Part shown: positions 1 through 46,760 of the stretch, piece after piece
How the letters are laid out: each line of letters opens with the position of its first letter
Position numbering within the stretch: position 1 is the stretch's first letter
NCBI GenBank assembly: GCA_016208525.1
Contig: JACQYJ010000004.1
Span: 1-46,760 of the forward strand
Reading direction: 5' to 3'
Origin: Deltaproteobacteria bacterium
GTDB lineage: Bacteria > Desulfobacterota > JAENJC01
Length of the DNA stretch: 46,760 nt
Position numbers and translations under genes: made by a program
Notes under the pieces: model-generated
Seen by the model: the letters and a program-made list of their open reading frames with translations, nothing else
The model's database searches: none
Told to the model about the DNA's origin: nothing

Positions 1-1096
1 AGACACCAATGGTTGCATTTAAGACCCTCTGCACCGCATCTTTCAGAATGGCGTCTTTATAGTCCCCCCTTAGCTTATGATAGTTTTCTATCTTCAGGCA
101 CAGGATAGAAAATGTCCTCTGATACCTGCCTGCCTTTAATATCTCCTTTGTTACATAATCTGCGAAGTAGTTTATGTGATATGTCTTTGTCTTTGCGTCT
201 TTGAATCCCTTGAACTCTATCTCCTTGACCTTCCAGGCGTTTTCCACAGCTATAGACGCAAAACCGGCTATGGTCTTGGCAATCATCAGGTCCCTTATCT
301 CAAATCTGTCCCTGTTAAGTTTGTCAGAGACCTTAACAAGCCCAAGTATCCTCTCTTCCACCTTAAGAGGAATGAAAAAGGTGTTTTCATATGCCGCATC
401 GAACCCGTTTACCCTGTCGTAAAATGGTTTGCCGGCCTTTATCATCCCCAGTTGACCGTGTGTCGAAATCTGCAAGGTATCGACCTCGGACGGTATATTC
501 ACAGCGCCTCTGGCTGCCGCCATCTTTAACAGATCGTCATTCACAGGAGATAAAAGCCAGAGGAGACTGCCCTGGGCGTTGGTCTCCGCCATAATGGAAT
601 CGAGGATGATATCGAGAAGCCTTTCCATGTCAAGGATTGAAAGGATCCTGAGGCATCTCCGATAGACAGAAAGGATGCCGAAATACTCCAGGTTTTCCGA
701 GATCAGCTTGCTGTGCTCAGCAACAAGGTTCTGCTTCTCAAGGATGGTTTTTATCAGGTGTAGAAAATCTTCGGGATTGACCGGTTTAAGGATATAGTCT
801 GTGACGCCTTTTTTCATGGCGTTTACAGCCATCTGGACGTCGCTGATACCTGTGACTATGACGACATCCTGGGCCGGGTTGATCTGCTTTATTGCCTCCA
901 TGGTCTGAAGACCGTCCATCCCCTTCATCGCCATATCAGTAATGACTATATCAAACGGCTCCCCTGCAAATATCCGGAGGGCCTCCTCGCCACTCTCGGC
1001 AGTCACCACCTTATAACCTTCACCGGACAATATGTCGTTATAAAGCTTCCTGAAAAACTTCTCATCATCTACGGCAAGTATCTTGCCTCTGGCCAT
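1..1096 (-). CDS. Response regulator with REC-GAF-GGDEF-like architecture (partial; 3' end runs off the window; absent from supplied ORF track)
   Basis: The minus-strand frame is open from ATG 1096..1094 to the window edge; I checked every plus-strand triplet in that phase and found no TTA/CTA/TCA. The translation begins MARGKILAVDDEKFFRKLYNDIL..FDIVITDMAMKGMDG..TDYILKPV, a CheY-like receiver. A GAF-like middle follows, then DAKTKTYHINYFADY..GRYQRTFSILCLKIENYHKL, which resembles the start of a degenerate GGDEF domain. Confidence 0.75.
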   Translation of the reverse strand, partial: MARGKILAVDDEKFFRKLYNDILSGEGYKVVTAESGEEALRIFAGEPFDIVITDMAMKGMDGLQTMEAIKQINPAQDVVIVTGISDVQMAVNAMKKGVTDYILKPVNPEDFLHLIKTILEKQNLVAEHSKLISENLEYFGILSVYRRCLRILSILDMERLLDIILDSIMAETNAQGSLLWLLSPVNDDLLKMAAARGAVNIPSEVDTLQISTHGQLGMIKAGKPFYDRVNGFDAAYENTFFIPLKVEERILGLVKVSDKLNRDRFEIRDLMIAKTIAGFASIAVENAWKVKEIEFKGFKDAKTKTYHINYFADYVTKEILKAGRYQRTFSILCLKIENYHKLRGDYKDAILKDAVQRVLNATIGV

Positions 1097-1110
1097 GCTG
1101 AACCTCATAA

Positions 1111-1204
1111 GTGAAAATTGCAAATTGCAAATTGAAAAATGCAAAATAGAAGGAAACATCCGAATCTTTACACTTTACACTTTGCATTTTGAATTTTGCA
1201 ATAA
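1111..1204. repeat. Imperfect inverted array of heptamer-type repeats (ATTGCAA / TTGCAAA words) forming a long hairpin
   Basis: Left arm is gaaaattgcaaattgcaaattgaaaaatgcaaaat. Right arm is cactttgcattttgaattttgcaat, its imperfect reverse complement. Confidence 0.7.
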
Positions 1205-1216
1205 AGTTTGATGCAC

Positions 1217-1335
1217 TCGTAAAAAGTCCAAAATCACCCTTCGACAAGCTCAGGGCGAACGGTGGTCTGGTTGAAATCATTGACTTTATTCCGTTCGTGG
1301 TGAGCTTGTCGAACCACAGAAAAGACTTTTTACGA
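1217..1335. repeat. ~119-bp palindromic element (the 'FDKLRANG / SLSKG' type when translated)
   Basis: Outer arms tcgtaaaaagtc (1217-1228) and gactttttacga (1324-1335) are perfect reverse complements. Inner arms are ccttcgacaagctcagggcgaacgg and ccgttcgtggtgagcttgtcgaacc. A single-arm relative occurs at ~10683-10735. Confidence 0.8.
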
Positions 1336-1376
1336 ATGAATCAAGTTTAGCTGTTTGCAATATGGCTAAACTGTTT

Positions 1377-1892
1377 TTACATCTTGTACTTCCCGAAATC
1401 CTCCGGTGAAAGCTTCTCAAGGATACCTTCCCAGGCTCCATTTTCCATCTTACCCTTTGCTGTGAGGTCTATCCTCTTTGACCGCTCGATCACCCTGTCG
1501 CTCACAAATATGGGGCAGTTGGCACGGAGGGCGACGGCAATGGCGTCGCTCGGCCTTGCATCTACGGCAATCTCTTTTCTCCCCTTTTTTAGATAAATGG
1601 TTGCGTAGAACGTATTGTCCCTCAGGTCGTTTACTTCAACCATAATGATATCGGCGCCCAGTGCATGGACGGTATTCCTGAGAAGGTCATGTGTCATCGG
1701 CCTGGAAAGGGTCATCTTCTCAAGTTCCGCAGCAATTGCGCTCGCCTCTAATATCCCGATCCAGATCGGGATGGTCTGCCGCCCTTTCAGGTCTTTAAGA
1801 AGGACTACCGGCATGCTTGTAAGCAGGTCAAGGGTGAGCCCCTTGACCTGCATCTCTGTATATGAGTCGTCTTTCATTCGTTCATCCCTCAA
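1377..1892 (-). CDS. Bifunctional nuclease family protein (DUF151/BFN domain)
   Basis: 171 aa. GLTLDLLTSMPVVLLKDLKGRQTIPIWIGILEASAIA..RPMTHDLL..DARPSDAIAVALR matches the DUF151 core as I recall it. The start codon is uncertain: TTG at 1892 lies inside a heptamer array, and an internal Met (MQVKG) is also possible. Confidence 0.75.
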   Translation of the reverse strand: MRDERMKDDSYTEMQVKGLTLDLLTSMPVVLLKDLKGRQTIPIWIGILEASAIAAELEKMTLSRPMTHDLLRNTVHALGADIIMVEVNDLRDNTFYATIYLKKGRKEIAVDARPSDAIAVALRANCPIFVSDRVIERSKRIDLTAKGKMENGAWEGILEKLSPEDFGKYKM

Positions 1893-1902
1893 CCCTCATC
1901 CT

Positions 1903-3240
1903 TCATCCTTTCTCAATCATTTCTCCAATCAAAGAGTTAATAAAACCCTTTGCTATCCTTACCTGCACCAACTCCCCGACAAGCTCTTCATTTCCATCAA
2001 ATTTCACGGTCTTGAAGCTCCTCGTCTTTCCTGAAAGCCTCTCATGGCTTTTCTCGCCTCCACCCTCCACAAGTACCTCCACTACTTTTCCTTCGTATTC
2101 CATATTCCTTTCAAGGGATATCTCCCTCTGCCTCTCCTGAAGGAGCAGAAGCCTTTTATTCTTCAGGCCCTCATCAACCTGATCCGGCATCCCTGCCGCC
2201 TTTGTCTCGAGCCTCGGGGAGAATTTAAAGGAGAATATGGCATCGTACCTTACCTTTTCTATAAGGTCCATCGTGGCGTCAAAATCCTCACCCGTCTCTC
2301 CTGGAAAACCTACTATGATGTCCGAGGTCAGGGCCATTCCTGGCGACAGATCTCTAAGGGCTTGTACCCTGCCGAGATAACCATCCCTTGAGTAACTCCT
2401 GTTCATCTTTTTCAGGACACTGTCGGAGCCGGACTGTACCGGGAGATGAAGATGCTCGCACAGCTTGTCAAGCCTCCCGAAAGAGGATATAAGAGGGTCT
2501 GAGATATCCTTTGGATGAGACGTCATAAAACGCATCCTTTTCAAACCATGTATGCCGTTTACCTCCCTGAGAAGGGTCGGGAAGTCTGTCCCCTCATCAA
2601 GACCACGTCCGTATGAATTTACATTCTGTCCAATAAGGGTCACATCTTTAACACCCCTTGACACCAGACCCTCTATCTCTTTTATAATCCCTGCACTTGG
2701 CCTGCTAATCTCCCTCCCTCTCACATAAGGGACTATGCAATAGGAACAGAAGTTGTCACATCCGAGCATCACGTTCACAAGACCTTTCAGGCTGTTCGAT
2801 GAACTACCAGAGACCGGGGCAGGAAAGATATCAATGCCATTCTCATAAAAACGGGTCTCCGAAACCCTCTCCTTATTCCTCATTACCTGGCTGACAAGCT
2901 CCGGGAGTTTGTGTATGTTGTGGGTTCCAAATACGATGTCGAGATGCGGGACGCGCTTAAGGAGCCGCTCTCCCTCCTGCTGGGCAACACACCCGCCTAC
3001 CCCGATAATGAGGTTCGGGTTCCTCTCCTTGTAAGACTTGAGAGTCCCAAGGTAACTATAGACCTTATGCTCAGCCTTGTCCCTTACACTGCATGTGTTT
3101 AGGATTACAAGGTCCGCCTTCCCTATATCTGTGGTCGTCCTGTAATTGCAACCGGACAGAAGGCTGGTTATCTTCCCGGAGTCGCTGTCGTTCATCTGAC
3201 AACCGTGGGTCTCAACAAATAAAAATCTCTCCTGCACCAA
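1903..3240 (-). CDS. miaB: tRNA-2-methylthio-N6-dimethylallyladenosine synthase (radical SAM methylthiotransferase)
   Basis: 445 aa. It has the N-terminal UPF0004 motif FVETHGCQMNDSDS, the radical-SAM CDNFCSYCIVPYVRGRE motif and a C-terminal TRAM-like end. Start is TTG or GTG at 3240/3237. Confidence 0.9.
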   Translation of the reverse strand: MVQERFLFVETHGCQMNDSDSGKITSLLSGCNYRTTTDIGKADLVILNTCSVRDKAEHKVYSYLGTLKSYKERNPNLIIGVGGCVAQQEGERLLKRVPHLDIVFGTHNIHKLPELVSQVMRNKERVSETRFYENGIDIFPAPVSGSSSNSLKGLVNVMLGCDNFCSYCIVPYVRGREISRPSAGIIKEIEGLVSRGVKDVTLIGQNVNSYGRGLDEGTDFPTLLREVNGIHGLKRMRFMTSHPKDISDPLISSFGRLDKLCEHLHLPVQSGSDSVLKKMNRSYSRDGYLGRVQALRDLSPGMALTSDIIVGFPGETGEDFDATMDLIEKVRYDAIFSFKFSPRLETKAAGMPDQVDEGLKNKRLLLLQERQREISLERNMEYEGKVVEVLVEGGGEKSHERLSGKTRSFKTVKFDGNEELVGELVQVRIAKGFINSLIGEMIEKG

Positions 3241-3424
3241 CCCCTATACCTCCGATAAAGTCAAAATATTAATGGGTTTATGAGCTAAAGTCAATTACTT
3301 TCAGGGCTCATCTCCCCTGTGTTCCCCCTTTCTTGCCCTGTATTTCTTTTGTGCGCTCTGTGGTTCGATTGCAGGATTTAAATGGAACGAAAAACGATGG
3401 AGATATCGGAGAGATTTGGATAAA

Positions 3425-3540
3425 CCTAAAAAAAGCATTTGCCACTGACTTTCACGGACTAAGAGCAAGTAATTAAAAGATTTTTCGACTAGCATTAGAA
3501 TCACCTTTTGGGTGAACTGCTCATAATGTTTAAATGTTTA
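3425..3540. mobile_element. MITE copy 1 (right end deleted)
   Basis: Nearly identical to 43496-43640: cctaaaaaaagcatttgccactgactttcacggactaagagcaagtaattaaaagatttttcgac.agcattagaatcaccttttgggtgaactgctcataatgttt. The right terminal repeat is missing. Homology stops at the 3' end of the FNT ORF. Confidence 0.7.
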
Positions 3541-4201
3541 GGGCTATAAAACCACTTCCTCCGATCACATTCCCAAGGGTTACAGGAATCAGGCTATACA
3601 TAAATCCAACCCAGGTAAGGTTGCTGATATTCACTGAAGTCGGAACAACTACCTGGTACTGCGCCAGGAGGCCAAGGGGGATAAAGTACATATTCGCTAC
3701 GCAATGCTCAAATCCGGCGGCAACAAACGCAGACACAGGAAAGATAATGGCCAGTATCTTGTCCGTCACAGTATGACCGGCCAAAACCATCCAGACAGCC
3801 AGACAAACTAGGACGTTACAGAGAATCCCTTTAAAAAAAGCCTCCCAAAAAGGGGTTGACGTCTTAATCGCCGCAATCTTTACCATCTGAATCCCCACAG
3901 CTCCATCATTCATGGATGAGTGATGTGATAATGCGACTAAAAGAGCAAGACCTATAGCGCCTATAGCGTTCGCAATAAATATAACCAACCAGTTTTTTAG
4001 TAATTCAGTAGTTGTTATCTTCCTGCTGGTCCATGCCATAACAAGGAGATTGTTACCTGTGAATAATTCCGCCCCGGCCACAACCACAAGAATAAGCCCC
4101 AGAGAAAATACAAGCCCTCCAACTACCCGGCTTATCGCAAAACCAAGGGTTGTACCGAGATTATCCGGCGCATCGCCCTTTCTTCTTAAGTTCTCCGCCA
4201 T
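3530..4201 (-). pseudogene. Formate/nitrite transporter (FNT) family gene, apparently truncated at both ends
   Basis: 223 aa with FNT hallmarks: GGLVFSLGLILVVVAGAELFTGNN and FPVSAFVAAGFEHCVANMYF. The first TM helix expected in FocA/NirC-type proteins is absent. The last codons (..LNI-stop) are read from MITE sequence. A good SD (gaaggagg) precedes the ATG, so a short functional variant cannot be excluded. Confidence 0.5.
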
Positions 4202-4232
4202 CTCCTGCCTCCTTCAAACGTAATAAAAAAAA

Positions 4233-5609
4233 TCAGAATATCTTTAAAATACCGTCTATGGTCATTTCCGTAGCCCCGCGATTTTGCAGAACCGCCTGCT
4301 TTGCCCTGTCTCCTGTCATGCCGCATAAATCGTCATCTGCAAGAAGCCTGTCTATCCGGCTTTTAAGCTCTTCAGCATTGTTAACCCTGACCCCTCCCCC
4401 GCTTTCTTCCAGTATCCTGGCCGAGTCCCTGAAATTCTCAATATGAGGGCCGAAAAGCACCGGTCTCCCGTACGAAGCAGGTTCAAGGATGTTGTGGCCG
4501 CCAACAGGTACGAGAGTTCCACCTACAAATACAATTGTCCCATATTTATAAAAAGATGCAAGTTCACCAAGGGTATCAAGCAATAGGATGGACGACTCTA
4601 TCTTTTCAGAAACCTCTGAACGTCTTACATACTTAAGACCCTTTTCATTAAGTATCCCCTCAACCTCTCTGACCCTGTCAAGGTGCCTGGGGGCAAGGAC
4701 CAGCTTCAGCGCAGGGTATCTCTCCCTCAGTCCTTTGTACACATCCAGCACAGGAGATTCCTCGCCTGAACGGGTGCTCCCGGCCAGAAGGACAGGGCCG
4801 CCCCATATCTCCATGAACCCTATGCCCTTGTCTATTGCGTTAATATCAAACTTGATATTTCCTGTTACAGTCACCCTTGAAGGCTCTGCGCCAAGAGTGA
4901 TAATCCTTTGGGCATCGCCCCCGGATTGCATCAGGAATGCCCTTATATGACAAAATACCTTTCTAAGAAGCGGGCTGATGAACCAGTACTTCCCGTAAGA
5001 CCTGTCTGAGATCCTGCCGTTGACTACTGCCACCGGGATACCCATACTCCCGGCCTTTCTTATAAGGTTAGGCCAGAGTTCAGTCTCCATCAGAATGAGG
5101 GCTGAAGGATTAACCTTTTTCACAGCCCTGTTGACTACCCACGGTAAATCCAGGGGGAGGAATATCACACCATCGGCCTTGAGCTTCTCTTTTGCAGCCT
5201 TGTTTCCTGTTGGGGTGAATGTGGAGACAAGAAGCTTTTTGTCCGGCCACCTCCCCTTGATCGCATCAAGAAGCCGCTGGGAGGCGATGACCTCCCCGAC
5301 CGATGAAGCATGGAACCAGATAGGCCTTTCCTCTGAATCTCCCCCTTTGGCAAAGAGGGATAAAGGGGGATTTTTCAGATCAGCTACAACTTTATCTGGA
5401 ATATTCCCCAACCTTTCTGAAAGGCCGGTTCTGTAACGTTTATCGGTAAGGAGTTTGTAGAATATGAAAGGGGAAAGGATAACGAGAGATAAGATAATGA
5501 GTATGTTATAAAGAAATAGCACTGTGGACCCCTGATTCTGAAATGGTGGGCGCAGCCCACCCTGTTTAACCGGCTCCTGACGACTGACCACCGGCCACTG
5601 ATAATTCAT
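4233..5609 (-). CDS. waaA: 3-deoxy-D-manno-octulosonic acid (Kdo) transferase
   Basis: 458 aa. PIWFHASSVGEV matches the KdtA signature, and the C-terminal half is glycosyltransferase-like. The start ATG overlaps the stop of the upstream permease (ATGA). Confidence 0.85.
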   Translation of the reverse strand: MNYQWPVVSRQEPVKQGGLRPPFQNQGSTVLFLYNILIILSLVILSPFIFYKLLTDKRYRTGLSERLGNIPDKVVADLKNPPLSLFAKGGDSEERPIWFHASSVGEVIASQRLLDAIKGRWPDKKLLVSTFTPTGNKAAKEKLKADGVIFLPLDLPWVVNRAVKKVNPSALILMETELWPNLIRKAGSMGIPVAVVNGRISDRSYGKYWFISPLLRKVFCHIRAFLMQSGGDAQRIITLGAEPSRVTVTGNIKFDINAIDKGIGFMEIWGGPVLLAGSTRSGEESPVLDVYKGLRERYPALKLVLAPRHLDRVREVEGILNEKGLKYVRRSEVSEKIESSILLLDTLGELASFYKYGTIVFVGGTLVPVGGHNILEPASYGRPVLFGPHIENFRDSARILEESGGGVRVNNAEELKSRIDRLLADDDLCGMTGDRAKQAVLQNRGATEMTIDGILKIF

Positions 5610-6409
5610 TCCCCTATCTTTCCAAGCAGACCCTTGACCCTCACCGCCTTGAACATCTTGAAGAAGAAGAGAGTGGCAAGAAAAAGGTATAAAAGGTTTA
5701 AGGAGAGCGCCCAGGTAAGCTCCTTTACCGGGAATCCCCCGCTGGACACGACCGTCCTCATCCCCTCAAATACATGGGAGGATGGAACCCACATAGCTAA
5801 GACCTGAACTGGATATGGCAGAACCGATACAGGATAGAATACGGCAGAGACCGGCTGGAACAGGAATGCTACTCCCCATGCCAGCACCTCAGCCTGACTG
5901 CCGAAACGCAGGATCAAAGCAGTGGTGAATATCCCTATGGCCCATCCAAGGAGCAGGAGGTTCAGTACAAGGGGCAAAAGTGAAACCCCTATAATAAAGA
6001 TGTTAAAGGAATAAAAAAGCCATGCAAGGAAGATGCTGACGGATGCGGTAAGGATGATCTTTATAAGGCTCACGAACATCAGGGAGATAAGGTATTCGCT
6101 GATACTGATGGGAGAGACAAAGAGATTGAGGAGGTTCCGGGACCAGATATCCTCCAGAAAAGATATGGATATTCCCTGCTGGGCCCTGAAAAGAAGGTCC
6201 CAGAGTATCAGAGCGCCCAGAAAAAAACTTACAAAGACCGGAAGGGTTCCACGGTACTGATTGAGGTATATGGTTATGAAACCCCATAAGACCAGATCAA
6301 GCACAGGCCAGTACAGCACCCCCATTAGTCTCGGGATACTTCTCTTATAAAGAAACAGCTGCCTGAGAAATATGGCTTGAATTCTATGAAGATTCATCGT
6401 TCGCTCCAA
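5606..6409 (-). CDS. ABC-2 type exporter permease
   Basis: 267 aa. It is a six-TM hydrophobic protein with an ABC-2-like layout, lies directly downstream of an ABC ATPase gene, and overlaps waaA. Confidence 0.8.
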   Translation of the reverse strand: MERTMNLHRIQAIFLRQLFLYKRSIPRLMGVLYWPVLDLVLWGFITIYLNQYRGTLPVFVSFFLGALILWDLLFRAQQGISISFLEDIWSRNLLNLFVSPISISEYLISLMFVSLIKIILTASVSIFLAWLFYSFNIFIIGVSLLPLVLNLLLLGWAIGIFTTALILRFGSQAEVLAWGVAFLFQPVSAVFYPVSVLPYPVQVLAMWVPSSHVFEGMRTVVSSGGFPVKELTWALSLNLLYLFLATLFFFKMFKAVRVKGLLGKIGE

Positions 6410-6414
6410 AATAT

Positions 6415-6474
6415 GGGGACAGTCCCGATTCTACGACTTCGCTGCGCTCCGTCCGTAAATCTGGGACAGTCCCC
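6415..6474. repeat. GGGGACAGTCCC...GGGACAGTCCCC palindromic element (copy 1 of 5)
   Basis: Sequence is ggggacagtcccgattctacgacttcgctgcgctccgtccgtaaatctgggacagtcccc. It is almost identical to 29525-29584 and related to 26486-26545, 28054-28105 and 33241-33299. Confidence 0.85.
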
Positions 6475-6478
6475 ATCT

Positions 6479-7207
6479 TCATCCTTCACCCCTGGCAACC
6501 TCTATGAAAACCTGTTCGAGGTTTTCCTTCTTAAACCCCTTCACCACTTCCTCCGGGGTCCCGGTGGCTATGACCTTTCCCTTGTCGAGGAAGACTATCC
6601 TGTCGGACATCTCCTCCATCTCTTTCATATTGTGCGATGTATAAAGGATTGTAAGACCCCTCTCGTCCCTGAACCTCTTTAAAAGCCTCCTGGTCTTGTC
6701 GGCTATATCAGGGTCGAGTGATGCTGTCGGTTCGTCAAGGAGGAGGAGCTTCGGTTCGTTCAAGAGGGCCTTGGCCAGACATACCCTTGTCACCTGGCCT
6801 GACGAGAGCTTCCTGACCAGTTTATCCCCCAGGTCGGATATCTCAAACTCTTTCAGGAGATCATCTATCTTATCTTTGCTGTTCTTGATGCCGTACAGCA
6901 TGGAAAATATCCTGAGGTTCTCCCTGACGGTAAGTGAGAGGGGCATGGATACATACGAAGAGGAGAAATTGAGGTAGTTCAATATCTCCCTCCTCTTTTC
7001 GCAGAGCTCCATATCAAATATCCTGATCCGCCCTGAGGTCGGCATCGTCAGGCCGAGGAGTATATGGATGATGGTTGTCTTCCCCGCGCCGTTTGGGCCA
7101 AGAAGTCCCAGTATCTCCCCTTTCCCGATCTCAAAGGATACGTCATCAACTGCCATAAAGCCGTTAAAGGCCTTCTTCAGATTTTTTACTGAGACTATAG
7201 TTTCCAT
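6479..7207 (-). CDS. ABC transporter ATP-binding protein
   Basis: 242 aa with Walker A GPNGAGKTT, signature LSSGQ and Walker B LLLLDEPT. Confidence 0.9.
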   Translation of the reverse strand: METIVSVKNLKKAFNGFMAVDDVSFEIGKGEILGLLGPNGAGKTTIIHILLGLTMPTSGRIRIFDMELCEKRREILNYLNFSSSYVSMPLSLTVRENLRIFSMLYGIKNSKDKIDDLLKEFEISDLGDKLVRKLSSGQVTRVCLAKALLNEPKLLLLDEPTASLDPDIADKTRRLLKRFRDERGLTILYTSHNMKEMEEMSDRIVFLDKGKVIATGTPEEVVKGFKKENLEQVFIEVARGEG

Positions 7208-7270
7208 AAATTCCTTGACAAGATATACATTATTTAATAATATGTTACCAATACTTTGGCGGTGACTGAG

Positions 7271-8032
7271 TCATTCGGGCGCCGCCTTTTTCTTTTTGGG
7301 AAGAACCACAAGCCCGTACCCTTCGTATCGCCCCTTTATGTCCCTTCTAAACTTTCTTTCGATGACGTGCCAGTCCTGCTTTGGATTTTTCCCCAAAACA
7401 TGGCGACCAATAGGCGACACGAGAAGATCGGCGATCTGCAACCCCGCAATGTCCTTCTTTTTGTCGCGGATATGAAGCTCCTTGATATATTTCCGAACCT
7501 TAGAGGCCGAGGTATAATCAGTCCCGCCAGTCCTAAGCTCCATCCAGGCAAGGCGCAGCTCATTATCAAGGGTTTCATCCCTCGATTCCGCGATTATATG
7601 GCCTGGAGCATCATCCCCTCTGTTTTTAACCTCATGCACAAACCGTTCGACAAGAATTCTCAGGGAGAGCATATAAGGGTCTAATGCCGCCAGGCCGCAC
7701 TCCGACAAATGCTCATTCTTATTGATGACAGAGGCAACTATCATATAATCCAGATCATCCATCAACCGATTGGTTTCGCGATAAAAACGCTCCCTGAATG
7801 CGGCATCCGTAAGCCTGTGAAAAACCCCTTTTCGTCTCACTATATCTGCCGTATGAAGGATAAAATCGTCCCTTCCAAATAGCTCCATCTTATACTGTCT
7901 CAGCCTCGGCACGGCTGTCTTCTCATGATAATCCATGTCCATTATGCATCCGCCGAGGACAAAGACAGGATACTGCGGGTCTATGATATCCAGGCTGTGA
8001 TCTCCTGATTCATCTAAGAAAAGAGCGAGCAT
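7271..8032 (-). CDS. DUF3800 domain protein
   Basis: 253 aa. It has N-terminal LFLDESGD, a central IIAESRDE and a C-terminal GLQIADLL, which are the motifs I associate with Pfam DUF3800. Confidence 0.65.
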   Translation of the reverse strand: MLALFLDESGDHSLDIIDPQYPVFVLGGCIMDMDYHEKTAVPRLRQYKMELFGRDDFILHTADIVRRKGVFHRLTDAAFRERFYRETNRLMDDLDYMIVASVINKNEHLSECGLAALDPYMLSLRILVERFVHEVKNRGDDAPGHIIAESRDETLDNELRLAWMELRTGGTDYTSASKVRKYIKELHIRDKKKDIAGLQIADLLVSPIGRHVLGKNPKQDWHVIERKFRRDIKGRYEGYGLVVLPKKKKAAPE

Positions 8033-8186
8033 TTATATTTCCTTATTGCACACTGTTTTTTTCATCCAATCCCCTCAATCAGTCGCCGCAGGGCTTACAG
8101 TGTATTTTTTCCGAAATTCAGTATCACGTCATCGGAATTCAGGCATTTGACACTCTTTACCATTTCTTTCATTGCTGTGGCTGTGG

Positions 8187-9014
8187 TTATTTCGCATTCT
8201 TATCGGATAGATTAACCATGCTCAATACATATTCAACAAAGAGAATAGCTTTAATAGAATTTTCAGGTGTTCCATAATCAACGCTATTTCCATGTATGAT
8301 TATATGACGGCTCAAAAGGGAAGGCGGATTTTTTTTGATGCTATAACCTTTGTATAGAAACTGAATAAATTCATTAAAAGGGTCTATCATTGACTCATAT
8401 ATTTCGGGGCAGTTTTTGAAACGCTTTTTTACATTGTTTGCTTTCAGTCTATCAACACCCATACAATCATTGTAAATACCTTCTGCCTGAATCAGAAATA
8501 TAGGCACAGACAAATAATATTTTCCATTAAGATGAGCATCAAAGGCATCCACAATAATGTGTTTCCTATTATTGACAATGAGATTAGTAATTATATTCTC
8601 ATAAGCTTCTTTGATATACTCATGTTCGGAAAATGTTTCTATTAGGGCTTTAATGATACCTTCAATCCCCTCTGTCTTTCTAATTTCTTCAAATTCATGC
8701 ACACATTTAGCTGGCCAGGCTGGGCTTATGAACCAACCATGTGGAATCAAAGCCTTATTCAATTCCCGATAAAGTCTCTCCTGTTCACGTATTGCCTTTT
8801 GCATCGCGAAATTTCGATTGAGATATCGCTGCATCTCTGCCTGAACCGCTTTCTTTTGCGATTCAATGAATTCCGATAAATGGAGTGGCATCACGGTATT
8901 AAAATGCCTGATAGGCATTTTATGGATGGCCTCTATATGCAAATAAGGTGAATTTCTTGTTTTGACCTTCATTTCAATCTCTTGAATTAGAAGTCTCTTC
9001 ATATTTCCCCTCAT
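8187..9014 (-). CDS. Hypothetical protein with a possible C-terminal HEPN-like domain (Rx4H)
   Basis: 275 aa and AT-rich. It contains DAFDAHLNGKYYLSVPIFLIQAEGIYND followed by LLSRHIIIHGNSVDYGT (R-x4-H-G). This helix pair plus Rx4-6H layout is typical of HEPN/Abi-type RNases. The start lies 6 nt after the stop of the HA-repeat ORF. Confidence 0.5.
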   Translation of the reverse strand: MRGNMKRLLIQEIEMKVKTRNSPYLHIEAIHKMPIRHFNTVMPLHLSEFIESQKKAVQAEMQRYLNRNFAMQKAIREQERLYRELNKALIPHGWFISPAWPAKCVHEFEEIRKTEGIEGIIKALIETFSEHEYIKEAYENIITNLIVNNRKHIIVDAFDAHLNGKYYLSVPIFLIQAEGIYNDCMGVDRLKANNVKKRFKNCPEIYESMIDPFNEFIQFLYKGYSIKKNPPSLLSRHIIIHGNSVDYGTPENSIKAILFVEYVLSMVNLSDKNAK

Positions 9015-9020
9015 GGTGTG

Positions 9021-10181
9021 CTAATCATCACTTTGATTTCTACAATTCCACTTAAACCCCATATCTTCAAGCCTTTTAACCTTATCTGGTGACAACTTAC
9101 CTTTTTTAAATGCCTGCTTCTTATGGCTTTGCCATATACCAAGCTTAAAGCCCGCTACCGTCTGGTATCTAAGCGGCGCATTCGGTGTTCCAAACTCCTG
9201 CTTATATTTTAGAGTTTCTGTAATACCGTCCTCGAAAGTTTTATCGCGACTATCCCACGGAAACCCAATTTCTTCAAGCCTTCTAATTTTATCAGGCGAC
9301 AGCGTCCCTTTTATAAATGAACCTCTTTGGTACGATTGCCACATTCCAAGTTTAAATCCGTCTTCGGTTATATATTTTTGAGGAGCATCCGCTTTGCCAA
9401 ATTGTTTCCTAAATTTCAAGGTTTCATTAAATCCCTCTTCAAAGGCTTCAGCAGCAACATCCCATGTAAAACCTATGCCCTCCAACAGCTTTATTTGGTT
9501 TTGTGGCAGTTTGCCTTTTTTATGTTGTTGTTTCTTATTTTGTTGCCACGCTCCAAGGCGGAAACCGTTTTCGGTTATATAGCTATTACGAGCATTGGGG
9601 ATTCCAAATTGCGCCTTATGCTTCAAAGTTTCTTGAAACCCTATATCAAATGACTTATCGAAACGATTCCATGCAAAGCCTATTTCCTCTAACCGTCTAA
9701 CTCTTTCACGAGAGAGCTTGCCTTTCGCATAAAATCTTCTGATAACATGCTGCCAACTTCCGAGCTTAAGGCCAGCGGATGACTCATAATTTCTTGGAGC
9801 ATTGGGGGTACCATACTGTTTCATATATTCGAGAGTGTCACGAAAACCTTGTTCAAAAGCATCGTCGAGATGATCCCAGATAAAACCTATTTCCTCTAAT
9901 CGCTGAATCTTGTTTGCAGCCAACAAACCTTTCTTATATGCCTGCCGTCTACTGGCTTGCCATCTTCCAAGCTGGGATCCATTAGCTGCTTTAAACCTCA
10001 ATGGAGCATTTATGGTGCCAACCTTTTCTTTGTAACGCAAAGTTTCTTGAAAACCCTGCTCGAATTGTTCATCAAAGATACTCCATGTAAACCCTATTGC
10101 CTCCATTTTTAAAACTTTTTCCCCGGATAGTCTTCCTCGTTTATAATGTTTCCTTTGATGACCGAGCCAGCTTCCAAGCAT
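9021..10181 (-). CDS. Helicase-associated (HA, PF03457-like) domain repeat protein, 5'-truncated
   Basis: 386 aa made of 5.5 tandem ~69-aa units. Each unit ends ..LG.WQ....(K)KG.L....(I/V).(R)LEEIGF.W. The ORF starts in the middle of a unit, and the missing half is not found in any upstream frame. Confidence 0.7.
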   Translation of the reverse strand: MLGSWLGHQRKHYKRGRLSGEKVLKMEAIGFTWSIFDEQFEQGFQETLRYKEKVGTINAPLRFKAANGSQLGRWQASRRQAYKKGLLAANKIQRLEEIGFIWDHLDDAFEQGFRDTLEYMKQYGTPNAPRNYESSAGLKLGSWQHVIRRFYAKGKLSRERVRRLEEIGFAWNRFDKSFDIGFQETLKHKAQFGIPNARNSYITENGFRLGAWQQNKKQQHKKGKLPQNQIKLLEGIGFTWDVAAEAFEEGFNETLKFRKQFGKADAPQKYITEDGFKLGMWQSYQRGSFIKGTLSPDKIRRLEEIGFPWDSRDKTFEDGITETLKYKQEFGTPNAPLRYQTVAGFKLGIWQSHKKQAFKKGKLSPDKVKRLEDMGFKWNCRNQSDD

Positions 10182-10782
10182 GTGTCCCTTCCTCGCCTTT
10201 GCCCTGCAAAACCCTCATTTGAGAAACCATCTCCTCAAGCCTTTGATCCTGATCTACCATTGCCTGAAGGACTTCCCACACAGTCGCAAAATCAGAACTC
10301 TCTATAATCTCATCTGGATTAGCATCTTCCCCAACCACTGCAGGGATGAATATATATCCCTTCTCCTTCCACTCCGCCTTTCTCATCGCCCTGCCGGTGG
10401 CCTGGACTATGTCAATGAGGCCCTTCTTCGGGTCTATAAAGGCGACCGTATCAACAGCCGGGACATCCACCCCTTCCGTCAAACAGCGGGCGTTGCTCAT
10501 GATTCCGTTCTCCGCCTCTTTGAACTCTTTCATGATGCTGTTTCTCACGCCTGAAGACATCGTGCCGTTGACGTGGAAAAACTTTACTTTTCCTTTTACC
10601 CCCTCCCCTTCATCCCCTCCCGCCGGGGGAGGGGAGATAAAAGAGTGCTCCCTCGCCACTTGTGGAAGCTGCCTGTCCTGAGAGCCGTTCTCTCCTTCGA
10701 CAGGCTCAGGACGAACGGCGCCAAAGGGGTCGTCGGGGTGAAGGGGTGTTTTCAAGCATCTTGAAGACCTGGCCGATTCCAT
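10141..10782 (-). pseudogene. SF2 (DEAD/DEAH, type III res-like) helicase, C-terminal fragment
   Basis: From VKFFHVNGTMSSGVRNSIMKEFKEAENGIMSNARCLTEGVDVPAVDTVAFIDPKKGLIDIVQATGRAMRK the sequence covers helicase motifs IV-VI. The first ~64 codons (..VRPEPVEGE..PPPAGGDEGEG) are translated repeat elements. The frame differs from both neighbouring fragments. Confidence 0.75.
10591..10755. repeat. Composite repeat insertion disrupting the helicase gene
   Basis: It contains ccccctccccttcatcccctcccgccgggggagggg (a GC palindrome of the 'PPLxKGG' family) plus ccttcgacaggctcaggacgaacgg (one arm of the 1217-1335 family). Confidence 0.7.
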
Positions 10783-12058
10783 AGGGCGTCTTTGTGTCTG
10801 TAAACGCCTTTGCCCCGTTTACCCTGGCGTGGAACGTGAAGACCTTTTTCAATCCGTATGCCTTCATCCCTTTGACAAGGGCCACACGCTTTGCAAAAGC
10901 CTTTGCGTCCCATTCGTGCTCATCATCTGTAACGACCCTTCCGCCACGCTGGATTATCTCTCTGACCTCGGAGTCTGTAACGCAGATGACCACGATCTTG
11001 TAATCGGTGATATGCCCTCTTTCTATCGCCTCCCCGAAGGTCATCTCGTAAAACGGCCTGCCGTATGTTTCGGTGTCGTCCATACTGCATATAAGGATGT
11101 CTTCCTCTTTCGCTTTCTTAGTGATATGCGGGGCGTATATCAGAGGAGTGGCTGTCATAAAAATTCTGTTTCTGATGGAGACCTTTTCATCCCGAAGCGC
11201 AAGACTCCATCCGCCGACATCCGTCCCAGTCGTGCGGTGGGCCTCATCAAATATTGCCATATCGAATACCGTGCCTGTCTTTAAGGCCGCTTCCGAAAGG
11301 ACTTTGCTTGATTGGTAGGTAGAGAAAAGGACATAGGTTGAGGAATCGTTGTTGGCAAGGAACTCAGCTACCTTTTCGACATCCGTTGTTACAGGGACGT
11401 CCAACTCGTAGCGGTGTTCTATAGGTGCGTCATTTCGCAGGTCAACGGTTGTATCACTGCACAGACAGAGATAACGGAACGGCTTTATAGAGGTATTTAC
11501 CGCCCATTCCCTCAATGTCTGGCTTAAAAGGGAAAGGCTTGGAACCAGAACAAGTATGCGGGAGCTACCAGACTTTTCAGCTATCCACATGGCGGTAAGG
11601 GTCTTACCAGCGCCGCATGGGAGTATCAATTGTTCCCGGTTTTGCTCTTTGAAATGGGCCAGTGCCGCATCTATGGCCTCTTGCTGGGTCTTATGCGGCT
11701 CCTTTATCGCCGGTGATGAAACGCGCTGTTCTTTGAGATAGATTCTGATGCGGTCAAAGAAATCGGCGTCAAGCTGGTCAAAGCGGTCTGCAAGGATGCG
11801 GCTCTGTTTTGTCCGGTCATTTATTGCAGTAGGCAGGGTGTTTGCATTGGTTATGGTTATACGCCAGTCGGCCCTGTCCGATACGGTGAAGAACGTTGAC
11901 AGTTCCCTGAGAGTTGGGGTATTGTCCCTGTCACGCCTGAATTTAGCCTGATAGGCAAAGAGCTTCCCGTCCCCTCTTTCCTGCTCGGAAGAAAGGGATG
12001 CTATTGCGGTTTCGAGTTCAGGCCATGATTTAACATTATCCAGTAATCTTAAGAGCAT
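10706..12058 (-). pseudogene. SF2 helicase, N-terminal fragment (with a degraded Mrr-like nuclease N-terminus)
   Basis: It has Walker A-type LILPCGAGKTLTA, DEAH-type FDEAHRT and TATP. It ends in out-of-frame repeat sequence. The N-terminal EQERGDGKLF.. looks like the start of an Mrr-type nuclease domain whose catalytic core is missing. Confidence 0.75.
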
Positions 12059-12061
12059 AGC

Positions 12062-12226
12062 TTAAATCCTAATCCCACAGTTAACCCTGCAAGCGGGGGC
12101 AGTCACGATTTCTATAAACTCCCGCCTGACCTGGGTCTCGTTGTAAGAGCCGTTCTTATAGACATCGGATTTGCGGTCAAACCTTTCAACCAGTTCGGCT
12201 ATCTTATCTTTAGCATCTTCTATCAC
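12062..12226 (-). pseudogene. 54-codon relic of a type IIG / Eco57I-like restriction-modification enzyme N-terminus
   Basis: The frame starts with GTG and reads (M)IEDAKDKIAELVERFDRKSDVYKNGSYNETQVRREFIE, then continues as unrelated sequence to a stop. The YNE.Q.R.EFI(D/E) N-terminal motif is recalled from Eco57I-family and N6-adenine methylase fusion enzymes. The ORF falls below the length cut-off of the ORF track. Confidence 0.45.
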
Positions 12227-12234
12227 GACTTTTC

Positions 12235-12648
12235 CTACTCCCCGGCATTATTCAGAATATCCAGAAATTCCCTTATCGTAACTATCTTTATGGTATCAAA
12301 CTCCTTTAGTTGCAGGAGATGCCTGTCACCGGTCACCACCAAATCCGCCTTTGCCTCTTCAGCACACTCAAGGATTCTGTTATCAGGGTCATCCTTCAGC
12401 ACCTTCAACTTAATAGTCGGCTTTATGACCTGGGCCACATGGCTTATATGCCGGAGGGATGAGGTTATCCTGTCGTCTTCCCAAAGGAACTTTTCCCTCA
12501 GTTTTACTGCTGTTTCTGTCAGGATTGAGATAGAGGTGTAGAGCGTGATATTCCCATTAATGGTTGATAGGTATGCCTTTTCCGCCGTCCCGCCCGGAGT
12601 AATCAGGGCCGAGATATAGACGTTTGTGTCGAACACCACCCGGAGCAC
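12235..12648 (-). CDS. PIN-domain toxin (PIN_3 / TIGR00305-like)
   Basis: 137 aa with VVFDTNVYISALI at the N-terminus and acidic residues at ..ILECAEEAKADLVVTGDRHLL. Its start overlaps the stop of the upstream small gene. Confidence 0.85.
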   Translation of the reverse strand: MLRVVFDTNVYISALITPGGTAEKAYLSTINGNITLYTSISILTETAVKLREKFLWEDDRITSSLRHISHVAQVIKPTIKLKVLKDDPDNRILECAEEAKADLVVTGDRHLLQLKEFDTIKIVTIREFLDILNNAGE

Positions 12649-12893
12649 TATCTGCCCTCAAAGATAAGCTTTTCAATCTCTCTTTCCGTCAGATTAAGCC
12701 TCTTGGCCCTTTGTGACCCGTACTCCTGAAGTTCTTTAAACTCTTCTTTAAGCTTCTGCTGTTTGTAAAGGTTAAACATCTCCCTGAACAACTGACTGAT
12801 GGACTCTCCTTTTTCCTTGGCAATTTTCCTGTATTCCTTCGCGGTTGGAGATGGAAGAGATATCGTCATGACGGCCCTTTGTTGTGACGGCAT
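12648..12893 (-). CDS. Putative antitoxin (RHH/CopG-like)
   Basis: 81 aa. MTISLPSPTAKEYRKIAKEKGESISQLFREM is a beta-strand then helix pattern typical of ribbon-helix-helix proteins. The ORF overlaps the PIN gene by 1 nt. SD aggagg lies 5 nt upstream of the ATG. Confidence 0.7.
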   Translation of the reverse strand: MPSQQRAVMTISLPSPTAKEYRKIAKEKGESISQLFREMFNLYKQQKLKEEFKELQEYGSQRAKRLNLTEREIEKLIFEGR

Positions 12894-12903
12894 ACATGCC
12901 TCC

Positions 12904-12949
12904 TTGTATTATTTTGTATTACAATATCAAAAATCGGGTTGTCTGTCAA
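12904..12949 (-). promoter_or_regulatory. Candidate promoter and operator of the RHH-PIN operon
   Basis: Reading the minus strand: TTGACA (12949-12944), a 17-nt spacer, then TATTGT (12926-12921). Two 8-bp direct repeats TTGTATTA (plus-strand 12904-12911 and 12914-12921) are spaced 10 bp apart between the -10 box and the SD. Confidence 0.4.
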
Positions 12950-12971
12950 AAAAGGAAGGGGATTTATTTTC

Positions 12972-13670
12972 CTAACCCGGCGAACGTTGTCCACTTTTAC
13001 CTTTCACATAATCATCCACAAACTCCGTCATCTCCCTCAGGTTAAATTCAAGCTCCTTCCTCTTCTCCTCCATATCGTCCTCTTTGCCTACATATATCGG
13101 CTCACCCCACATAAAAACGCCTCTGCTAAAAGGGTAAGGCAGATTAAAGGCGTCCCAGCTTGCAAAGACCTTTTTTTTTGAAGAACCGAATGTTAGAGGC
13201 AATATGGGTGCACCTGTAAGCCTTGCAAGGGCTATTACCCCCTCCTGAACCGCATACTTAGGCCCCCTTGGGCCGTCAGGTGTAATGCCTATATCATAAT
13301 CCTTCGTCGCCTTTACCATCTCCCTCATGGCAGCAGCCCCGCCCCTTGTTGTAGAACCCCTTATTGAGTCATATCCAAACCTCTTCATCGCTCTTGCCAA
13401 CAGATCCCCATCTTTATGCTGACTTATGAGTAATTTAATTCCCTTCCCATGATAACAGAAGGGCATCATCAAAAGCCTCCCGTGCCAGAAGGCAAGGATG
13501 AACCTCTCGTCTTTCTCCCAGAAAGGCCTTACCCGCTCTTCGTGGAGGAACTCCAGCTTCATGGCTGCTGCAAGCGCCCTTATTAGCAGACCGGCAATGG
13601 GAGGGGCTATGCTCAAAACGAGTCTGTCTTTTAATTTTAAGTTCTGAGACATAATGTATTTATATTGCAA
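12972..13670 (-). CDS. DUF374 / lysophospholipid acyltransferase-like protein (commonly linked to kdtA/lpxB)
   Basis: 232 aa. AFWHGRLLMMPF, LISQHKDGDLLA and ITPDGPRGP are motifs I associate with DUF374. Confidence 0.8.
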   Translation of the reverse strand: MQYKYIMSQNLKLKDRLVLSIAPPIAGLLIRALAAAMKLEFLHEERVRPFWEKDERFILAFWHGRLLMMPFCYHGKGIKLLISQHKDGDLLARAMKRFGYDSIRGSTTRGGAAAMREMVKATKDYDIGITPDGPRGPKYAVQEGVIALARLTGAPILPLTFGSSKKKVFASWDAFNLPYPFSRGVFMWGEPIYVGKEDDMEEKRKELEFNLREMTEFVDDYVKGKSGQRSPG

Positions 13671-13700
13671 ATCTCAAAGTGCAAATTGCAAAACTATATT

Positions 13701-14891
13701 TTATAAACTTTTCATTTTGCAATTTTCATTTTGCAATGTTTTATAAACTACCTCAGCGGCCCTCTTAGATGCGCCTGGGCCTCCCAGGGTCTCCCTGACC
13801 TTCCGCAAATCTCTTTTCATCTCTTCACTGCGTTTCTTGTCCCCAAGGATACTTAAACACTCCTCAGCCATCCTCTCCCCTGTCGCATCTCCCTGGACAA
13901 GCTCAGGGATAATCCCCTTCCCTGCTATTATGTTTGGAAGGCTTCCAAACTCCAGATTCACAAGCCTCCTTCCGATAAGGTATGTAAGGGGCGCCATTCT
14001 GTAAGTCATAACCATTGGTGTTCCAACAATTGCCGCCTCCAGGGTAGCAGTGCCTGATGCTATCAATATCAGGTCAGCGCCTGCCATGACATCATAAGTA
14101 TTCCCCTTAAAGACGCTCAGGTCGAGATCAACTCCGCCGGTAAAGCCTTTTATATACTCAACATCCAGTGTATTGGCTACAGGGATTGCAAACTTCGCCC
14201 CATCTATCTTTTTTGATATAATCCTGGCAGCCTCAAGCATCTCAGGGAGGAGGGATTCGACCTCCCTCTTTCTGCTCCCTGGAAGAAGGCCTATCACAAT
14301 ATCGGCCCTTCCGAAACCGAGGCTCCTCCTGATCTCATCCCTGTCAAACCCGGCAGGGACAGAATCCATAAGGGGATGCCCTACAAACTCCACATCAACC
14401 CCAACCTTCTCGTATATCGGAACCTCAAATGGGAAGACGACCATCATCTTGTCCACTACCCTGGCAATGGTCTTCACCCTGCTCTTATGCCAGGCCCAGA
14501 CCTGGGGGGAGATGTAGTATACAACCATTATACCCCGCGCCTTTGCTTTTTTGGCAAGCCTAATGTTAAAACCAGGATAGTCTATGAGGACAACGACCAC
14601 GGGCTTTATGATATCCATCAGGTTTTCCATGTCCTTCATTGCCTTCCTGATAAGCGGGAGCTTGTTTATAACCTCAAAGATCCCGACTATGGACATCTCT
14701 CTGACGTGATGGGATATATTGACTCCGGCATCTTTCATCATGTCCCCACCCATGCCAAAGAAGCTGATATTCGGGTCAAGCGCAAGGAGTTCACGGACAA
14801 GGTTCGCGCCGTGGAGGTCGCCGGAGGCCTCTCCGGCTACGATCAATAAGTTTTGAGTTTTGAGTTTTGAGTTTTGGGTTAAATCATTCAT
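13701..14891 (-). CDS. lpxB: Lipid-A-disaccharide synthase
   Basis: 396 aa with IVAGEASGDLHG near the N-terminus and LLPGSRKREV..ASGTATLE. Both the N-terminal and the C-terminal codons run through heptamer arrays. TTG at 14846 is an alternative start. Confidence 0.9.
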   Translation of the reverse strand: MNDLTQNSKLKTQNLLIVAGEASGDLHGANLVRELLALDPNISFFGMGGDMMKDAGVNISHHVREMSIVGIFEVINKLPLIRKAMKDMENLMDIIKPVVVVLIDYPGFNIRLAKKAKARGIMVVYYISPQVWAWHKSRVKTIARVVDKMMVVFPFEVPIYEKVGVDVEFVGHPLMDSVPAGFDRDEIRRSLGFGRADIVIGLLPGSRKREVESLLPEMLEAARIISKKIDGAKFAIPVANTLDVEYIKGFTGGVDLDLSVFKGNTYDVMAGADLILIASGTATLEAAIVGTPMVMTYRMAPLTYLIGRRLVNLEFGSLPNIIAGKGIIPELVQGDATGERMAEECLSILGDKKRSEEMKRDLRKVRETLGGPGASKRAAEVVYKTLQNENCKMKSL

Positions 14892-15439
14892 GCTTCATCC
14901 TTTTTCATTTTATCTGACACCCTCTTTTCCGCCCGGATGACGGCTGCGGCAATCAGCCCTCCCCAGACAAATCCACCCAGGACATCAAACGGAAAATGTA
15001 CCCCCACGTAGACCCTTGAGTACCCAATAATTAAGGCAAGGATAAAGAGAGGCACGGCGGACTTTCGATAATAATAGCTTCCAGTAACTGCTACGGCAAA
15101 GATGTTCGCTGCATGAGATGAAGGGAATGAATATTTACCGCAATATGCAAGCAAGTTCACATTCTCAAGGTAGTTGCAGGGCTTTATGCGGCCTATCAGA
15201 TGCTTTAGTATCTTGCCTGACGTATAATCGCTCAGGCCGGCGGCGGCGATAATTACGATAACTGCCACTCTTCCCTTCTTCCCTCCCCATATGAGCAGCC
15301 CAACTACAGTAGGGACGATCAGAGGCCACCAGTTGCTAAATTCCGTGAGCCAGGGCATAAGGATGTCAAAGAGCCGGTTCTGCATCCCGTTGTTAATTAG
15401 ATAAAAGAGCTTAATATCAAGCCATTCGACGTCAATCAT
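14888..15439 (-). CDS. PAP2-family phosphatase (possible lipid A or undecaprenyl-PP phosphatase)
   Basis: 183 aa with acid phosphatase motifs KHLIGRIKP, PSSHA and SRVYVGVHFPFDV. It is polytopic, and its stop overlaps the lpxB start. Confidence 0.8.
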   Translation of the reverse strand: MIDVEWLDIKLFYLINNGMQNRLFDILMPWLTEFSNWWPLIVPTVVGLLIWGGKKGRVAVIVIIAAAGLSDYTSGKILKHLIGRIKPCNYLENVNLLAYCGKYSFPSSHAANIFAVAVTGSYYYRKSAVPLFILALIIGYSRVYVGVHFPFDVLGGFVWGGLIAAAVIRAEKRVSDKMKKDEA

Positions 15440-15657
15440 GGGAAAGGAGTATAGCAGAGGCAGGGTTTGATGTCACTCAATTTTACCTGTAAATATGGAA
15501 TCCAGTTCAAAAATAGCTTGCAAAAAAAAGAACTCTGTGGTAGATATTATCGATTCAAATTCACACGCCTTACCATCTACTGCTGCCCCGGTGTCCGACG
15601 TTGGCGGATTTGGCAGTATAAAGGGTGGGCGGAGGATAAAAACCCAAAGGAGGAAGT

Positions 15658-16428
15658 ATGTCAGTCATTACAATGAAGCAGTTGCTGGAAGCCGGTGTCC
15701 ACTTCGGACATCAGACAAAGAGATGGGACCCAAAGATGAAGCCTTTTATCTTTGGGGCAAGAAACGGTATTCACATCATAGACCTGCAAAAGACAGTGCA
15801 TCTGTTTAAAGAGGCCTGCAAGTTTGTGAAGGACAACACGACAAAGGGGAAGAGCATCCTGTTTGTCGGGACAAAGAAACAGGCCCAGGACGCCATTATC
15901 GAAGAGGCCAGGAGATGCGGAATGTTCTATATAAACCAGAGATGGCTTGGCGGGACGCTTACAAACTTCAAAACAGTCAAGCAGAGCATTGCAAGGCTCA
16001 AAAAGATAGAACAGATGAAGATTGATGGGACGTTCGATGCCCTGACCAAGAAGGAGGTCTCCCTGCTGGAAAAAGAAAGGGAGAAGCTTGAAAAGACGAT
16101 AGGCGGGATAAAGGATATGGATAACCTTCCAGGCGCCATATTCATCATAGACTCAAAGAAGGAAGAGATCGCCATAACCGAGGCAAAAAAATTAGGGATT
16201 CCTATTGTAGCCGTAGTTGATACCAACTGCGACCCTACAGGCATGGACTATATAATACCTGGGAATGACGATGCGATCAGGGCAATAAGGCTTTTTGCAC
16301 AGAAGATAGCAGACGCTGTTGTGGAAGGGAAACAGGGAGCAGAAGAGGCTGTGGCGGCCGAGGTCGCTCAAAATGTATCTCCGCCGGCGGTTACTGCCCC
16401 CGAGGCAGTACAGGCAGTTGCTCTTTAA
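15658..16428 (+). CDS. rpsB: 30S ribosomal protein S2
   Basis: Begins [24 protein letters not shown] aaggagg lies upstream. Confidence 0.95.
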
Positions 16429-16527
16429 AAATACAGTAGCCAGGGGTCAGCAAAAAAACCGACAACAGTCCAGCTAAAAGTAATAGTTCTAAGAAAAGAT
16501 ATTTTTATTTATGATGGAGGTTTTGTA

Positions 16528-17175
16528 ATGGAGGTTTCAGCAGCAAGCGTTAAAGAGCTCAGGGAAAAGACCGGGGCTGGATTTGTTGACTGCAAGAAGG
16601 CGCTGGAAGAAACTAACGGAGATATCGAGAAGGCCGTTGATTTTCTGAGACAGAAGGGGTTGTCGGCAGCGGCAAAAAAGTCCGGGAGGATTGCATCTGA
16701 AGGTGTTGTTGGCTCATACATCCACGGAGGCGGGAAGATCGGGGTTTTGATAGAGGTCAACTGCGAAACCGACTTTGTGGCAAAAAATGAGGACTTCCTT
16801 AACTTCGTGAAGGATGTATGCATGCATATAGCAGCAGTGAACCCTGTCTGCGTTGAAAGAAGAGAACTCCCTCATGAGAGCATGGAAAGGGAAAGAGCGG
16901 TAGTCAAGGCCCAGGCGCTGGAATCAGGGAAGCCTGAAAAGGTCATAGAAAAGATAGTCGAAGGCAGGATGGAGAAGTTTTATGCCGAAAGCTGCCTTCT
17001 GGAGCAGCCCTTTGTAAAAAATCCGGACATCACTATCTCCGATTACCTCAACCAGACTGTAGCCAAGATCGGCGAGAAGATAAGCATAAGGCGGTTTACC
17101 AGATATCAAATGGGCGAAGGCCTGGAAAAGAAATCAGCCGATTTTGCGGCAGAGGTCGCTGCAGCAATAAAATAA
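16528..17175 (+). CDS. tsf: Elongation factor Ts (short form)
   Basis: [21 protein letters not shown] is the UBA-like N-terminus. The gene follows rpsB. Confidence 0.95.
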
Positions 17176-17199
17176 ATTTCCGTAAACTGTGAACCGTAA

Positions 17200-18556
<1,357 letters not shown>

Positions 18557-18626
18557 CCTGCTGCGTCCCCTCTCTTATCCACACCACACTTGTAAACCCC
18601 CCCTCTTTGTGTTAACTTTACCCGGC

Positions 18627-19367
18627 ATGGAAAGTCTCAATAAAGACAAACTCCCAACACACATCGCAATCATCATGGACGGCAACGGCAGATGGGCCCA
18701 AAAGCGGCTTCTGAACCGGGTCGTAGGGCATGAAAAAGGCATAGATGCCGTAAGGCGTGTAGTTCGGCTTTCCAGGGAGTTGGGGATTAAATATCTCACT
18801 CTTTATGCCTTTTCCAATGAAAACTGGAACAGGCCGTCCATAGAGGTTTCCGCCCTAATGAAGATCCTCAACAAGTACCTGCTTAAGGAACTTCCTGAGA
18901 TGATGAAAAACTCGATAAGGCTCAGCGCCATAGGGAGGCTTGACCTGCTCCCTGCGGCTGCACAGAAGACCCTGCAACACTGCATTAAGGAGACGGAGAA
19001 CAATAAAGGGATGGTGTTGAACCTTGCCCTGAGTTACGGTGGAAGGACTGAGATAATAGACGCCGTTCGCAGGATCACGAGCGACCTTGATAAAGGTACG
19101 GTTAGAACAGAAGATATAACAGAGGAGATCTTCTCCAGTTATCTGTATACAGCAGGGATGCCGGACCCTGACTTCCTTATCAGGACCAGCGGAGAGATGA
19201 GGGTAAGTAATTTCCTTCTGTGGCAGATCGCCTATGCCGAGATATACGTCACAGATACGTTATGGCCTGATTTCAGTAACGAGGACCTCATAACTGCCCT
19301 CCTTGACTTCCAGAAGAGGGAGAGGAGATTCGGGCTGACAGGCACTCAGATTGCTAAAAGGAGATAG
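18627..19367 (+). CDS. uppS: Isoprenyl transferase (undecaprenyl diphosphate synthase)
   Basis: HIAIIMDGNGRWA..LTLYAFSNENWNRP..RTSGE.R.SNFLLWQ. ATG 18627 is preferred over the track's GTG at 18609. Confidence 0.9.
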   Translation: MESLNKDKLPTHIAIIMDGNGRWAQKRLLNRVVGHEKGIDAVRRVVRLSRELGIKYLTLYAFSNENWNRPSIEVSALMKILNKYLLKELPEMMKNSIRLSAIGRLDLLPAAAQKTLQHCIKETENNKGMVLNLALSYGGRTEIIDAVRRITSDLDKGTVRTEDITEEIFSSYLYTAGMPDPDFLIRTSGEMRVSNFLLWQIAYAEIYVTDTLWPDFSNEDLITALLDFQKRERRFGLTGTQIAKRR

Positions 19368-19369
19368 GT

Positions 19370-20176
19370 TTGCATCTAAAAAGGATCATTGCCGCGCTTA
19401 TCTTAACACCTCTATTTCTCCTTTTGATCATTAGGGGGTCCTACGTTCACTACTCCATGTTAGTCGTTGTCCTTGCGTCCCTGGGGCTATGGGAATACTT
19501 CAATCTGATCGGGGATCGCGTTGACAGGAGGCTGAGGAATATAGGGATACTCTGGGGCATCCTGTTGGCTGGCGGCTTCCATGTTGGAAGCAGCGAGGTA
19601 ATAATAGCCATGCTGACCTTAGGTTTTATCTCCGTCTGCCTTATCAGGCTTTCAAAGGTTGGCGATCTAGGCACAGTATTCCAGGAGATAGGATACACAT
19701 TCCTGGGTCCGCTCTATGTTGGCCTTCTATTAGGACACCTCTCGCTCATACGTTCAACTCTGGAAGGGAGAGAGTGGACCCTCCTTCTTTTCTTCACGAT
19801 ATGGATGGGAGATATAGCCGCCTTCTATACCGGGCTTTCAATAGGCAAACACAAACTCTATCCGGAGATAAGCCCGAACAAGACCATCGAAGGCGCAATC
19901 GGGGGAACACTCGGATGCTTTATAGTTGTAACGGCAGCCAAGGTCTTTTATATGGACCAACTGAGCGTGATGGATGTGCTGATAATATCTGTCGGTATTT
20001 CAGTGATGGGACAGTTGGGAGACCTCTGCGAGTCCATGTTCAAAAGGGCTGCTGGAGTGAAAGATTCCGGGAACCTGATCCCCGGTCACGGCGGGATACT
20101 CGACAGGTTCGACAGCGTCCTCTTTGCAGCCCCCTTCCTCTATTATTATCTGGTCTTCATCAGGGGTATTAATTGA
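19370..20176 (+). CDS. cdsA: Phosphatidate cytidylyltransferase
   Basis: 268 aa, polytopic, with the C-terminal signature SMFKRAAGVKDSGNLIPGHGGILDRFDS. TTG start. Confidence 0.85.
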   Translation: MHLKRIIAALILTPLFLLLIIRGSYVHYSMLVVVLASLGLWEYFNLIGDRVDRRLRNIGILWGILLAGGFHVGSSEVIIAMLTLGFISVCLIRLSKVGDLGTVFQEIGYTFLGPLYVGLLLGHLSLIRSTLEGREWTLLLFFTIWMGDIAAFYTGLSIGKHKLYPEISPNKTIEGAIGGTLGCFIVVTAAKVFYMDQLSVMDVLIISVGISVMGQLGDLCESMFKRAAGVKDSGNLIPGHGGILDRFDSVLFAAPFLYYYLVFIRGIN

Positions 20177-20220
20177 CAATTGAGTTTAACCTATTGGGTT
20201 TTTCCTCCGGCATCTTTACC

Positions 20221-20249
20221 TTGACAACCCTTTACAAAATCACTAATCT
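20221..20249 (+). promoter_or_regulatory. Candidate sigma70-type promoter for the liv-like operon
   Basis: TTGACA (20221-20226), a 17-nt spacer, then TAATCT (20244-20249). SD aaggagg lies 7 nt before ATG 20327. Confidence 0.4.
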
Positions 20250-20326
20250 AAATCCTCAGAGGTCATGGATCAACAGTGGCTTGAAGGTTATTGACCTGAA
20301 AATCTTATAACAAGGAGGTCTCCAAA

Positions 20327-21454
20327 ATGCCGGAATCATCATATTTTAAAATCTTGTCTGTCTTAATACTTATTACTCTTCCCCTTTTCGGATGCAAGAA
20401 AGGTGAGGAGCCTGTTGCAAATGTTATAAAGATAGGGACTGCCGGGCCGATGACGGGTGATCAAAGCGCATTCGGTCAGGACCAGCAGAATGGTGTAAAG
20501 CTGGCAGTTGAAGAGTGGAACCTGAAGGGAGGTGTTCTGGGAAAGAAGATAGAACTTGTTGTCGGAGACGACCAGCATGATCCTAAACAGGCAGTTTCTG
20601 TTGCCAACAAGATGGTGAATGACGGTGTAGCAGGCATGGTAGGTCATTTTAACTCTTCATGCTCTATCCCAGCCTCGAAGATATATAACGAGCAGAAAAT
20701 CCCTATGATCACCCACGGCTCAACCAACCCACAGTTAACAGAACAGAACTTCAAAGGGATATTCAGGGTTTGCGGGAGGGATGACCAGCAGGGGAAGAAG
20801 GCGGCGGAGTTAGTCATAAATGAACTGAAGGCGAAAAGTGTGGCCATACTCCATGATAAGACCACCTACGGCCAGGGGTTGGCCGACGAGTTCAGGAAGG
20901 GCGTTGAGGGACAGGTAAAGGTCACATATCATGGCGGGTTGACCCAGGGGGACAAGGATTTTTCGGCAGCGCTGACTAATGTGAAGACTGGGAACCCTGA
21001 TCTGATATATTTTGGAGGGATATATCCGGAAGGAGGCCTTCTTGTAAAGCAGTCCAGGGCATTAGGTATAAAAGCCCCGCTTATGAGCGGTGACGGGGTG
21101 ATTGGAGAAGAGTTCCTGAATATTGCAGGCGCTGATGCAGAGGGGACATATGCGACCTTTGCCCCTGACGTCAATAAAATACCTTCCGCAGCAGGTTTTG
21201 TGCGGACATACACCAAAAAACATGGCAAGCCCGGCCCCTACTCCGTTTATGCCTATGTGGCGGCAAATATCCTCCTGCATGGGATAAAGGATGCCAATAG
21301 CGCTGACGGCGAAAAGATATCCGAGGCCATCCATAAGATTAAGTATGACGGCGCCTTGGGAAGCATAGAATTCGATGAAAAAGGTGATGTGAAGATGTCC
21401 CCCTATGTTATCTGGCAGGTAAAGGGCGGGAAGTGGGAGCAGATAAGCAAGTAG
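20327..21454 (+). CDS. Branched-chain amino acid ABC transporter substrate-binding lipoprotein (LivJ/K-like)
   Basis: 375 aa. It has a lipoprotein-type signal (LPLFGC) and the type I periplasmic binding fold pattern GPMTGDQSAFG..GHFNSS. Confidence 0.85.
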   Translation: MPESSYFKILSVLILITLPLFGCKKGEEPVANVIKIGTAGPMTGDQSAFGQDQQNGVKLAVEEWNLKGGVLGKKIELVVGDDQHDPKQAVSVANKMVNDGVAGMVGHFNSSCSIPASKIYNEQKIPMITHGSTNPQLTEQNFKGIFRVCGRDDQQGKKAAELVINELKAKSVAILHDKTTYGQGLADEFRKGVEGQVKVTYHGGLTQGDKDFSAALTNVKTGNPDLIYFGGIYPEGGLLVKQSRALGIKAPLMSGDGVIGEEFLNIAGADAEGTYATFAPDVNKIPSAAGFVRTYTKKHGKPGPYSVYAYVAANILLHGIKDANSADGEKISEAIHKIKYDGALGSIEFDEKGDVKMSPYVIWQVKGGKWEQISK

Positions 21455-22354
21455 ATGTTTTTACAGCAACTAATAAACGGCCTTACAGTCGGCAGCGTAT
21501 ATGCCCTGATAGCCCTCGGATATACCATGGTTTACGGCATCCTGGGGCTCATCAATTTCGCCCACGGCGAGATATATATGACAGGGGCATATCTGGGGGT
21601 GATATTCTTCGGGATATTTACCGTAATGGGACTGACTGCAAAGAGCCTTACCCTTTCGATTATACTTACCTTTATCCTGTCAATCGTCTATTCGTCGGCA
21701 TACGGTTATACCATTGAGAAGATCGCTTACAGACCTCTACGCCATGCGCCGAGGTTGTCTCCGCTGATTACAGCTCTCGGTGTCTCCATATTCCTTCAGA
21801 ACTATGTCATGCTTTCTCAGGGGGCTAAGGACAAGGTCTTCCCGACTATCTTGTCAGGAGGCTTTACCATTGGTAACGCCACCGTCAGCAATCTGCAGAT
21901 ATTCATAATGGTTACATCTGTTGTCCTGATGGTACTCCTCCATCTCTTCATCACAAAGACGAGGATTGGGACTGCCATGCGGGCCACTGCCCAGGACAAG
22001 AAGATGGCGTCCCTCTTAGGGATCAATGTGGACAATGTTATTTCAGCGACCTTCATAATAGGCTCCGGCCTTGCCGCAGCCGGAGGAATGATGATAGCCA
22101 TGCATTACGGTCTTATCAATTTTTACATGGGTTATGTGGCGGGACTTAAGGCATTTACCGCAGCCGTCCTCGGCGGGATCGGAAATATCCCGGGCGCCAT
22201 GCTCGGAGGGATCGTCCTTGGCCTTGTAGAAGCGTTGGGGGCCGGATACATATCCTCGGAATATAAAGATGTATTTGCGTTCGGCATACTTATACTCGTC
22301 CTGCTTTTCAAGCCGTCAGGGCTATTAGGAGAAAATCTTCAAGAAAAAGTCTAA
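21455..22354 (+). CDS. livH: Branched-chain amino acid ABC transporter permease (LivH-like)
   Basis: 299 aa with MFLQQLINGLTVGSVYALIALGYTMVYG..NFAHGE. Confidence 0.9.
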   Translation: MFLQQLINGLTVGSVYALIALGYTMVYGILGLINFAHGEIYMTGAYLGVIFFGIFTVMGLTAKSLTLSIILTFILSIVYSSAYGYTIEKIAYRPLRHAPRLSPLITALGVSIFLQNYVMLSQGAKDKVFPTILSGGFTIGNATVSNLQIFIMVTSVVLMVLLHLFITKTRIGTAMRATAQDKKMASLLGINVDNVISATFIIGSGLAAAGGMMIAMHYGLINFYMGYVAGLKAFTAAVLGGIGNIPGAMLGGIVLGLVEALGAGYISSEYKDVFAFGILILVLLFKPSGLLGENLQEKV

Positions 22355-22453
22355 AGGCTAAAAGCTACCGCAGAGACGCGGAGACGCAGAGAAATCTAAC
22401 GCCCCCTCGCTCCCCCTCTTTAATAAAGAGGGGGATGGGGGGAGTTTTCGGCG

Positions 22454-23668
22454 GTGAAAAGGGTTTTATTTGATATGCTGACTTATTTACTAATCCCATT
22501 ATGGTTCGTCCTCCTCACCCTGCCTTTCCTCGGTATCTCAGGGTCTATCAAACTCGGAGCAGTTCTCCTTGTTTGCAGCGCATTTATAAAAATCGTAGAG
22601 ACGCAATATATTGCGTCTCTACCGAATATCTTGGAAAATAGGGTTGAAAGGATTAAGAACAGGGCCAAAAAAATTGACGGCAGGCTGAACATGGGAGTCA
22701 TGCTGCTTATTCTGGTACTGCTCCCCTTCACCCTTAACCGCTATTCCATAGACATCGCTATTATTGCCGGGATTTACATAGTCCTTGCGTTGGGGTTAAA
22801 CATAGTAGTGGGTCTTGCGGGGCTTCTTGCCCTTGGTTATATCGCTTTTTATGCAGTTGGCGCATATACCTTTGCATTGCTCTCTACCCAGTATCATGTT
22901 TCGTTCTGGACGGCATTGCCGATTGGCGGTTTACTTGCGGCTGTCTTCGGCCTCCTCCTTGGAGCGCCCACGCTCCGGCTCCGTGGCGACTATCTTGCCA
23001 TTGTCACTCTGGGCTTTGGTGAAATAACAAGGATAATCCTGAACAACTGGGATGCGTTAACCGGCGGTCCAAACGGGGTAATGGACATAGGAAGGCCGGA
23101 GATATTTGGTTACAGGTTCAACACCCCTGCTGCCTTTTACTATCTGATCCTGATAATGGCTATAATTACGGCTACAGTGGTTAAGAGACTGAATGAATCC
23201 AGGATTGGAAGGGCCTGGGTTGCAATCAGGGAAGATGAGGTCGCTGCAGAGGCCATGGGGATAGACACAACAAAGATGAAGCTTCTGGCCTTCTCTCTCG
23301 GGGCTGCCATAGCAGGTATTGCAGGCGTATTTTATGCGGCAAAGATGAGTTTCGTCTCTCCTGAGAGCTTCACATTCCTTGAATCCATAATCATCCTCTG
23401 TATGGTGGTTATTGGCGGGATAGGGAGCATCCCGGGCGTTATCCTCGGCGCAGTTGTATTAATTGTCCTCCCTGAGACCCTGCGGGAGTTTCAGGACTAC
23501 AGGATGCTTGTCTTTGGCGCATCAATGGTCATTATGATGATATTCAGACCTCAGGGCCTTCTGGGCAGCTCGGCGAGGCGTATGGAGCTTGAGCCTGTGG
23601 ATGAAAGGGCGCTGGGGCATGAAGATGAGTCGCTGTATGATATTAAGAAGGGTGAGAGGTTGGAATAA
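22454..23668 (+). CDS. livM: Branched-chain amino acid ABC transporter permease (LivM-like, with N-terminal extension)
   Basis: 404 aa with LGLNIVVGLAGLLALGYIAFYAVGAY..LRLRGDYLAIVTLGFGEI. GTG start. Confidence 0.85.
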   Translation: MKRVLFDMLTYLLIPLWFVLLTLPFLGISGSIKLGAVLLVCSAFIKIVETQYIASLPNILENRVERIKNRAKKIDGRLNMGVMLLILVLLPFTLNRYSIDIAIIAGIYIVLALGLNIVVGLAGLLALGYIAFYAVGAYTFALLSTQYHVSFWTALPIGGLLAAVFGLLLGAPTLRLRGDYLAIVTLGFGEITRIILNNWDALTGGPNGVMDIGRPEIFGYRFNTPAAFYYLILIMAIITATVVKRLNESRIGRAWVAIREDEVAAEAMGIDTTKMKLLAFSLGAAIAGIAGVFYAAKMSFVSPESFTFLESIIILCMVVIGGIGSIPGVILGAVVLIVLPETLREFQDYRMLVFGASMVIMMIFRPQGLLGSSARRMELEPVDERALGHEDESLYDIKKGERLE

Positions 23669-23673
23669 TAAAG

Positions 23674-25746
23674 ATGAAGGACGATAAAAAGACAAAGGAA
23701 CAACTGCAACATGAACTGAAGGCGTTGCGGTTAAAGGTTGCCGAACTGGAGGCAACGGAGGCTGTGCGCAAACTTACGGAAGAAAAACTTCGTAAGAGCG
23801 AGGCCAGCCTTGCAAATGCCCAGAGGATCGCCCGTCTCGGCAACTGGGACTGGGATATAGTAAATAACGAGCTGGCCTGGTCTGACGAGATATATCGCAT
23901 CTTCGGCGTGGAACCTCGTGAGTTCGCGGCCACTTATAAGGCATTTCTTGAATATGTCCACCCTGACGACAGGGAGCTTGTCAAGAAAGCGGTTGACGTG
24001 GCATTATCCGGCGGGGAAGATTATAGCATTGACCATCGCATAGTTTTGCCGGACGGGGCTATCCGCATTGTCCATGAACGCGCAGAGGTTGTATTTGATG
24101 CTTCATGCGAGCCTGTCAGAATGATCGGGACTGCGCAGGATGTGACCGAGCACAAGAAGATTGAGGAAGAGCTTCGTAAGCTCTCAATGGCGATTGAGCA
24201 CAGCGTCAATATCGTATTTATTACGGACAAGGAAGGGAATATCGAGTATGTAAACCCGATGTTTGAGAAGGTCACCGGATGGGACAGGGTGGATGTTATC
24301 GGCAAGACACCGAGGATACTTGGCTCCGGCGAGACGACAGGGGCGGAATACGAAGAGTTGTGGAAGACTATTGATGCAGGGAAAACATGGCGGGGGTCAT
24401 TTAAAAACAAGAGGAAGGACGGACGGCCTTATTGGGGTAATGGCGTAATCACGCCTATTAATAACGAGAAAGGGGAGATAACCCATTTCCTTGCCGTTCA
24501 GGAGGATATAACCGAGAGGAGAATCAGTGAAGAAAGGGCCAGCTACCTTGCAAGCCACGATGAGTTGACCGGCCTTGTTAACCGGATAAGGTTCATAGAG
24601 CTTCTTAACGGATGGATATATGTCAGGACGCATAGTCCCGGAGTCCTGCTGTTGCTGAATATTGACGATTTCAAGCTGATCAATGATGTATACGGCCACG
24701 GCCTGGGAGATGAACTCCTGCGGTCTATGGCCGGTTTCCTTCAGAGCCTCCTTAAAGAATCAGAGGCGCAATACATAAAAACCTCCGGAGAAATTATTGC
24801 AGGCCGCATGGGAGGGGATGAGTTTGCAGTCTTTTTGCCATACTTCGGTGAGAGGGAGGGGACGGATTTAGCCGAACGCATCCGGGGGATGGTAGAAGCT
24901 TCCCGCCCGGTGGATGGAGATATCCATATAACGGTAAGTGCCGGTGTAGCGCTTTATCCGGGACATTCGGCAACTGCCAGCGGTTTGCTTGCAAAGGCCG
25001 GTGCGGCGGTGTCCCGCGCCAAGGAAAATGGCCGCAACAGATGCCATCTATACTGTCCAGGGGATATGTATCTGGAGAATATCTATTCAAGGCTTGCAGA
25101 AAAGGCCGCTATCCAGAAGGCGCTGTCAGACGACCGTTTTGTTCCATGGTTCCAGCCGATACTCTGCCTCAAAGACAATAAGGCGCACCATTATGAGGCC
25201 CTCGCCCGCATGAGGGACGAAAAGGGGAGCATCCTTTTACCAGAGGTATTTATAGACACTGCGGAGAGGTTTGGCCTGATCGGGGCCATTGACAGGGTCA
25301 TTACAGAGAAGACCATGATCTGTCAGGCAGAGATGGGGAGGCAGAAGAAGCACGTATCTTTTGGAATGAACCTTTCCGGGAAGGACCTGGGTGATGAGGA
25401 TATCCTGCTTTTCCTGCAATCCAGGATCAAGTTTATCTCTGAATTAAAGGCGATGGGGTGCCGGTTTTCGCTTGATGATTTTGGCGTCGGGTTCACATCC
25501 TTTGTGTACCTGAAAAAGATGCAGGTTGATTATATCAAGATAGACGGTTTTTTTGTCAGGCGGCTGCACGAAAATAAGGATGACCAGCACATCGTAAAGG
25601 CAATAACGGATGTCGCAAAGAGCATGGGGATCAAGACCGTTGCGGAATTTGTTGAGAATGAGGAAACCCTCCGGCTTCTCAGGGAGTATGGCGTTGATTA
25701 TGCCCAGGGGTATCTTATAGGAAAACCAGGGCCGGAGCTCCTTTAA
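23674..25746 (+). CDS. Coiled-coil / PAS / PAS / GGDEF / EAL signalling protein
   Basis: 690 aa. GNWDWD..W.DE.YRIFG marks a PAS_3-type domain, followed by a second PAS/PAC. The GGDEF domain has an intact RMGGDEF. The EAL domain has YEALAR..LDDFGVGFTSF..KIDG..QGY but appears to lack the (E)ITE segment. Confidence 0.9.
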   Translation: MKDDKKTKEQLQHELKALRLKVAELEATEAVRKLTEEKLRKSEASLANAQRIARLGNWDWDIVNNELAWSDEIYRIFGVEPREFAATYKAFLEYVHPDDRELVKKAVDVALSGGEDYSIDHRIVLPDGAIRIVHERAEVVFDASCEPVRMIGTAQDVTEHKKIEEELRKLSMAIEHSVNIVFITDKEGNIEYVNPMFEKVTGWDRVDVIGKTPRILGSGETTGAEYEELWKTIDAGKTWRGSFKNKRKDGRPYWGNGVITPINNEKGEITHFLAVQEDITERRISEERASYLASHDELTGLVNRIRFIELLNGWIYVRTHSPGVLLLLNIDDFKLINDVYGHGLGDELLRSMAGFLQSLLKESEAQYIKTSGEIIAGRMGGDEFAVFLPYFGEREGTDLAERIRGMVEASRPVDGDIHITVSAGVALYPGHSATASGLLAKAGAAVSRAKENGRNRCHLYCPGDMYLENIYSRLAEKAAIQKALSDDRFVPWFQPILCLKDNKAHHYEALARMRDEKGSILLPEVFIDTAERFGLIGAIDRVITEKTMICQAEMGRQKKHVSFGMNLSGKDLGDEDILLFLQSRIKFISELKAMGCRFSLDDFGVGFTSFVYLKKMQVDYIKIDGFFVRRLHENKDDQHIVKAITDVAKSMGIKTVAEFVENEETLRLLREYGVDYAQGYLIGKPGPELL

Positions 25747-25817
25747 AGTGGCCACTGACACCTGACCACTGGTTTTGATGTTTACCCTTCCCCCTTTTTC
25801 TGCTATCATCTCATTCC

Positions 25818-26462
25818 ATGGAAAAATCCAGGTATATCGTCATAGAGGGCCCCATAGGTGTTGGCAAGACCAGTCTTGTAAACCTCCTGATCGAGGAATT
25901 TGGCGGGAGGACAATTCTGGAGGATGTAGAAGGGAATCCATTCCTTTCCGGCTTCTACAGGGACAGGGATAGATACGCCTTTCAGACCCAGCTTTTCTTT
26001 CTACTTTCCAGATACAGACAGCAGTCGGAGATAAACCAGCAGGAGCTGTTCAGCCAGACCACTATTTCCGATTATCTGTTTGCAAAGGACAGGATATTTG
26101 CGGGCATTACCCTTGAAGAAAACGAACTCATCCTTTATGACCAGGTCTATCAGCTCCTTGATGCGAGGGTGCCCGAGCCAGACCTTGTCATCTATCTGCA
26201 GGCCGAGCCTGAAGTGCTTATGGAGAGGATCAGGAGACGGGGAAAGGGTTATGAAAAATCTATTTCACAGGCGTATCTCACAGACATTATACATGCCTAT
26301 AATGACTTTTTCTTCCATTTCAGCGAGACGCCTCTGCTTGTCATAAATACATCCCAGATAGACTTTGTCAAGAGGGGTGGGGATTTCAGCGACCTTGTAA
26401 AGGCAATAAAAAGAATGAAAAAGGGAACTCAGTATTTCTCCCCAATGGGGACGGGAGAATAG
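25818..26462 (+). CDS. Deoxynucleoside kinase family protein
   Basis: 214 aa with P-loop IVIEGPIGVGKTSL, FQTQLFFLLSRY and RIRRRGKGYE, a dNK/dCK-dGK-like layout. Confidence 0.8.
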   Translation: MEKSRYIVIEGPIGVGKTSLVNLLIEEFGGRTILEDVEGNPFLSGFYRDRDRYAFQTQLFFLLSRYRQQSEINQQELFSQTTISDYLFAKDRIFAGITLEENELILYDQVYQLLDARVPEPDLVIYLQAEPEVLMERIRRRGKGYEKSISQAYLTDIIHAYNDFFFHFSETPLLVINTSQIDFVKRGGDFSDLVKAIKRMKKGTQYFSPMGTGE

Positions 26463-26485
26463 TTTAGAGTTGGGAGTTGGGAGTA

Positions 26486-26545
26486 GGGGCGATCCGGCGG
26501 GTCGCCCAGTTCGCGTAGAATAGGGACTGTCCCCGGATTAAAGGG
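26486..26545. repeat. Palindromic element related to the GGGACAGTCCCC family, preceded by a GTTGGGA heptamer array (26463-26487)
   Basis: Sequence is ggggcgatccggcgggtcgcccagttcgcgtagaatagggactgtcccc. Confidence 0.7.
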
Positions 26546-26560
26546 AAACTGAGGAAAACT

Positions 26561-27358
26561 ATGGAAAAGAAAGTAACAGTCCTTGACATCCAGAAGATAA
26601 AGGATGATGGGCGTAAGATAACCATGCTGACCGCTTATGACTATCCCTTCGCAAGGATACTGGATTCAGCCGGGGTAGATATCCTCCTTGTCGGAGATTC
26701 GTCAGGTTCCGTGGTCGCCGGGTACGAAAATACCCTCCCTGTTACAATGGATGAGGTTATATACCATACAAGGGCAGTTGCCAGAGGCAGGAAAAAGGCC
26801 CTCATGGTGTCTGACATGCCATTTATGTCTTATCAGTTGAGCATCCCTGACGCAAGGTTTAACGCAGGTCGGTTTTTAAAGGAAGGCGGGGCCGAGGCGG
26901 TCAAGATCGAGGGAGGAGTCCAGATTAAGGATACCATAAAGGCCATAGTAGAGATAGATATACCGGTGATGGGGCATATAGGTCTTACCCCGCAATCGAT
27001 CCACAGGATGGGTGGATATAAGATACAGGGGAGAAAAGAGGGGCAGGCCGAGGCGTTACTTGCAGATGCCCTGGCCGTTGAAGAAGCCGGAGCTTTTGCC
27101 GTGGTATTGGAAGGCGTTACGGCAGCGCTCGCAGAAAAGATAACAAGAGAGCTTAGAATCCCGACGATAGGAATCGGGGCCGGGCCTCATTGCTCCGGGC
27201 AGGTGCTCGTTATCCATGACCTTCTCGGCCTTTCAGGAAGGAAGCTGAAGTTTGCAAGACAGTATGCCGACATGGAAAAGGTGATGTCTGAGGCCGTCAA
27301 AAAATATCTTGATGACGTAAAAAGCGGGAGCTTCCCTTCTGAAGAGGAGAGTTTTTAA
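26561..27358 (+). CDS. panB: 3-methyl-2-oxobutanoate hydroxymethyltransferase
   Basis: 265 aa with ITMLTAYDYPFA..LVGDS..MPF.SY..VKIEGG..GHIGLTPQS. Confidence 0.95.
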   Translation: MEKKVTVLDIQKIKDDGRKITMLTAYDYPFARILDSAGVDILLVGDSSGSVVAGYENTLPVTMDEVIYHTRAVARGRKKALMVSDMPFMSYQLSIPDARFNAGRFLKEGGAEAVKIEGGVQIKDTIKAIVEIDIPVMGHIGLTPQSIHRMGGYKIQGRKEGQAEALLADALAVEEAGAFAVVLEGVTAALAEKITRELRIPTIGIGAGPHCSGQVLVIHDLLGLSGRKLKFARQYADMEKVMSEAVKKYLDDVKSGSFPSEEESF

Positions 27359-27453
27359 AGGTGAGGTATGTTTCAACGACCAGGCTCAGTGGCGCGTTTT
27401 TATGTTTTTAGAGTTTTGCAAGACCCTCTTATTTCCTTTTCCGGGGAAGGGAA

Positions 27454-28683
<1,230 letters not shown>

Positions 28684-28757
28684 TTATGATTTTCACAGAG
28701 GTATAAATTAGTAACTCAGTGTAGATCATATTTTTTCTGTGTCTTTCTGTGTCTAAT

Positions 28758-28921
28758 CCTAAAAAAACATTTAGCCAGAGACTTTCACGGACAAAACACA
28801 GATATATTAAATACTTATCAAAAACAATAGAATCACCTTTTGGGTGAAACAGTTTTTCTTTTGAGATGCTTGCTTATCAGGGTTTGTCCGTGTTCGTCAG
28901 TGGCCAATTGCCGTTTTTAGG
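28758..28921. mobile_element. MITE copy 2 (complete, 164 bp) flanked by a 5-bp direct duplication CTAAT
   Basis: Imperfect ~40-bp terminal inverted repeats: cctaaaaaaacatttagccagagactttcacggacaaa on the left and tttgtccgtgttcgtcagtggccaattgccgtttttagg on the right. The conserved core tagaatcaccttttgggtgaa is present. ctaat is found at 28753-28757 and at 28922-28926. Confidence 0.8.
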
Positions 28922-28930
28922 CTAATGAAT

Positions 28931-30052
28931 TTATATGATTATCATCGCATCGCCGTAGCTGTAAAACCTGTATTTTTTTTCAATTGCCTCTCTATATGCC
29001 TTAGATATCAGCTCCTTGCCGGCAAATGCAGAGACCAGCATGAGGAGAGTAGATTTGGGAAGGTGAAAGTTGGTTATCAGGGCGTCTACAACCTTGAAGG
29101 TATAACCTGGATATATAAAAATAGACGTTTTGCCCTTTCCATCCTTGACCCCCCAAACCCCACCCTTGCCCTCTCCCTGAAGGAGTGGGGATAAGGAGGT
29201 GGCTGTTGCCTCCAGGGTACGCAGGGAAGTGGAGCCTACAGCAATCACCCTGCGGCCTTCAGCCTTTGCCCTGTTTATCTTTTCCGCAGAAGCGGAAGGG
29301 ATCTCATACCTTTCCGGGAGCATCCTGTGTTCCTTAATATTCTCAACCCTGACAGGAAGAAAGGTCCCGGGTCCGACATGAAGGGTTACAGGGGCAGTAT
29401 CGATCCCCTTCTCTTTTATCTTTTTTAAAAGGGCGTCAGTGAAGTGAAGGCCGGCGGTAGGCGCCGCCACTGCCCCATTCTTCTCGGCGAATACAGTCTG
29501 GTATCTTTCTTTATCCTGAATTACGGGGACAGTCCCGATTCTACGACTACGCTGCGCTTCGTCCGTAAATCTGGGACAGTCCCCTCCCCTTCTTATGTAC
29601 GGCGGCAGAGGAACCTGCCCGACCTCTTCCAACACCTCTTCAAAAGGCCTGTCGGTATGAAATCTTATCTTAAACCTGCCATCCCCAACCTCTTCCAATA
29701 CCTCGCCCTTCAGATTATCACTGAACTGGATAAACACTCCCGGCCTTATCCTCTTCCCACCGACAAGGCACTCCCAGACATCTTCTCCACCACTATCCCT
29801 TTCTAACAGGAATATCTCGGCCTTTCCTCCGGCGCCCTTTTTCCCGACAAGCCTTGCAGGGATTACTCTGGTGTCATTGATAACAAGAAGGTCTCCGGGC
29901 TTAAGGTAATCTATTATTTCAAAGAAGAGGCGCTGTTCAATCATCCCGCCATCTCTGTTAACAACCATCAGCCTTGAATGGTCCCGCTCCTCACAAGGTT
30001 CCTGGGCTATCAGTTCTTCGGGAAGGGTAAAGCCAAAATCATTAATATTCAT
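28931..30052 (-). CDS. queA: S-adenosylmethionine:tRNA ribosyltransferase-isomerase (with two in-frame repeat insertions)
   Basis: 373 aa with F.LPEELIAQEP..PLPPYI..ERYQTVFA..AAPTAGLHF..IFIYPGY.F..VDALITNFHLPKSTLLMLV. Confidence 0.95.
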   Translation of the reverse strand: MNINDFGFTLPEELIAQEPCEERDHSRLMVVNRDGGMIEQRLFFEIIDYLKPGDLLVINDTRVIPARLVGKKGAGGKAEIFLLERDSGGEDVWECLVGGKRIRPGVFIQFSDNLKGEVLEEVGDGRFKIRFHTDRPFEEVLEEVGQVPLPPYIRRGGDCPRFTDEAQRSRRIGTVPVIQDKERYQTVFAEKNGAVAAPTAGLHFTDALLKKIKEKGIDTAPVTLHVGPGTFLPVRVENIKEHRMLPERYEIPSASAEKINRAKAEGRRVIAVGSTSLRTLEATATSLSPLLQGEGKGGVWGVKDGKGKTSIFIYPGYTFKVVDALITNFHLPKSTLLMLVSAFAGKELISKAYREAIEKKYRFYSYGDAMIII

Positions 30053-31237
30053 TTATGAGCCATTCATCCTCTTGATTGTGACGCCGGGGTAATACCACTT
30101 AAGGATATCTTTGTAGCTCTTGCCTTCCTCTGCCATCCCCTTTGCCCCCCACTGACACATCCCAACCCCGTGCCCGCCTCCGCTTCCGGCAAAGTAGACA
30201 AAATCCTCCTTAATCTTTAAAGTAAAATCAGTGCTCCTGATGTTTTCAAATCCTAGGGCCTCCCTGAAATCCTTGCCCTCTAACACAAAAGAGCCTTTGC
30301 TGTGCCTGATTGATATTCTGGTAACCCTTCCAGAACTGGACCTCTTAAGGATTGAAACCGACTCAATATTGCCTATCCCGCTATTGAAGCGCCTGAGCCT
30401 GTCTCTCAAACCGTTCATATCTATCTTATGCTGCCAGAAGTAGTTGGGGGCCTCGGTACAGTGAGGGTCTTTTATACTCTTTAGATATGGTATCTCCTTT
30501 CCCCACACCTCCAGTGCGGCCTCAGTCTTTCCCCCGCAGGAAGAATGATAAAGGGCCTGGATCATCTCGCCATTATAATAGGCTGCCTCTCCCTCAGTCT
30601 CTTTCACTGCCTGGCGCGCAAGTTCATCCTCGCTGTCAATCCCGCTGTAAACCTGACTTGTAACCGTTGATTCCAGATCATACATTGGATACTTCCTGCT
30701 CTTTTTCTGATAAAGGGCATAAGTCCTGGCAACCACGGCCTGGGCCTTTACTGCCTCCATGGGCCACTTTGATGATATTTCCTGGTTTATGAGGCCAACC
30801 AGATAGTCCTCCAGTTTAAGCTCATTTATCAGGAGCAGACTTGAATTGTCTTTTACTATCTCTATCTTCCCGCGGTAACTCTTCCCATTTACCTTAATAC
30901 CGGGTTCTTTCGATTCTATCTTTAGCGATGAATACAATGTCCCGTTAACAACTATTCCACCTCTGCCGGCCTTTGCCTCAATGTCTGCATTGCTCAGGAT
31001 AGATACCTTATCATTGCCGATCACCCCTGTTATCGCGGCCCCGTCTCCCCCAACGCTTGCCACAGTCCCTTTGTATATGGCAACCCTAACGGTCTCCCGG
31101 GATTCCCAGGCAAACGAAGGATCGTAAAAAAACAGGCAAAAGGTAAAAGATAAAAGGTAAAAGATAAAATACAAACGGTTAGAGGTCTCCTTTTGACCTT
31201 TAACCTTTAGCCTTTCGCCCTTTTCCATCCGATTCAA
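30053..31237 (-). CDS. SpoIID/LytB domain protein
   Basis: 394 aa. EDYL.GL...E....WPMEAVKAQAVVARTYAL..and..YHSSCGG.TE are typical of SpoIID amidase-enhancer / lytic transglycosylase family proteins. The N-terminal ~35 codons lie inside a heptamer hairpin. Start is TTG 31237 or ATG 31228. Confidence 0.8.
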   Translation of the reverse strand: MNRMEKGERLKVKGQKETSNRLYFIFYLLSFTFCLFFYDPSFAWESRETVRVAIYKGTVASVGGDGAAITGVIGNDKVSILSNADIEAKAGRGGIVVNGTLYSSLKIESKEPGIKVNGKSYRGKIEIVKDNSSLLLINELKLEDYLVGLINQEISSKWPMEAVKAQAVVARTYALYQKKSRKYPMYDLESTVTSQVYSGIDSEDELARQAVKETEGEAAYYNGEMIQALYHSSCGGKTEAALEVWGKEIPYLKSIKDPHCTEAPNYFWQHKIDMNGLRDRLRRFNSGIGNIESVSILKRSSSGRVTRISIRHSKGSFVLEGKDFREALGFENIRSTDFTLKIKEDFVYFAGSGGGHGVGMCQWGAKGMAEEGKSYKDILKWYYPGVTIKRMNGS

Positions 31238-31238
31238 A

Positions 31239-32479
31239 CTATTCTCCGCTTACTGTCAGTTCCGATATAAGGAGAGATGGTGCGCCTATCTTACCGAAGA
31301 ACCTGAGGTCATCGCCAAGCGCAGTCACGCTCTTAAGTATATCTATGATATTTCCGGCTATGGCGACCCCTTTTACAGGGTAGGCCTTTTTACCGTTTTC
31401 TATCCATATCCCGGAAGCGCCTACGGAGAAGTCCCCGGATACAGGATTTGCAGTGTGCATCCCCATTGCCTCTGTCACAAAAAGCCCAGTTCCAGCCTTA
31501 TTCAAAAGGAAATCCAAACTAAGGCTTCCCTTTTCTATATAAAGGTTAGTGAGGCCGCAAGACGGCGGGGCCTTGATCCCAGGCCTTACAGCATTGCCTG
31601 TTGACTTGACCCTGTCCTTTTTTGCCGTGTAGACGTCATAGAGGTAACCTTTAAGCACACCGGCCTGAATCAGTGGCGTTCTCTGCCTCGGCACACCTTC
31701 CCCATCCACGGGAGCTGTCCCAATTCCTCCGGGATACAGGCCGTCGTCAAGGATAGTTAAAATTTCTGAGCCAACGGATGCGCCGATCTTGCCTGCAAAA
31801 AGCGACTTGCCCTTCTGGACGGAATCGGCAATGAATGATGAGGCGATAACGCCTAAAAAATCGGCAGCAACACTATTTTCAAGGATGACAGGACAGCGTA
31901 CAGTTTTTATCCGCCTTCCGCCGAGGAGTTGAACGGCATTCTCCGCAGCCCTCTTCCCTATAACTTTCACATCAAGACCGTCATAGAATCTAACTGACTC
32001 AAAATCCGAGCCCATCTCAGACTCCTCGCCCTCCTCAGCGAGTGCAGATACGCTTGCGGAGCAGTACGTCCCTTTGTGATCAATATCTACCCCTCTGGAA
32101 CTAAGTATCGCTACACTGTATTCGGACTCCGAATATGCAGCCTTCCTTACCCTTTTAATCCTGCGGTCAAAAGAAAGGGCCGCATTTTCGAGGGCCTTTG
32201 CCCTTTCGATCTTTTCCTCCTCAGGGACATCCTTCATCCTTGCATCGTAAACTGATACAGAAGGGATTGAACCTCGGCACAGTAAGAAAAACCCTGCCTG
32301 CCGTCGCTGAAGACCCTTAGAGACGCCCCTGTAGTCTCTGAGGCCTCAAAGGAATCAATCTTCCCATCCTTGGATTCGATGGATAGAGAACGGCTGGAGT
32401 TTACATATATCTCGAACTCCTTTATTCCCTTGCTTTTAACCTCAGCATGGACAAGTTTCCTGATCTCGTTTATTTCCAT
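31239..32479 (-). pseudogene. TldD/PmbA-family metalloprotease gene split into two frames (81-aa N-terminal ORF 32234..32479 plus 332-aa ORF 31239..32237)
   Basis: The N-terminal ORF ..GASLRVFSDGRQGFSY matches the PmbA/TldD N-domain. The second ORF has the C-terminal core DGEGVPRQRTPLIQ.G.L..YL.D..and..MH.ANP.SGDFS.GA.G. The two overlap by ATGA, and the second frame stays open upstream of its ATG. Confidence 0.65.
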
Positions 32480-32540
32480 AATTACCTCATTCCTGCTTAT
32501 TTACTAAGGAGAACATAAGTATGACGACATTGTATTTGTC

Positions 32541-32631
32541 ATCTCAAAATCCCCCTCTATCCCCCTTTTCCAAAGGGGGACTTGCTTTCCCCCCTCTTTG
32601 GCAAAGAGGGGTTAGGTGAGATTTTGAAAAT
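32541..32631. repeat. GC-rich palindromic element ('PPLxKGG' family)
   Basis: Sequence is atctcaaaatccccctctatcccccttttccaaagggggacttgctttcccccctctttggcaaagaggggttaggtgagattttgaaaa. Relatives occur at 5338-5373, 10591-10640, 22405-22447 and 29148-29197. Confidence 0.75.
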
Positions 32632-32681
32632 TTATGTCTTCTTACCAATGAACTCCTTAGTATATACCCAAAGATAGATTT

Positions 32682-32770
32682 TACCGCAGAGTCGCAGAGG
32701 CACAGAGAAATCAGCAAAGGTTTTTGTCGCCGTCTCCGTGCCTCTGCGGTAGAGCAGATTCTCTGTTTTT
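32682..32770. repeat. Inverted 'CCGCAGAG(N)CGCAGAG' element
   Basis: The arms are taccgcagagtcgcagaggcacagag and ctccgtgcctctgcggtagag. Single arms occur at 22367-22396 and 43746-43773. Confidence 0.75.
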
Positions 32771-32776
32771 TTGATT

Positions 32777-33226
32777 TTACAGCTCCATCACCATCGCAAT
32801 CTCGTCACAATCCGGGAACTTGGAACATTTGATGCAGTCTCCCCATATCTTGTGCGGGAGCTGCATCTTGTCTATCTCATGGAAACCAAGCTTCTCAAAA
32901 AATACCCTCTGGTATGTCAGGGCAAATACCCTCTTTATCCCGAACTCCCTTGCCTCATCAACGCAGGCCGTTACAAGTTGCTTCCCTATCCCTTTCCTTA
33001 TATGGCGTTCGGCCACAACGAGGGACCTTACCTCGGCCAGGTCGTCCCAGCTTATATGCAGTGCGCAAACGCCGGCTACCTCACCCATTTCTTCATACAC
33101 ATAAAAGTCCCTGAGGTTGTCGTAAAGCTCACTCAGAGAGCGCGGAAGCATCTCACCCTTCTGGGCGTATACCTCCACCATCTTCTGGATATCCTTTACA
33201 TCGCTTATTTTGGCCTTGCGTATCAA
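32777..33226 (-). CDS. GNAT family N-acetyltransferase (short ArgA-like type)
   Basis: 149 aa with the acetyl-CoA motif RHIRKGIGKQLV and a C-terminal Cys-rich tail KIWGDCIKCSKFPDCDE. Confidence 0.8.
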   Translation of the reverse strand: MIRKAKISDVKDIQKMVEVYAQKGEMLPRSLSELYDNLRDFYVYEEMGEVAGVCALHISWDDLAEVRSLVVAERHIRKGIGKQLVTACVDEAREFGIKRVFALTYQRVFFEKLGFHEIDKMQLPHKIWGDCIKCSKFPDCDEIAMVMEL

Positions 33227-33240
33227 ATTCGCTCCTTGTC

Positions 33241-33299
33241 GGGGACAGCCCCTATTCTACGGCTCAGCTTCGCTTCGCCCGTAAATAGGGACAGTCCCC
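33241..33299. repeat. GGGGACAG(C/T)CCC...GGGACAGTCCCC palindromic element (copy 5)
   Basis: Sequence is ggggacagcccctattctacggctcagcttcgcttcgcccgtaaatagggacagtcccc, followed by a CGTCTTA/CGTCTCA heptamer array (33301-33336) that runs into the recN stop region. Confidence 0.8.
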
Positions 33300-33318
33300 T
33301 CGTCTTACGTCTTACGTT

Positions 33319-34992
33319 TTACGTCTCACGTCTCACTGTCTTCAACATCTCCTCCGCATGCTTCTTAGTGGCCTCAGTAATGGTCATCCCCCCAAGCATC
33401 CTGGCCACTTCATCAACTCTTTCATCCCCGCTAAGCCGACTCGCCGTTGTTGTTGTCCTTCCCTTATTCTCTCCCTTTGAAACGGCATAATGGAGGTCTG
33501 CCAAGGCTGCGATCTGCGCAAGGTGGGTGATGCACAGGACCTGCCTTCCTTCAGCCACCTCCCTGAGCTTCCTTCCCACAATCTCGGCAACCCCTCCGCC
33601 AATACCTGAATCCACCTCGTCGAACACCATGGTAGGAACCCCGGTCGGGTTCGCAAGCACCTTTTTCAGCGCCAGCATGATCCGCGAAAGCTCCCCGCCT
33701 GAGGCTATTTTGGAAAGCGGCTTTGGCGCTTCACCAGGATTTGAAGAGAGCAGGAACTCAACCTTGTCAAATCCCTTTGCAGAGATATCGTTCAACCTCT
33801 CCATTTTGACCTCAAATATCGCCTTTTTCATCCCCAGGTCCGAAAGCTCCATTACCACCTTCTTTGTCAGCTCATCTGAACCCTTTTTTCTCTTCTCAGA
33901 AAGCGTTTCAGCTTTCTCCCGACCTTTAGCCTTTAACCTTTCACCTTCTCCTTCCAGCTCCCCTATCCTCTCTTCTGCCCTCTCAATGCCGTCGAGCTCC
34001 CTGTCCACCTCTTCCCTGTATTTCAGTATTTCAGAAACAGAACTCCCGTATTTTCTCTTCAGCCTGCCTATCAGGTCCAGCCTCTCTTCTATCTCATTAA
34101 GCCTTTCAGGATCAAAACTGATCCTGCCTGCATAGTCTCTAAGGGTCAAGGCCGCGTCCTCAATGGATGCGGAGGCAGAGTTTATGGCGTCCAGGGTCAC
34201 CCTCATGGACTCATCAATAATCGAGATATCCGTTACATTTGAACCTGCCTTTTTGATAAGCTCAAGGGCTGAACCGGACTGTGAATAAAGAATCTCCAGG
34301 GCCGTATTGGCAGATTCGTAAAGCCTTTCGGCATTAGAGAGAAGCTTCTTCTCCTCAAGCAGTTCCTCATCTTCATCTACTTTCAGGGCGGCCTTTTCAA
34401 TCTCATCGGACTGGAACCTCAGGAGGTCAACCCTTTTCTCCTTGTCTGCCTCTGACGACTTCAACAACACCAGTTCATCCTTGACCCTGTTCCACTCAGA
34501 ATAGATCCCTGACATCTCCTGACGTAAAGTCCCCAGGACGGCATACTCGTCAAGGACATCAATATGCCTATCTACCTTCATCAAGGTCTGGTGCTCATGC
34601 TGACCGTGGATATCTACAAGGAACTCTCCTACATCGGAGAGCATGGCAATAGTTGCCATAGAGCCATTTATAAAGACCTTGTTCTTGCCGGAAGCAGAAA
34701 TAGTCCTCTTGATAACAAGATTATCGTCCTTCTCAATCCCTATCTCACCAAGTTTTTCACTCACTCCCTTGACATCCGAGATGTCAAAGGCCGCCTCCAC
34801 CACCGCTTCTTCGCACCCGGAGCGTATCATCTCTGAAGATGCCCGGCCCCCAAGGACCAGGTCCACTGCGTCAACGATAATAGATTTCCCAGCCCCCGTC
34901 TCACCGGTAAGGACGTTAAAACCCTTCTCGAAGGCTATGTTAAGGGAGTCTATAATGGCGAAGTTCTTAATATTGAGTTGTGTAAGCATCAA
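33319..34992 (-). CDS. recN: DNA repair protein RecN
   Basis: 557 aa with MLTQLNIKNFAIID..FNVLTGETGAGKSIIVDA, a long coiled-coil, and C-terminal ASGGELSRIMLALK..MVFDEVDSGIGG. Confidence 0.95.
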   Translation of the reverse strand: MMLTQLNIKNFAIIDSLNIAFEKGFNVLTGETGAGKSIIVDAVDLVLGGRASSEMIRSGCEEAVVEAAFDISDVKGVSEKLGEIGIEKDDNLVIKRTISASGKNKVFINGSMATIAMLSDVGEFLVDIHGQHEHQTLMKVDRHIDVLDEYAVLGTLRQEMSGIYSEWNRVKDELVLLKSSEADKEKRVDLLRFQSDEIEKAALKVDEDEELLEEKKLLSNAERLYESANTALEILYSQSGSALELIKKAGSNVTDISIIDESMRVTLDAINSASASIEDAALTLRDYAGRISFDPERLNEIEERLDLIGRLKRKYGSSVSEILKYREEVDRELDGIERAEERIGELEGEGERLKAKGREKAETLSEKRKKGSDELTKKVVMELSDLGMKKAIFEVKMERLNDISAKGFDKVEFLLSSNPGEAPKPLSKIASGGELSRIMLALKKVLANPTGVPTMVFDEVDSGIGGGVAEIVGRKLREVAEGRQVLCITHLAQIAALADLHYAVSKGENKGRTTTTASRLSGDERVDEVARMLGGMTITEATKKHAEEMLKTVRRET

Positions 34993-35032
34993 TGGTCAAA
35001 ATAATAACATAATACAAGGCGTGTATCCAAAT

Positions 35033-35063
35033 AAAAAAGGCGGGGCAAACGCCCCGCCTTTTT
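35033..35063. terminator. Bidirectional intrinsic terminator
   Basis: The 8-bp GC stem ggcggggc / gccccgcc (35039-35046 / 35051-35058) has loop aaac. An A-run lies on the left and a T-run on the right. It sits between hicA (minus strand, upstream) and the recN start region. Confidence 0.7.
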
Positions 35064-35256
35064 ATAATAAATAAACCGACCTGTCCTTTCTTACTGCACC
35101 ATCACCGTCCTGCCGCTGCTCCAGGTGGCAGAAATGTTATTCCAGCTCGAATCCTTGAGGGAGTGCGTTTTTTAAAGCGCGGCGATCTTTACATTGCTGA
35201 ACTTGACGTCCATCCTCCACGCATAAAGATTAAGCGAAGTTTGGCAATTAATTCAG

Positions 35257-35496
35257 CTATAGATAGACTTCAAATTCGCTGCGTGGCACGCCTGATTGAC
35301 GAATGATTGATTGCAGTGTGCCGATCCTGATCTCCGGGTGATCCGGTACCGGCACAGTTGTCGTACTTCCAGCGGCTTTATGCTGCATCACGATATGACT
35401 ACCCCGCCTTCTTACTTCTTCAAATCCATGCTTTTTCAAAATAGCGCAAGTTTCCTTGCCGGAAAGGACTCGCAGCTTACCCAACCGCCACCTCAA
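35257..35496 (-). CDS. hicA: HicA-family mRNA interferase toxin
   Basis: 79 aa with LSGKETCAILKKHGFEEVRRRGSHIVMQH..TTVPVPDH.EI..GTL..I.RQ. Confidence 0.85.
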   Translation of the reverse strand: MRWRLGKLRVLSGKETCAILKKHGFEEVRRRGSHIVMQHKAAGSTTTVPVPDHPEIRIGTLQSIIRQSGVPRSEFEVYL

Positions 35497-35698
35497 GCTG
35501 TGTTATATAAACTTCCTCGTGCAGCCGCGTTCTTAGTTCTTCGGGAGAGGCGCATTCCAAAAAAAGCTCAACCGCCTCCCTCAGATTTTCTCGCGCCTCT
35601 TCAATGCTATTACCCTGGCTTGCAACATCCAGTTCCGGGCAAAGTGAAACGTATCCGTCATTTTCTCGCTCAATAATTGCTGTCAATAAACGGTTCAT
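35477..35698 (-). CDS. hicB: HicB-family antitoxin (short, UPF0150-like)
   Basis: 73 aa with TAIIERENDGYVSLCPELDVASQGNSIEEARENLREAVELFLE. It overlaps hicA by 20 nt. Confidence 0.8.
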   Translation of the reverse strand: MNRLLTAIIERENDGYVSLCPELDVASQGNSIEEARENLREAVELFLECASPEELRTRLHEEVYITQLEVAVG

Positions 35699-35732
35699 TA
35701 TTTATTCCTCCATTCTCATAAAATACAATGCG

Positions 35733-35760
35733 ATTATATCATCCTGATGTCATATTGCAA
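35733..35760 (-). promoter_or_regulatory. Candidate promoter of hicBA
   Basis: Reading the minus strand: TTGCAA (35760-35755), a 16-nt spacer, then TATAAT (35738-35733). SD ggagg precedes ATG 35698. Confidence 0.45.
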
Positions 35761-35886
35761 GAATTTCGAGAAGGTAAAGGATCGCCGGAAACACTGGCAT
35801 TGAAGTTTATGAACTATTATTATCTAAGCAGATCTGGGTCATTCCCTCCTTTTCTGACCACAGGCCACTGACCTCTGAGCGCTTTT

Positions 35887-36738
35887 TTACCTCTCTCCCC
35901 ACTTCAGTTTTTTACGAAGGACCTCGTAATAGTTCCTGTAAGGAGACTTGATAAGATGGATCACCGCATCGGCCTTTTTTACCTCAACAATATCGCCGTA
36001 ATGAAGGGCGGGACCTGCTATCCCGTCGTGGGTTATAAGGATATCCTCCTTTGAAAGAATAGATATGGTTATAACAGAGTCGTCAGAGACAATTACCGGC
36101 CTTTGTGCAAGGGTATGCGGGCATATGGGCGTAAGGGCAAAGGCGTGGAGGGACGGATATATGATAGGGCCGCCAGCTGAAAGGGAATAGGCGGTGGAGC
36201 CTGTTGGGGTGGATACGATAAGGCCGTCGGCCTTATATGTAGTGACATAGTCGCCGTTGATCTTTGTCTCCAGGTCTACGATCCTTGCAGTGCTTCCCCT
36301 GCTTACAAAGACATCATTTAAGACTTCATATCCGGATATCTCTATCCTGTCTCTGATGACTCTGGCTGAGAGCATTACCCTCTCCTCCGTCTCATACTCC
36401 CCTTTCAATACTTTTTCCATCGCAGGATAAAGTTCATGAATAGTTATCTCAGTGAGAAATCCAAGGCTGCCGAGGTTTACCCCCAGGATCGGGATACCTG
36501 TAGCGCCCACAAGCCTTGCAGCAGCGAGAAGAGTGCCGTCTCCGCCCAGGACAAGGAGCATATTGCATTTTGATGCTATCTGATTCATTGGGCAACAACC
36601 GGATATACCCAACAGCGCGCCAAGTCCCTCATCAATAACAGGCTCAATCCCCCTTCCCTTCAGCCAGGGGATCAGCTCTTTTGAAACCTCTACAGTCTGG
36701 GCCTTGTCTGTTTTTGCGATTATCCCTATCCTCTTCAT
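35887..36738 (-). CDS. nadK: NAD+ kinase
   Basis: 283 aa with LVLGGDGTLL..NLG.LGFL..and..DG.IVSTPTGSTAYSLSAGGPI. Confidence 0.9.
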   Translation of the reverse strand: MKRIGIIAKTDKAQTVEVSKELIPWLKGRGIEPVIDEGLGALLGISGCCPMNQIASKCNMLLVLGGDGTLLAAARLVGATGIPILGVNLGSLGFLTEITIHELYPAMEKVLKGEYETEERVMLSARVIRDRIEISGYEVLNDVFVSRGSTARIVDLETKINGDYVTTYKADGLIVSTPTGSTAYSLSAGGPIIYPSLHAFALTPICPHTLAQRPVIVSDDSVITISILSKEDILITHDGIAGPALHYGDIVEVKKADAVIHLIKSPYRNYYEVLRKKLKWGER

Positions 36739-36799
36739 ACCCTTTAATTATCATAACTTCCACCATTTTGTCCATCAAATTGAGGTTGGAAGTAAAGGG

Positions 36800-36910
36800 G
36801 ACGTAAAGGGGACGGTTCTCTTTATTTCTTCTTCTTATCTTTTTTCCTGTCACCGTTTAGTTGAGGACGTAAAGGGGACGGTTCTCTTTATTTCTTCTTC
36901 TTATCTTTTT
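36800..36910. repeat. Two 45-bp direct repeats (period 66 bp) in the nadK-mutS divergent intergenic region
   Basis: gacgtaaaggggacggttctctttatttcttcttcttatcttttt occurs at 36800-36844 and again at 36866-36910. Confidence 0.85.
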
Positions 36911-36965
36911 AGAATACCTCCTCCAAGATTTACTTTGCCCTTCAACTCTGCTAATCTGAATCCCT

Positions 36966-39539
36966 ATGGAAAACCTTACACCTGCCATGAGGCAGTATTG
37001 GGAGATAAAGGAAAGGTATCCGGATTCGATCCTGTTTTTCAGGATGGGCGACTTCTATGAGATGTTCTTTGATGACGCCATTACCGCATCAAAGGTCCTT
37101 GAGATAACCCTTACAAAGAGAGGGAAGAGCGGGGGGGAAGATATCCCCCTGTGCGGCGTCCCTTATCATGCGGCAGACGGCTACCTGGCTAAGCTTGTGA
37201 GGCACGGTTTCAGGGTGGCTGTATGCGAGCAGGTGGAGGACCCGAAGACCGCCAAGGGTGTGGTAAAGAGGGACGGAAAGAGCAACTCTTTCCTTATGGC
37301 GATCCATAGAGCGGATGGAAAGTTCGGTCTGGCCTTCCTTGACCTCACCACAGGTGAGTTTCTTGTCACTGAGCTTTCTGATACACAATCACTGAAGGAT
37401 GAGATAGGCCGCCTTGAACCAAAGGAGGTTATTGTCTCTGAAGGAGATGATGAACAGATCGGCCTGCTTCGGGATACCCTTGACGGGGCGCTGATAAACC
37501 GACTTCCGCCTGACAGGTTTGATCACGACAGGGCATTCCGAAATATTACGGAGCATTTCAAGGTTATCTCCCTGGACGGGTTTGGTCTATCCGGTCTAAA
37601 GGCTGCGACATCGGCAGCAGGGGCTGTGCTTTACTACATAAAGGAGACCCAGAAGGTTGAGACCCTTCCAATAAGCGGGATCAAAAGGTACAGCCTTGAT
37701 GACTACCTTTTTATAGATGATTCTGCCAGGAGGAACCTGGAGCTGGCATCTAACCTCCAGAACGGCGGGAAGAAAGGGTCTCTCCTCGGGCTGTTGGACG
37801 AGACCGTGACTTCCATGGGGGGGCGCAAACTGCGGAGCTGGCTCAACTATCCACTGATGGATGTAGACAGGATAAACGAGAGGCTTGACGCAGTCACGGA
37901 GTTGAAGGAGTGGCAGCTTGTGAGAAACAGGCTCAGGGAGACCCTTGGCGGGGTTTACGACATTGAACGCCTCAACTCAAGGATAACCCTCGGAAGCGCC
38001 AACGCCAGGGAGATGGTTGCAATGGCCTCCTCCCTCAAGAGGATACCTGAGATAAAGGCAGTGTTGAGCAACGAGCAACGGGCAATGAGTAAACTGCTGA
38101 ATGATATCGTGGAGGGGCTGGATGGCCTCCCTGATGTGGTGAAACTCATTGACGACGCCGTTCTGGAAAACCCTCCCTTTATACTCAGGGAAGGCGGTAT
38201 CATAAGGGACGGTTACAATCTGGAGCTTGACGACCTGCGCTCTATCAGCCGGGATGGCAAGGGTTATATTGCAAGGATTGAATCAAGGGAAAAAGAACGC
38301 ACAGGGATAAACTCCCTGAAGGTTCGTTACAACAAGGTCTTTGGTTACTATATAGAGGTCACCCAGGCAAACCTTTCCGCCATTCCTGCGGATTACATAA
38401 GAAAGCAGACCCTCGTAAACGCTGAAAGGTTCATAACCCCTGAGCTGAAGGAGTACGAGGCAACGGTCCTTACAGCAGAGGAAAGGATAAGGGAGATCGA
38501 GTATCGCCTCTTTCAGGAGGTAAGGGAGAGGGTTGCGGCAGAGTCGGCGCGGATACAGAAGACGTCGGAAGGACTCGCAATAGTTGATGCCCTGGCCTCT
38601 CTGGGCGAGGTGGCAGACAGGTTTAACTATACAAGACCTGAAATATCGGACTCCTGCCCCCTTCGGATAGTCAGCGGCAGACACCCTGTCGTTTCGAGCA
38701 TCTCCCGTTCCAACAGGTTCGTCCCGAACGACACATTCCTCGATTCCGGGGAAAACCAGATAGCCATCATTACAGGCCCAAATATGGCCGGAAAGTCCAC
38801 ATACATAAGACAGGTGGCCCTCATCACCATCATGGCCCAGATGGGGAGCTTCGTGCCGGCAGAGGAAGCCGAGATAGGGGTGGTGGACAGGGTATTCAGC
38901 AGGGTGGGGGCATCGGACGACCTCTCAAAGGGACAGAGCACATTCATGGTGGAGATGATAGAGACCGCCAATATCCTGAACAATGGCACATCTAAAAGCC
39001 TTATAATCCTTGATGAGATAGGCAGGGGGACATCTACCTTTGACGGACTGAGCATAGCATGGGCAGTGGCCGAGTATATATCCGACAGGGTAAAGGCAAA
39101 GACACTCTTCGCCACTCACTATCACGAGCTTACAGACCTTGCCCTTCTCAGGGGAAATATAAGGAACTTTAACGTGGCTGTAAGGGAGTGGAACGACCAG
39201 GTAATATTCCTGCATAAGATAGTGCCCGGTGGGGCAGACAGGTCTTACGGCATTCATGTTGCCCGGCTGGCCGGACTCCCTCAGGAACTCCTGCGAAGGG
39301 CCAGGGAGATACTCCTGAACCTTGAGAAAGGAGAATTCTCCCCAGAGGGGATGCCGAAGCTGGCTCAGATAAAAAAAGAGAGTGGTCAGGGGTCGGGAGT
39401 CAGGGGTCAGTTAGAGGCGCAACTGCCACTATTTGCCCCGAGGGACACACTAAGGGACGAGTTAAGGAGCATTGATGCGGATAACATGACCCCTCTTCAG
39501 GCGCTGGCAAAGATCGAGGAGCTCAAAAGGCTTATATGA
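36966..39539 (+). CDS. mutS: DNA mismatch repair protein MutS (with an atypical domain I/II junction and an in-frame heptamer insert)
   Basis: 857 aa with TPAMRQYWEIKERYPD..FFRMGDFYEMF (the Phe-x-Glu mismatch motif), Walker A GPNMAGKST, and DEIGRGTSTFDG..ATHYHEL. Confidence 0.95.
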   Translation: MENLTPAMRQYWEIKERYPDSILFFRMGDFYEMFFDDAITASKVLEITLTKRGKSGGEDIPLCGVPYHAADGYLAKLVRHGFRVAVCEQVEDPKTAKGVVKRDGKSNSFLMAIHRADGKFGLAFLDLTTGEFLVTELSDTQSLKDEIGRLEPKEVIVSEGDDEQIGLLRDTLDGALINRLPPDRFDHDRAFRNITEHFKVISLDGFGLSGLKAATSAAGAVLYYIKETQKVETLPISGIKRYSLDDYLFIDDSARRNLELASNLQNGGKKGSLLGLLDETVTSMGGRKLRSWLNYPLMDVDRINERLDAVTELKEWQLVRNRLRETLGGVYDIERLNSRITLGSANAREMVAMASSLKRIPEIKAVLSNEQRAMSKLLNDIVEGLDGLPDVVKLIDDAVLENPPFILREGGIIRDGYNLELDDLRSISRDGKGYIARIESREKERTGINSLKVRYNKVFGYYIEVTQANLSAIPADYIRKQTLVNAERFITPELKEYEATVLTAEERIREIEYRLFQEVRERVAAESARIQKTSEGLAIVDALASLGEVADRFNYTRPEISDSCPLRIVSGRHPVVSSISRSNRFVPNDTFLDSGENQIAIITGPNMAGKSTYIRQVALITIMAQMGSFVPAEEAEIGVVDRVFSRVGASDDLSKGQSTFMVEMIETANILNNGTSKSLIILDEIGRGTSTFDGLSIAWAVAEYISDRVKAKTLFATHYHELTDLALLRGNIRNFNVAVREWNDQVIFLHKIVPGGADRSYGIHVARLAGLPQELLRRAREILLNLEKGEFSPEGMPKLAQIKKESGQGSGVRGQLEAQLPLFAPRDTLRDELRSIDADNMTPLQALAKIEELKRLI

Positions 39540-39553
39540 TTCAGGAGGACAAA

Positions 39554-42500
39554 ATGAGCTATTTATGGACAATTGAAAATCTGTCAACATTGACAAGGCA
39601 CCCTGCGCCAAAGGTCAGGGAGTGGGCATCTGAAAGGCTTAAGACTTTGTATGGAAATGATGGCATTTCTGCGCTGGAAGGGCTGCTTAAAGAGAGGGAC
39701 AGGGGGTTGCTGACGAAGGCCCTGGACTACCTCCTTGAATATCCTTCTCCTCAATTCGCAGACCTGGCGCTTGACATATACAAACGGGAAAATGGTCATA
39801 TTGCCGGCATGTGCGCAATGGTCCTTGCAAAGCTCAAAGACAACCGGCTTGTCTCGGCCTTTGATGAAAAAGAATTCGTGGCCGGTAAAGAAGGATTGAT
39901 CGAGCTGCTTGCCGTGTGCAAGGCGCTGGGCGAGTTAGGGACAGATGCTGCCTGTAAAACACTGCAAACCATTATATATCATTCCGGGAAGAAGCCGGAT
40001 ACTGTTTCCATAAAAACTGTCCTGACTTCCATCCTGGATACAGGAAGTGGAGTTGATACAGTCCTCGAATTCTATCTTAACCATTATAAAAACTCAGGAA
40101 CAGCCGTCATTTCGGCCCTGATGGACTACTGCCAGTTCTGGCATAACGATGAGGAGCTTTCCGAAGGCAAGAAAGGGTTTTTCAGGAAGGGGTTCCCACC
40201 GGTGGTTGAAAACGCAATACATATTCTCAAATCTAACTCAGGGGACAAGATCGGCAGAGAGTTGGAGCGGCTTTTCAGGAAGGAGGATTTTTCAGGCGTC
40301 ATAGCGGCAGTCTTTGAATATGCTGATAATCTTGTAAAAGAAGCGGCTGAGCATGTCGGGGATAAATCTTTTTCAGAATGGGATATGCGAGAATCTCAGG
40401 CAAAGACAAACTACGACCTCATCCTTGCTATAAAAAATCTTCCTTCCCATCCCAAAGATGCTGACAAGGGGCTTGCAATGGCTGCAATTGGTTCACTTGC
40501 CAGACTTGACGAGATGAAATTACTTATTGGTCTTTCAATAACCATGGGGATCAAAGTCCTTCTTGATGAATTCCTGGAAGACAGGGGAGACACGGTGGAT
40601 GACAAATGGATTGAGGAAATCCTGCTGAATTCCTCCGAGAGGGATACGGTTGTTGATGAGACCATCCGTATTATAAAATGGAAAGCATATTCTCTCGGAA
40701 CCAGGCGTGGGATAAGCCTCTTGGGCCTTATCGGGGATGAAAGGGCGATCCCGTGCCTTGTCGAGCTTATCGGCAAAAAATCAGGAGATCTCGATGATGA
40801 GACAATAGATGAGGCGCTGGCTGCCCTCGTCCGCTTCGGAGAAAGGGCATTGCCCGCCCTTGAAAAGCTGATGGACGGCTCCGACCGTTCGGCAATCAAT
40901 GAAGCGTTTTTCATTTTAAAGGACATCCCCGCAAAAAAGACCGAAGAGCTTCTTCTCAGAAATTGGGACAGGTTTATGGGCATAAACAGGGAGCTGTTTA
41001 CAATGGCCCTGGGGGACGTTGCGTCAAAAGAATTCATCCCGCTCCTCCGCAAGGAAATAAAGGAGGGTGAGTTGATAGAGGCCGAAGTCTTCCACCTTCT
41101 CTGCCTTATTCACGGAGTGAAGGACCCATTGCTGCCGCAGATCGAGGAGGAACTGAAGAGGTCGGAAGAGGAAATGAAGAAGGCATTTGCCGGTTTTAAG
41201 GAGGGCGGCCTTTCATCCCTCATAGAGGCCCCGCTTAATCTTGAATTGAAATGCATGGACTGCGGGAGGGCGTATCACTACAAGATAGATGAGGTGGTCA
41301 TTAACTCCGAAAAACCGGGATCAGAACCGGAGATCACAGATATGATTACCTGTAAGAACTGCGGCTCTGTCAACAACTATGAATTGACGGATAAGGGGAG
41401 TACAAACCTGGCAATACGGGCATCCATGATAGCTGGTCTGTTGAAAGAGGGCAAGATTGAAGACCCGCTGGCATTGCCGATAAAGTTTATGAAGATGCGT
41501 TTTATGGGAAACAGGCCCATGTCTTCATTTAAAGAGGCCATTGAGGAATATAGAAGGGAGTTGGAAAAGAGTCCGCATGATCCCGCCCTGCGCATCGGCT
41601 ACGGGAACATGCTAAGGAGGAAGGGGATGTTAAACGAGGCTGAGTCCCAATTCAGTGAAGCTGCAAGGCTTGAACCCAATGCGGTCGAGGCGTATACACA
41701 GCTTGGGGAGATAGCGGAGAAGAGGGGGGATATCCATGCGGCATATAATTTTTATGCAAAGGCCCTTCAAAGGATGCCCGACGCCAGATATTTCAGGACC
41801 CAGGATATAGACGGGTATAAAGAAATGGTCGTGGATAAGCACCACTATCTCCGGCAGATTGCAGAAGGGAAGACCGATGTCAATCTTATCGAGGACGTGA
41901 TAAAGATAGAGCCTCACAGGAAAAAGGCGGGAAGGAACGACCCCTGTCCGTGCGGGAGCGGAAAGAAATACAAGAAATGCTGCCTTGCAAAGGATGAGGC
42001 TGCAAGCCACAAGACCGCAGTCACCTTGGTAGAGAGCAGCCTCACGGACAGACTCCTTTCCTTCGCCCTCCAGCAGCGGCTAAAAAAAGATTTTGAAAGC
42101 GCTTATTCCCTCTATTTCAAGAAACCTTTCAGAGAGCCGGTTGTCATGGACGAGGAGGATATTGAGTTCGGCGTCTTTCTGGATTGGTTTATCCACGATT
42201 TTCTGTTAAAGAGCGGGAAGACCGTTGTTGAAGAGTTCTACCAGGAGAATTTCCGCAGGATTTCAGGAGAGGAAAAAGCGGTGCTTGAATCGGAGATGCT
42301 TTCTTATCTGAGCGTTTATGAAGTGGCAGCAGTGGTTCCGGATGAAGGACTTATGCTTCATGACCTGATCACAGGGGAAGAGTTTGAGGTCAAGGACGTG
42401 AGGGGTTCCCGGAGCCTTGTCAGGTGGGACATTGTCATTGCCCGCGCAATAAGGCATAAAGCGGCCAACAAGCTGTCGGGCTTTGTGATGATCCTTCCGA

Positions 42501-43378
42501 GGGATGATAGAGAGAGATTTATGGCGGTTCTTTCAGCGAGGCGGGAGGAGTTCAGGAAAGAGACTGGGAAGAAGGAGTGGAGCGCCTTTTTGAAGTCAAG
42601 GGGGTATCTCCTTTTCCACACCTTCAATGAGCGAGAGACGTCAACGCCTGTTCCGTTCACTGAGGAGCGTCATCGGCTCATTGAGGCCAGGGCTGAATAT
42701 TACGCAGCGGATTTCCAATCAGCCCGCCGCCTCCTGTCTAATGAATTTGATTTTGTACTTGATGAGGAAAAGGAAGGGAAGGAGTTGCAATATACATGGC
42801 TGAAGCGCGGGAAGTCCGAGGCATGGGAAGAGGGCAAGCTGCCAAAGGAAGCAGGCATGCGGCCTATTATCATGCAATCTCAATTGATAAGCCAGGGCGG
42901 AGAGGTCCGCTTTAGCGCCCTCGGATCTATAAAAATAACTGCCAATAGACTGACCCTTGAATGCATCTCCAAAGAAAGGCTCGAACGCGGGAAGGCGAGG
43001 CTGAAGGAGATATTGGGAGACATTGTTCAGCACAAACAGGATTCAGTTAAGGCCTTTGAACCGTCCGGCAGCGAAAGAGACAAGAGACCTTCTGAGAATA
43101 TTGAAACAGGGATAGATAACGAAGCGAAGATATCTTTAATGTCCAGGTATTACAGCCAATATGTGGAAGAATGGATAAAGAGTCCGATACCGGCCCTTAA
43201 CGGCCTTTCGCCCCTTGAATCATGCAAGACCGAAGCAGGAAGGGCCAGGGTAGATGAAATCCTCAAGGGGATGGAAAACAGCGAGGAGCGAAATAGGCGG
43301 GACGGGAAGCCTTATATGGATGTGAACAAGATAAGGGAAAAACTGGAGGAGAGGCGTTGTGAAAAAGGTAAAAAGTAA
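39554..43378 (+). CDS. Large multidomain orphan protein: HEAT-like repeats / CxxC..CxxC zinc ribbon / TPR / SEC-C motif / unknown region / DUF2384-like C-terminal segment
   Basis: The ORF is open from 39536 (ATG overlapping the mutS TGA). ATG 39554 has a perfect SD aggagg (39543-39548) 5 nt upstream. The HEAT/PBS-lyase-like region reads ..ERAIPCLVELIGKKSGDLDDETIDEALAALVRFGERALPALEKLMDGSD... The zinc ribbon is CMDC (41252-) ... CKNC (41351-). The TPR region is ~41545-41785. The SEC-C motif is RNDPCPCGSGKKYKKCC (~41929-41985). The C-terminus WIKSPIPALNGLSPLESCKTEAGRARVDEILKGME (~43168-43270) resembles the Xre/MbcA/ParS (DUF2384) toxin-binding domain. Confidence 0.8.
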   Translation: MSYLWTIENLSTLTRHPAPKVREWASERLKTLYGNDGISALEGLLKERDRGLLTKALDYLLEYPSPQFADLALDIYKRENGHIAGMCAMVLAKLKDNRLVSAFDEKEFVAGKEGLIELLAVCKALGELGTDAACKTLQTIIYHSGKKPDTVSIKTVLTSILDTGSGVDTVLEFYLNHYKNSGTAVISALMDYCQFWHNDEELSEGKKGFFRKGFPPVVENAIHILKSNSGDKIGRELERLFRKEDFSGVIAAVFEYADNLVKEAAEHVGDKSFSEWDMRESQAKTNYDLILAIKNLPSHPKDADKGLAMAAIGSLARLDEMKLLIGLSITMGIKVLLDEFLEDRGDTVDDKWIEEILLNSSERDTVVDETIRIIKWKAYSLGTRRGISLLGLIGDERAIPCLVELIGKKSGDLDDETIDEALAALVRFGERALPALEKLMDGSDRSAINEAFFILKDIPAKKTEELLLRNWDRFMGINRELFTMALGDVASKEFIPLLRKEIKEGELIEAEVFHLLCLIHGVKDPLLPQIEEELKRSEEEMKKAFAGFKEGGLSSLIEAPLNLELKCMDCGRAYHYKIDEVVINSEKPGSEPEITDMITCKNCGSVNNYELTDKGSTNLAIRASMIAGLLKEGKIEDPLALPIKFMKMRFMGNRPMSSFKEAIEEYRRELEKSPHDPALRIGYGNMLRRKGMLNEAESQFSEAARLEPNAVEAYTQLGEIAEKRGDIHAAYNFYAKALQRMPDARYFRTQDIDGYKEMVVDKHHYLRQIAEGKTDVNLIEDVIKIEPHRKKAGRNDPCPCGSGKKYKKCCLAKDEAASHKTAVTLVESSLTDRLLSFALQQRLKKDFESAYSLYFKKPFREPVVMDEEDIEFGVFLDWFIHDFLLKSGKTVVEEFYQENFRRISGEEKAVLESEMLSYLSVYEVAAVVPDEGLMLHDLITGEEFEVKDVRGSRSLVRWDIVIARAIRHKAANKLSGFVMILPRDDRERFMAVLSARREEFRKETGKKEWSAFLKSRGYLLFHTFNERETSTPVPFTEERHRLIEARAEYYAADFQSARRLLSNEFDFVLDEEKEGKELQYTWLKRGKSEAWEEGKLPKEAGMRPIIMQSQLISQGGEVRFSALGSIKITANRLTLECISKERLERGKARLKEILGDIVQHKQDSVKAFEPSGSERDKRPSENIETGIDNEAKISLMSRYYSQYVEEWIKSPIPALNGLSPLESCKTEAGRARVDEILKGMENSEERNRRDGKPYMDVNKIREKLEERRCEKGKK

Positions 43379-43495
43379 ACCGCAGAATGCTGAAATGGCC
43401 GACTATGATTCGGATGAGACCTTTTATCCTAAAAACGGCAGTTGTTCTCGCAAAGCCGCAAAGTACGCGAAGAAAACAAAAGACTTGGAATTTAA

Positions 43496-43697
43496 CCTAA
43501 AAAAAGCATTTGCCACTGACTTTCACGGACTAAGAGCAAGTAATTAAAAGATTTTTCGACAAGCATTTAATTAAAAGATTTTTCGACAAGCATTAGAATC
43601 ACCTTTTGGGTGAACTGCTCATAATGTTTGAATGTTTCTTTGATAAGGTTTTGTCCGTATTTGTCCGTGGCCAACTGCCGTTTTTAGGTTTAAAAGT
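43496..43697. mobile_element. MITE copy 3 (complete, 202 bp, with an internal ~27-bp tandem duplication) flanked by a 5-bp direct duplication TTTAA
   Basis: The left end is cctaaaaaaagcatttgccactgactttcacggac and the right end is gtccgtatttgtccgtggccaactgccgtttttagg. tttaa occurs at 43491-43495 and at 43698-43702. The unit taattaaaagatttttcgacaagcat is duplicated at 43541-43566 and 43568-43593. Confidence 0.8.
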
Positions 43698-43814
43698 AAT
43701 TCACCTGTCTGGTGATCCTGGTTTTCAACCAAATCTATTGATTTTCCTCTGCGATCTCTGCGTCCTCTGCGGTTAAATGCTCTTTTTAGGTTTATTATAT
43801 TGCAGGGTATACGG

Positions 43815-43945
43815 ATGGCGGCGCTCCCTATGGCGTAACATGGGAAGAGATGGAGAAAGAAGCGGCAGGAGAGACAACAGGGTCAAGGGATTAGTCATTA
43901 AGGTTCCAAATCCCGTCAACCTCCTGGGCGCCCCACACAGATTCA
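43815..43945 (+). ncRNA. Candidate molybdenum cofactor (Moco) riboswitch upstream of moaC (tentative)
   Basis: The position is upstream of moaC-moaA. The hairpin gggatt(43887-43892)...aatccc(43909-43914) is followed by GUCAACCUCC. I recall CCCGUCAACC plus a GGyC..GGG stem as conserved in the Moco RNA motif. The 5' CCUCCGAGCC block that I also recall is not evident here. Confidence 0.3.
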
Positions 43946-43988
43946 GGTTCACTGTTGACAATAAGTGCGCAAGGTGGCATTCTACAGC

Positions 43989-44486
43989 ATGGAAAAGAAG
44001 CTGACTCACTTTAATTCTTATGGAAGGGCAAGGATGGTGGACGTGTCCGCCAAGGAGGCAACCGAAAGGGTTGCCGTAGCCGGCGGGAAGGTGCGGATGC
44101 AGCCCGAAACTCTGAAGCTCATACAGGCAGGGAAGATGAAAAAGGGGGATGTGCTTGCTGTGGCCCAGGTAGCCGGGATCATGGGGGCAAAGAAGACATC
44201 GGAACTCATCCCAATGTGCCATCCTCTTCTTCTCACGTCCGTGGATATAACCTTCAGCGAAGATGCTGCCCTGGATTTAGACGGCCTCGTATCCATCCAT
44301 CTGGAGGCCAGGGTCAAGACCACAGGCCAGACAGGGGTTGAAATGGAGGCCCTCACCGCAGTCACCACGACGCTCCTTACCATATACGACATGTGCAAGG
44401 CCGTTGACAAAGGAATGAGCTTTGAGGATATATCACTTCTGTCCAAGACAGGCGGGAAGTCGGGAGAATACAAGAGAAAGGGGTGA
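43989..44486 (+). CDS. moaC: Cyclic pyranopterin monophosphate synthase
   Basis: [22 protein letters not shown]..and..[30 protein letters not shown] 43989 is preferred over GTG 43965. Confidence 0.9.
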
Positions 44487-44492
44487 GGGCTA

Positions 44493-44553
44493 AAGGATGA
44501 AGGATGAAGAAAAACTATTCTTTTTCATCCCTTATCCTTCATCCCTCATCCTT
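44493..44553. repeat. Inverted AAGGATG heptamer array forming a hairpin, followed by a T-run, between moaC and moaA
   Basis: Sequence is aaaggatgaaggatgaagaaaaactattctttttcatcccttatccttcatccctcatcctt, then ggtttttt and ATG (44562). The same word forms the array at 1878-1910. Confidence 0.75.
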
Positions 44554-44561
44554 GGTTTTTT

Positions 44562-45551
44562 ATGAATATAACAGACTCCTACAACCGAAAGATTGAATAT
44601 CTCCGGGTCTCAGTGACAGATCGGTGCAACATGCGCTGTACATACTGCATGCCGACTGAAGGGATCAAGCTCATTCCGCATCATGAACTCCTTCACTACG
44701 GAGAGATAAGGGAAGTTGTAAGGGCAGGCGCACTCCTCGGCATAAAGAGCGTCCGGCTTACCGGCGGCGAGCCCACTATAAGAAAGGAGCTGTCAAGGTT
44801 CATCTCCATGCTTAAGGAGGTTGAAGGGATCGAAGAGGTCACCCTGACCACCAACGCCCTCCTTCTTTCAAAACTGGCGCAGGAGTTCAAGGATGCCGGA
44901 CTGGACAGGGTCAATATAAGCCTTGATTCGCTGAAGCCGGAGAGATTTTCTGAAATTACACGAGGCGGGGATTTAAAGGCGGTTCTGGAAGGGATTCAGG
45001 CCGCTCTCGATGCAGACCTTTCGCCTGTTAAGTTGAACGTTGTTGTCATCCCGGGGTTTAACGACGACGAGGTGGAGGAGATGGCAGCCTTGAGCATAGA
45101 AAGGCCTCTTCATGTGCGCTATATTGAATTCATGCCCATTGGAGACCAGAGGCTTCATAAGGAGAAGAAGTATATCAGGACCGCTGAACTGGTTGAGAGA
45201 TTGAAAAAAAGGTTTGAATTATCAGTTGCGAATAAGGGCGCGGGCATGGGGCCCGCCAGTACGTATAGGATCAGCGGCGCGAAAGGCACCGTCGGGTTCA
45301 TAAGCTCCATAAGCGAGCACTTTTGCGGCACCTGCAACCGGCTCAGGCTTTCTTCGGACGGCTGGCTCAGGTCATGCCTTTTTAATGAGAAACTGGCTGT
45401 TGAGATGAAAACCCCTCTCAGAAACGGCGCATCCCTGGATGATTTGAAAGAACTGTTTATGAAGGCCGCAGGGATAAGACCGGTTGGACATGAACTGGAT
45501 ACAAGGGGCTCACTTGATTTCAAGAGGACCATGTCACAGATAGGGGGATAG
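44562..45551 (+). CDS. moaA: GTP 3',8-cyclase (radical SAM)
   Basis: 329 aa with YLRVSVTDRCNMRCTYCMP and C-terminal CGTCNRLRLSSDG. Confidence 0.95.
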   Translation: MNITDSYNRKIEYLRVSVTDRCNMRCTYCMPTEGIKLIPHHELLHYGEIREVVRAGALLGIKSVRLTGGEPTIRKELSRFISMLKEVEGIEEVTLTTNALLLSKLAQEFKDAGLDRVNISLDSLKPERFSEITRGGDLKAVLEGIQAALDADLSPVKLNVVVIPGFNDDEVEEMAALSIERPLHVRYIEFMPIGDQRLHKEKKYIRTAELVERLKKRFELSVANKGAGMGPASTYRISGAKGTVGFISSISEHFCGTCNRLRLSSDGWLRSCLFNEKLAVEMKTPLRNGASLDDLKELFMKAAGIRPVGHELDTRGSLDFKRTMSQIGG

Positions 45552-45559
45552 TTTAAATT

Positions 45560-45587
45560 TCAAATCTCAAATCTCAAATCTCAAATT
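45560..45587. repeat. TCAAATC heptamer array (3 perfect units plus 1 variant) immediately 5' of alr
   Basis: tcaaatc occurs three times (45560-45580), followed by tcaaatt. Confidence 0.85.
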
Positions 45588-45604
45588 ATCAGGGAAGACC
45601 TACA

Positions 45605-46705
45605 CTGGCAGAGATAGACCTGGATGCCCTTGGTTATAATTACAGCAAGATAAAAGAAAAGACAGGGGACAAAAAGGTACTTGCCGTTGCAAAGGCCAAT
45701 GCCTATGGACATGGCGCTGTGGAGGTTTCAGGTGAGCTGGAAAGGCTCGGCGCCGACTATCTGGGCGTTGCCATCCTTCCTGAAGGGATTGAACTCAGAA
45801 ATGCAGGGATCAGCAGGCCGATACTCCTTCTGAACGGCATATTCCAGGGGGAGGCTGCTTATGTGCTTAAGCATAACCTTACCCCCGTGATCTTTTCAAT
45901 AGATACCGCCATGGAGATTTCCAGTGAGGCTGCTAAGGCCGGAAAAACAGTCCCTGTGCATGTAAAGATAGATACGGGGATGAGGAGGCTTGGGCTCTTG
46001 CCGGGCGAAGTAGAGCAGTTTTTGGGAAGACTCAAAGAACTGAAAAACATAAAGGTTGAAGGGGTTCTCTCCCACTTTGCAACAGCGGACAGCAAGGACA
46101 GAGGGTTCATGGATGAGCAGGTCGGCGCTTTTTCTGATGTAGTCGGGAAAATCAGGTCTATGGGGTTTTCCCCTGAGTATATCCATATAGCCAACAGCGC
46201 TGCAATAATTGCCGACAACCTCCCTGATTATCTTAACATGGTGAGGCCTGGAATAACCCTTTACGGCTCCCACCCCTCCATCTGGTTCCGGGATAAGATA
46301 GACCTGAAGCCGGTCATGACCCTTAGAAGCGGGTTAGTCCAGATAAAAAGGGTTAAGAAGGGTGAAAGTGTAAGCTATGCAAGGACGTTCACGGCTGAGA
46401 GGGACAGTATTGTAGCGGTGGCGCCGATAGGATATGCCGACGGGTATCCGAGGCGCCTTTCCAATATTGGCGAGGTAATAATAAGGGGGAAGACCGCTAA
46501 AGTAGCAGGGCTTGTATGCATGGACCTCCTGATGATAGATGTAACCGATGTGCCTGAGGTGTCTGCAGGTGATAAAGTGGTTCTGTGGGGAGTCGGGATG
46601 CATGTTGACGAACTGGCAAGGAAGGCGGGAACCATTTCATACGAACTTTTTTGCAGGGTCTCCGGAAGGGTGCCGAGGAATTATATAAAACAAGGTAAAA
46701 GGTGA
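45605..46705 (+). CDS. alr: Alanine racemase (start codon uncertain; no canonical start upstream of the catalytic Lys)
   Basis: The frame is open from 45557. The conserved N-terminus (GRPT)LAEIDLDALGYNY..VLAVAKANAYGHG, which includes the PLP lysine, lies upstream of the track's GTG at 45719. The only in-frame candidates are CTG 45605 (9 nt after aggga), CTG 45620, ATC 45578 and ATT 45557. The C-terminal part reads VSYARTF..IGYADGYPR. Confidence 0.8.
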   Translation: MAEIDLDALGYNYSKIKEKTGDKKVLAVAKANAYGHGAVEVSGELERLGADYLGVAILPEGIELRNAGISRPILLLNGIFQGEAAYVLKHNLTPVIFSIDTAMEISSEAAKAGKTVPVHVKIDTGMRRLGLLPGEVEQFLGRLKELKNIKVEGVLSHFATADSKDRGFMDEQVGAFSDVVGKIRSMGFSPEYIHIANSAAIIADNLPDYLNMVRPGITLYGSHPSIWFRDKIDLKPVMTLRSGLVQIKRVKKGESVSYARTFTAERDSIVAVAPIGYADGYPRRLSNIGEVIIRGKTAKVAGLVCMDLLMIDVTDVPEVSAGDKVVLWGVGMHVDELARKAGTISYELFCRVSGRVPRNYIKQGKR

Positions 46706-46760
46706 AAGGTGAAAGGCAAAAGGTAAAAGGTGAAAGGTGAAAGGCAAAAGGTGAAAGGCA
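46692..46760. repeat. AAGGTGA/AAGGTAA/AAGGCAA heptamer array (~10 units, higher-order 28-nt period) running to the window edge
   Basis: Sequence is aaggtaa aaggtga aaggtga aaggcaa aaggtaa aaggtga aaggtga aaggcaa aaggtga aaggca. The alr stop TGA (46703-46705) is inside unit 2. Confidence 0.85.

Follow-up and report, generated by a model that had tools for sequence, protein, structure and literature searches.

The window analysed here, i.e., the whole stretch of 46,760 nt from contig JACQYJ010000004.1 of a Deltaproteobacteria bacterium (GCA_016208525.1), carries short tandem arrays of heptanucleotides, most of them between genes and some within recN and mutS (Table 1). The genome scanned for heptamer arrays is a 1.77-Mb MAG that is 79% complete. 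Best hits do not indicate a cyanobacterial host; the nearest named relatives are MAGs of Nitrospirota with about 54% identity. Three relatives (G001–G003), two congeners and a member of a sister genus, were used for comparison. The 13 arrays listed in an earlier note on this DNA all exist: at 12 of the 13 places Tandem Repeats Finder (TRF) reports a period of 7 (or of 14 or 28, two or four times 7), and at the 13th, the degenerate left arm at 17181-17215, the repeat is seen by eye in the sequence and pairs in the fold. The arrays at 22346-22367 and 38066-38089 had been missed.

Table 1. Tandem arrays and hairpins of the window and PF05635 cassettes on other contigs of the genome
Position	Strand	Feature	Basis	Setting, RNA fold and orthologous sites
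1113..1204		Hairpin pair, TGCAAAW / WTTTGCA heptamer arms	TRF 1115-1145, 1166-1183, 1181-1200	Separates two minus-strand genes; -24 kcal/mol, z -4.15; G001: same hairpin, each arm shorter
1881..1910		Single TTCATCC array, 4.3 copies	TRF	Where genes 1377-1892 and 1903-3240 meet; G002, G003: absent; G001: unrelated 134-nt insert
13665..13738		Hairpin pair, TGCAAAT / TTTTGCA arms	TRF period 14 (13666-13737) and sequence	Weak fold, z -1.4; G002: same hairpin, shorter by 21 nt
14849..14880		Single AGTTTTG array, 4.6 copies	TRF, 96% matches	lpxB start / end of upstream gene; G001, G002: equal length, less homogeneous; G003: CGTCTCA-type array
17181..17259		Hairpin pair, CGTAAGY/GTGAACC with TCACGGT arms	Sequence; TRF right arm only (17233-17258)	Flanked by plus-strand genes; -28.4 kcal/mol, z -3.83; G002: identical; G001: shorter by 42 nt (6x7); G003: GGTAGAG array
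22346..22392		AAAGGCT x3.1 heptamers, then directly CGCAGAGA x3 octamers (part of the period-8/9 hairpin vocabulary)	TRF (heptamers 22346-22367)	G002: 19 nt, without array
26467..26488		Single GAGTTGG array, 3.1 copies	TRF	Heads a ~95-nt composite insert with GC-rich palindromes; G002, G003: just 4 nt between the same two genes
31135..31225		Hairpin pair, AAAGGTA/AAAGATA with ACCTTTA arms	TRF 31138-31169, 31192-31215 and sequence	-30 kcal/mol, z -3.85; G002: TGCAAAA/TTTTGAT pair; G001: GAAGATA/AACTTCT pair
32685..32707		CGCAGAGG octamer array, 2.9 copies (second family, period-8/9 hairpins)	TRF	Unit class common to gene-less 8-mer hairpins, close to PF13366 cassette arms
33301..33342		Single CGTCTYA array, 5.9 copies	TRF	Directly past recN stop; G002, G003: same unit, adjoining a ~95-nt palindromic element absent from the window genome; G001: AACTCYT instead
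33922..33947	-	ACCTTTA-like 7-periodic stretch inside recN	TRF, 3.7 copies, 84% matches	Length unchanged in all three relatives, strong coding score on either side; probably ordinary coding sequence, not an inserted array
38066..38089	+	GAGCAAC array, 3.4 copies, in-frame, variable linker of mutS	TRF	Most variable part of the mutS alignment with G001–G003
39384..39410	+	GGTCAGG array, 3.9 copies, in-frame, C-terminal linker of mutS	TRF	G001: shorter by exactly 21 nt (3 units); G003: by 24 nt
43746..43771		CCTCTGCGA nonamer array, 2.9 copies (period-8/9 family)	TRF; unit vocabulary	
44485..44558		Hairpin pair, AAGGATG / TTCATCC arms	TRF 44493-44553 and sequence	First units contain the TGA stop of the upstream gene; -30.1 kcal/mol, z -4.99; G001: entire ~80-nt hairpin missing, genes 3-4 nt apart
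45555..45586		Single AAATCTC / TCAAATC array, 4.6 copies	TRF, 96% matches	G001: ~2 degenerate copies
46692..46758		AAGGTGA array, 9.6 copies, reaching contig end; likely one arm, the purine-rich one, of a long hairpin	TRF and sequence	G001: GTGGTCA/GACCACC hairpin; contigs C224 and C157 start with complementary CCTTT-type arrays
C158:856-1164		PF05635 cassette		GGTGAAA x8 on one side, CCTTTAA x7 on the other
C113		PF05635 decayed copy		Flanked by GAGGGAT and TCCTTCA arrays
C173		PF05635 copy		Flanked by AGCTTAT-type arrays

The excess at 7 nt is found throughout the genome and is not confined to the window. With a threshold of 3 copies, TRF detects 376 period-7 arrays in the whole MAG versus 3 in order-1 and 10 in order-5 Markov sequences, and a lag detector independent of TRF gives 170 for lag 7 and 107 for lag 14, with at most 14 for any other lag. 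There are 109 perfect runs of 14 nt or more at lag 7 (other lags at most 12), and the lengths of the perfect runs fall off approximately geometrically. The period is not as constant as had been supposed, however: 7 is dominant, but periods 8 (93 arrays) and 9 (58 arrays, both counted from 3 copies upward) are also in excess over the 1–3 in Markov nulls, and these arrays pair with partners of their own period.

Pairs or triples detected by TRF account for 95 of the 284 clusters in the genome, and for about 19 of the 96 "single" clusters a degenerate partner was found. About half of the arrays thus have an inverted partner and the other half are true singles, which is less than the "usually" of the earlier note; in the window there are five pairs among some 17 arrays. 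Where arrays are adjacent, they are reverse complements within 2 mismatches in 77 of 102 cases, and both arms have the same period in 130 of 141 pairs. In 61 of 62 pairs (p = 3e-17) the purine-rich arm precedes the loop and the pyrimidine-rich arm follows it, and across periods 6–9 this order is seen in 92 of 96; the degenerate partners of the "singles" lie on the side predicted by this handedness in 19 cases and on the other side in none. A typical arm has 4–5 units of 7 nt (~30 nt) and the median loop ~12 nt. Folding the inverted arrays in silico, as had been proposed, yields stable structures for four of the five window pairs (z between -3.8 and -5.0), the pair at 13665..13738 being the weak one. 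The heptamer arrays are the arms of many small hairpin elements, of which the genome contains about 100 or more. Conservation of loops and flanks was not found among the 7-mer hairpins. Unit variants of one arm are not mirrored in the other, and the arms are therefore neither recent fold-back copies nor kept complementary.

The unit sequences do differ, forming 89 canonical classes in the genome, but they are far from free, since a few classes dominate and these recur across genera. For example, 27 of 35 arrays in G001–G003 belong to the recurrent classes of this genome, as against 2.4% for random heptamers, and in 146 of 370 arrays the units are identical to arm units of PF05635 cassettes in the host's family (0.8% at random). 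It should be noted that one unit in the list of period-8/9 cassette arms was taken from a gene-less hairpin, which inflates the figure for those periods only. It had been suggested earlier that a generating mechanism rather than a single mobile sequence is at work. Indeed, with 89 classes and unconserved loops and flanks there is no one mobile sequence, but the vocabulary points to several hairpin-element families plus slippage and not to a sequence-blind generator.

PF05635 (23S rRNA intervening-sequence protein, a four-helix bundle) is encoded at four loci of the genome, and the arms that bracket these genes match the gene-less hairpins in period, unit words and handedness. Of 29 PF05635 loci in 22 genomes of the phylum, 14 have arrays on both sides (1 of 300 in the control) and 32 of the 38 flanking arrays have period 7. 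This does not mean that every locus conforms: across the phylum 10 of 30 are without a clear array and 3 of 12 show the opposite handedness. PF13366 (GxxExxY, PD-(D/E)XK nuclease) has nine loci in the genome with arms of period 8–10, as have 13 of 13 arrays flanking such loci across the phylum, which accounts for the genome's smaller 8-/9-nt excess. PF05635 proteins whose arms differ share 22–44% identity; two orthologues with the same arms share 90%. At the site of a PF05635 cassette found in G001 and G003 there is a gene-less octamer hairpin in this genome, and at the site of a G002 cassette there are arm remnants and a nested hairpin. A cassette and a gene-less hairpin with arms in common were not encountered at any orthologous site, and because the loops of the 7-mer hairpins are unconserved we infer descent from cassettes from the arms alone.

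Judged from these sequences, the gene-less hairpins are probably non-autonomous or decayed relatives of IVS-like stem-loop cassettes, reshaped by slippage. Replication slippage would lengthen or shorten the arrays, each arm independently, and new sites would be gained by copy-and-insert or by templated replacement, preferably at gene junctions or where hairpins already exist. The copying or inserting enzyme may be one of the cassette proteins. Against mobility, no target-site duplication was found at the sole clean filled/empty site (44485-44558 vs. G001). In RNA, the ~30-bp stems may be RNase III substrates, by analogy with the Coxiella IVS (PMC4990558).

Slippage could also be the whole story. 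A ~7-nt step, which Mrazek and colleagues relate to the polymerase footprint (as cited in PMC4679880 and PMC4692102), would then build each array in situ from a chance seed, with pairs, position and vocabulary as by-products. Copy number does change between congeners, whose array lengths differ by whole units (7, 21, or 42 nt; e.g., 21 nt in mutS, and 42 and 21 nt at hairpins). Moreover, a 4.6-copy array of the window corresponds to a proto-repeat of ~2 copies in G001, the arms evolve independently, and the geometric decay of run lengths also fits pure microsatellites. The ends of genes are similar to the first unit of the adjoining array (GGTAAT vs. GGTGAAA; GAAGGAAG vs. AAGGATG), which is compatible with in-situ seeding and with microhomology-guided insertion alike. 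However, congener sites differ also in the presence of arrays and in unit type: unrelated units replace one another at one site between flanks that are 85–95% identical, with three different units in three congeners at 31135..31225, and complete inverted pairs stand where relatives have gaps of 3–4 nt. A UvrD-like gene contains an in-frame heptamer pair at a place occupied in G001 and G003 by a GC palindrome. Considering also that few unit classes are common to several genera, that the handedness is 61 to 1 and that the arm period is tied to the cargo gene, an origin by slippage alone is unlikely.

The location of the arrays "at gene boundaries" is correct for most clusters, which are intergenic, but not for those at 33922 (recN), 38066 and 39384 (mutS), nor for the 56 of 284 clusters genome-wide (~20%) that have an in-frame coding signal on both sides. 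Array starts lie at a median of 5 nt past the stop codon, overlapping the stop or within 5 nt of it in 86 of 164 cases, and the hairpins stop just short of the next ribosome-binding site. Arrays occupy 164 co-directional, 13 convergent and 3 divergent junctions (background 1199, 130, and 128), the divergent ones being depleted (~16 expected). Such positions, together with the stable folds and the cleavage of the heptamer stems of the Coxiella IVS by RNase III (PMC4990558), would suit operon punctuation selected by the host, the hairpins being mRNA processing sites (for RNase III or other enzymes), 3'-end stabilisers or terminators in which the tandems tune stem length. Yet congeners have no element, or another one, at the same junction, the arms are without compensatory variants, no sense-strand bias in hairpin stability was seen, and an Rfam search of the hairpins gave no family match. 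Also, the three hairpins in 1-20000 do not resemble terminators, and shuffled sequence yields as many terminators as the real one. With a fifth of the clusters in frame within genes, in linkers, we consider this explanation quite unlikely. Since the gaps at the same junctions are just a few nucleotides in relatives, the element itself is the intergenic spacer.

The arrays could instead be sites for a host single-strand nucleic-acid-binding protein of ~7-nt footprint (cold-shock or S1-type) acting on translation, an idea put forward for the TAACTGA repeats of Beggiatoaceae (PMC4679880). A constant period with variable sequence, the proximity to start and stop codons and, by inspection, the Shine-Dalgarno-like purine-rich units would agree with this, but half of the arrays are locked in hairpins, arrays of period 8–10 behave alike, arrays are not kept at orthologous sites and the Beggiatoa layout is different (one word, repeated directly, close ahead of start codons), so that such a role is very improbable. 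Finally, that the hairpins are REP doublets moved by a RAYT (Y1 HUH) transposase is hardly credible and was rejected: there are hundreds of extragenic hairpins from inverted doublets and five Y1_Tnp matches in the genome, but the Y1_Tnp genes have flanks of a different kind, non-tandem inverted repeats of 18–27 nt (AAAGGGGACAGGC..., GGGGTCAGAC...), and no 7-periodic arrays next to them, and the hairpin arms comprise dozens of tandemly repeated words and not one conserved REP.

How does a probable kinship with IVS-like cassettes compare with known systems? The resemblance in form to the STRR sequences of cyanobacteria (Mazel et al., 1990, as cited in PMC4692102) is real: tandem heptamers of many unit types, dispersed and mostly intergenic. 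STRR are not the only parallel: a heptamer excess is also on record for Xanthomonas, Nostoc, Geobacter, Beggiatoaceae, Microcystis, and Bacteroidetes (PMC4692102, PMC2700814, PMC4679880). As far as the heptanucleotide long simple-sequence repeats of prokaryotes (Mrazek, Guo and Shah, 2007) and STRR are described in the papers citing them (PMC4679880, PMC4692102), they too are short tandem arrays of mostly ~4 units, with several dispersed, mostly intergenic unit types per genome, in strong excess over chance and differing in length and sequence between close relatives; for Xanthomonas, inverted pairs are reported occasionally (PMC4692102). Unlike STRR, the arrays here are found in another phylum than cyanobacteria and are much more diverse in unit class (89 classes). 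None of the three STRR units belongs to the 60 commonest classes, the closest of which differ by one mismatch. Hairpin pairing with fixed handedness in half of the arrays is a further difference, as is the link to gene cassettes, which is absent from published descriptions. The TAACTGA direct repeats of marine Beggiatoaceae, cyanobacteria, and Bacteroidetes (PMC4679880) and the GGGACCG / MTYCTGA elements of Geobacter metallireducens (PMC2700814) likewise have 2–6 heptamers at gene junctions, some in-frame within ORFs, and by inspection the units CTCCTGA and ATTCTGA fit the consensus MTYCTGA. In these systems, however, one or two words dominate, direct arrangement prevails over inverted and no cassette link is reported.

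The IVS of Coxiella burnetii is an S23p / PF05635 ORF in the 23S rRNA gene with terminal inverted repeats, and its stem region contains tandem heptamers (GACAGAT) that differ in number between strains (PMC4990558). The cassettes here also have a PF05635 gene, often decaying, inside terminal inverted repeats that form a ~28-bp stem, but they lie between protein-coding or tRNA genes and not in 23S rRNA, most copies are gene-less, and each arm is a long array of many units. Cleavage by RNase III has been demonstrated for the Coxiella element, whereas here the stems are known from sequence. As in REPIN/RAYT systems (Bertels and Rainey, 2011; PMC3116915), inverted doublets forming hairpins are abundant extragenically and gene-less copies far exceed the few gene-carrying ones with the same flanking repeats, although here variable words in tandem, and not one conserved REP, make up the arms and the associated genes are PF05635 and PF13366 rather than a Y1 transposase. 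REPIN/RAYT is therefore a useful model for how the heptamer hairpin system may work. The heptamer arrays share period, words and handedness with the arms of a small selfish gene cassette, and if the kinship is true, there would be a testable origin for a bacterial repeat class that has been unexplained since 1990.

In G000, the genome that holds the window (contig C5 of an assembly of 1.77 Mb in 238 contigs, 79% complete, G+C 47.7%), TRF finds 376 arrays of period 7 with at least three copies, compared with 3 and 10 in sequences simulated from these contigs by Markov models of order 1 and order 5, respectively. Arrays of at least three copies number 376 at period 7, 93 at period 8, 58 at period 9 and 29 at period 6, the nulls yielding at most 11. 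Among lags of 3 to 15, a fixed-lag self-match detector run on the genome gives 170 matches for lag 7, 107 for lag 14 and at most 14 for each of the others; perfect runs of 14 nt or longer occur 109 times with lag 7 versus at most 12 times with other lags. Merging leaves 386 arrays (218 per Mb) with a total span of 13.5 kb. Within the window, TRF finds 12 of the 13 places listed in an earlier note made from the sequence alone (with period 7, or with period 14 or 28 composed of 7-periodic units) and two arrays more; the left arm at 17181–17215 is so degenerate that TRF misses it, but it is readily seen by eye and, on folding, base-pairs with the right arm. Since the excess at 7 nt is genome-wide and arrays are found beyond the window, the outcome favours the observation of the earlier note. 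It should be noted, however, that the period is not constant, as had been stated there: 7 dominates, but 8 and 9 are also in excess (93 and 58 versus 1–3 in the nulls). The arrays of period 8 and 9 use words of their own (e.g., CGCAGAGA, CGCAAAGA, AATCTGTGT), and the two partners of a pair agree in period.

The relatives, the congeners G001 and G002 and the member of a sister genus G003, were sampled rather than compared over their whole genomes. Their MutS proteins are 92–93% (G001/G002) and 90% (G003) identical to that of the window, those of the rest of the phylum at most 56%; the nearest named matches of two proteins are at ~54% from Nitrospirota MAGs and at 50–54% from Geomonas or Desulfobacterota. 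While the flanking genes stay 85–95% identical, the arrays change length by whole units, come and go, and get replaced by other unit families (see the table). Copy-number differences, which the earlier note had proposed to look for, are seen as whole-unit changes, for example of 42 nt in the pair at 17181–17259 and of exactly 21 nt (3 units, in frame) in the GGTCAGG array of mutS, which is longer in the window than in G001. A ~95-nt insert headed by the array at 26467 is most simply a gain in the window lineage, because it is absent from both G002 and G003, and the repeat in recN is probably just coding sequence. The genes themselves also differ: the window mutS is without 51 nt (17 codons, at ~37270) present in G001, G002 and G003, and the 1280-aa TPR/SEC-C ORF that comes after mutS (39536–43378) is missing in G001, where mutS is directly followed by a homologue of 43940–44480. 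As to the ends of contigs in G000, 24 of 476 are no more than 40 nt away from an array of period 7, 8 or 9 (~13 expected, a modest enrichment), and the array at the window end has complementary counterparts, long CCTTT-type arrays, at the start of two contigs (C157 and C224).

Location of arrays, hairpins, cassettes and other features (positions are those of the window unless a contig of G000 is named)
Feature	Location	Arrays or sequence	In relatives, or remark
TGCAAAW hairpins	1113–1204; 13665–13738		In G001 and G002 too, both arms shorter
Array pair	17181–17259		Identical in G002; 42 nt (6 × 7) shorter in G001; GGTAGAG array instead in G003
Further arrays (TRF)	22346–22367; 38066–38089		Not in the earlier note
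Array pair	31135–31225	AAAGGTA/ACCTTTA, TGCAAAA/TTTTGAT, GAAGATA/AACTTCT	Three unrelated pairs in three congeners
Repeat in recN	33922–33947		Same length across all relatives
Array pair	44485–44558		Missing in G001, genes there 3–4 nt apart
Array	45555–45586	4.6 copies	~2 degenerate copies in G001
Array at window end	46692	AAGGTGA × 9.6	GTGGTCA/GACCACC pair in G001
Intact PF05635 cassette	C158:856–1164	Between GGTGAAA/AAAGGTA × 8 and CCTTTAA × 7	
Frameshifted PF05635 copy	C113:9455–9759	Between GAGGGAT × 4 and TCCTTCA × 4	
PF05635 copy	C173:3110–3409	Between AGCTTAT-type arrays	
Gene-less octamer hairpin	C200:1975–2172	CGCAGAGG, 93-nt loop	PF05635 cassette with GTGGTCR arms in G001/G003
Nested hairpin	C20:6369–6571	CGCAAAGR between TGCAAAA-arm remnants	PF05635 pseudogene with TGCAAAA arms (L215) in G002
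Nested hairpin (L346)	C158:6420–6920	GTGGTCA/CCGACCA inside long loop of AAAGGYR/CCTTTAA element	
Dispersed repeat, ~110 nt	1222–1330	Adjoins first hairpin	Dozens of copies in G001–G003, 80–93% identity
Dispersed element, ~60 nt	6415–6474; 29524–29586	Second copy within ORF 28931–30052	Copies up to 98% throughout G001–G003
Repeat, ~40 nt	10599–10638		Many copies at 92–98% identity, above all in G003
Tandem duplication (TRF)	43541–43594	Perfect, 27 nt × 2	
Low G+C stretch	8000–10000	G+C 0.39 vs 0.47–0.50 elsewhere	Within minus-strand lipid A gene string
ORFs	8187–10782		Not called by own coding model

About half of the arrays are paired, both genome-wide and in the window (5 pairs among ~17 arrays); inverted pairs are thus frequent, but not usual as the earlier note had it. 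In the genome, pairs or triples make up 95 of the 284 clusters found by TRF, and among 102 adjacent arrays a reverse-complement relation, with up to two mismatches allowed, holds for 77 and a direct one for 17. Arms of ~30 nt are typical of a pair, the median loop is 12 nt (interquartile range 6–20), and the lengths of the two arms are weakly correlated (r = 0.25). Fold z-scores of four of the five window pairs lie between −3.8 and −5.0, that of the fifth is weak (−1.4). The pairs have a fixed handedness: 61 of 62 open with a purine-rich arm (mean purine fraction 0.73) and close with a pyrimidine-rich one (0.28), and over periods 6–9 the purine-rich arm comes first in 92 of 96. A degenerate partner was found for 19 of 96 "single" arrays between co-directional genes, 19 times on the side predicted by the handedness and never on the other. 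These partners surfaced only in a targeted search, the energies with which single arrays fold with their own flanks being no better than those of random loci. Because an inverted repeat of the form purine–loop–pyrimidine reads alike on either strand, the handedness is intrinsic and not transcriptional, and a polarity relative to gene direction or transcription was rejected. It is a chirality: read 5′ to 3′, the purine-rich strand points into the element at both ends. Stop codons in all three frames are present in 25 of 62 first arms and in 7 second arms; translation entering the element from either strand would meet a TAA/TGA/TAG-rich arm first. An asymmetry due to G:U pairs was also considered, and there was no bias in stability of sense versus antisense (17:14 and 20:16).

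Elsewhere in the genome, arrays bracket small genes. G000 has four PF05635 loci (C158, C113, C173, and C19), and in the first three, none of which is in the window, the ORF is enclosed by inverted repeats capable of forming a long stem. These cassettes adjoin protein-coding genes (C158, C113) or tRNA genes (C173) and not 23S rRNA, and in the cassette on C158 the TGA stop of the upstream gene lies inside the first unit. In the phylum, 14 of 29 PF05635 loci have arrays on both sides (29–30 loci in 22 genomes), with period 7 in 32 of the 38 flanking arrays, compared with arrays at 0–1 of 300 random spans. A search for array pairs with long loops yielded two cassettes with arms of period 8 or 9, which carry genes of PF13366 (GxxExxY, PD-(D/E)XK). 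The nine PF13366 loci of G000 have arm periods of 8–10, and across the phylum (27 loci) the flanking arrays are of period 8–10 in 13 of 13 scored and never of period 7, so that the arm period goes with the cargo: 7 nt with PF05635 and 8–10 nt with PF13366. The two cassette families are reflected in the period histogram of the genome, in which 7 is far above 8 and 8 above 9. Identity between PF05635 proteins is 22–44% when their arms differ and 90% for the orthologous pair from G001 and G003, whose arms are the same. In a small sample, one array was counted in 120 kb of four phylum genomes without PF05635 and six in 125 kb of six genomes with it, which is only suggestive of an association between PF05635 and array density. 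An allele of the intact C158 cassette with the same arms and no gene was not found in G001 or G002. A DGR context was considered for the Avd-like PF05635; the only RVT_1 match of the assembly (C18:16757–17230) runs into a contig end, and no PF05635 match lies on C18.

Many of the arrays also share their units with the cassettes. The 370 arrays with a 7-nt consensus belong to only 89 canonical classes out of ~1,170 possible, led by ACCACTG (34), AAGGATG (32), and AGGGATG (21). Array density is 11–18 per 100 kb in G001–G003 (~250 kb sampled) versus 21 in G000, and 27 of the 35 arrays of these relatives are in a class that recurs in G000 (random heptamers 2.4%). Units of 146 of the 370 heptamer arrays are exactly those of PF05635 cassette arms of G000's family (0.8% at random), and 220 arrays are within one mismatch of such units (18% at random); the figures for units shared at periods 8 and 9 are also high, but inflated by a reference list that held one unit from a gene-less hairpin. 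The explanation that fits the arrays best is that they form the arms of hairpin elements akin to IVS-like cassettes, arms that would be continuously reshaped by slippage in unit steps. Slippage alone, with arrays seeded locally, is a weaker explanation. Local gene ends resemble the first unit (GGTAAT versus GGTGAAA; GAAGGAAG versus AAGGATG), which fits local seeding as well as microhomology-guided insertion, and slippage alone is therefore still a live rival; a vocabulary conserved across genera while the sites turn over argues, however, against a birth solely from chance local seeds.

Different elements are also seen at the same site in different genomes. The place of a cassette in G001 and G003 is taken in G000 by a gene-less octamer hairpin on C200. 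Where G002 has a PF05635 pseudogene, remnants of both arms are kept on C20 in G000 with another hairpin nested between them, and the pyrimidine-rich right arm (TTTTGCA-type; C20:6500–6571 and G002 L215) encodes in both genomes the hydrophobic core of the signal peptide of the lipoprotein specified by the next gene. The site of the C158 cassette holds a different dispersed palindrome of ~50 nt in G002, and an ordinary spacer with another downstream gene in G001. The gene for a UvrD-like helicase (C57) contains an in-frame GAGTTSG/GACTCCY pair in G000 and a 28-nt GC palindrome in G001 and G003, the length difference of 45 nt keeping the frame. Thus, new hairpins seem to be placed preferentially at gene junctions and at hairpins already present. 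In the nested locus L346, a 12-nt direct repeat, AGCCAGCGAGCC, flanks the inner GTGGTCA hairpin on either side and may be an insertion footprint; at 44485, comparison of the filled site with the empty site in G001 revealed no duplication.

The position of the arrays relative to genes was determined with our own crude ORF and hexamer model, so that start positions are approximate. The gene-boundary location claimed in the earlier note holds for the larger part, 52% of the arrays being intergenic versus 20% of the genome, but 56 of 284 clusters are within ORFs, flanked on either side by a positive in-frame coding score. The median distance from the upstream stop codon is 5 nt (86 of 164 arrays overlap the stop or lie within 5 nt of it), and from the array end to the next start it is usually 6–40 nt. 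Junctions with arrays are co-directional in 164, convergent in 13, and divergent in 3 cases, the background being 1199, 130, and 128. A punctuation of the RNA selected by the host is a weakened explanation: the hairpins are not conserved at their sites, there is no compensatory change between arms, and in-frame copies occur inside genes. Elements of this kind add residues to essential proteins (MutS, UvrD-like helicase), and a signal peptide can be encoded by them. Variants of a unit in one arm are no more mirrored in the other than in block shuffles (score 17.3 versus 17.8), by which a fold-back origin was rejected together with compensatory evolution. Intrinsic (Rho-independent) terminators consist of a short G+C-rich stem followed by a T-run; a scan of 1–20000 gave 21 such sites versus 19.6 in shuffles and did not list the hairpins at 1113–1204, 13665–13738, and 17181–17259. 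No match to an Rfam family and no rRNA was found in the window. A single mobile element is dismissed, the flanks and loops of 30 AAGGATG-type loci being unrelated.

To our knowledge, there is no accepted origin or function of heptamer repeats. LSSR of the type described by Mrazek are tandem repeats of 5–11-nt units with heptamers predominating, which are mostly intergenic and keep the frame within genes. The arrays are like them in unit size and in a heptamer predominance far above random (376 of period 7), in being mostly intergenic (52% versus 20%), and in the frame-keeping of in-gene copies (21 nt in mutS). The cyanobacterial STRR, to which the earlier note had likened the arrays, have the units CCCCAGT, TTGGTCA, and CAACAGT (STRR1–3) and a heterocystous cyanobacterium as host. 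In canonical form (ACTGGGG, AATGACC, AACAGTC), none of these units belongs to the 60 most frequent of the 89 classes here, the nearest classes being one mismatch away (e.g., AACAGTG, GTGGTCA), and the host here is by best matches not a cyanobacterium (51–54% with Nitrospirota or Desulfobacterota-type MAGs). MITEs have terminal inverted repeats, a target-site duplication, and a conserved internal sequence; the hairpins show inverted arms but loops that are not conserved (30 AAGGATG-type loci). Heptamer tandem repeats have been on record for cyanobacteria from 1990 onward and for many other bacterial genomes from 2007 onward (as summarised in PMC4692102 and PMC4679880), and the heptamer excess has been published for several phyla without a mechanism (PMC4679880, PMC4692102, PMC2700814).

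Closer to the cassettes is the IVS of Coxiella burnetii, in which a PF05635 (S23p) ORF lies between terminal inverted repeats with a 28-bp stem that is cut by RNase III and contains tandem GACAGAT heptamers, their number varying between strains (PMC4990558). A PF05635 ORF inside inverted repeats is common to both; the IVS sits in helix 25 or 45 of 23S rRNA, whereas the cassettes here are between protein-coding or tRNA genes. A general link between heptamer arrays and PF05635/PF13366 cassettes was not found in our literature search. For how the system may work, REPIN/RAYT would be the closest analogue (PMC3116915). Membership was rejected: five Y1_Tnp matches are flanked by 18–27-nt non-tandem inverted repeats of their own and by no period-7 array. 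Behind the GAGTTGG array of the window (26489–26560) there are GC-rich palindromes, ggcgatccggcgggtcgcc and gggactgtcccc, and akin words of the GGGGACAG type form inverted repeats that flank a RAYT-like Y1_Tnp gene on C18; together these may be a separate REP/RAYT system. By analogy, one could speculate, with considerable doubt, that the PF05635 four-helix bundle and the PF13366 GxxExxY nuclease are trans-acting factors of an undescribed class of mobile hairpins, each family recognising and propagating arms of tandem words and setting the word length (7 nt and 8–10 nt, respectively), and that the hundreds of gene-less "STRR-like" hairpins, here and in many phyla, are their non-autonomous progeny as REPINs are of RAYTs. 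If cassette proteins drive the spread, common "junk" repeats and two of the most widespread uncharacterised families of small proteins would be explained together, and this genome provides handles in the fixed handedness, the vocabulary conserved despite rapid turnover of sites, and the link between arm period and cargo. To the systems already known, the present analysis adds the handedness, the period–cargo rule, the contrast of vocabulary and turnover, and the series of site replacements.

What the first reader, a model, noticed from the sequence alone, without database searches (positions are those of the whole stretch)
7271..9014. DUF3800 protein and a HEPN-like (Rx4H) protein are the only intact cargo of a decayed defence island: candidate uncharacterised defence/abortive-infection module
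**What the sequence shows**
- Two uninterrupted ORFs sit among wrecked neighbours. The neighbours are a helicase in three frames, a 54-codon RM relic and a truncated HA array.
- ORF 7271..8032 has DUF3800-type acidic motifs: LFLDESGD, IIAESRDE and LQIADLL. These are reminiscent of DEDD/RNase-H-fold nuclease motifs; that comparison is my speculation.
- ORF 8187..9014 has ..DAHLNGKYYLSVPIFLIQAEGIY.. followed by LSRHIIIHG, which fits the R-x4-H HEPN RNase signature.
- ORF 8187..9014 starts 6 nt after the HA-repeat ORF stop, so it is operonic with the helicase-HA remnant.
- By eye this block is clearly more AT-rich than the flanking housekeeping genes.

**Interpretation**
- Intact genes persisting beside decaying neighbours argues for selection on them.
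- As far as I know, neither protein family has an experimentally defined function.
Basis: partly seen in the sequence, partly recalled or inferred. Interest (0 to 1): 0.7.

Follow-up and report, generated by a model that had tools for sequence, protein, structure and literature searches.

The report
Two unlinked defence genes, one antisense RNA
The two intact genes are real and probably defence-related, but they are independent neighbours rather than a two-gene system, and the DUF3800 gene's conserved partner is instead a small hairpin RNA element encoded on the opposite strand at its 3' end.

Summary
Both ORFs exist as described. ORF 7271-8032(-) is a DUF3800 protein (Pfam 64 bits). ORF 8187-9002(-) belongs to a large unannotated family (2,137 representative clusters) with an invariant R-x4-H-G motif.

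The proposed two-gene module is not supported:
- None of 80 genomic DUF3800 loci carries the Rx4H family within 8 kb.
- Only 2 of 107 Rx4H-family loci carry a DUF3800, in reversed order and at about 29% identity.
- A 94%-identical DUF3800 copy (L199) sits between unrelated genes, and the shared block is just the gene.
- GC3 differs (0.54 for DUF3800, 0.34 for Rx4H).

DUF3800 is under strong purifying selection (dN/dS 0.07). Its relatives are often embedded in type I restriction operons between hsdS and hsdR.

HEPN status is plausible but unproven. The fold is predicted all-helical and the motif is invariant. The only meaningful structural match is a phage protein annotated DUF4209 (a HEPN family). 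Pfam and PDB searches were negative.

New result: every gene of this DUF3800 subfamily (87 of 87 loci) carries a covarying hairpin on the antisense strand over its stop codon. It has its own promoter-like site and a U-tract, and it matches no Rfam family.

The parts
7271..8032 (-). DUF3800 protein gene (253 aa). It is a predicted RNase H-like nuclease with DE (D7, E8), E149 and QxxD (Q199, D202) motifs.
   Evidence: Pfam PF12686, E 2.8e-17, 64.2 bits. 1,735 homologues were found. The window copy keeps all 50 invariant residues of a 35-sequence subfamily alignment. dN/dS is 0.067 against L199. The RNase H-like fold comes from the literature (PMC7736814, PMC10910872) and was not modelled here.
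7258..7286 (+). Conserved hairpin on the strand antisense to DUF3800: GGCGGUGACUGAGUCAUUCGGGCGCCGCC. Its loop contains the complement of the DUF3800 stop codon (7271-7273).
   Evidence: The covariance model hits window 7245-7301(+) at 52.4 bits. In 79 sequences, 96.0% of cells pair on this strand against 71.3% on the sense strand. Nine of 13 pairs show double changes, and the covariation score is 0.489 against 0.225 for shuffles, with 0 of 500 shuffles reaching it. Folding energy is -17.7 kcal/mol (z -3.7) against -10.5 for the sense strand.
7287..7297 (+). T-rich tract (TTTTTCTTTTT) directly after the hairpin. Together they look like an intrinsic terminator in the antisense direction. On the other strand the same bases encode the C-terminal lysines of DUF3800.
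   Evidence: Read from the sequence. Across 79 loci there is a mean of 7.1 T in the 12 nt after the stem.
7215..7243 (+). Promoter-like site (TTGACA, 17 nt, TAATAT) pointing into the hairpin. The predicted transcript is about 45-50 nt.
   Evidence: The promoter scan scores it 10 of 12. A site of at least 9 of 12 occurs in 40 of 79 loci, against 8% of shuffled controls. TTGACA is the dominant -35 hexamer, and the -10 box ends mostly 10-16 nt before the stem.
8033..8186 (-). 154-nt spacer between the Rx4H and DUF3800 ORFs, with no recognised element.
   Evidence: No Rfam match at E up to 10. No terminator or minus-strand promoter consensus. The similarity to L199 starts only 5 nt before the DUF3800 ATG.
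8187..9002 (-). Rx4H protein gene (271 aa; 275 aa if started at 9014). It has a poorly predicted helical N-terminal region and a conserved, all-helical C-terminal domain of about 180 aa.
   Evidence: No hit in Pfam, NCBIfam or PADLOC. phrog_28904 at E 4.6e-10. The exhaustive search found 2,137 representative clusters at E up to 1e-3. AlphaFold models have pLDDT 86.7 (full length) and 87.9 (C-terminal domain).
8292..8309 (-). Codons for R232-H-I-I-I-H237, the family-invariant R-x4-H motif, followed by G238.
   Evidence: R232, H237 and G238 are invariant in alignments A1 (61 sequences), A3 (126), A5 (27 viral) and A7 (31).
9021..10181 (-). ORF with six helicase-associated (HA) repeats. It is AT-rich like the Rx4H gene and is context only, not part of a functional unit shown here.
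   Evidence: Pfam HA, E 3.1e-84, 6 stretches. GC3 0.357. No HA-domain neighbour was found in 107 Rx4H-family loci.
10141..12058 (-). Decayed SF2 helicase in two further frames (ResIII 10706-12058, Helicase_C 10141-10782). The closest model is the helicase part of large type IIG restriction-methylase fusions (Type ISP-like, from my own knowledge).
   Evidence: Pfam and PADLOC PDLC03597 hits. The three ORFs lie in three frames.
12062..12226 (-). 54-codon relic matching the N-terminus of a type IIG restriction-methylase.
   Evidence: PADLOC PDLC03604, E 1.7e-7, profile positions 5-40.

Best explanation
The interval holds two unrelated, separately acquired single-gene elements. They lie side by side because defence genes accumulate in the same island, here next to a decaying restriction-type helicase.

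**(1) DUF3800 cassette.** This is a self-contained unit of about 0.8 kb. It has a ribosome-binding site and a 253-aa predicted RNase H-like nuclease with an intact DE...E...QxxD motif set. On the opposite strand it has a promoter-like site, a covarying hairpin that spans the stop codon, and a U-tract. I infer that this antisense unit makes a roughly 45-50-nt RNA complementary to the 3' end of the DUF3800 mRNA. That RNA would keep the nuclease in check, either by pairing with the mRNA (type I toxin-antitoxin logic) or by binding the protein (type III logic). Loss of the short-lived RNA during infection would then release a toxic nuclease. In relatives the cassette is often inserted between hsdS and hsdR of type I restriction systems, so it may act as a second line behind restriction.

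**(2) Rx4H gene.** It encodes a solo protein with a variable helical N-terminal region. In about a tenth of the closest relatives examined, that region is a winged-helix DNA-binding domain. The conserved C-terminal domain carries an invariant R-x4-H-G motif. I infer that it is a HEPN-type RNase working as a single-gene abortive-infection or exclusion factor, distantly related to the DUF4209/C6orf70 HEPN family.

**Shown here:** the family memberships, motif conservation, lack of linkage, purifying selection on DUF3800, genomic contexts, and the structure and strand of the hairpin.
**Inferred:** transcription of the small RNA, nuclease or RNase activity, toxicity, and anti-phage function.
For: **Independence of the two genes**
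- 0 of 80 DUF3800 loci have the Rx4H family within 8 kb.
- 2 of 107 Rx4H-family loci have a DUF3800, in reversed order, with a 98-aa ORF between them, and both proteins about 29% identical to the window's.
- L199 shares 94% DNA identity with window 7249-8037 only, and its flanks are a Clp-like ATPase and a glutamine amidotransferase.
- Close DUF3800 homologues sit alone between housekeeping genes.
- GC3 is 0.54 for DUF3800 and 0.34 for Rx4H.

**DUF3800**
- Pfam hit, 50 invariant residues retained, dN/dS 0.067.
- An HsdR gene lies immediately downstream in 13 loci, with HsdS and HsdM upstream. DUF499/DUF1156, Fic and MobA neighbours also occur.
- The literature describes an RNase H-like fold, a role as retron type VII effector, and 11 associated RNA motifs (PMC7736814, PMC10910872, PMC5737381).

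**Hairpin**
- Present in 87 of 87 loci.
- 96% of cells paired on the antisense strand against 71% on the sense strand; 255 G·U cells; 9 of 13 pairs covary; no shuffle reaches the observed score.
- One 40-70-bit model hit per DUF3800 locus, always antisense, including loci not used for training. The maximum in 0.82 Mb of control loci is 23.6 bits.
- Conserved promoter-like site and T-tract.
- The downstream gene is co-directional in 53 of 79 loci.
- No Rfam family matches.

**Rx4H**
- 2,137 relatives and an invariant RHxxxHG.
- Confident all-helical models.
- Foldseek against BFVD: a DUF4209-annotated phage protein, E 5e-3, prob 1.00, TM 0.64, 196 columns. DUF4209 is the C6orf70 HEPN family, reported in restriction-modification operons (PMC3710099).
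- Neighbours include Type ISP restriction enzymes, Panacea antitoxins and P2 tail genes. Members occur in phages phi3T and phiCp-B.
Against: - No transcript data exist. The small RNA is predicted only from promoter-like and terminator-like consensus sites, and only about half the loci reach 9 of 12 promoter matches.
- A transcript that starts a few bases before its own terminator hairpin is unusually small.
- Hairpins with the same loop core occur in phage contigs as ordinary same-strand terminators without DUF3800. The hairpin may therefore be a generic terminator design rather than a specific partner.
- HEPN fold: the best PDB matches (Csm6 6tug, E 2.5; 2hsb, E 7.5) are not significant. No family member reaches any Pfam HEPN-clan model, including DUF4209. 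PDB profile searches are negative.
- Neither protein hits any PADLOC model, so a defence role rests on context alone.
- In this genome the two genes are co-directional, 154 nt apart, with no recognisable terminator or promoter between them. They may be co-transcribed here.
Confidence: 0.55

Rival explanations
1. One reading: the DUF3800 and Rx4H proteins work together as a two-component defence or abortive-infection module, for example one as sensor and the other as effector.
For: - In the window the genes are adjacent, co-directional and 154 nt apart, with no recognisable terminator between them.
- One other arrangement with both families exists (L105/L106).
- In L001 a 73%-identical DUF3800 follows a different Abi-type protein, AbiJ_NTD4 with a weak Abi_C hit. 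A loose preference for HEPN-type neighbours is therefore conceivable.
Against: - 0 of 80 and 2 of 107 co-occurrences, with the order reversed and about 29% identity in the second case.
- A 94%-identical DUF3800 gene sits in an unrelated context.
- Solitary homologues sit among housekeeping genes.
- The two genes have different base composition.
- The closest Rx4H relative (50% identity) follows an Mrr-TPR gene and a 540-aa unknown instead.
Confidence: 0.07
2. The hairpin is only a transcription terminator or insulator. On this view it stops antisense read-through into DUF3800, or is a mobile terminator design. It has no small-RNA or antitoxin role, and DUF3800 acts entirely on its own.
For: - A hairpin plus U-tract is the canonical layout of an intrinsic terminator.
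- Hairpins with the same loop core serve as same-strand terminators after outer-membrane-like and tail-fibre-like genes in phage contigs.
- In L022 the hairpin lies 165 nt downstream, in the antisense direction, of a DUF3800-V RNA and could simply terminate it.
Against: - Ordinary terminators do not keep an invariant loop core (ACUG...CGGG in 79 of 79 sequences) across many phyla while their stems covary.
- A promoter-like site at a fixed short distance upstream is conserved well above the shuffled background.
- The downstream gene is co-directional in 53 of 79 loci, so there is usually no convergent gene to terminate.
- DUF3800 genes are independently known to associate with structured RNAs (PMC5737381).
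Confidence: 0.25
3. The DUF3800 gene is a selfish mobile nuclease gene, analogous to a free-standing homing endonuclease. The hairpin is its recombination or recognition site, possibly acting as single-stranded DNA, rather than an RNA regulator.
For: - The same 0.8-kb gene unit at 94% identity lies in two unrelated contexts, with sharp boundaries.
- It is inserted into many different intergenic sites across phyla.
- The fold is RNase H-like, as in many transposases (literature).
- The loop core GCGTAGC resembles very stable GNA-triloop DNA mini-hairpins (my own knowledge).
Against: - No terminal inverted or direct repeats or target duplications were found around the gene.
- There is only one hairpin, at one end.
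- The G·U-rich pairing, the promoter and the U-tract fit RNA better.
- Strong purifying selection and frequent placement inside restriction operons fit a host-beneficial gene.
Confidence: 0.1
4. The Rx4H protein is not a HEPN RNase. The conserved R/H residues would serve another role, such as ligand or nucleic-acid binding in a regulatory protein, and the family would not be a toxin.
For: - There is no significant match to any solved HEPN structure and none to any Pfam HEPN model.
- Some members carry N-terminal winged-helix domains typical of transcription regulators.
- phi3T_86 lies next to the arbitrium lysis-lysogeny locus.
Against: - An invariant R-x4-H-G near the start of the last helix of an all-helical domain is the defining HEPN signature (PMC3710099).
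- The top PDB hit, although weak, is the HEPN RNase Csm6.
- The best structural match is a DUF4209-annotated protein, and DUF4209 is a HEPN family.
- AbiJ-type HEPN proteins also combine DNA-binding N-terminal domains with HEPN C-termini (PMC3710099).
Confidence: 0.2

Closest known systems
DUF3800 (PF12686) proteins, including retron type VII effectors and the TPR-DUF3800 accessory proteins of Cas12a2/a3 loci
   Same: Full-length Pfam match with the N-terminal DE motif and the C-terminal QxxD motif. The family is described as RNase H-like and as pairing with structured nucleic acids: retron msDNA and 11 RNA motifs (PMC7736814, PMC10910872, PMC5737381).
   Different: This is a stand-alone 253-aa protein with no reverse transcriptase, TPR or Cas gene nearby. 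It matches no PADLOC retron model. The retron type VII proteins are reported to lack the Q of QxxD, whereas this subfamily keeps it.
DUF3800-I to DUF3800-XI RNA motifs (Weinberg et al. 2017; Rfam)
   Same: A conserved structured RNA element sits next to a DUF3800 gene and is followed by a terminator-like U-tract. One subfamily member (L022) also carries DUF3800-V.
   Different: The hairpin matches none of the Rfam families, even at E up to 10. It is a single 13-bp hairpin, always antisense, and overlaps the stop codon.
Type I toxin-antitoxin loci with convergent 3'-overlapping antisense RNAs (par/fst RNA I-RNA II, txpA-RatA, bsrG-SR4; from my own knowledge)
   Same: A convergent promoter, an antisense RNA overlapping the 3' end of the coding transcript, and a terminator hairpin within the overlap.
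   Different: The protein is a 253-aa predicted nuclease rather than a small membrane peptide. The predicted RNA is much shorter. Neither toxicity nor the RNA has been shown.
PrrC/RloC-type anticodon nucleases embedded in type I restriction loci (from my own knowledge)
   Same: In 13 homologous loci the DUF3800 gene lies between hsdS and hsdR, the slot PrrC occupies in the EcoprrI locus.
   Different: There is no sequence or domain similarity. The window's own copy is not inside a type I operon. No functional link to restriction has been shown.
HEPN superfamily, specifically the C6orf70/DUF4209 family (Anantharaman et al. 2013, PMC3710099)
   Same: An all-helical domain with a conserved R-x4-H motif. 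The best structural match is a DUF4209-annotated phage protein. The family occurs near restriction-modification genes, as reported for DUF4209. The closest relative follows an Mrr-TPR gene.
   Different: No family member reaches the Pfam DUF4209 model or any other HEPN model. Similarity to solved HEPN structures is not significant.
Single-gene HEPN abortive-infection proteins (AbiJ, AbiD/F, AbiU2, AbiV)
   Same: [quoted passage not shown] It is found in prophages and defence islands.
   Different: There is no detectable sequence relationship: BLASTP against the AbiJ-like protein of L001 gives E 0.32. There is no experimental phenotype.

Membership tests
DUF3800 (PF12686) | Match to the Pfam model above the gathering score | tested here: met
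   64.2 bits against a cut-off of 21, covering profile positions 2-149 of 149.
DUF3800 (PF12686) | N-terminal DE motif and C-terminal QxxD motif (as described in PMC7736814) | tested here: met
   LFLDESGD (E8 invariant, D7 at least 90%) and LQIADL (D202 invariant, Q199 at least 90%), plus invariant E149, in 35 sequences.
DUF3800 (PF12686) | RNase H-like fold and nuclease activity | not tested
The fold is taken from PMC7736814 and PMC10910872, and activity cannot be tested with these tools.
HEPN superfamily | Conserved R-x4-6-H motif | tested here: met
   R232 and H237 (with G238) are invariant in 61-, 126-, 27- and 31-sequence alignments.
HEPN superfamily | All-alpha helical-bundle fold with the motif near the start of the last core helix | tested here: inconclusive
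   The models are confidently all-helical, and the motif sits in a short helix before the last long helix. Coordinates could not be inspected. The best PDB matches are HEPN proteins but are not significant (6tug E 2.5, 2hsb E 7.5, 1wol E 3.9).
HEPN superfamily | Match to a curated HEPN-clan sequence model | tested here: not met
   The window protein has no Pfam hit at E up to 10, and no HEPN family appears among the top families for 61, 126 or 27 members.
DUF4209 / C6orf70 HEPN family | Match to PF13910 | tested here: not met
   No hit at E up to 10 for five members. All 64 profile hits in the 5.8-billion-protein database carry no Pfam annotation.
DUF4209 / C6orf70 HEPN family | Structural similarity to a family member | tested here: met
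   BFVD A0A8S5MX66, annotated as a DUF4209 domain-containing protein: E 5.1e-3, prob 1.00, TM 0.64 (query-normalised), 196 columns, 23% identity. This is a single predicted structure, and its annotation was not verified here.
   0 of 80 DUF3800 loci and 2 of 107 Rx4H loci, the latter with reversed order. L199 carries the DUF3800 gene alone.
Known anti-phage defence systems (PADLOC-DB 2.0) | Match to a defence-system protein model | tested here: not met
   Neither protein has a hit at E up to 1.
Rfam DUF3800-associated RNA motifs (I-XI) | Covariance-model match near the gene | tested here: not met
   None in the window at the gathering score or at E up to 10. None at the hairpin in L069, L083 or L036. 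Only L022 has DUF3800-V, at a separate position.
Type I toxin-antitoxin (cis-antisense RNA) | Antisense RNA gene with its own promoter and terminator overlapping the toxin transcript | tested here: inconclusive
   The promoter-like site, the covarying hairpin and the U-tract are conserved in silico. There is no expression data.
Type I toxin-antitoxin (cis-antisense RNA) | The toxin is a small hydrophobic peptide | tested here: not met
   The protein is a 253-aa soluble-type enzyme domain. The similarity is in layout only.

The most novel reading that the evidence does not exclude
A widespread DUF3800 subfamily forms a minimal protein-RNA toxin-antitoxin or abortive-infection cassette. An RNase H-like nuclease would be controlled by a tiny cis-antisense hairpin RNA encoded over its own stop codon. 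The cassette moves as a 0.8-kb unit and is repeatedly recruited into type I restriction operons as a back-up effector. This would give the first functional logic for the long-standing puzzle of why DUF3800 genes pair with a dozen unrelated structured RNAs. Separately, the Rx4H family, which includes phi3T_86 beside the arbitrium locus, would be a new HEPN-type exclusion factor.
Probability: 0.3. Interest if true: 0.8.

Novelty: new variant of a known kind. Interest (0 to 1): 0.5.

Why it matters
- **Annotation practice.** The result corrects a tempting inference. Two intact genes side by side in a decaying island need not be a system, and comparative context can show this quickly.
- **DUF3800 and its RNAs.** DUF3800 genes have been known since 2017 to sit beside at least 11 unrelated structured RNAs, with no functional hypothesis. 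Here the RNA element is reduced to a single covarying hairpin placed antisense over the stop codon, with its own promoter-like site. That layout suggests a testable regulatory logic, in which an antisense or decoy RNA controls an RNase H-like effector. The subfamily occurs in culturable strains (Novosphingobium, Sphingobium, Paracoccus, Solidesulfovibrio).
- **Link to restriction systems.** The recurrent hsdS-DUF3800-hsdR placement suggests a restriction-linked second line of defence.
- **The Rx4H family.** It is large (over 2,000 clusters at 50% identity) and has no annotation in any library searched. It is present in model temperate phages (Bacillus phi3T, Clostridium phiCp-B) and as inserts in P2-type tail modules. 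This makes it an accessible candidate for a new HEPN-type exclusion gene.

Tried and rejected
**HEPN and DUF4209 tests**
- The Rx4H protein gave nothing in Pfam, NCBIfam or PADLOC, and only an unknown-function PHROG.
- PDB sequence and profile searches returned only coiled-coil or designed-protein noise.
- Foldseek against the PDB found no significant hit with either the full model or the C-terminal-domain model.
- BLASTP between the Rx4H protein and the AbiJ-like neighbour of a DUF3800 homologue found no similarity. The idea that both are the same HEPN partner was dropped.
- I looked for Pfam DUF4209 hits among 27 viral and 126 other family members and among five individual proteins. There were none.
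- The last large-database profile search found only unannotated proteins.

**RNA and repeat checks**
- Rfam found no known DUF3800 RNA motif in the window.
- A repeat search around the DUF3800 gene for transposon-like ends found nothing convincing.

**Context checks**
- A phmmer search for HA-domain or helicase neighbours in 190 loci found none.
- A search for phi3T_86 in the literature found nothing.
- The first related-loci run with the diverse alignment failed for lack of a conserved stretch. It was repeated with a narrower alignment.

**Viral scan of the hairpin loop**
- The scan of viral contigs for the loop 15-mer was meant as an independent validation of the hairpin-DUF3800 link.
- Instead it gave roughly the number of matches expected by chance, plus a few genuine hairpins that are not next to DUF3800.
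- It therefore weakens the claim that the hairpin is exclusive to DUF3800.

**Selection on the Rx4H gene**
- dN/dS could not be estimated, because synonymous sites are saturated against the nearest relative (pS 0.75, pN 0.35).


Full report
**Source and observation**

The window is a 46,760-bp contig of a metagenome-assembled 'Deltaproteobacteria bacterium'; the Rx4H protein carries locus tag HY786_00345.

Both ORFs are present and uninterrupted on the minus strand.
- ORF 7271-8032 matches Pfam DUF3800 end to end (64.2 bits, cut-off 21). It contains the quoted LFLDESGD, IIAESRDE and LQIADLL strings.
- ORF 8187-9014 contains the quoted helix and LSRHIIIHG. Its likelier start is the second ATG at 9002, which follows a GAGGGG Shine-Dalgarno and is the annotated start.

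The neighbours are as described.
- There are ResIII, Helicase_C and six-repeat HA ORFs in three different frames.
- A 54-codon relic matches the N-terminus of a type IIG restriction-methylase.
- An intact PIN/RHH pair also lies at 12235-12893.

The AT-richness claim holds for the Rx4H ORF (GC3 0.34) and the HA ORF (GC3 0.36). It does not hold for DUF3800 (GC3 0.54), which is indistinguishable from the flanking housekeeping genes.

**The DUF3800 gene**

It has 1,735 detectable homologues in many phyla. A 35-sequence subfamily alignment has 50 invariant residues, all retained in the window's copy. These include the DE, E149 and QxxD positions that the literature equates with an RNase H-like active site (PMC7736814; PMC10910872).

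Against a 97%-identical protein (L199) there are 36 synonymous and 10 non-synonymous differences, giving dN/dS 0.067. This copy is therefore not decaying.

In 80 genomic loci the commonest neighbours are type I restriction genes.
- An HsdR gene lies immediately downstream in 13 loci.
- HsdS lies upstream in 14 loci and HsdM in 7.
- All three identities were verified with Pfam.
- The resulting order is hsdM-hsdS-DUF3800-hsdR, the slot that PrrC occupies in EcoprrI (my own knowledge).

Other loci carry DUF499/DUF1156 methylase systems, SNF2-like helicases, or Fic and MobA genes. Some DUF3800 genes sit alone between housekeeping genes.

**The Rx4H gene**

Word-indexed search found only two relatives. 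The exhaustive HMMER scan found 2,137 representative clusters at E up to 1e-3.

Alignments show an invariant R232-x4-H237-G238 (consensus LNRHxVLHG). They also show a second conserved helix, AFxAHxxGxYxLSIPVFLxQADGI. The N-terminal part is variable, and in about a tenth of the closest relatives examined it is a winged-helix domain.

AlphaFold models are confident and all-helical: pLDDT 86.7 for the full length, and 87.9 with pTM 0.83 for the C-terminal domain.

Tests of the HEPN assignment gave the following.
- Foldseek against the PDB gives no significant hit. The top match for the C-terminal domain is the HEPN RNase Csm6 (E 2.5), and two canonical HEPN structures appear further down.
- Against predicted viral structures, the best match is a phage protein annotated DUF4209: E 5e-3, prob 1.00, TM 0.64, 196 columns.
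- DUF4209 is the C6orf70 HEPN family of Anantharaman et al. They describe it as retaining the catalytic motif, fused to TPR repeats, and found in restriction-modification operons.
- No family member reaches the Pfam DUF4209 model or any other HEPN model.
- All 64 profile hits in the large database are unannotated.

I therefore treat 'HEPN-like' as likely (about 0.6-0.7) but not demonstrated.

Contexts of the family:
- next to Type ISP restriction enzymes in 8 of 107 loci;
- beside a Panacea-HTH antitoxin cluster;
- near FRG-domain genes;
- as an insert between P2-type gpR/gpS and gpV tail genes in four viral contigs;
- in Bacillus phage phi3T (phi3T_86, three genes upstream of aimR) and Clostridium phage phiCp-B.

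The closest relative (50% identity) follows an Mrr-TPR gene and a 540-aa unknown.

**Are the two genes a module?**

No.
- None of 80 DUF3800 loci has an Rx4H-family ORF within 8 kb.
- Only L105/L106 among 107 Rx4H-family loci has a DUF3800. There the order is reversed, a 98-aa ORF intervenes, and both proteins are about 29% identical to the window's.
- L199 shares 94% nucleotide identity with the window over 7249-8037 only. That is the DUF3800 ORF plus 5 nt upstream and 22 nt downstream, and its flanks are a Clp-like ATPase and a glutamine amidotransferase.
- The composition difference points the same way. The Rx4H gene appears to have arrived with the HA ORF as an AT-rich block, separately from DUF3800.

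In this genome the two may still be co-transcribed, since no terminator or promoter consensus separates them. That would be an accident of position.

**An unexpected element**

Comparing the 3' flanks of DUF3800 homologues revealed a conserved inverted repeat at or just after the stop codon in all 87 loci. It comes in two variants that track the protein clades.
- Type A, the window's clade: sense GGCGGCGCCCGAATGACTCAGTCACCGCC.
- Type B: sense GGCCAGCCCCCGCTACGCAGTGACCAGCC.
- The element is kept even where the ORF ends earlier and the element is non-coding.

In a 79-sequence alignment I defined a 13-pair structure: a 9-bp outer stem, a 1x1 internal loop, a 4-bp inner stem and a triloop.

| Measure | Result |
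|---|---|
| Cells paired, antisense strand | 96.0% |
| Cells paired, sense strand | 71.3% |
| G·U cells on the antisense strand | 255 of 1,027 |
| Pairs with compensatory double changes | 9 of 13 (123 cells) |
| Covariation score, observed against shuffled | 0.489 against 0.225 (0 of 500 shuffles reach it) |
| Covariation score, slid controls | at most 0.17 |
| Folding energy, window, antisense against sense | -17.7 against -10.5 kcal/mol |

Upstream on the antisense strand there is a promoter-like site.
- In the window it is TTGACA-17-TAATAT at 7215-7243.
- A site of at least 9 of 12 occurs in 40 of 79 loci, against 8% of shuffles.
- The -10 box ends mostly 10-16 nt before the stem.
- Downstream there is a T-rich tract, with a mean of 7.1 T in 12 nt.

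A covariance model finds exactly one strong hit per DUF3800 locus, always antisense at the gene's 3' end. This includes loci that were not used for training. It finds nothing above 24 bits in 0.82 Mb of control loci. The divergent DUF3800 of L105/L106 lacks the hairpin.

No Rfam family matches. One locus, L022, additionally has the known DUF3800-V RNA 165 nt away. The downstream gene is co-directional in 53 of 79 loci, so the hairpin is usually not a neighbour's terminator.

**Caveats on the hairpin**

- There are no expression data.
- A scan of viral contigs for the loop 15-mer gave 97 matches, about the number expected by chance for a collection of that size.
- Only about a dozen of those matches are full hairpins, in roughly six lineages. 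There they mostly act as ordinary same-strand terminators after unrelated genes.
- One locus (L261) is a cassette remnant with the promoter, the hairpin and the last ten DUF3800 codons.
- The hairpin core is therefore not exclusive to DUF3800. What is specific is its invariant antisense placement, with a promoter, at every gene of this subfamily.

**Mechanism**

Taken together, the best reading is that there are two independent single-gene elements.

For DUF3800 I propose a protein-RNA cassette. An RNase H-like effector would be held in check by a small cis-antisense RNA, either through mRNA pairing or through protein binding. This matches how retron msDNA restrains type VII DUF3800 effectors, and it fits the known association of DUF3800 genes with structured RNAs (PMC7736814, PMC5737381). 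The steps from 'conserved hairpin' to 'regulatory RNA' and from 'motifs' to 'nuclease toxin' are inferences.

For the Rx4H protein I propose a solo HEPN-type RNase with an N-terminal sensing or regulatory region, acting as an abortive-infection or exclusion factor. This rests on the motif, the predicted fold, the DUF4209 link and the genomic context only.

**Novelty and score**

- The proposed two-protein system is not real as a system.
- Each gene is a new member of a known or suspected kind.
- The antisense hairpin is a new variant among DUF3800-associated RNAs. It offers a concrete experiment for an open question.
- Interest is moderate (0.5). The reading that the cassette is a protein-RNA toxin-antitoxin recruited by restriction systems has perhaps a 0.3 probability, and it would merit about 0.8 if true.

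Noticed in passing
window 7215-7301 (+), overlapping the 3' end of ORF 7271-8032(-): A promoter-like site, a covarying hairpin and a T-tract lie antisense to DUF3800. The arrangement is conserved in all 87 subfamily loci and is absent from Rfam.
   Followed up: yes
window 10590-10780 (inside the Helicase_C ORF) and 1238-1262: The N-terminal 60 codons of ORF 10141-10782 translate to low-complexity strings (PFGAVRPEPVEG, and LSLSKE on the other frame). Similar strings occur near 1189-1350, which suggests that a small repeat element is inserted in the helicase. Only a 25-nt 92% match between the two places was found.
   Followed up: partly
window 8187-10181: The HA-repeat ORF and the Rx4H ORF form one AT-rich block (GC3 about 0.35). 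The block is joined to a helicase core of normal composition (GC3 about 0.57), which suggests a recombination junction near 10181 rather than a simple frameshift.
   Followed up: partly
window 12235-12893 (-): An intact PIN_3 toxin and ribbon-helix-helix antitoxin pair with overlapping stop and start codons lies at the far edge of the same island.
   Followed up: no
window 9021-10181 (-), residues 160-191: The HA-repeat protein gives a whole-protein hit to Pfam HEPN_Toprim_N (28.5 bits, cut-off 25), but no individual stretch passes. It is probably spurious.
   Followed up: no
window 35025-35070 (-): A weak hit of the hairpin covariance model (26.2 bits, E 0.001) lies far from any DUF3800 gene. 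It is probably an ordinary terminator.
   Followed up: no
L022 5176-5274 (-): The Rfam DUF3800-V RNA (61 bits) lies antisense to and downstream of a subfamily DUF3800 gene, 165 nt from the conserved hairpin. The hairpin could act as its terminator there.
   Followed up: partly
L197 (Bacillus phage phi3T, KY030782.1 66938-67651): An Rx4H-family member, phi3T_86, sits in a phi3T-specific three-gene insert immediately upstream of the arbitrium aimR-aimP-aimX locus. No literature on it was found.
   Followed up: partly
L261 (about 4380-4500), L249 (11116-11170), L048, L072, L088: L261 keeps the promoter, the hairpin and only the last ten DUF3800 codons, so it is a cassette remnant. L249 has a consensus type B hairpin with no DUF3800 gene. 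L048, L072 and L088 have a second hairpin-like element next to the main hairpin.
   Followed up: partly
L001 990-1793 (+): A 73%-identical DUF3800 gene is preceded by an AbiJ_NTD4 protein with a weak Abi_C hit and followed by a 944-aa ResIII helicase. This is a different Abi-type neighbour in the same relative position as the Rx4H gene.
   Followed up: partly

What the first reader, a model, noticed from the sequence alone, without database searches (positions are those of the whole stretch)
39536..43378. Giant orphan protein (HEAT / Zn-ribbon / TPR / SEC-C / unknown / DUF2384-like) immediately downstream of mutS
**Position**
- A 1274-1280-aa ORF begins either at an ATG overlapping the mutS stop (ATGA, 39536) or, more likely, at ATG 39554. 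The latter lies behind a perfect AGGAGG.
- The short gap to mutS makes co-transcription with mutS likely.

**Domain architecture**
1. About 560 aa of HEAT/PBS-lyase-like repeats.
2. A CxxC...CxxC zinc ribbon.
3. Two or three TPRs.
4. A canonical SEC-C zinc motif, RNDPCPCGSGKKYKKCC. This is known from the SecA C-terminus and from YecA/YchJ.
5. About 330 aa of unassigned sequence.
6. WIKSPIPALNGLSPLESCKTEAGRARVDEILKGME. This closely resembles the C-terminal toxin-binding domain of Xre/MbcA/ParS (DUF2384) antitoxins.

**Assessment**
- I know of no characterised protein with this combination.
- It looks like a scaffold or sensor rather than an enzyme.
- No cognate RES/ART-type toxin gene is adjacent.
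Basis: partly seen in the sequence, partly recalled or inferred. Interest (0 to 1): 0.65.

Follow-up and report, generated by a model that had tools for sequence, protein, structure and literature searches.

The report
Large SEC-C/DUF7986 scaffold protein after mutS
The 1274-residue gene after mutS is real and built as described, but it is not an orphan: it belongs to a widespread, catalogued family of unknown function, and its position next to mutS is not conserved in any relative examined.

Summary
These are a ~560-aa HEAT solenoid, a four-Cys zinc ribbon, three TPR pairs, a SecA-type SEC-C metal-binding knuckle and a C-terminal Xre/MbcA/ParS-like element.

- **Not an orphan.** The "unassigned" 330 aa are Pfam DUF7986 (PF25948). 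An exhaustive search found 271 cluster representatives at E<=1e-30. Thirteen of them are 1250-1280 aa and align end to end with this protein, with all zinc ligands invariant. GenBank names members only "SEC-C metal-binding domain-containing protein".
- **The mutS linkage is not conserved.** None of seven independent informative loci has mutS next to the gene. In the nearest relative (67% identity) the gene has lost ~1.8 kb and sits beside restriction-modification, RecQ and SNF2 genes.

No RES/ART toxin lies in the window or beside any family member. The antitoxin-like element is an integral part of the module across the family.

AlphaFold models are confident (pLDDT 92 and 90). The N-half matches only generic HEAT/TPR scaffolds. 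The DUF7986 core has no solved homologue; its sub-domains resemble an OB/cold-shock barrel and, weakly, a TBP-like fold.

Most likely it is a non-catalytic adaptor docked through its SEC-C knuckle. That mechanism is inferred, not shown.

The parts
36966..39539 (+). mutS, the upstream neighbour (context only, not part of the family's conserved unit)
   Evidence: All five MutS Pfam domains are present. Its stop TGA at 39537-39539 overlaps ATG 39536.
39543..39548 (+). Shine-Dalgarno-like AGGAGG, 5 nt before ATG 39554
   Evidence: Read directly from the sequence. The equivalent GGAGGA is present in the nearest relative L097.
39554..43378 (+). Whole ORF, 1274 aa plus stop codon (alternative start ATG 39536 gives 1280 aa)
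   Evidence: ORF list. It aligns end to end with 13 relatives of 1250-1280 aa.
39572..41227 (+). HEAT/ARM-type alpha-solenoid, residues 7-558
   Evidence: The AlphaFold model (pLDDT 89.8) is all-helical over this stretch. Foldseek matches alphaRep (8.4e-6), mTOR HEAT repeats, karyopherins and CAND1. Pfam HEAT_2 matches at 387-446.
41234..41506 (+). Beta-rich zinc-ribbon domain, residues 561-651, with CxxC (567, 570) and CxxC (600, 603)
   Evidence: All four Cys are invariant in 14 sequences. Beta strands are modelled at 561-611 and 643-651. All 13 representatives with an N-extension of 700 aa or more have CxxC...CxxC.
41528..41863 (+). TPR region, residues 659-770 (six helices, about three TPRs)
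   Evidence: Pfam TPR_2, TPR_19 and TPR_11 match. The model shows six helices. Consensus-TPR structures match with probability 1.0.
41933..41986 (+). SEC-C (SecA-type) metal-binding knuckle, residues 794-811, preceded by a low-confidence linker (773-790)
   Evidence: Pfam SEC-C scores 40.3 bits. The family profile matches the SecA and YchJ MBD chains at 3e-8 to 1e-7. The motif is invariant in the family.
41987..43054 (+). DUF7986 core, residues 812-1167. Sub-parts: helical domain (to ~916), small beta-barrel (919-981, nt 42308-42496), connecting helices, and an alpha/beta domain (1031-1167, nt 42644-43054)
   Evidence: PF25948 is precomputed for this protein and its homologues. The AlphaFold model has pLDDT 92. 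Barrel-type local matches to CSD, eIF5A, EF-P and PAN-N have probability 0.95-1.0. TBP-like hints come from YwmB (probability 0.87) and Pithovirus TFIID (3.6e-4). Which residues each match covers was not reported, so the assignment to sub-domains is inferred from secondary structure.
43118..43372 (+). C-terminal helical bundle, residues 1189-1273, containing the Xre/MbcA/ParS-like (DUF2384-like) element at 1206-1241
   Evidence: Pfam scores 28.3 bits against a cut-off of 24.5. The family profile matches Xre antitoxin 6gw6_B (3.7e-4) and ParS 6d0h_B (0.014). W1207, P1213, L1215 and P1220 are invariant.
41158..42986 (+). Segment missing from the nearest relative's copy (L097): ribbon, TPR, SEC-C and most of DUF7986
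   Evidence: tblastx of L097 against the window. The gene calls in L097 are a 564-aa ORF followed by a 123-aa ORF.
43667..43715 (+). Two terminator-like hairpins about 300 nt after the stop codon, inside the 586-nt gap before moaC
   Evidence: Consensus scan only. No Rfam family matches in 43300-44050.

Best explanation
**What it is (shown; my confidence about 0.9)**
- The gene encodes a cytoplasmic protein with no recognisable catalytic domain.
- It belongs to the widespread but uncharacterised SEC-C/DUF7986 family.
- It is an old, stable fusion of two units that also exist as separate proteins:
  - a HEAT solenoid + zinc ribbon + TPR platform that ends in a SEC-C knuckle;
  - a DUF7986 module that begins with a SEC-C knuckle. 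This module is a helical domain, an OB/cold-shock-like barrel, an alpha/beta domain and a DUF2384-like helical bundle.
- The single SEC-C knuckle sits at the junction of the two units.

**How it most likely works (inferred; my confidence about 0.3)**
- The SecA-type metal-binding knuckle docks the protein onto a partner. By analogy with SecA and AscA/YecA, that partner is the ribosome or a SecB-like chaperone.
- The HEAT/TPR platform and the DUF7986 core then bind client protein(s), and possibly nucleic acid.
- The DUF2384-like bundle is a built-in protein-contact element of the module, not the antitoxin of a neighbouring toxin.

**Position after mutS**
- This is incidental to this genome.

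The single confidence figure of 0.4 is a compromise between the identity part (about 0.9) and the mechanism part (about 0.3).
For: **Family membership and fusion**
- Pfam finds HEAT_2, TPR, SEC-C and Xre_MbcA_ParS_C. PF25948 (DUF7986) is precomputed for this protein and all homologues.
- The exhaustive search gave 271 representatives at E<=1e-30 and 2149 at E<=1e-10.
- Thirteen 1250-1280-aa representatives align end to end with invariant Zn ligands.
- Of 157 representatives, 79 are the stand-alone module and 119 have SEC-C directly before the module.
- In stand-alone modules SEC-C is at the extreme N-terminus.
- The N-half exists alone and ends just after SEC-C, in L016.

**Non-catalytic scaffold**
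- The N-half gives only HEAT/ARM/TPR matches.
- No enzyme family or fold matches the C-half.
- Residues conserved in at least 90% of the 90-sequence alignment are mostly hydrophobic or structural.

**Docking through the MBD**
- The motif is near-identical to the SecA MBD.
- AscA/YecA binds SecB (KD ~150 nM) and 70S ribosomes only when its MBD is present (10.1101/2020.07.21.215244).
- The SecA MBD binds SecB and ribosomes (10.1101/613315).

**Integral DUF2384-like element**
- It is detected in most members of every architecture class scanned.
- It is modelled with high confidence as part of the module.

**Incidental mutS adjacency**
- None of 7 informative loci has mutS adjacent.
Against: - No binding partner has been shown for any family member.
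- In SecA, YecA and YchJ the MBD is terminal. Here it is internal, so accessibility is assumed. The linker before it is low-confidence and probably flexible.
- An MBD can serve other roles. In YchJ the C-terminal Cys and Lys residues sense ROS and contact DNA (PMC13377102).
- Several charged residues are invariant in the full-length clade: D882, E907, E923, D959, R964, D1066, R1142, K1147 and R1149. A novel catalytic site is therefore not excluded.
- Some loci lie among conflict-type genes, which the adaptor model does not explain.
Confidence: 0.4

Rival explanations
1. Conflict or defence-related sensor. The SEC-C/DUF7986 module is the sensing or regulating subunit of an anti-phage or other conflict system. 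Its DUF2384-like bundle holds a variable or unlinked effector in check. The HEAT/TPR platform acts as a target-recognition surface.
For: - Gene neighbourhoods are variable and the nearest relative carries a decayed copy, as is typical of accessory genes.
- L097 lies next to Eco57I-type RM, an N6/N4 methyltransferase, PLD, RecQ and SNF2 genes.
- L014 lies next to IS110 and an SNF2 + NOV_C helicase.
- MNT/HEPN pairs sit beside stand-alone members in L001/L002 and L022.
- PemK is upstream in L095. DUF4258 is downstream in L098. A PD-(D/E)XK nuclease lies near L015.
- A SWIM/DUF6880-like ~650-aa protein recurs in L011, L015 and, weakly, L019.
- The C-terminal element is homologous to toxin-binding domains.
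Against: - PADLOC hits come only from the SEC-C motif, the TPR and a marginal HEAT score. None covers the core.
- There is no PHROG or viral structural homologue of the core.
- Other loci, including this window, are plain housekeeping.
- No effector is conserved across loci.
- The sample of about 18 loci is small and was not tested against a background rate.
Confidence: 0.2
2. Redox or metal sensor and regulator. The SEC-C knuckle, with the second four-Cys ribbon, senses oxidation or Fe/Zn status, as proposed for SecA-like MBDs and shown for YchJ. It switches the OB/TBP-like core between nucleic-acid-binding states.
For: - Two invariant Cys-based metal sites are present.
- MBDs bind Fe as well as Zn and were proposed as stress sensors (10.1101/613315).
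- YchJ uses its C-terminal MBD Cys and Lys residues for ROS-dependent DNA binding (PMC13377102).
- OB/cold-shock-like and TBP-like sub-folds are suggested.
- One member carries a HARE-HTH domain.
Against: - No DNA-binding domain is detected in this protein.
- HARE-HTH is rare: 1 of 20 extended members scanned.
- The fold matches are local and weak in E-value.
- Nothing in the locus suggests a regulon.
Confidence: 0.1
3. MutS-coupled DNA-repair accessory factor. The protein is translated from the mutS transcript and works with MutS in mismatch repair.
For: - The start and stop codons overlap, or are separated by only 14 nt, with no terminator between.
- A RecD-like helicase is upstream in L014. 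RecQ and SNF2 genes lie near L097.
- recN lies 4.5 kb upstream in the window.
Against: - mutS is adjacent in none of 7 informative relatives and is absent from the 9 loci tested by tblastn (for the rest).
- The upstream genes differ in every locus: pyruvate-carboxylase subunit, smpB, recD-like, pemK, kduI/iolB, an unknown gene plus SNF2, and an unknown gene preceded by frdABCD.
- Homology with the nearest relative starts exactly at the mutS stop, as expected for a separately placed gene.
Confidence: 0.05
4. Genuine type II antitoxin domain fused to a giant protein. The C-terminal DUF2384 element neutralises a RES/ART-type toxin encoded elsewhere in the genome.
For: - The Pfam Xre_MbcA_ParS_C score is above its cut-off.
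- The family profile matches Xre (6gw6_B, 3.7e-4) and ParS (6d0h_B, 0.014).
Against: - No RES/ART gene lies in the 46.7-kb window or next to any of about 18 family loci.
- The protein has no Xre HTH domain.
- The element is a constant part of a roughly 450-aa module.
- The rest of the genome could not be searched.
Confidence: 0.05

Closest known systems
Pfam DUF7986 (PF25948) proteins, annotated in GenBank as 'SEC-C metal-binding domain-containing protein' (e.g. MCX5912990.1 from Deltaproteobacteria, MBI5187187.1 from Nitrospinota)
   Same: Homologous over the whole length with the 1250-1280-aa members (25-38% identity). Homologous over the C-terminal 460 aa with the stand-alone ~450-aa members. 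The SEC-C motif and the C-terminal W...PAL...P...E motif are the same.
   Different: Nothing of substance: this protein is a member. The family has no known function, no solved structure and no paper in the searched library.
SecA C-terminal metal-binding domain and the SEC-C proteins AscA/YecA and YchJ
   Same: The GRNDPCPCGSGKKYKxC motif is near-identical. In those proteins the MBD binds Zn or Fe, SecB and ribosomes. In YchJ it contributes redox-sensitive Cys and DNA-contacting Lys residues.
   Different: Here the MBD is internal rather than terminal. The protein has no SecA ATPase, UPF0149 or UPF0225/NTF2-like domain. Similarity is confined to about 20 residues.
Xre/MbcA/ParS (DUF2384) antitoxins of RES-Xre, MbcTA and ParST systems
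   Same: The C-terminal helical element matches the toxin-binding domain in Pfam (28.3 bits) and in profile-to-PDB searches.
   Different: The protein has no N-terminal Xre HTH domain and no adjacent toxin gene. It is 1274 aa rather than about 110-150 aa. The element is embedded in a larger conserved module.
HEAT/PBS-lyase-type alpha-solenoids (alphaRep designs, karyopherins, CAND1, mTOR HEAT) and TPR scaffolds
   Same: The fold of residues 7-558 and 659-770.
   Different: The resemblance is generic repeat architecture, with 10-16% identity and poor global superposition. It implies protein binding but no particular partner.

Membership tests
SEC-C motif proteins (PF02810) | CxCx8C[CH] metal-binding knuckle within GRNDPCPCGSGKKYKxC | tested here: met
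   Pfam scores 40.3 bits against a cut-off of 20.4, at residues 794-811. The family profile matches SecA/YchJ MBD chains at about 1e-8. The motif is invariant in 14 relatives.
DUF7986 (PF25948) | Match to the family profile over the ~330-aa core after SEC-C | tested here: met
   PF25948 is listed among the precomputed Pfam hits of this very protein (P0001) and of all 8 homologues. It is named DUF7986. The model is absent from the local Pfam copy, so the score itself was not recomputed. Homology to annotated members is E=6e-40 or better.
DUF7986 (PF25948), full-length HEAT-ribbon-TPR subclass | End-to-end alignment of ~1250-1280 aa with conserved CxxC...CxxC upstream of SEC-C | tested here: met
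   Alignment A2 gives 25-38% identity with C567, C570, C600 and C603 invariant. All 13 representatives with a long N-extension have the ribbon.
Xre/MbcA/ParS type II antitoxins | C-terminal DUF2384 toxin-binding domain | tested here: met
   Pfam scores 28.3 bits against a cut-off of 24.5. The profile matches 6gw6_B at 3.7e-4 and 6d0h_B at 0.014. NCBIfam Xre_ParS_antitoxin scores only 22.9 bits against a cut-off of 90.
Xre/MbcA/ParS type II antitoxins | N-terminal Xre-type HTH DNA-binding domain | tested here: not met
   No HTH family appears in the Pfam or NCBIfam scans. The residues before the element belong to DUF7986.
Xre/MbcA/ParS type II antitoxins | Adjacent, co-oriented RES / MbcT / ParT toxin gene | tested here: not met
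   Downstream is a 586-nt gap without a credible ORF, then moaC. No RES/ART family appears in any window gene or beside family members elsewhere.
SecA / AscA(YecA) / YchJ | MBD at the extreme C-terminus, attached to a SecA ATPase, UPF0149 or UPF0225 (NTF2-like) domain | tested here: not met
   The MBD is internal (794-811 of 1274). NCBIfam YecA/YchJ-type models match only through the ~25-residue motif and fall far below their cut-offs.
SecA / AscA(YecA) / YchJ | MBD-dependent binding to SecB and/or 70S ribosomes | not testable with these tools
   This needs co-sedimentation or microscale thermophoresis, as in 10.1101/2020.07.21.215244.
HEAT repeat proteins (PF13646) and TPR proteins | Tandem anti-parallel helix pairs forming a solenoid | tested here: met
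   Pfam HEAT_2 scores 43.5 bits and TPR_2 scores 33 bits. The model is helical throughout. Foldseek matches alphaRep and consensus TPR structures.
Known anti-phage defence systems (PADLOC-DB v2) | Match of the protein's core to a defence-system model | tested here: not met
   The hits come from the SEC-C motif (E2, E1-E2, PDC-S12), the TPR (PrimPol) and a marginal HEAT-ARM score. None covers the core.
mutS operon partner | Conserved adjacency to mutS in relatives | tested here: not met
   None of 7 informative loci has mutS adjacent. tblastn with the window's MutS finds nothing on the 9 loci tested. The remaining loci are covered.

The most novel reading that the evidence does not exclude
The SEC-C/DUF7986 module, with its antitoxin-like C-terminal bundle, could be the sensor or adaptor of an undescribed surveillance system. 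This could be a ribosome-docked quality-control device. It could also be a conflict system that works with SWIM/DUF6880 and SNF2-type partners. In the second case the DUF2384-like bundle would restrain an unlinked effector, and the 790-aa HEAT-ribbon-TPR platform would recognise the trigger.
Probability: 0.1. Interest if true: 0.65.

Novelty: new member of a known kind. Interest (0 to 1): 0.3.

Why it matters
The result removes a false lead: the protein is neither an orphan nor a conserved MutS partner. It places the protein in a large family that has never been studied, with thousands of clusters, no paper and no solved structure. That family couples a SecA-type metal-binding knuckle to a conserved ~450-aa core ending in an antitoxin-like bundle.

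If the knuckle docks these proteins on ribosomes or SecB, as it does for SecA and AscA/YecA, the family would be a new class of ribosome- or chaperone-associated factors. The confident models and the list of stand-alone members give a practical entry point for experiments. This particular gene adds little beyond being one more member.

Tried and rejected
**Searches that did not help**
- The full-length word-indexed homologue search was swamped by TPR proteins and returned only the query plus three unrelated TPR giants. I replaced it with searches of the C-terminal part and the N-terminal part, and with the exhaustive search.
It returned mostly unrelated SEC-C proteins, one full-length orthologue and a few module loci.
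- Both metagenome scans found nothing, with the single protein and with the two-sequence alignment.

**Negative results**
- PADLOC, PHROGs and the viral structure library show no defence or phage homologue of the core.
- Rfam finds nothing in the 586-nt gap before moaC, so there is no Moco riboswitch.
- Literature searches for PF25948, DUF7986 and SEC-C + DUF2384 returned nothing.

**Ideas considered and dropped**
- P0005 and P0006 (636 and 628 aa) as a genuinely shorter architecture. They fill 2-kb contigs almost completely, so they may be truncated. This was left unresolved.
- HARE-HTH as a typical N-terminal partner. It occurs in only 1 of 20 extended members scanned.
- smpB as a conserved neighbour. 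It is directly adjacent only in L011/L012 and lies 4 kb away in L007.
- A regular expression I wrote for the C-terminal motif was badly designed (1 of 157 hits). I ignore that result.

Full report
**1. The observation**

It runs from 39536 to 43378 on the + strand and encodes 1280 aa, or 1274 aa from ATG 39554. The sequence shows ATGA at 39536-39539 overlapping the mutS stop, AGGAGG at 39543-39548, and ATG at 39554. The upstream gene has all five MutS domains.

I favour ATG 39554 as the start, for two reasons:
- Most full-length relatives begin 2-3 residues before the conserved Trp of "MSYLW".
- The nearest relative keeps a GGAGGA box in front of that ATG.

No terminator-like or promoter-like site lies between mutS and the ORF on the + strand. 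Read-through transcription from mutS is therefore plausible in this genome.

**2. Domain architecture**

All residues are numbered from ATG 39554.

Pfam confirms the named domains:

| Domain | Residues | Score |
|---|---|---|
| HEAT_2 | 387-446 | 43.5 bits |
| TPR families | 659-745 | TPR_2 33 bits |
| SEC-C | 794-811 | 40.3 bits (cut-off 20.4) |
| Xre_MbcA_ParS_C | 1206-1241 | 28.3 bits (cut-off 24.5) |

The AlphaFold model of residues 1-790 was built from a 22-sequence alignment (pLDDT 89.8, pTM 0.78). It shows:
- one continuous alpha-solenoid from 7 to 558;
- a beta-rich domain at 561-651 carrying the two CxxC pairs;
- six TPR-type helices at 659-770;
- a low-confidence linker at 773-790 leading into SEC-C.

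Against the PDB this half matches only generic repeat scaffolds: alphaRep (8.4e-6), mTOR HEAT, RanBP5, Kap121, CAND1 and consensus TPRs.

**3. Not an orphan**

The full-length word-indexed search was swamped by TPR proteins. Searching residues 815-1274 alone found eight homologues, every one carrying the precomputed Pfam family PF25948. That family is also listed for the window's own protein. A later output names it DUF7986. The "about 330 aa of unassigned sequence" is thus a curated family of unknown function that is newer than my local Pfam copy.

The exhaustive search with residues 787-1274 gave these counts of cluster representatives:

| E-value threshold | Representatives |
|---|---|
| 1e-3 | 9780 (many through SEC-C alone) |
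| 1e-10 | 2149 |
| 1e-30 | 271 |

Thirteen representatives are 1250-1280 aa long with the module at the same position. They align with this protein end to end at 25-38% identity. The following are invariant:
- the four ribbon cysteines;
- the whole SEC-C motif apart from two positions;
- W1207, P1213, L1215 and P1220 in the C-terminal element.

A further full-length copy (40% identity over residues 3-1265) is in a Thermodesulfobacteriota MAG.

Public names for members are generic:
- "SEC-C metal-binding domain-containing protein" (Deltaproteobacteria MAG);
- "SEC-C domain-containing protein" (Nitrospinota MAG);
- "TPR repeat protein".

No paper in the searched library mentions PF25948 or DUF7986.

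**4. Modular structure of the family**

Architecture classes among 157 representatives:

| Class | Count |
|---|---|
| Bare module (~450 aa) | 79 |
| N-extension of 150-700 aa (2 of these also have a C-extension) | 52 |
| C-extension only | 13 |
| N-extension of 700 aa or more, all with CxxC...CxxC | 13 |

- SEC-C sits directly before the module in 119 of 157.
- In the bare modules SEC-C is at the extreme N-terminus.
- A Syntrophobacteraceae MAG encodes the N-terminal half alone: an 823-aa protein that ends a few residues after its SEC-C motif (L016).

The window's protein is therefore best read as "platform-SEC-C" joined to "SEC-C-DUF7986" through one shared knuckle. The shorter N-extensions give weak HEAT/TPR hits or none. 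HARE-HTH occurs once among 20 members scanned.

**5. The C-terminal module**

The model of residues 787-1274 was built from a 90-sequence alignment and is confident (pLDDT 92, pTM 0.84). Its parts, in order:
- the SEC-C knuckle;
- a helical domain, to about residue 916;
- a small beta-barrel at 919-981;
- connecting helices;
- an alpha/beta domain at 1031-1167;
- a helical bundle at 1189-1273.

Foldseek finds no PDB entry at E<=1e-3, so the core has no solved homologue.

The confident local matches (probability 0.95-1.0, 63-95 aligned columns) are OB or cold-shock-type barrels: YB-1 and YBX2 CSD, eIF5A, EF-P and the PAN N-domain. I assign these to the 919-981 barrel on the basis of secondary structure, because the tool does not report the aligned residues.

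Weaker hints point to a TBP-like fold: B. subtilis YwmB (probability 0.87) and a Pithovirus TFIID-like protein (3.6e-4, but rmsd 23 Å). I tentatively assign these to the alpha/beta domain. Neither observation is strong enough to claim nucleic-acid binding.

The family profile searched against PDB sequences matched:
- the SecA and YchJ MBDs, at 3e-8 to 1e-7;
- the Xre antitoxin of a RES-Xre system (6gw6_B), at 3.7e-4, through profile positions 406-455;
- ParS (6d0h_B), at 0.014.

The DUF2384 resemblance is thus real homology or strong convergence at the profile level. The element is found in most members of every architecture class, which makes it an integral part of DUF7986.

**6. The mutS linkage**

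| Locus | Relative | Gene upstream |
|---|---|---|
| L009/L099 | P0013 cluster | pyruvate-carboxylase-type subunit (HMGL-like/PYC_OADA) |
| L011/L012 | P0014 | smpB, with overlapping stop and start |
| L014 | Thermodesulfobacteriota MAG | RecD-like helicase; a split IS110 transposase and an SNF2 + NOV_C helicase lie downstream |
| L095 | P0021 | PemK toxin |
| L096 | P0038 | KduI/IolB |
| L097 | P0162 | unknown 387-aa gene preceded by SNF2, RecQ, PLD, a methyltransferase and an Eco57I-type enzyme |
| L098 | P0045 | unknown 166-aa gene preceded by frdABCD |

Three further loci (L010, L013, L094) have too little upstream sequence to judge. tblastn with the window's MutS finds nothing on the nine loci tested.

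In the nearest relative (67% identity, L097), homology with the window begins exactly at the ATG that overlaps the mutS stop. It runs to window position 41158, then resumes at about 42986 in another reading frame. That copy has lost about 1.8 kb, covering the ribbon, TPR, SEC-C and most of DUF7986. It is called as two ORFs of 564 aa and 123 aa. Nothing else in L097 is syntenic with the window.

**7. Context in the window**

The window is core housekeeping of a Gram-negative organism:
- rpsB-tsf-pyrH-frr-uppS-cdsA;
- lpxB, waaA and a miaB-like gene;
- tgt, queA, spoIID and pmbA/tldD;
- recN and nadK;
- mutS, then the ORF;
- moaC, moaA and alr.

GC content across the ORF is unremarkable. No gene in the window matches a RES or ART family. 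The 586-nt gap after the ORF holds no credible ORF and no Rfam family.

**8. Recurrent neighbours elsewhere**

I clustered 161 neighbouring ORFs from 18 module-bearing loci. Three families recur:
- **A ~650-aa SWIM-finger protein with a DUF6880-like C-terminus.** It appears in L011 and L015 (36% identity over 652 aa) and weakly in L019.
- **SNF2 helicases.** They appear in L014 and L097.
- **MNT/HEPN pairs.** They appear in L001/L002 and L022.

None of these has a homologue in the window. The sample is small and was not compared with a background rate, so I treat these as leads only.

**9. Mechanism**

*Shown:*
- The protein is a member of the SEC-C/DUF7986 family.
- It has a two-unit fusion architecture.
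- It has two Cys-based metal sites.
- No catalytic family or fold is detected.
- There is no adjacent toxin.
- There is no conserved operon partner.

*Inferred:*
- The SEC-C knuckle is near-identical to the SecA MBD.
- The SecA MBD binds SecB and ribosomes (10.1101/613315).
- The equivalent MBD is required for AscA/YecA to bind SecB (KD ~150 nM) and 70S ribosomes (10.1101/2020.07.21.215244).

From this I infer that the knuckle docks the protein on a ribosome or SecB-like partner. The HEAT/TPR platform and the DUF7986 core would then engage clients.

I put this mechanism at about 0.3. A conflict-system sensor is the main rival at about 0.2. A YchJ-like redox or metal sensor is next at about 0.1 (PMC13377102). 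A MutS partner and a true antitoxin are each at about 0.05.

**10. Verdict**

- The gene is a new member of a catalogued but uncharacterised family, not a categorically new object.
- Its neighbourhood carries no functional signal.
- Interest is modest at 0.3. The family as a whole is a reasonable target for study, but this locus adds nothing special to it.

Noticed in passing
L097:10001-12011 (JGI 3300045950, 43-kb contig): The nearest relative's copy (67% identity) has lost ~1.8 kb, equivalent to window 41158-42986, and continues in another frame. It is called as a 564-aa ORF plus a 123-aa ORF. It lies after Eco57I-type RM, an N6/N4 methyltransferase, PLD, RecQ, SNF2 and an unknown 387-aa gene. 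It is followed by a STAS-like DUF4325 gene. This could be a decaying accessory gene or an assembly artefact.
   Followed up: partly
L011:3079-5022, L015:12888-14927 (- strand), L019:11897-12958: A ~650-aa protein with a SWIM zinc finger and a DUF6880-like C-terminus recurs near DUF7986 genes of different architectures. L011 and L015 share 36% identity over 652 aa, and the match in L019 is weak. It may be a functional partner. No copy is in the window.
   Followed up: partly
L016:8969-11440 (Syntrophobacteraceae MAG): An 823-aa protein equals the N-terminal half alone (HEAT + zinc ribbon + TPR) and ends right after a SEC-C motif. It is followed by an FHA protein, a VgrG-like (Phage_GPD/gp5) protein and another HEAT protein.
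   Followed up: partly
L001:2004-2707, L002:2121-2824, L022:1718-2459: Nucleotidyltransferase (MNT) + HEPN pairs lie directly beside two different stand-alone SEC-C/DUF7986 genes. The two MNT genes share 31% identity.
   Followed up: no
P0009-P0012 (774-804 aa, high G+C): These members lack SEC-C. After the C-terminal bundle they carry an extension that repeats the 'FLDWFxFDW' helical motif and the following barrel-like segment. This looks like a partial internal duplication of the module.
   Followed up: no
window 7271-12058 (- strand): A low-GC islet (0.36-0.41 at 8-10 kb) sits within otherwise uniform housekeeping DNA. It holds a DUF3800 gene, an unknown 274-aa gene, a protein with five helicase-associated (HA) repeats, and a helicase split into two overlapping ORFs in different frames (Helicase_C at 10141-10782, ResIII/DEAD at 10706-12058).
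   Followed up: partly
window 31239-32560 (- strand): The PmbA/TldD-like ORF (31239-32237) lacks its N-terminal domain. A plausible N-terminal segment ('MEINEIRKLV...RVFSDGRQGFSYC') reads in another frame just upstream. This is either a frameshift or a sequencing error.
   Followed up: partly
window 45600-45720: The conserved N-terminus of alanine racemase, including AVAKANAYGHG with the PLP lysine, lies in frame upstream of the first ATG/GTG/TTG (45719). The gene must use a non-canonical start codon, or its start is mis-called.
   Followed up: partly
window 43379-43964: A 586-nt non-coding gap lies between the ORF and moaC. It has no credible ORF and no Rfam match, so there is no Moco riboswitch. 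It does contain two terminator-like hairpins at 43667-43715 and a promoter-like site at 43571-43599.
   Followed up: yes
L024:8792-11347 (Acidobacteria MAG): An 851-aa member has a different N-extension (DUF6930 + DUF7309) and a CH-type SEC-C motif (CPCGSGRKYKKCH). This shows that the module accepts unrelated N-terminal partners.
   Followed up: no
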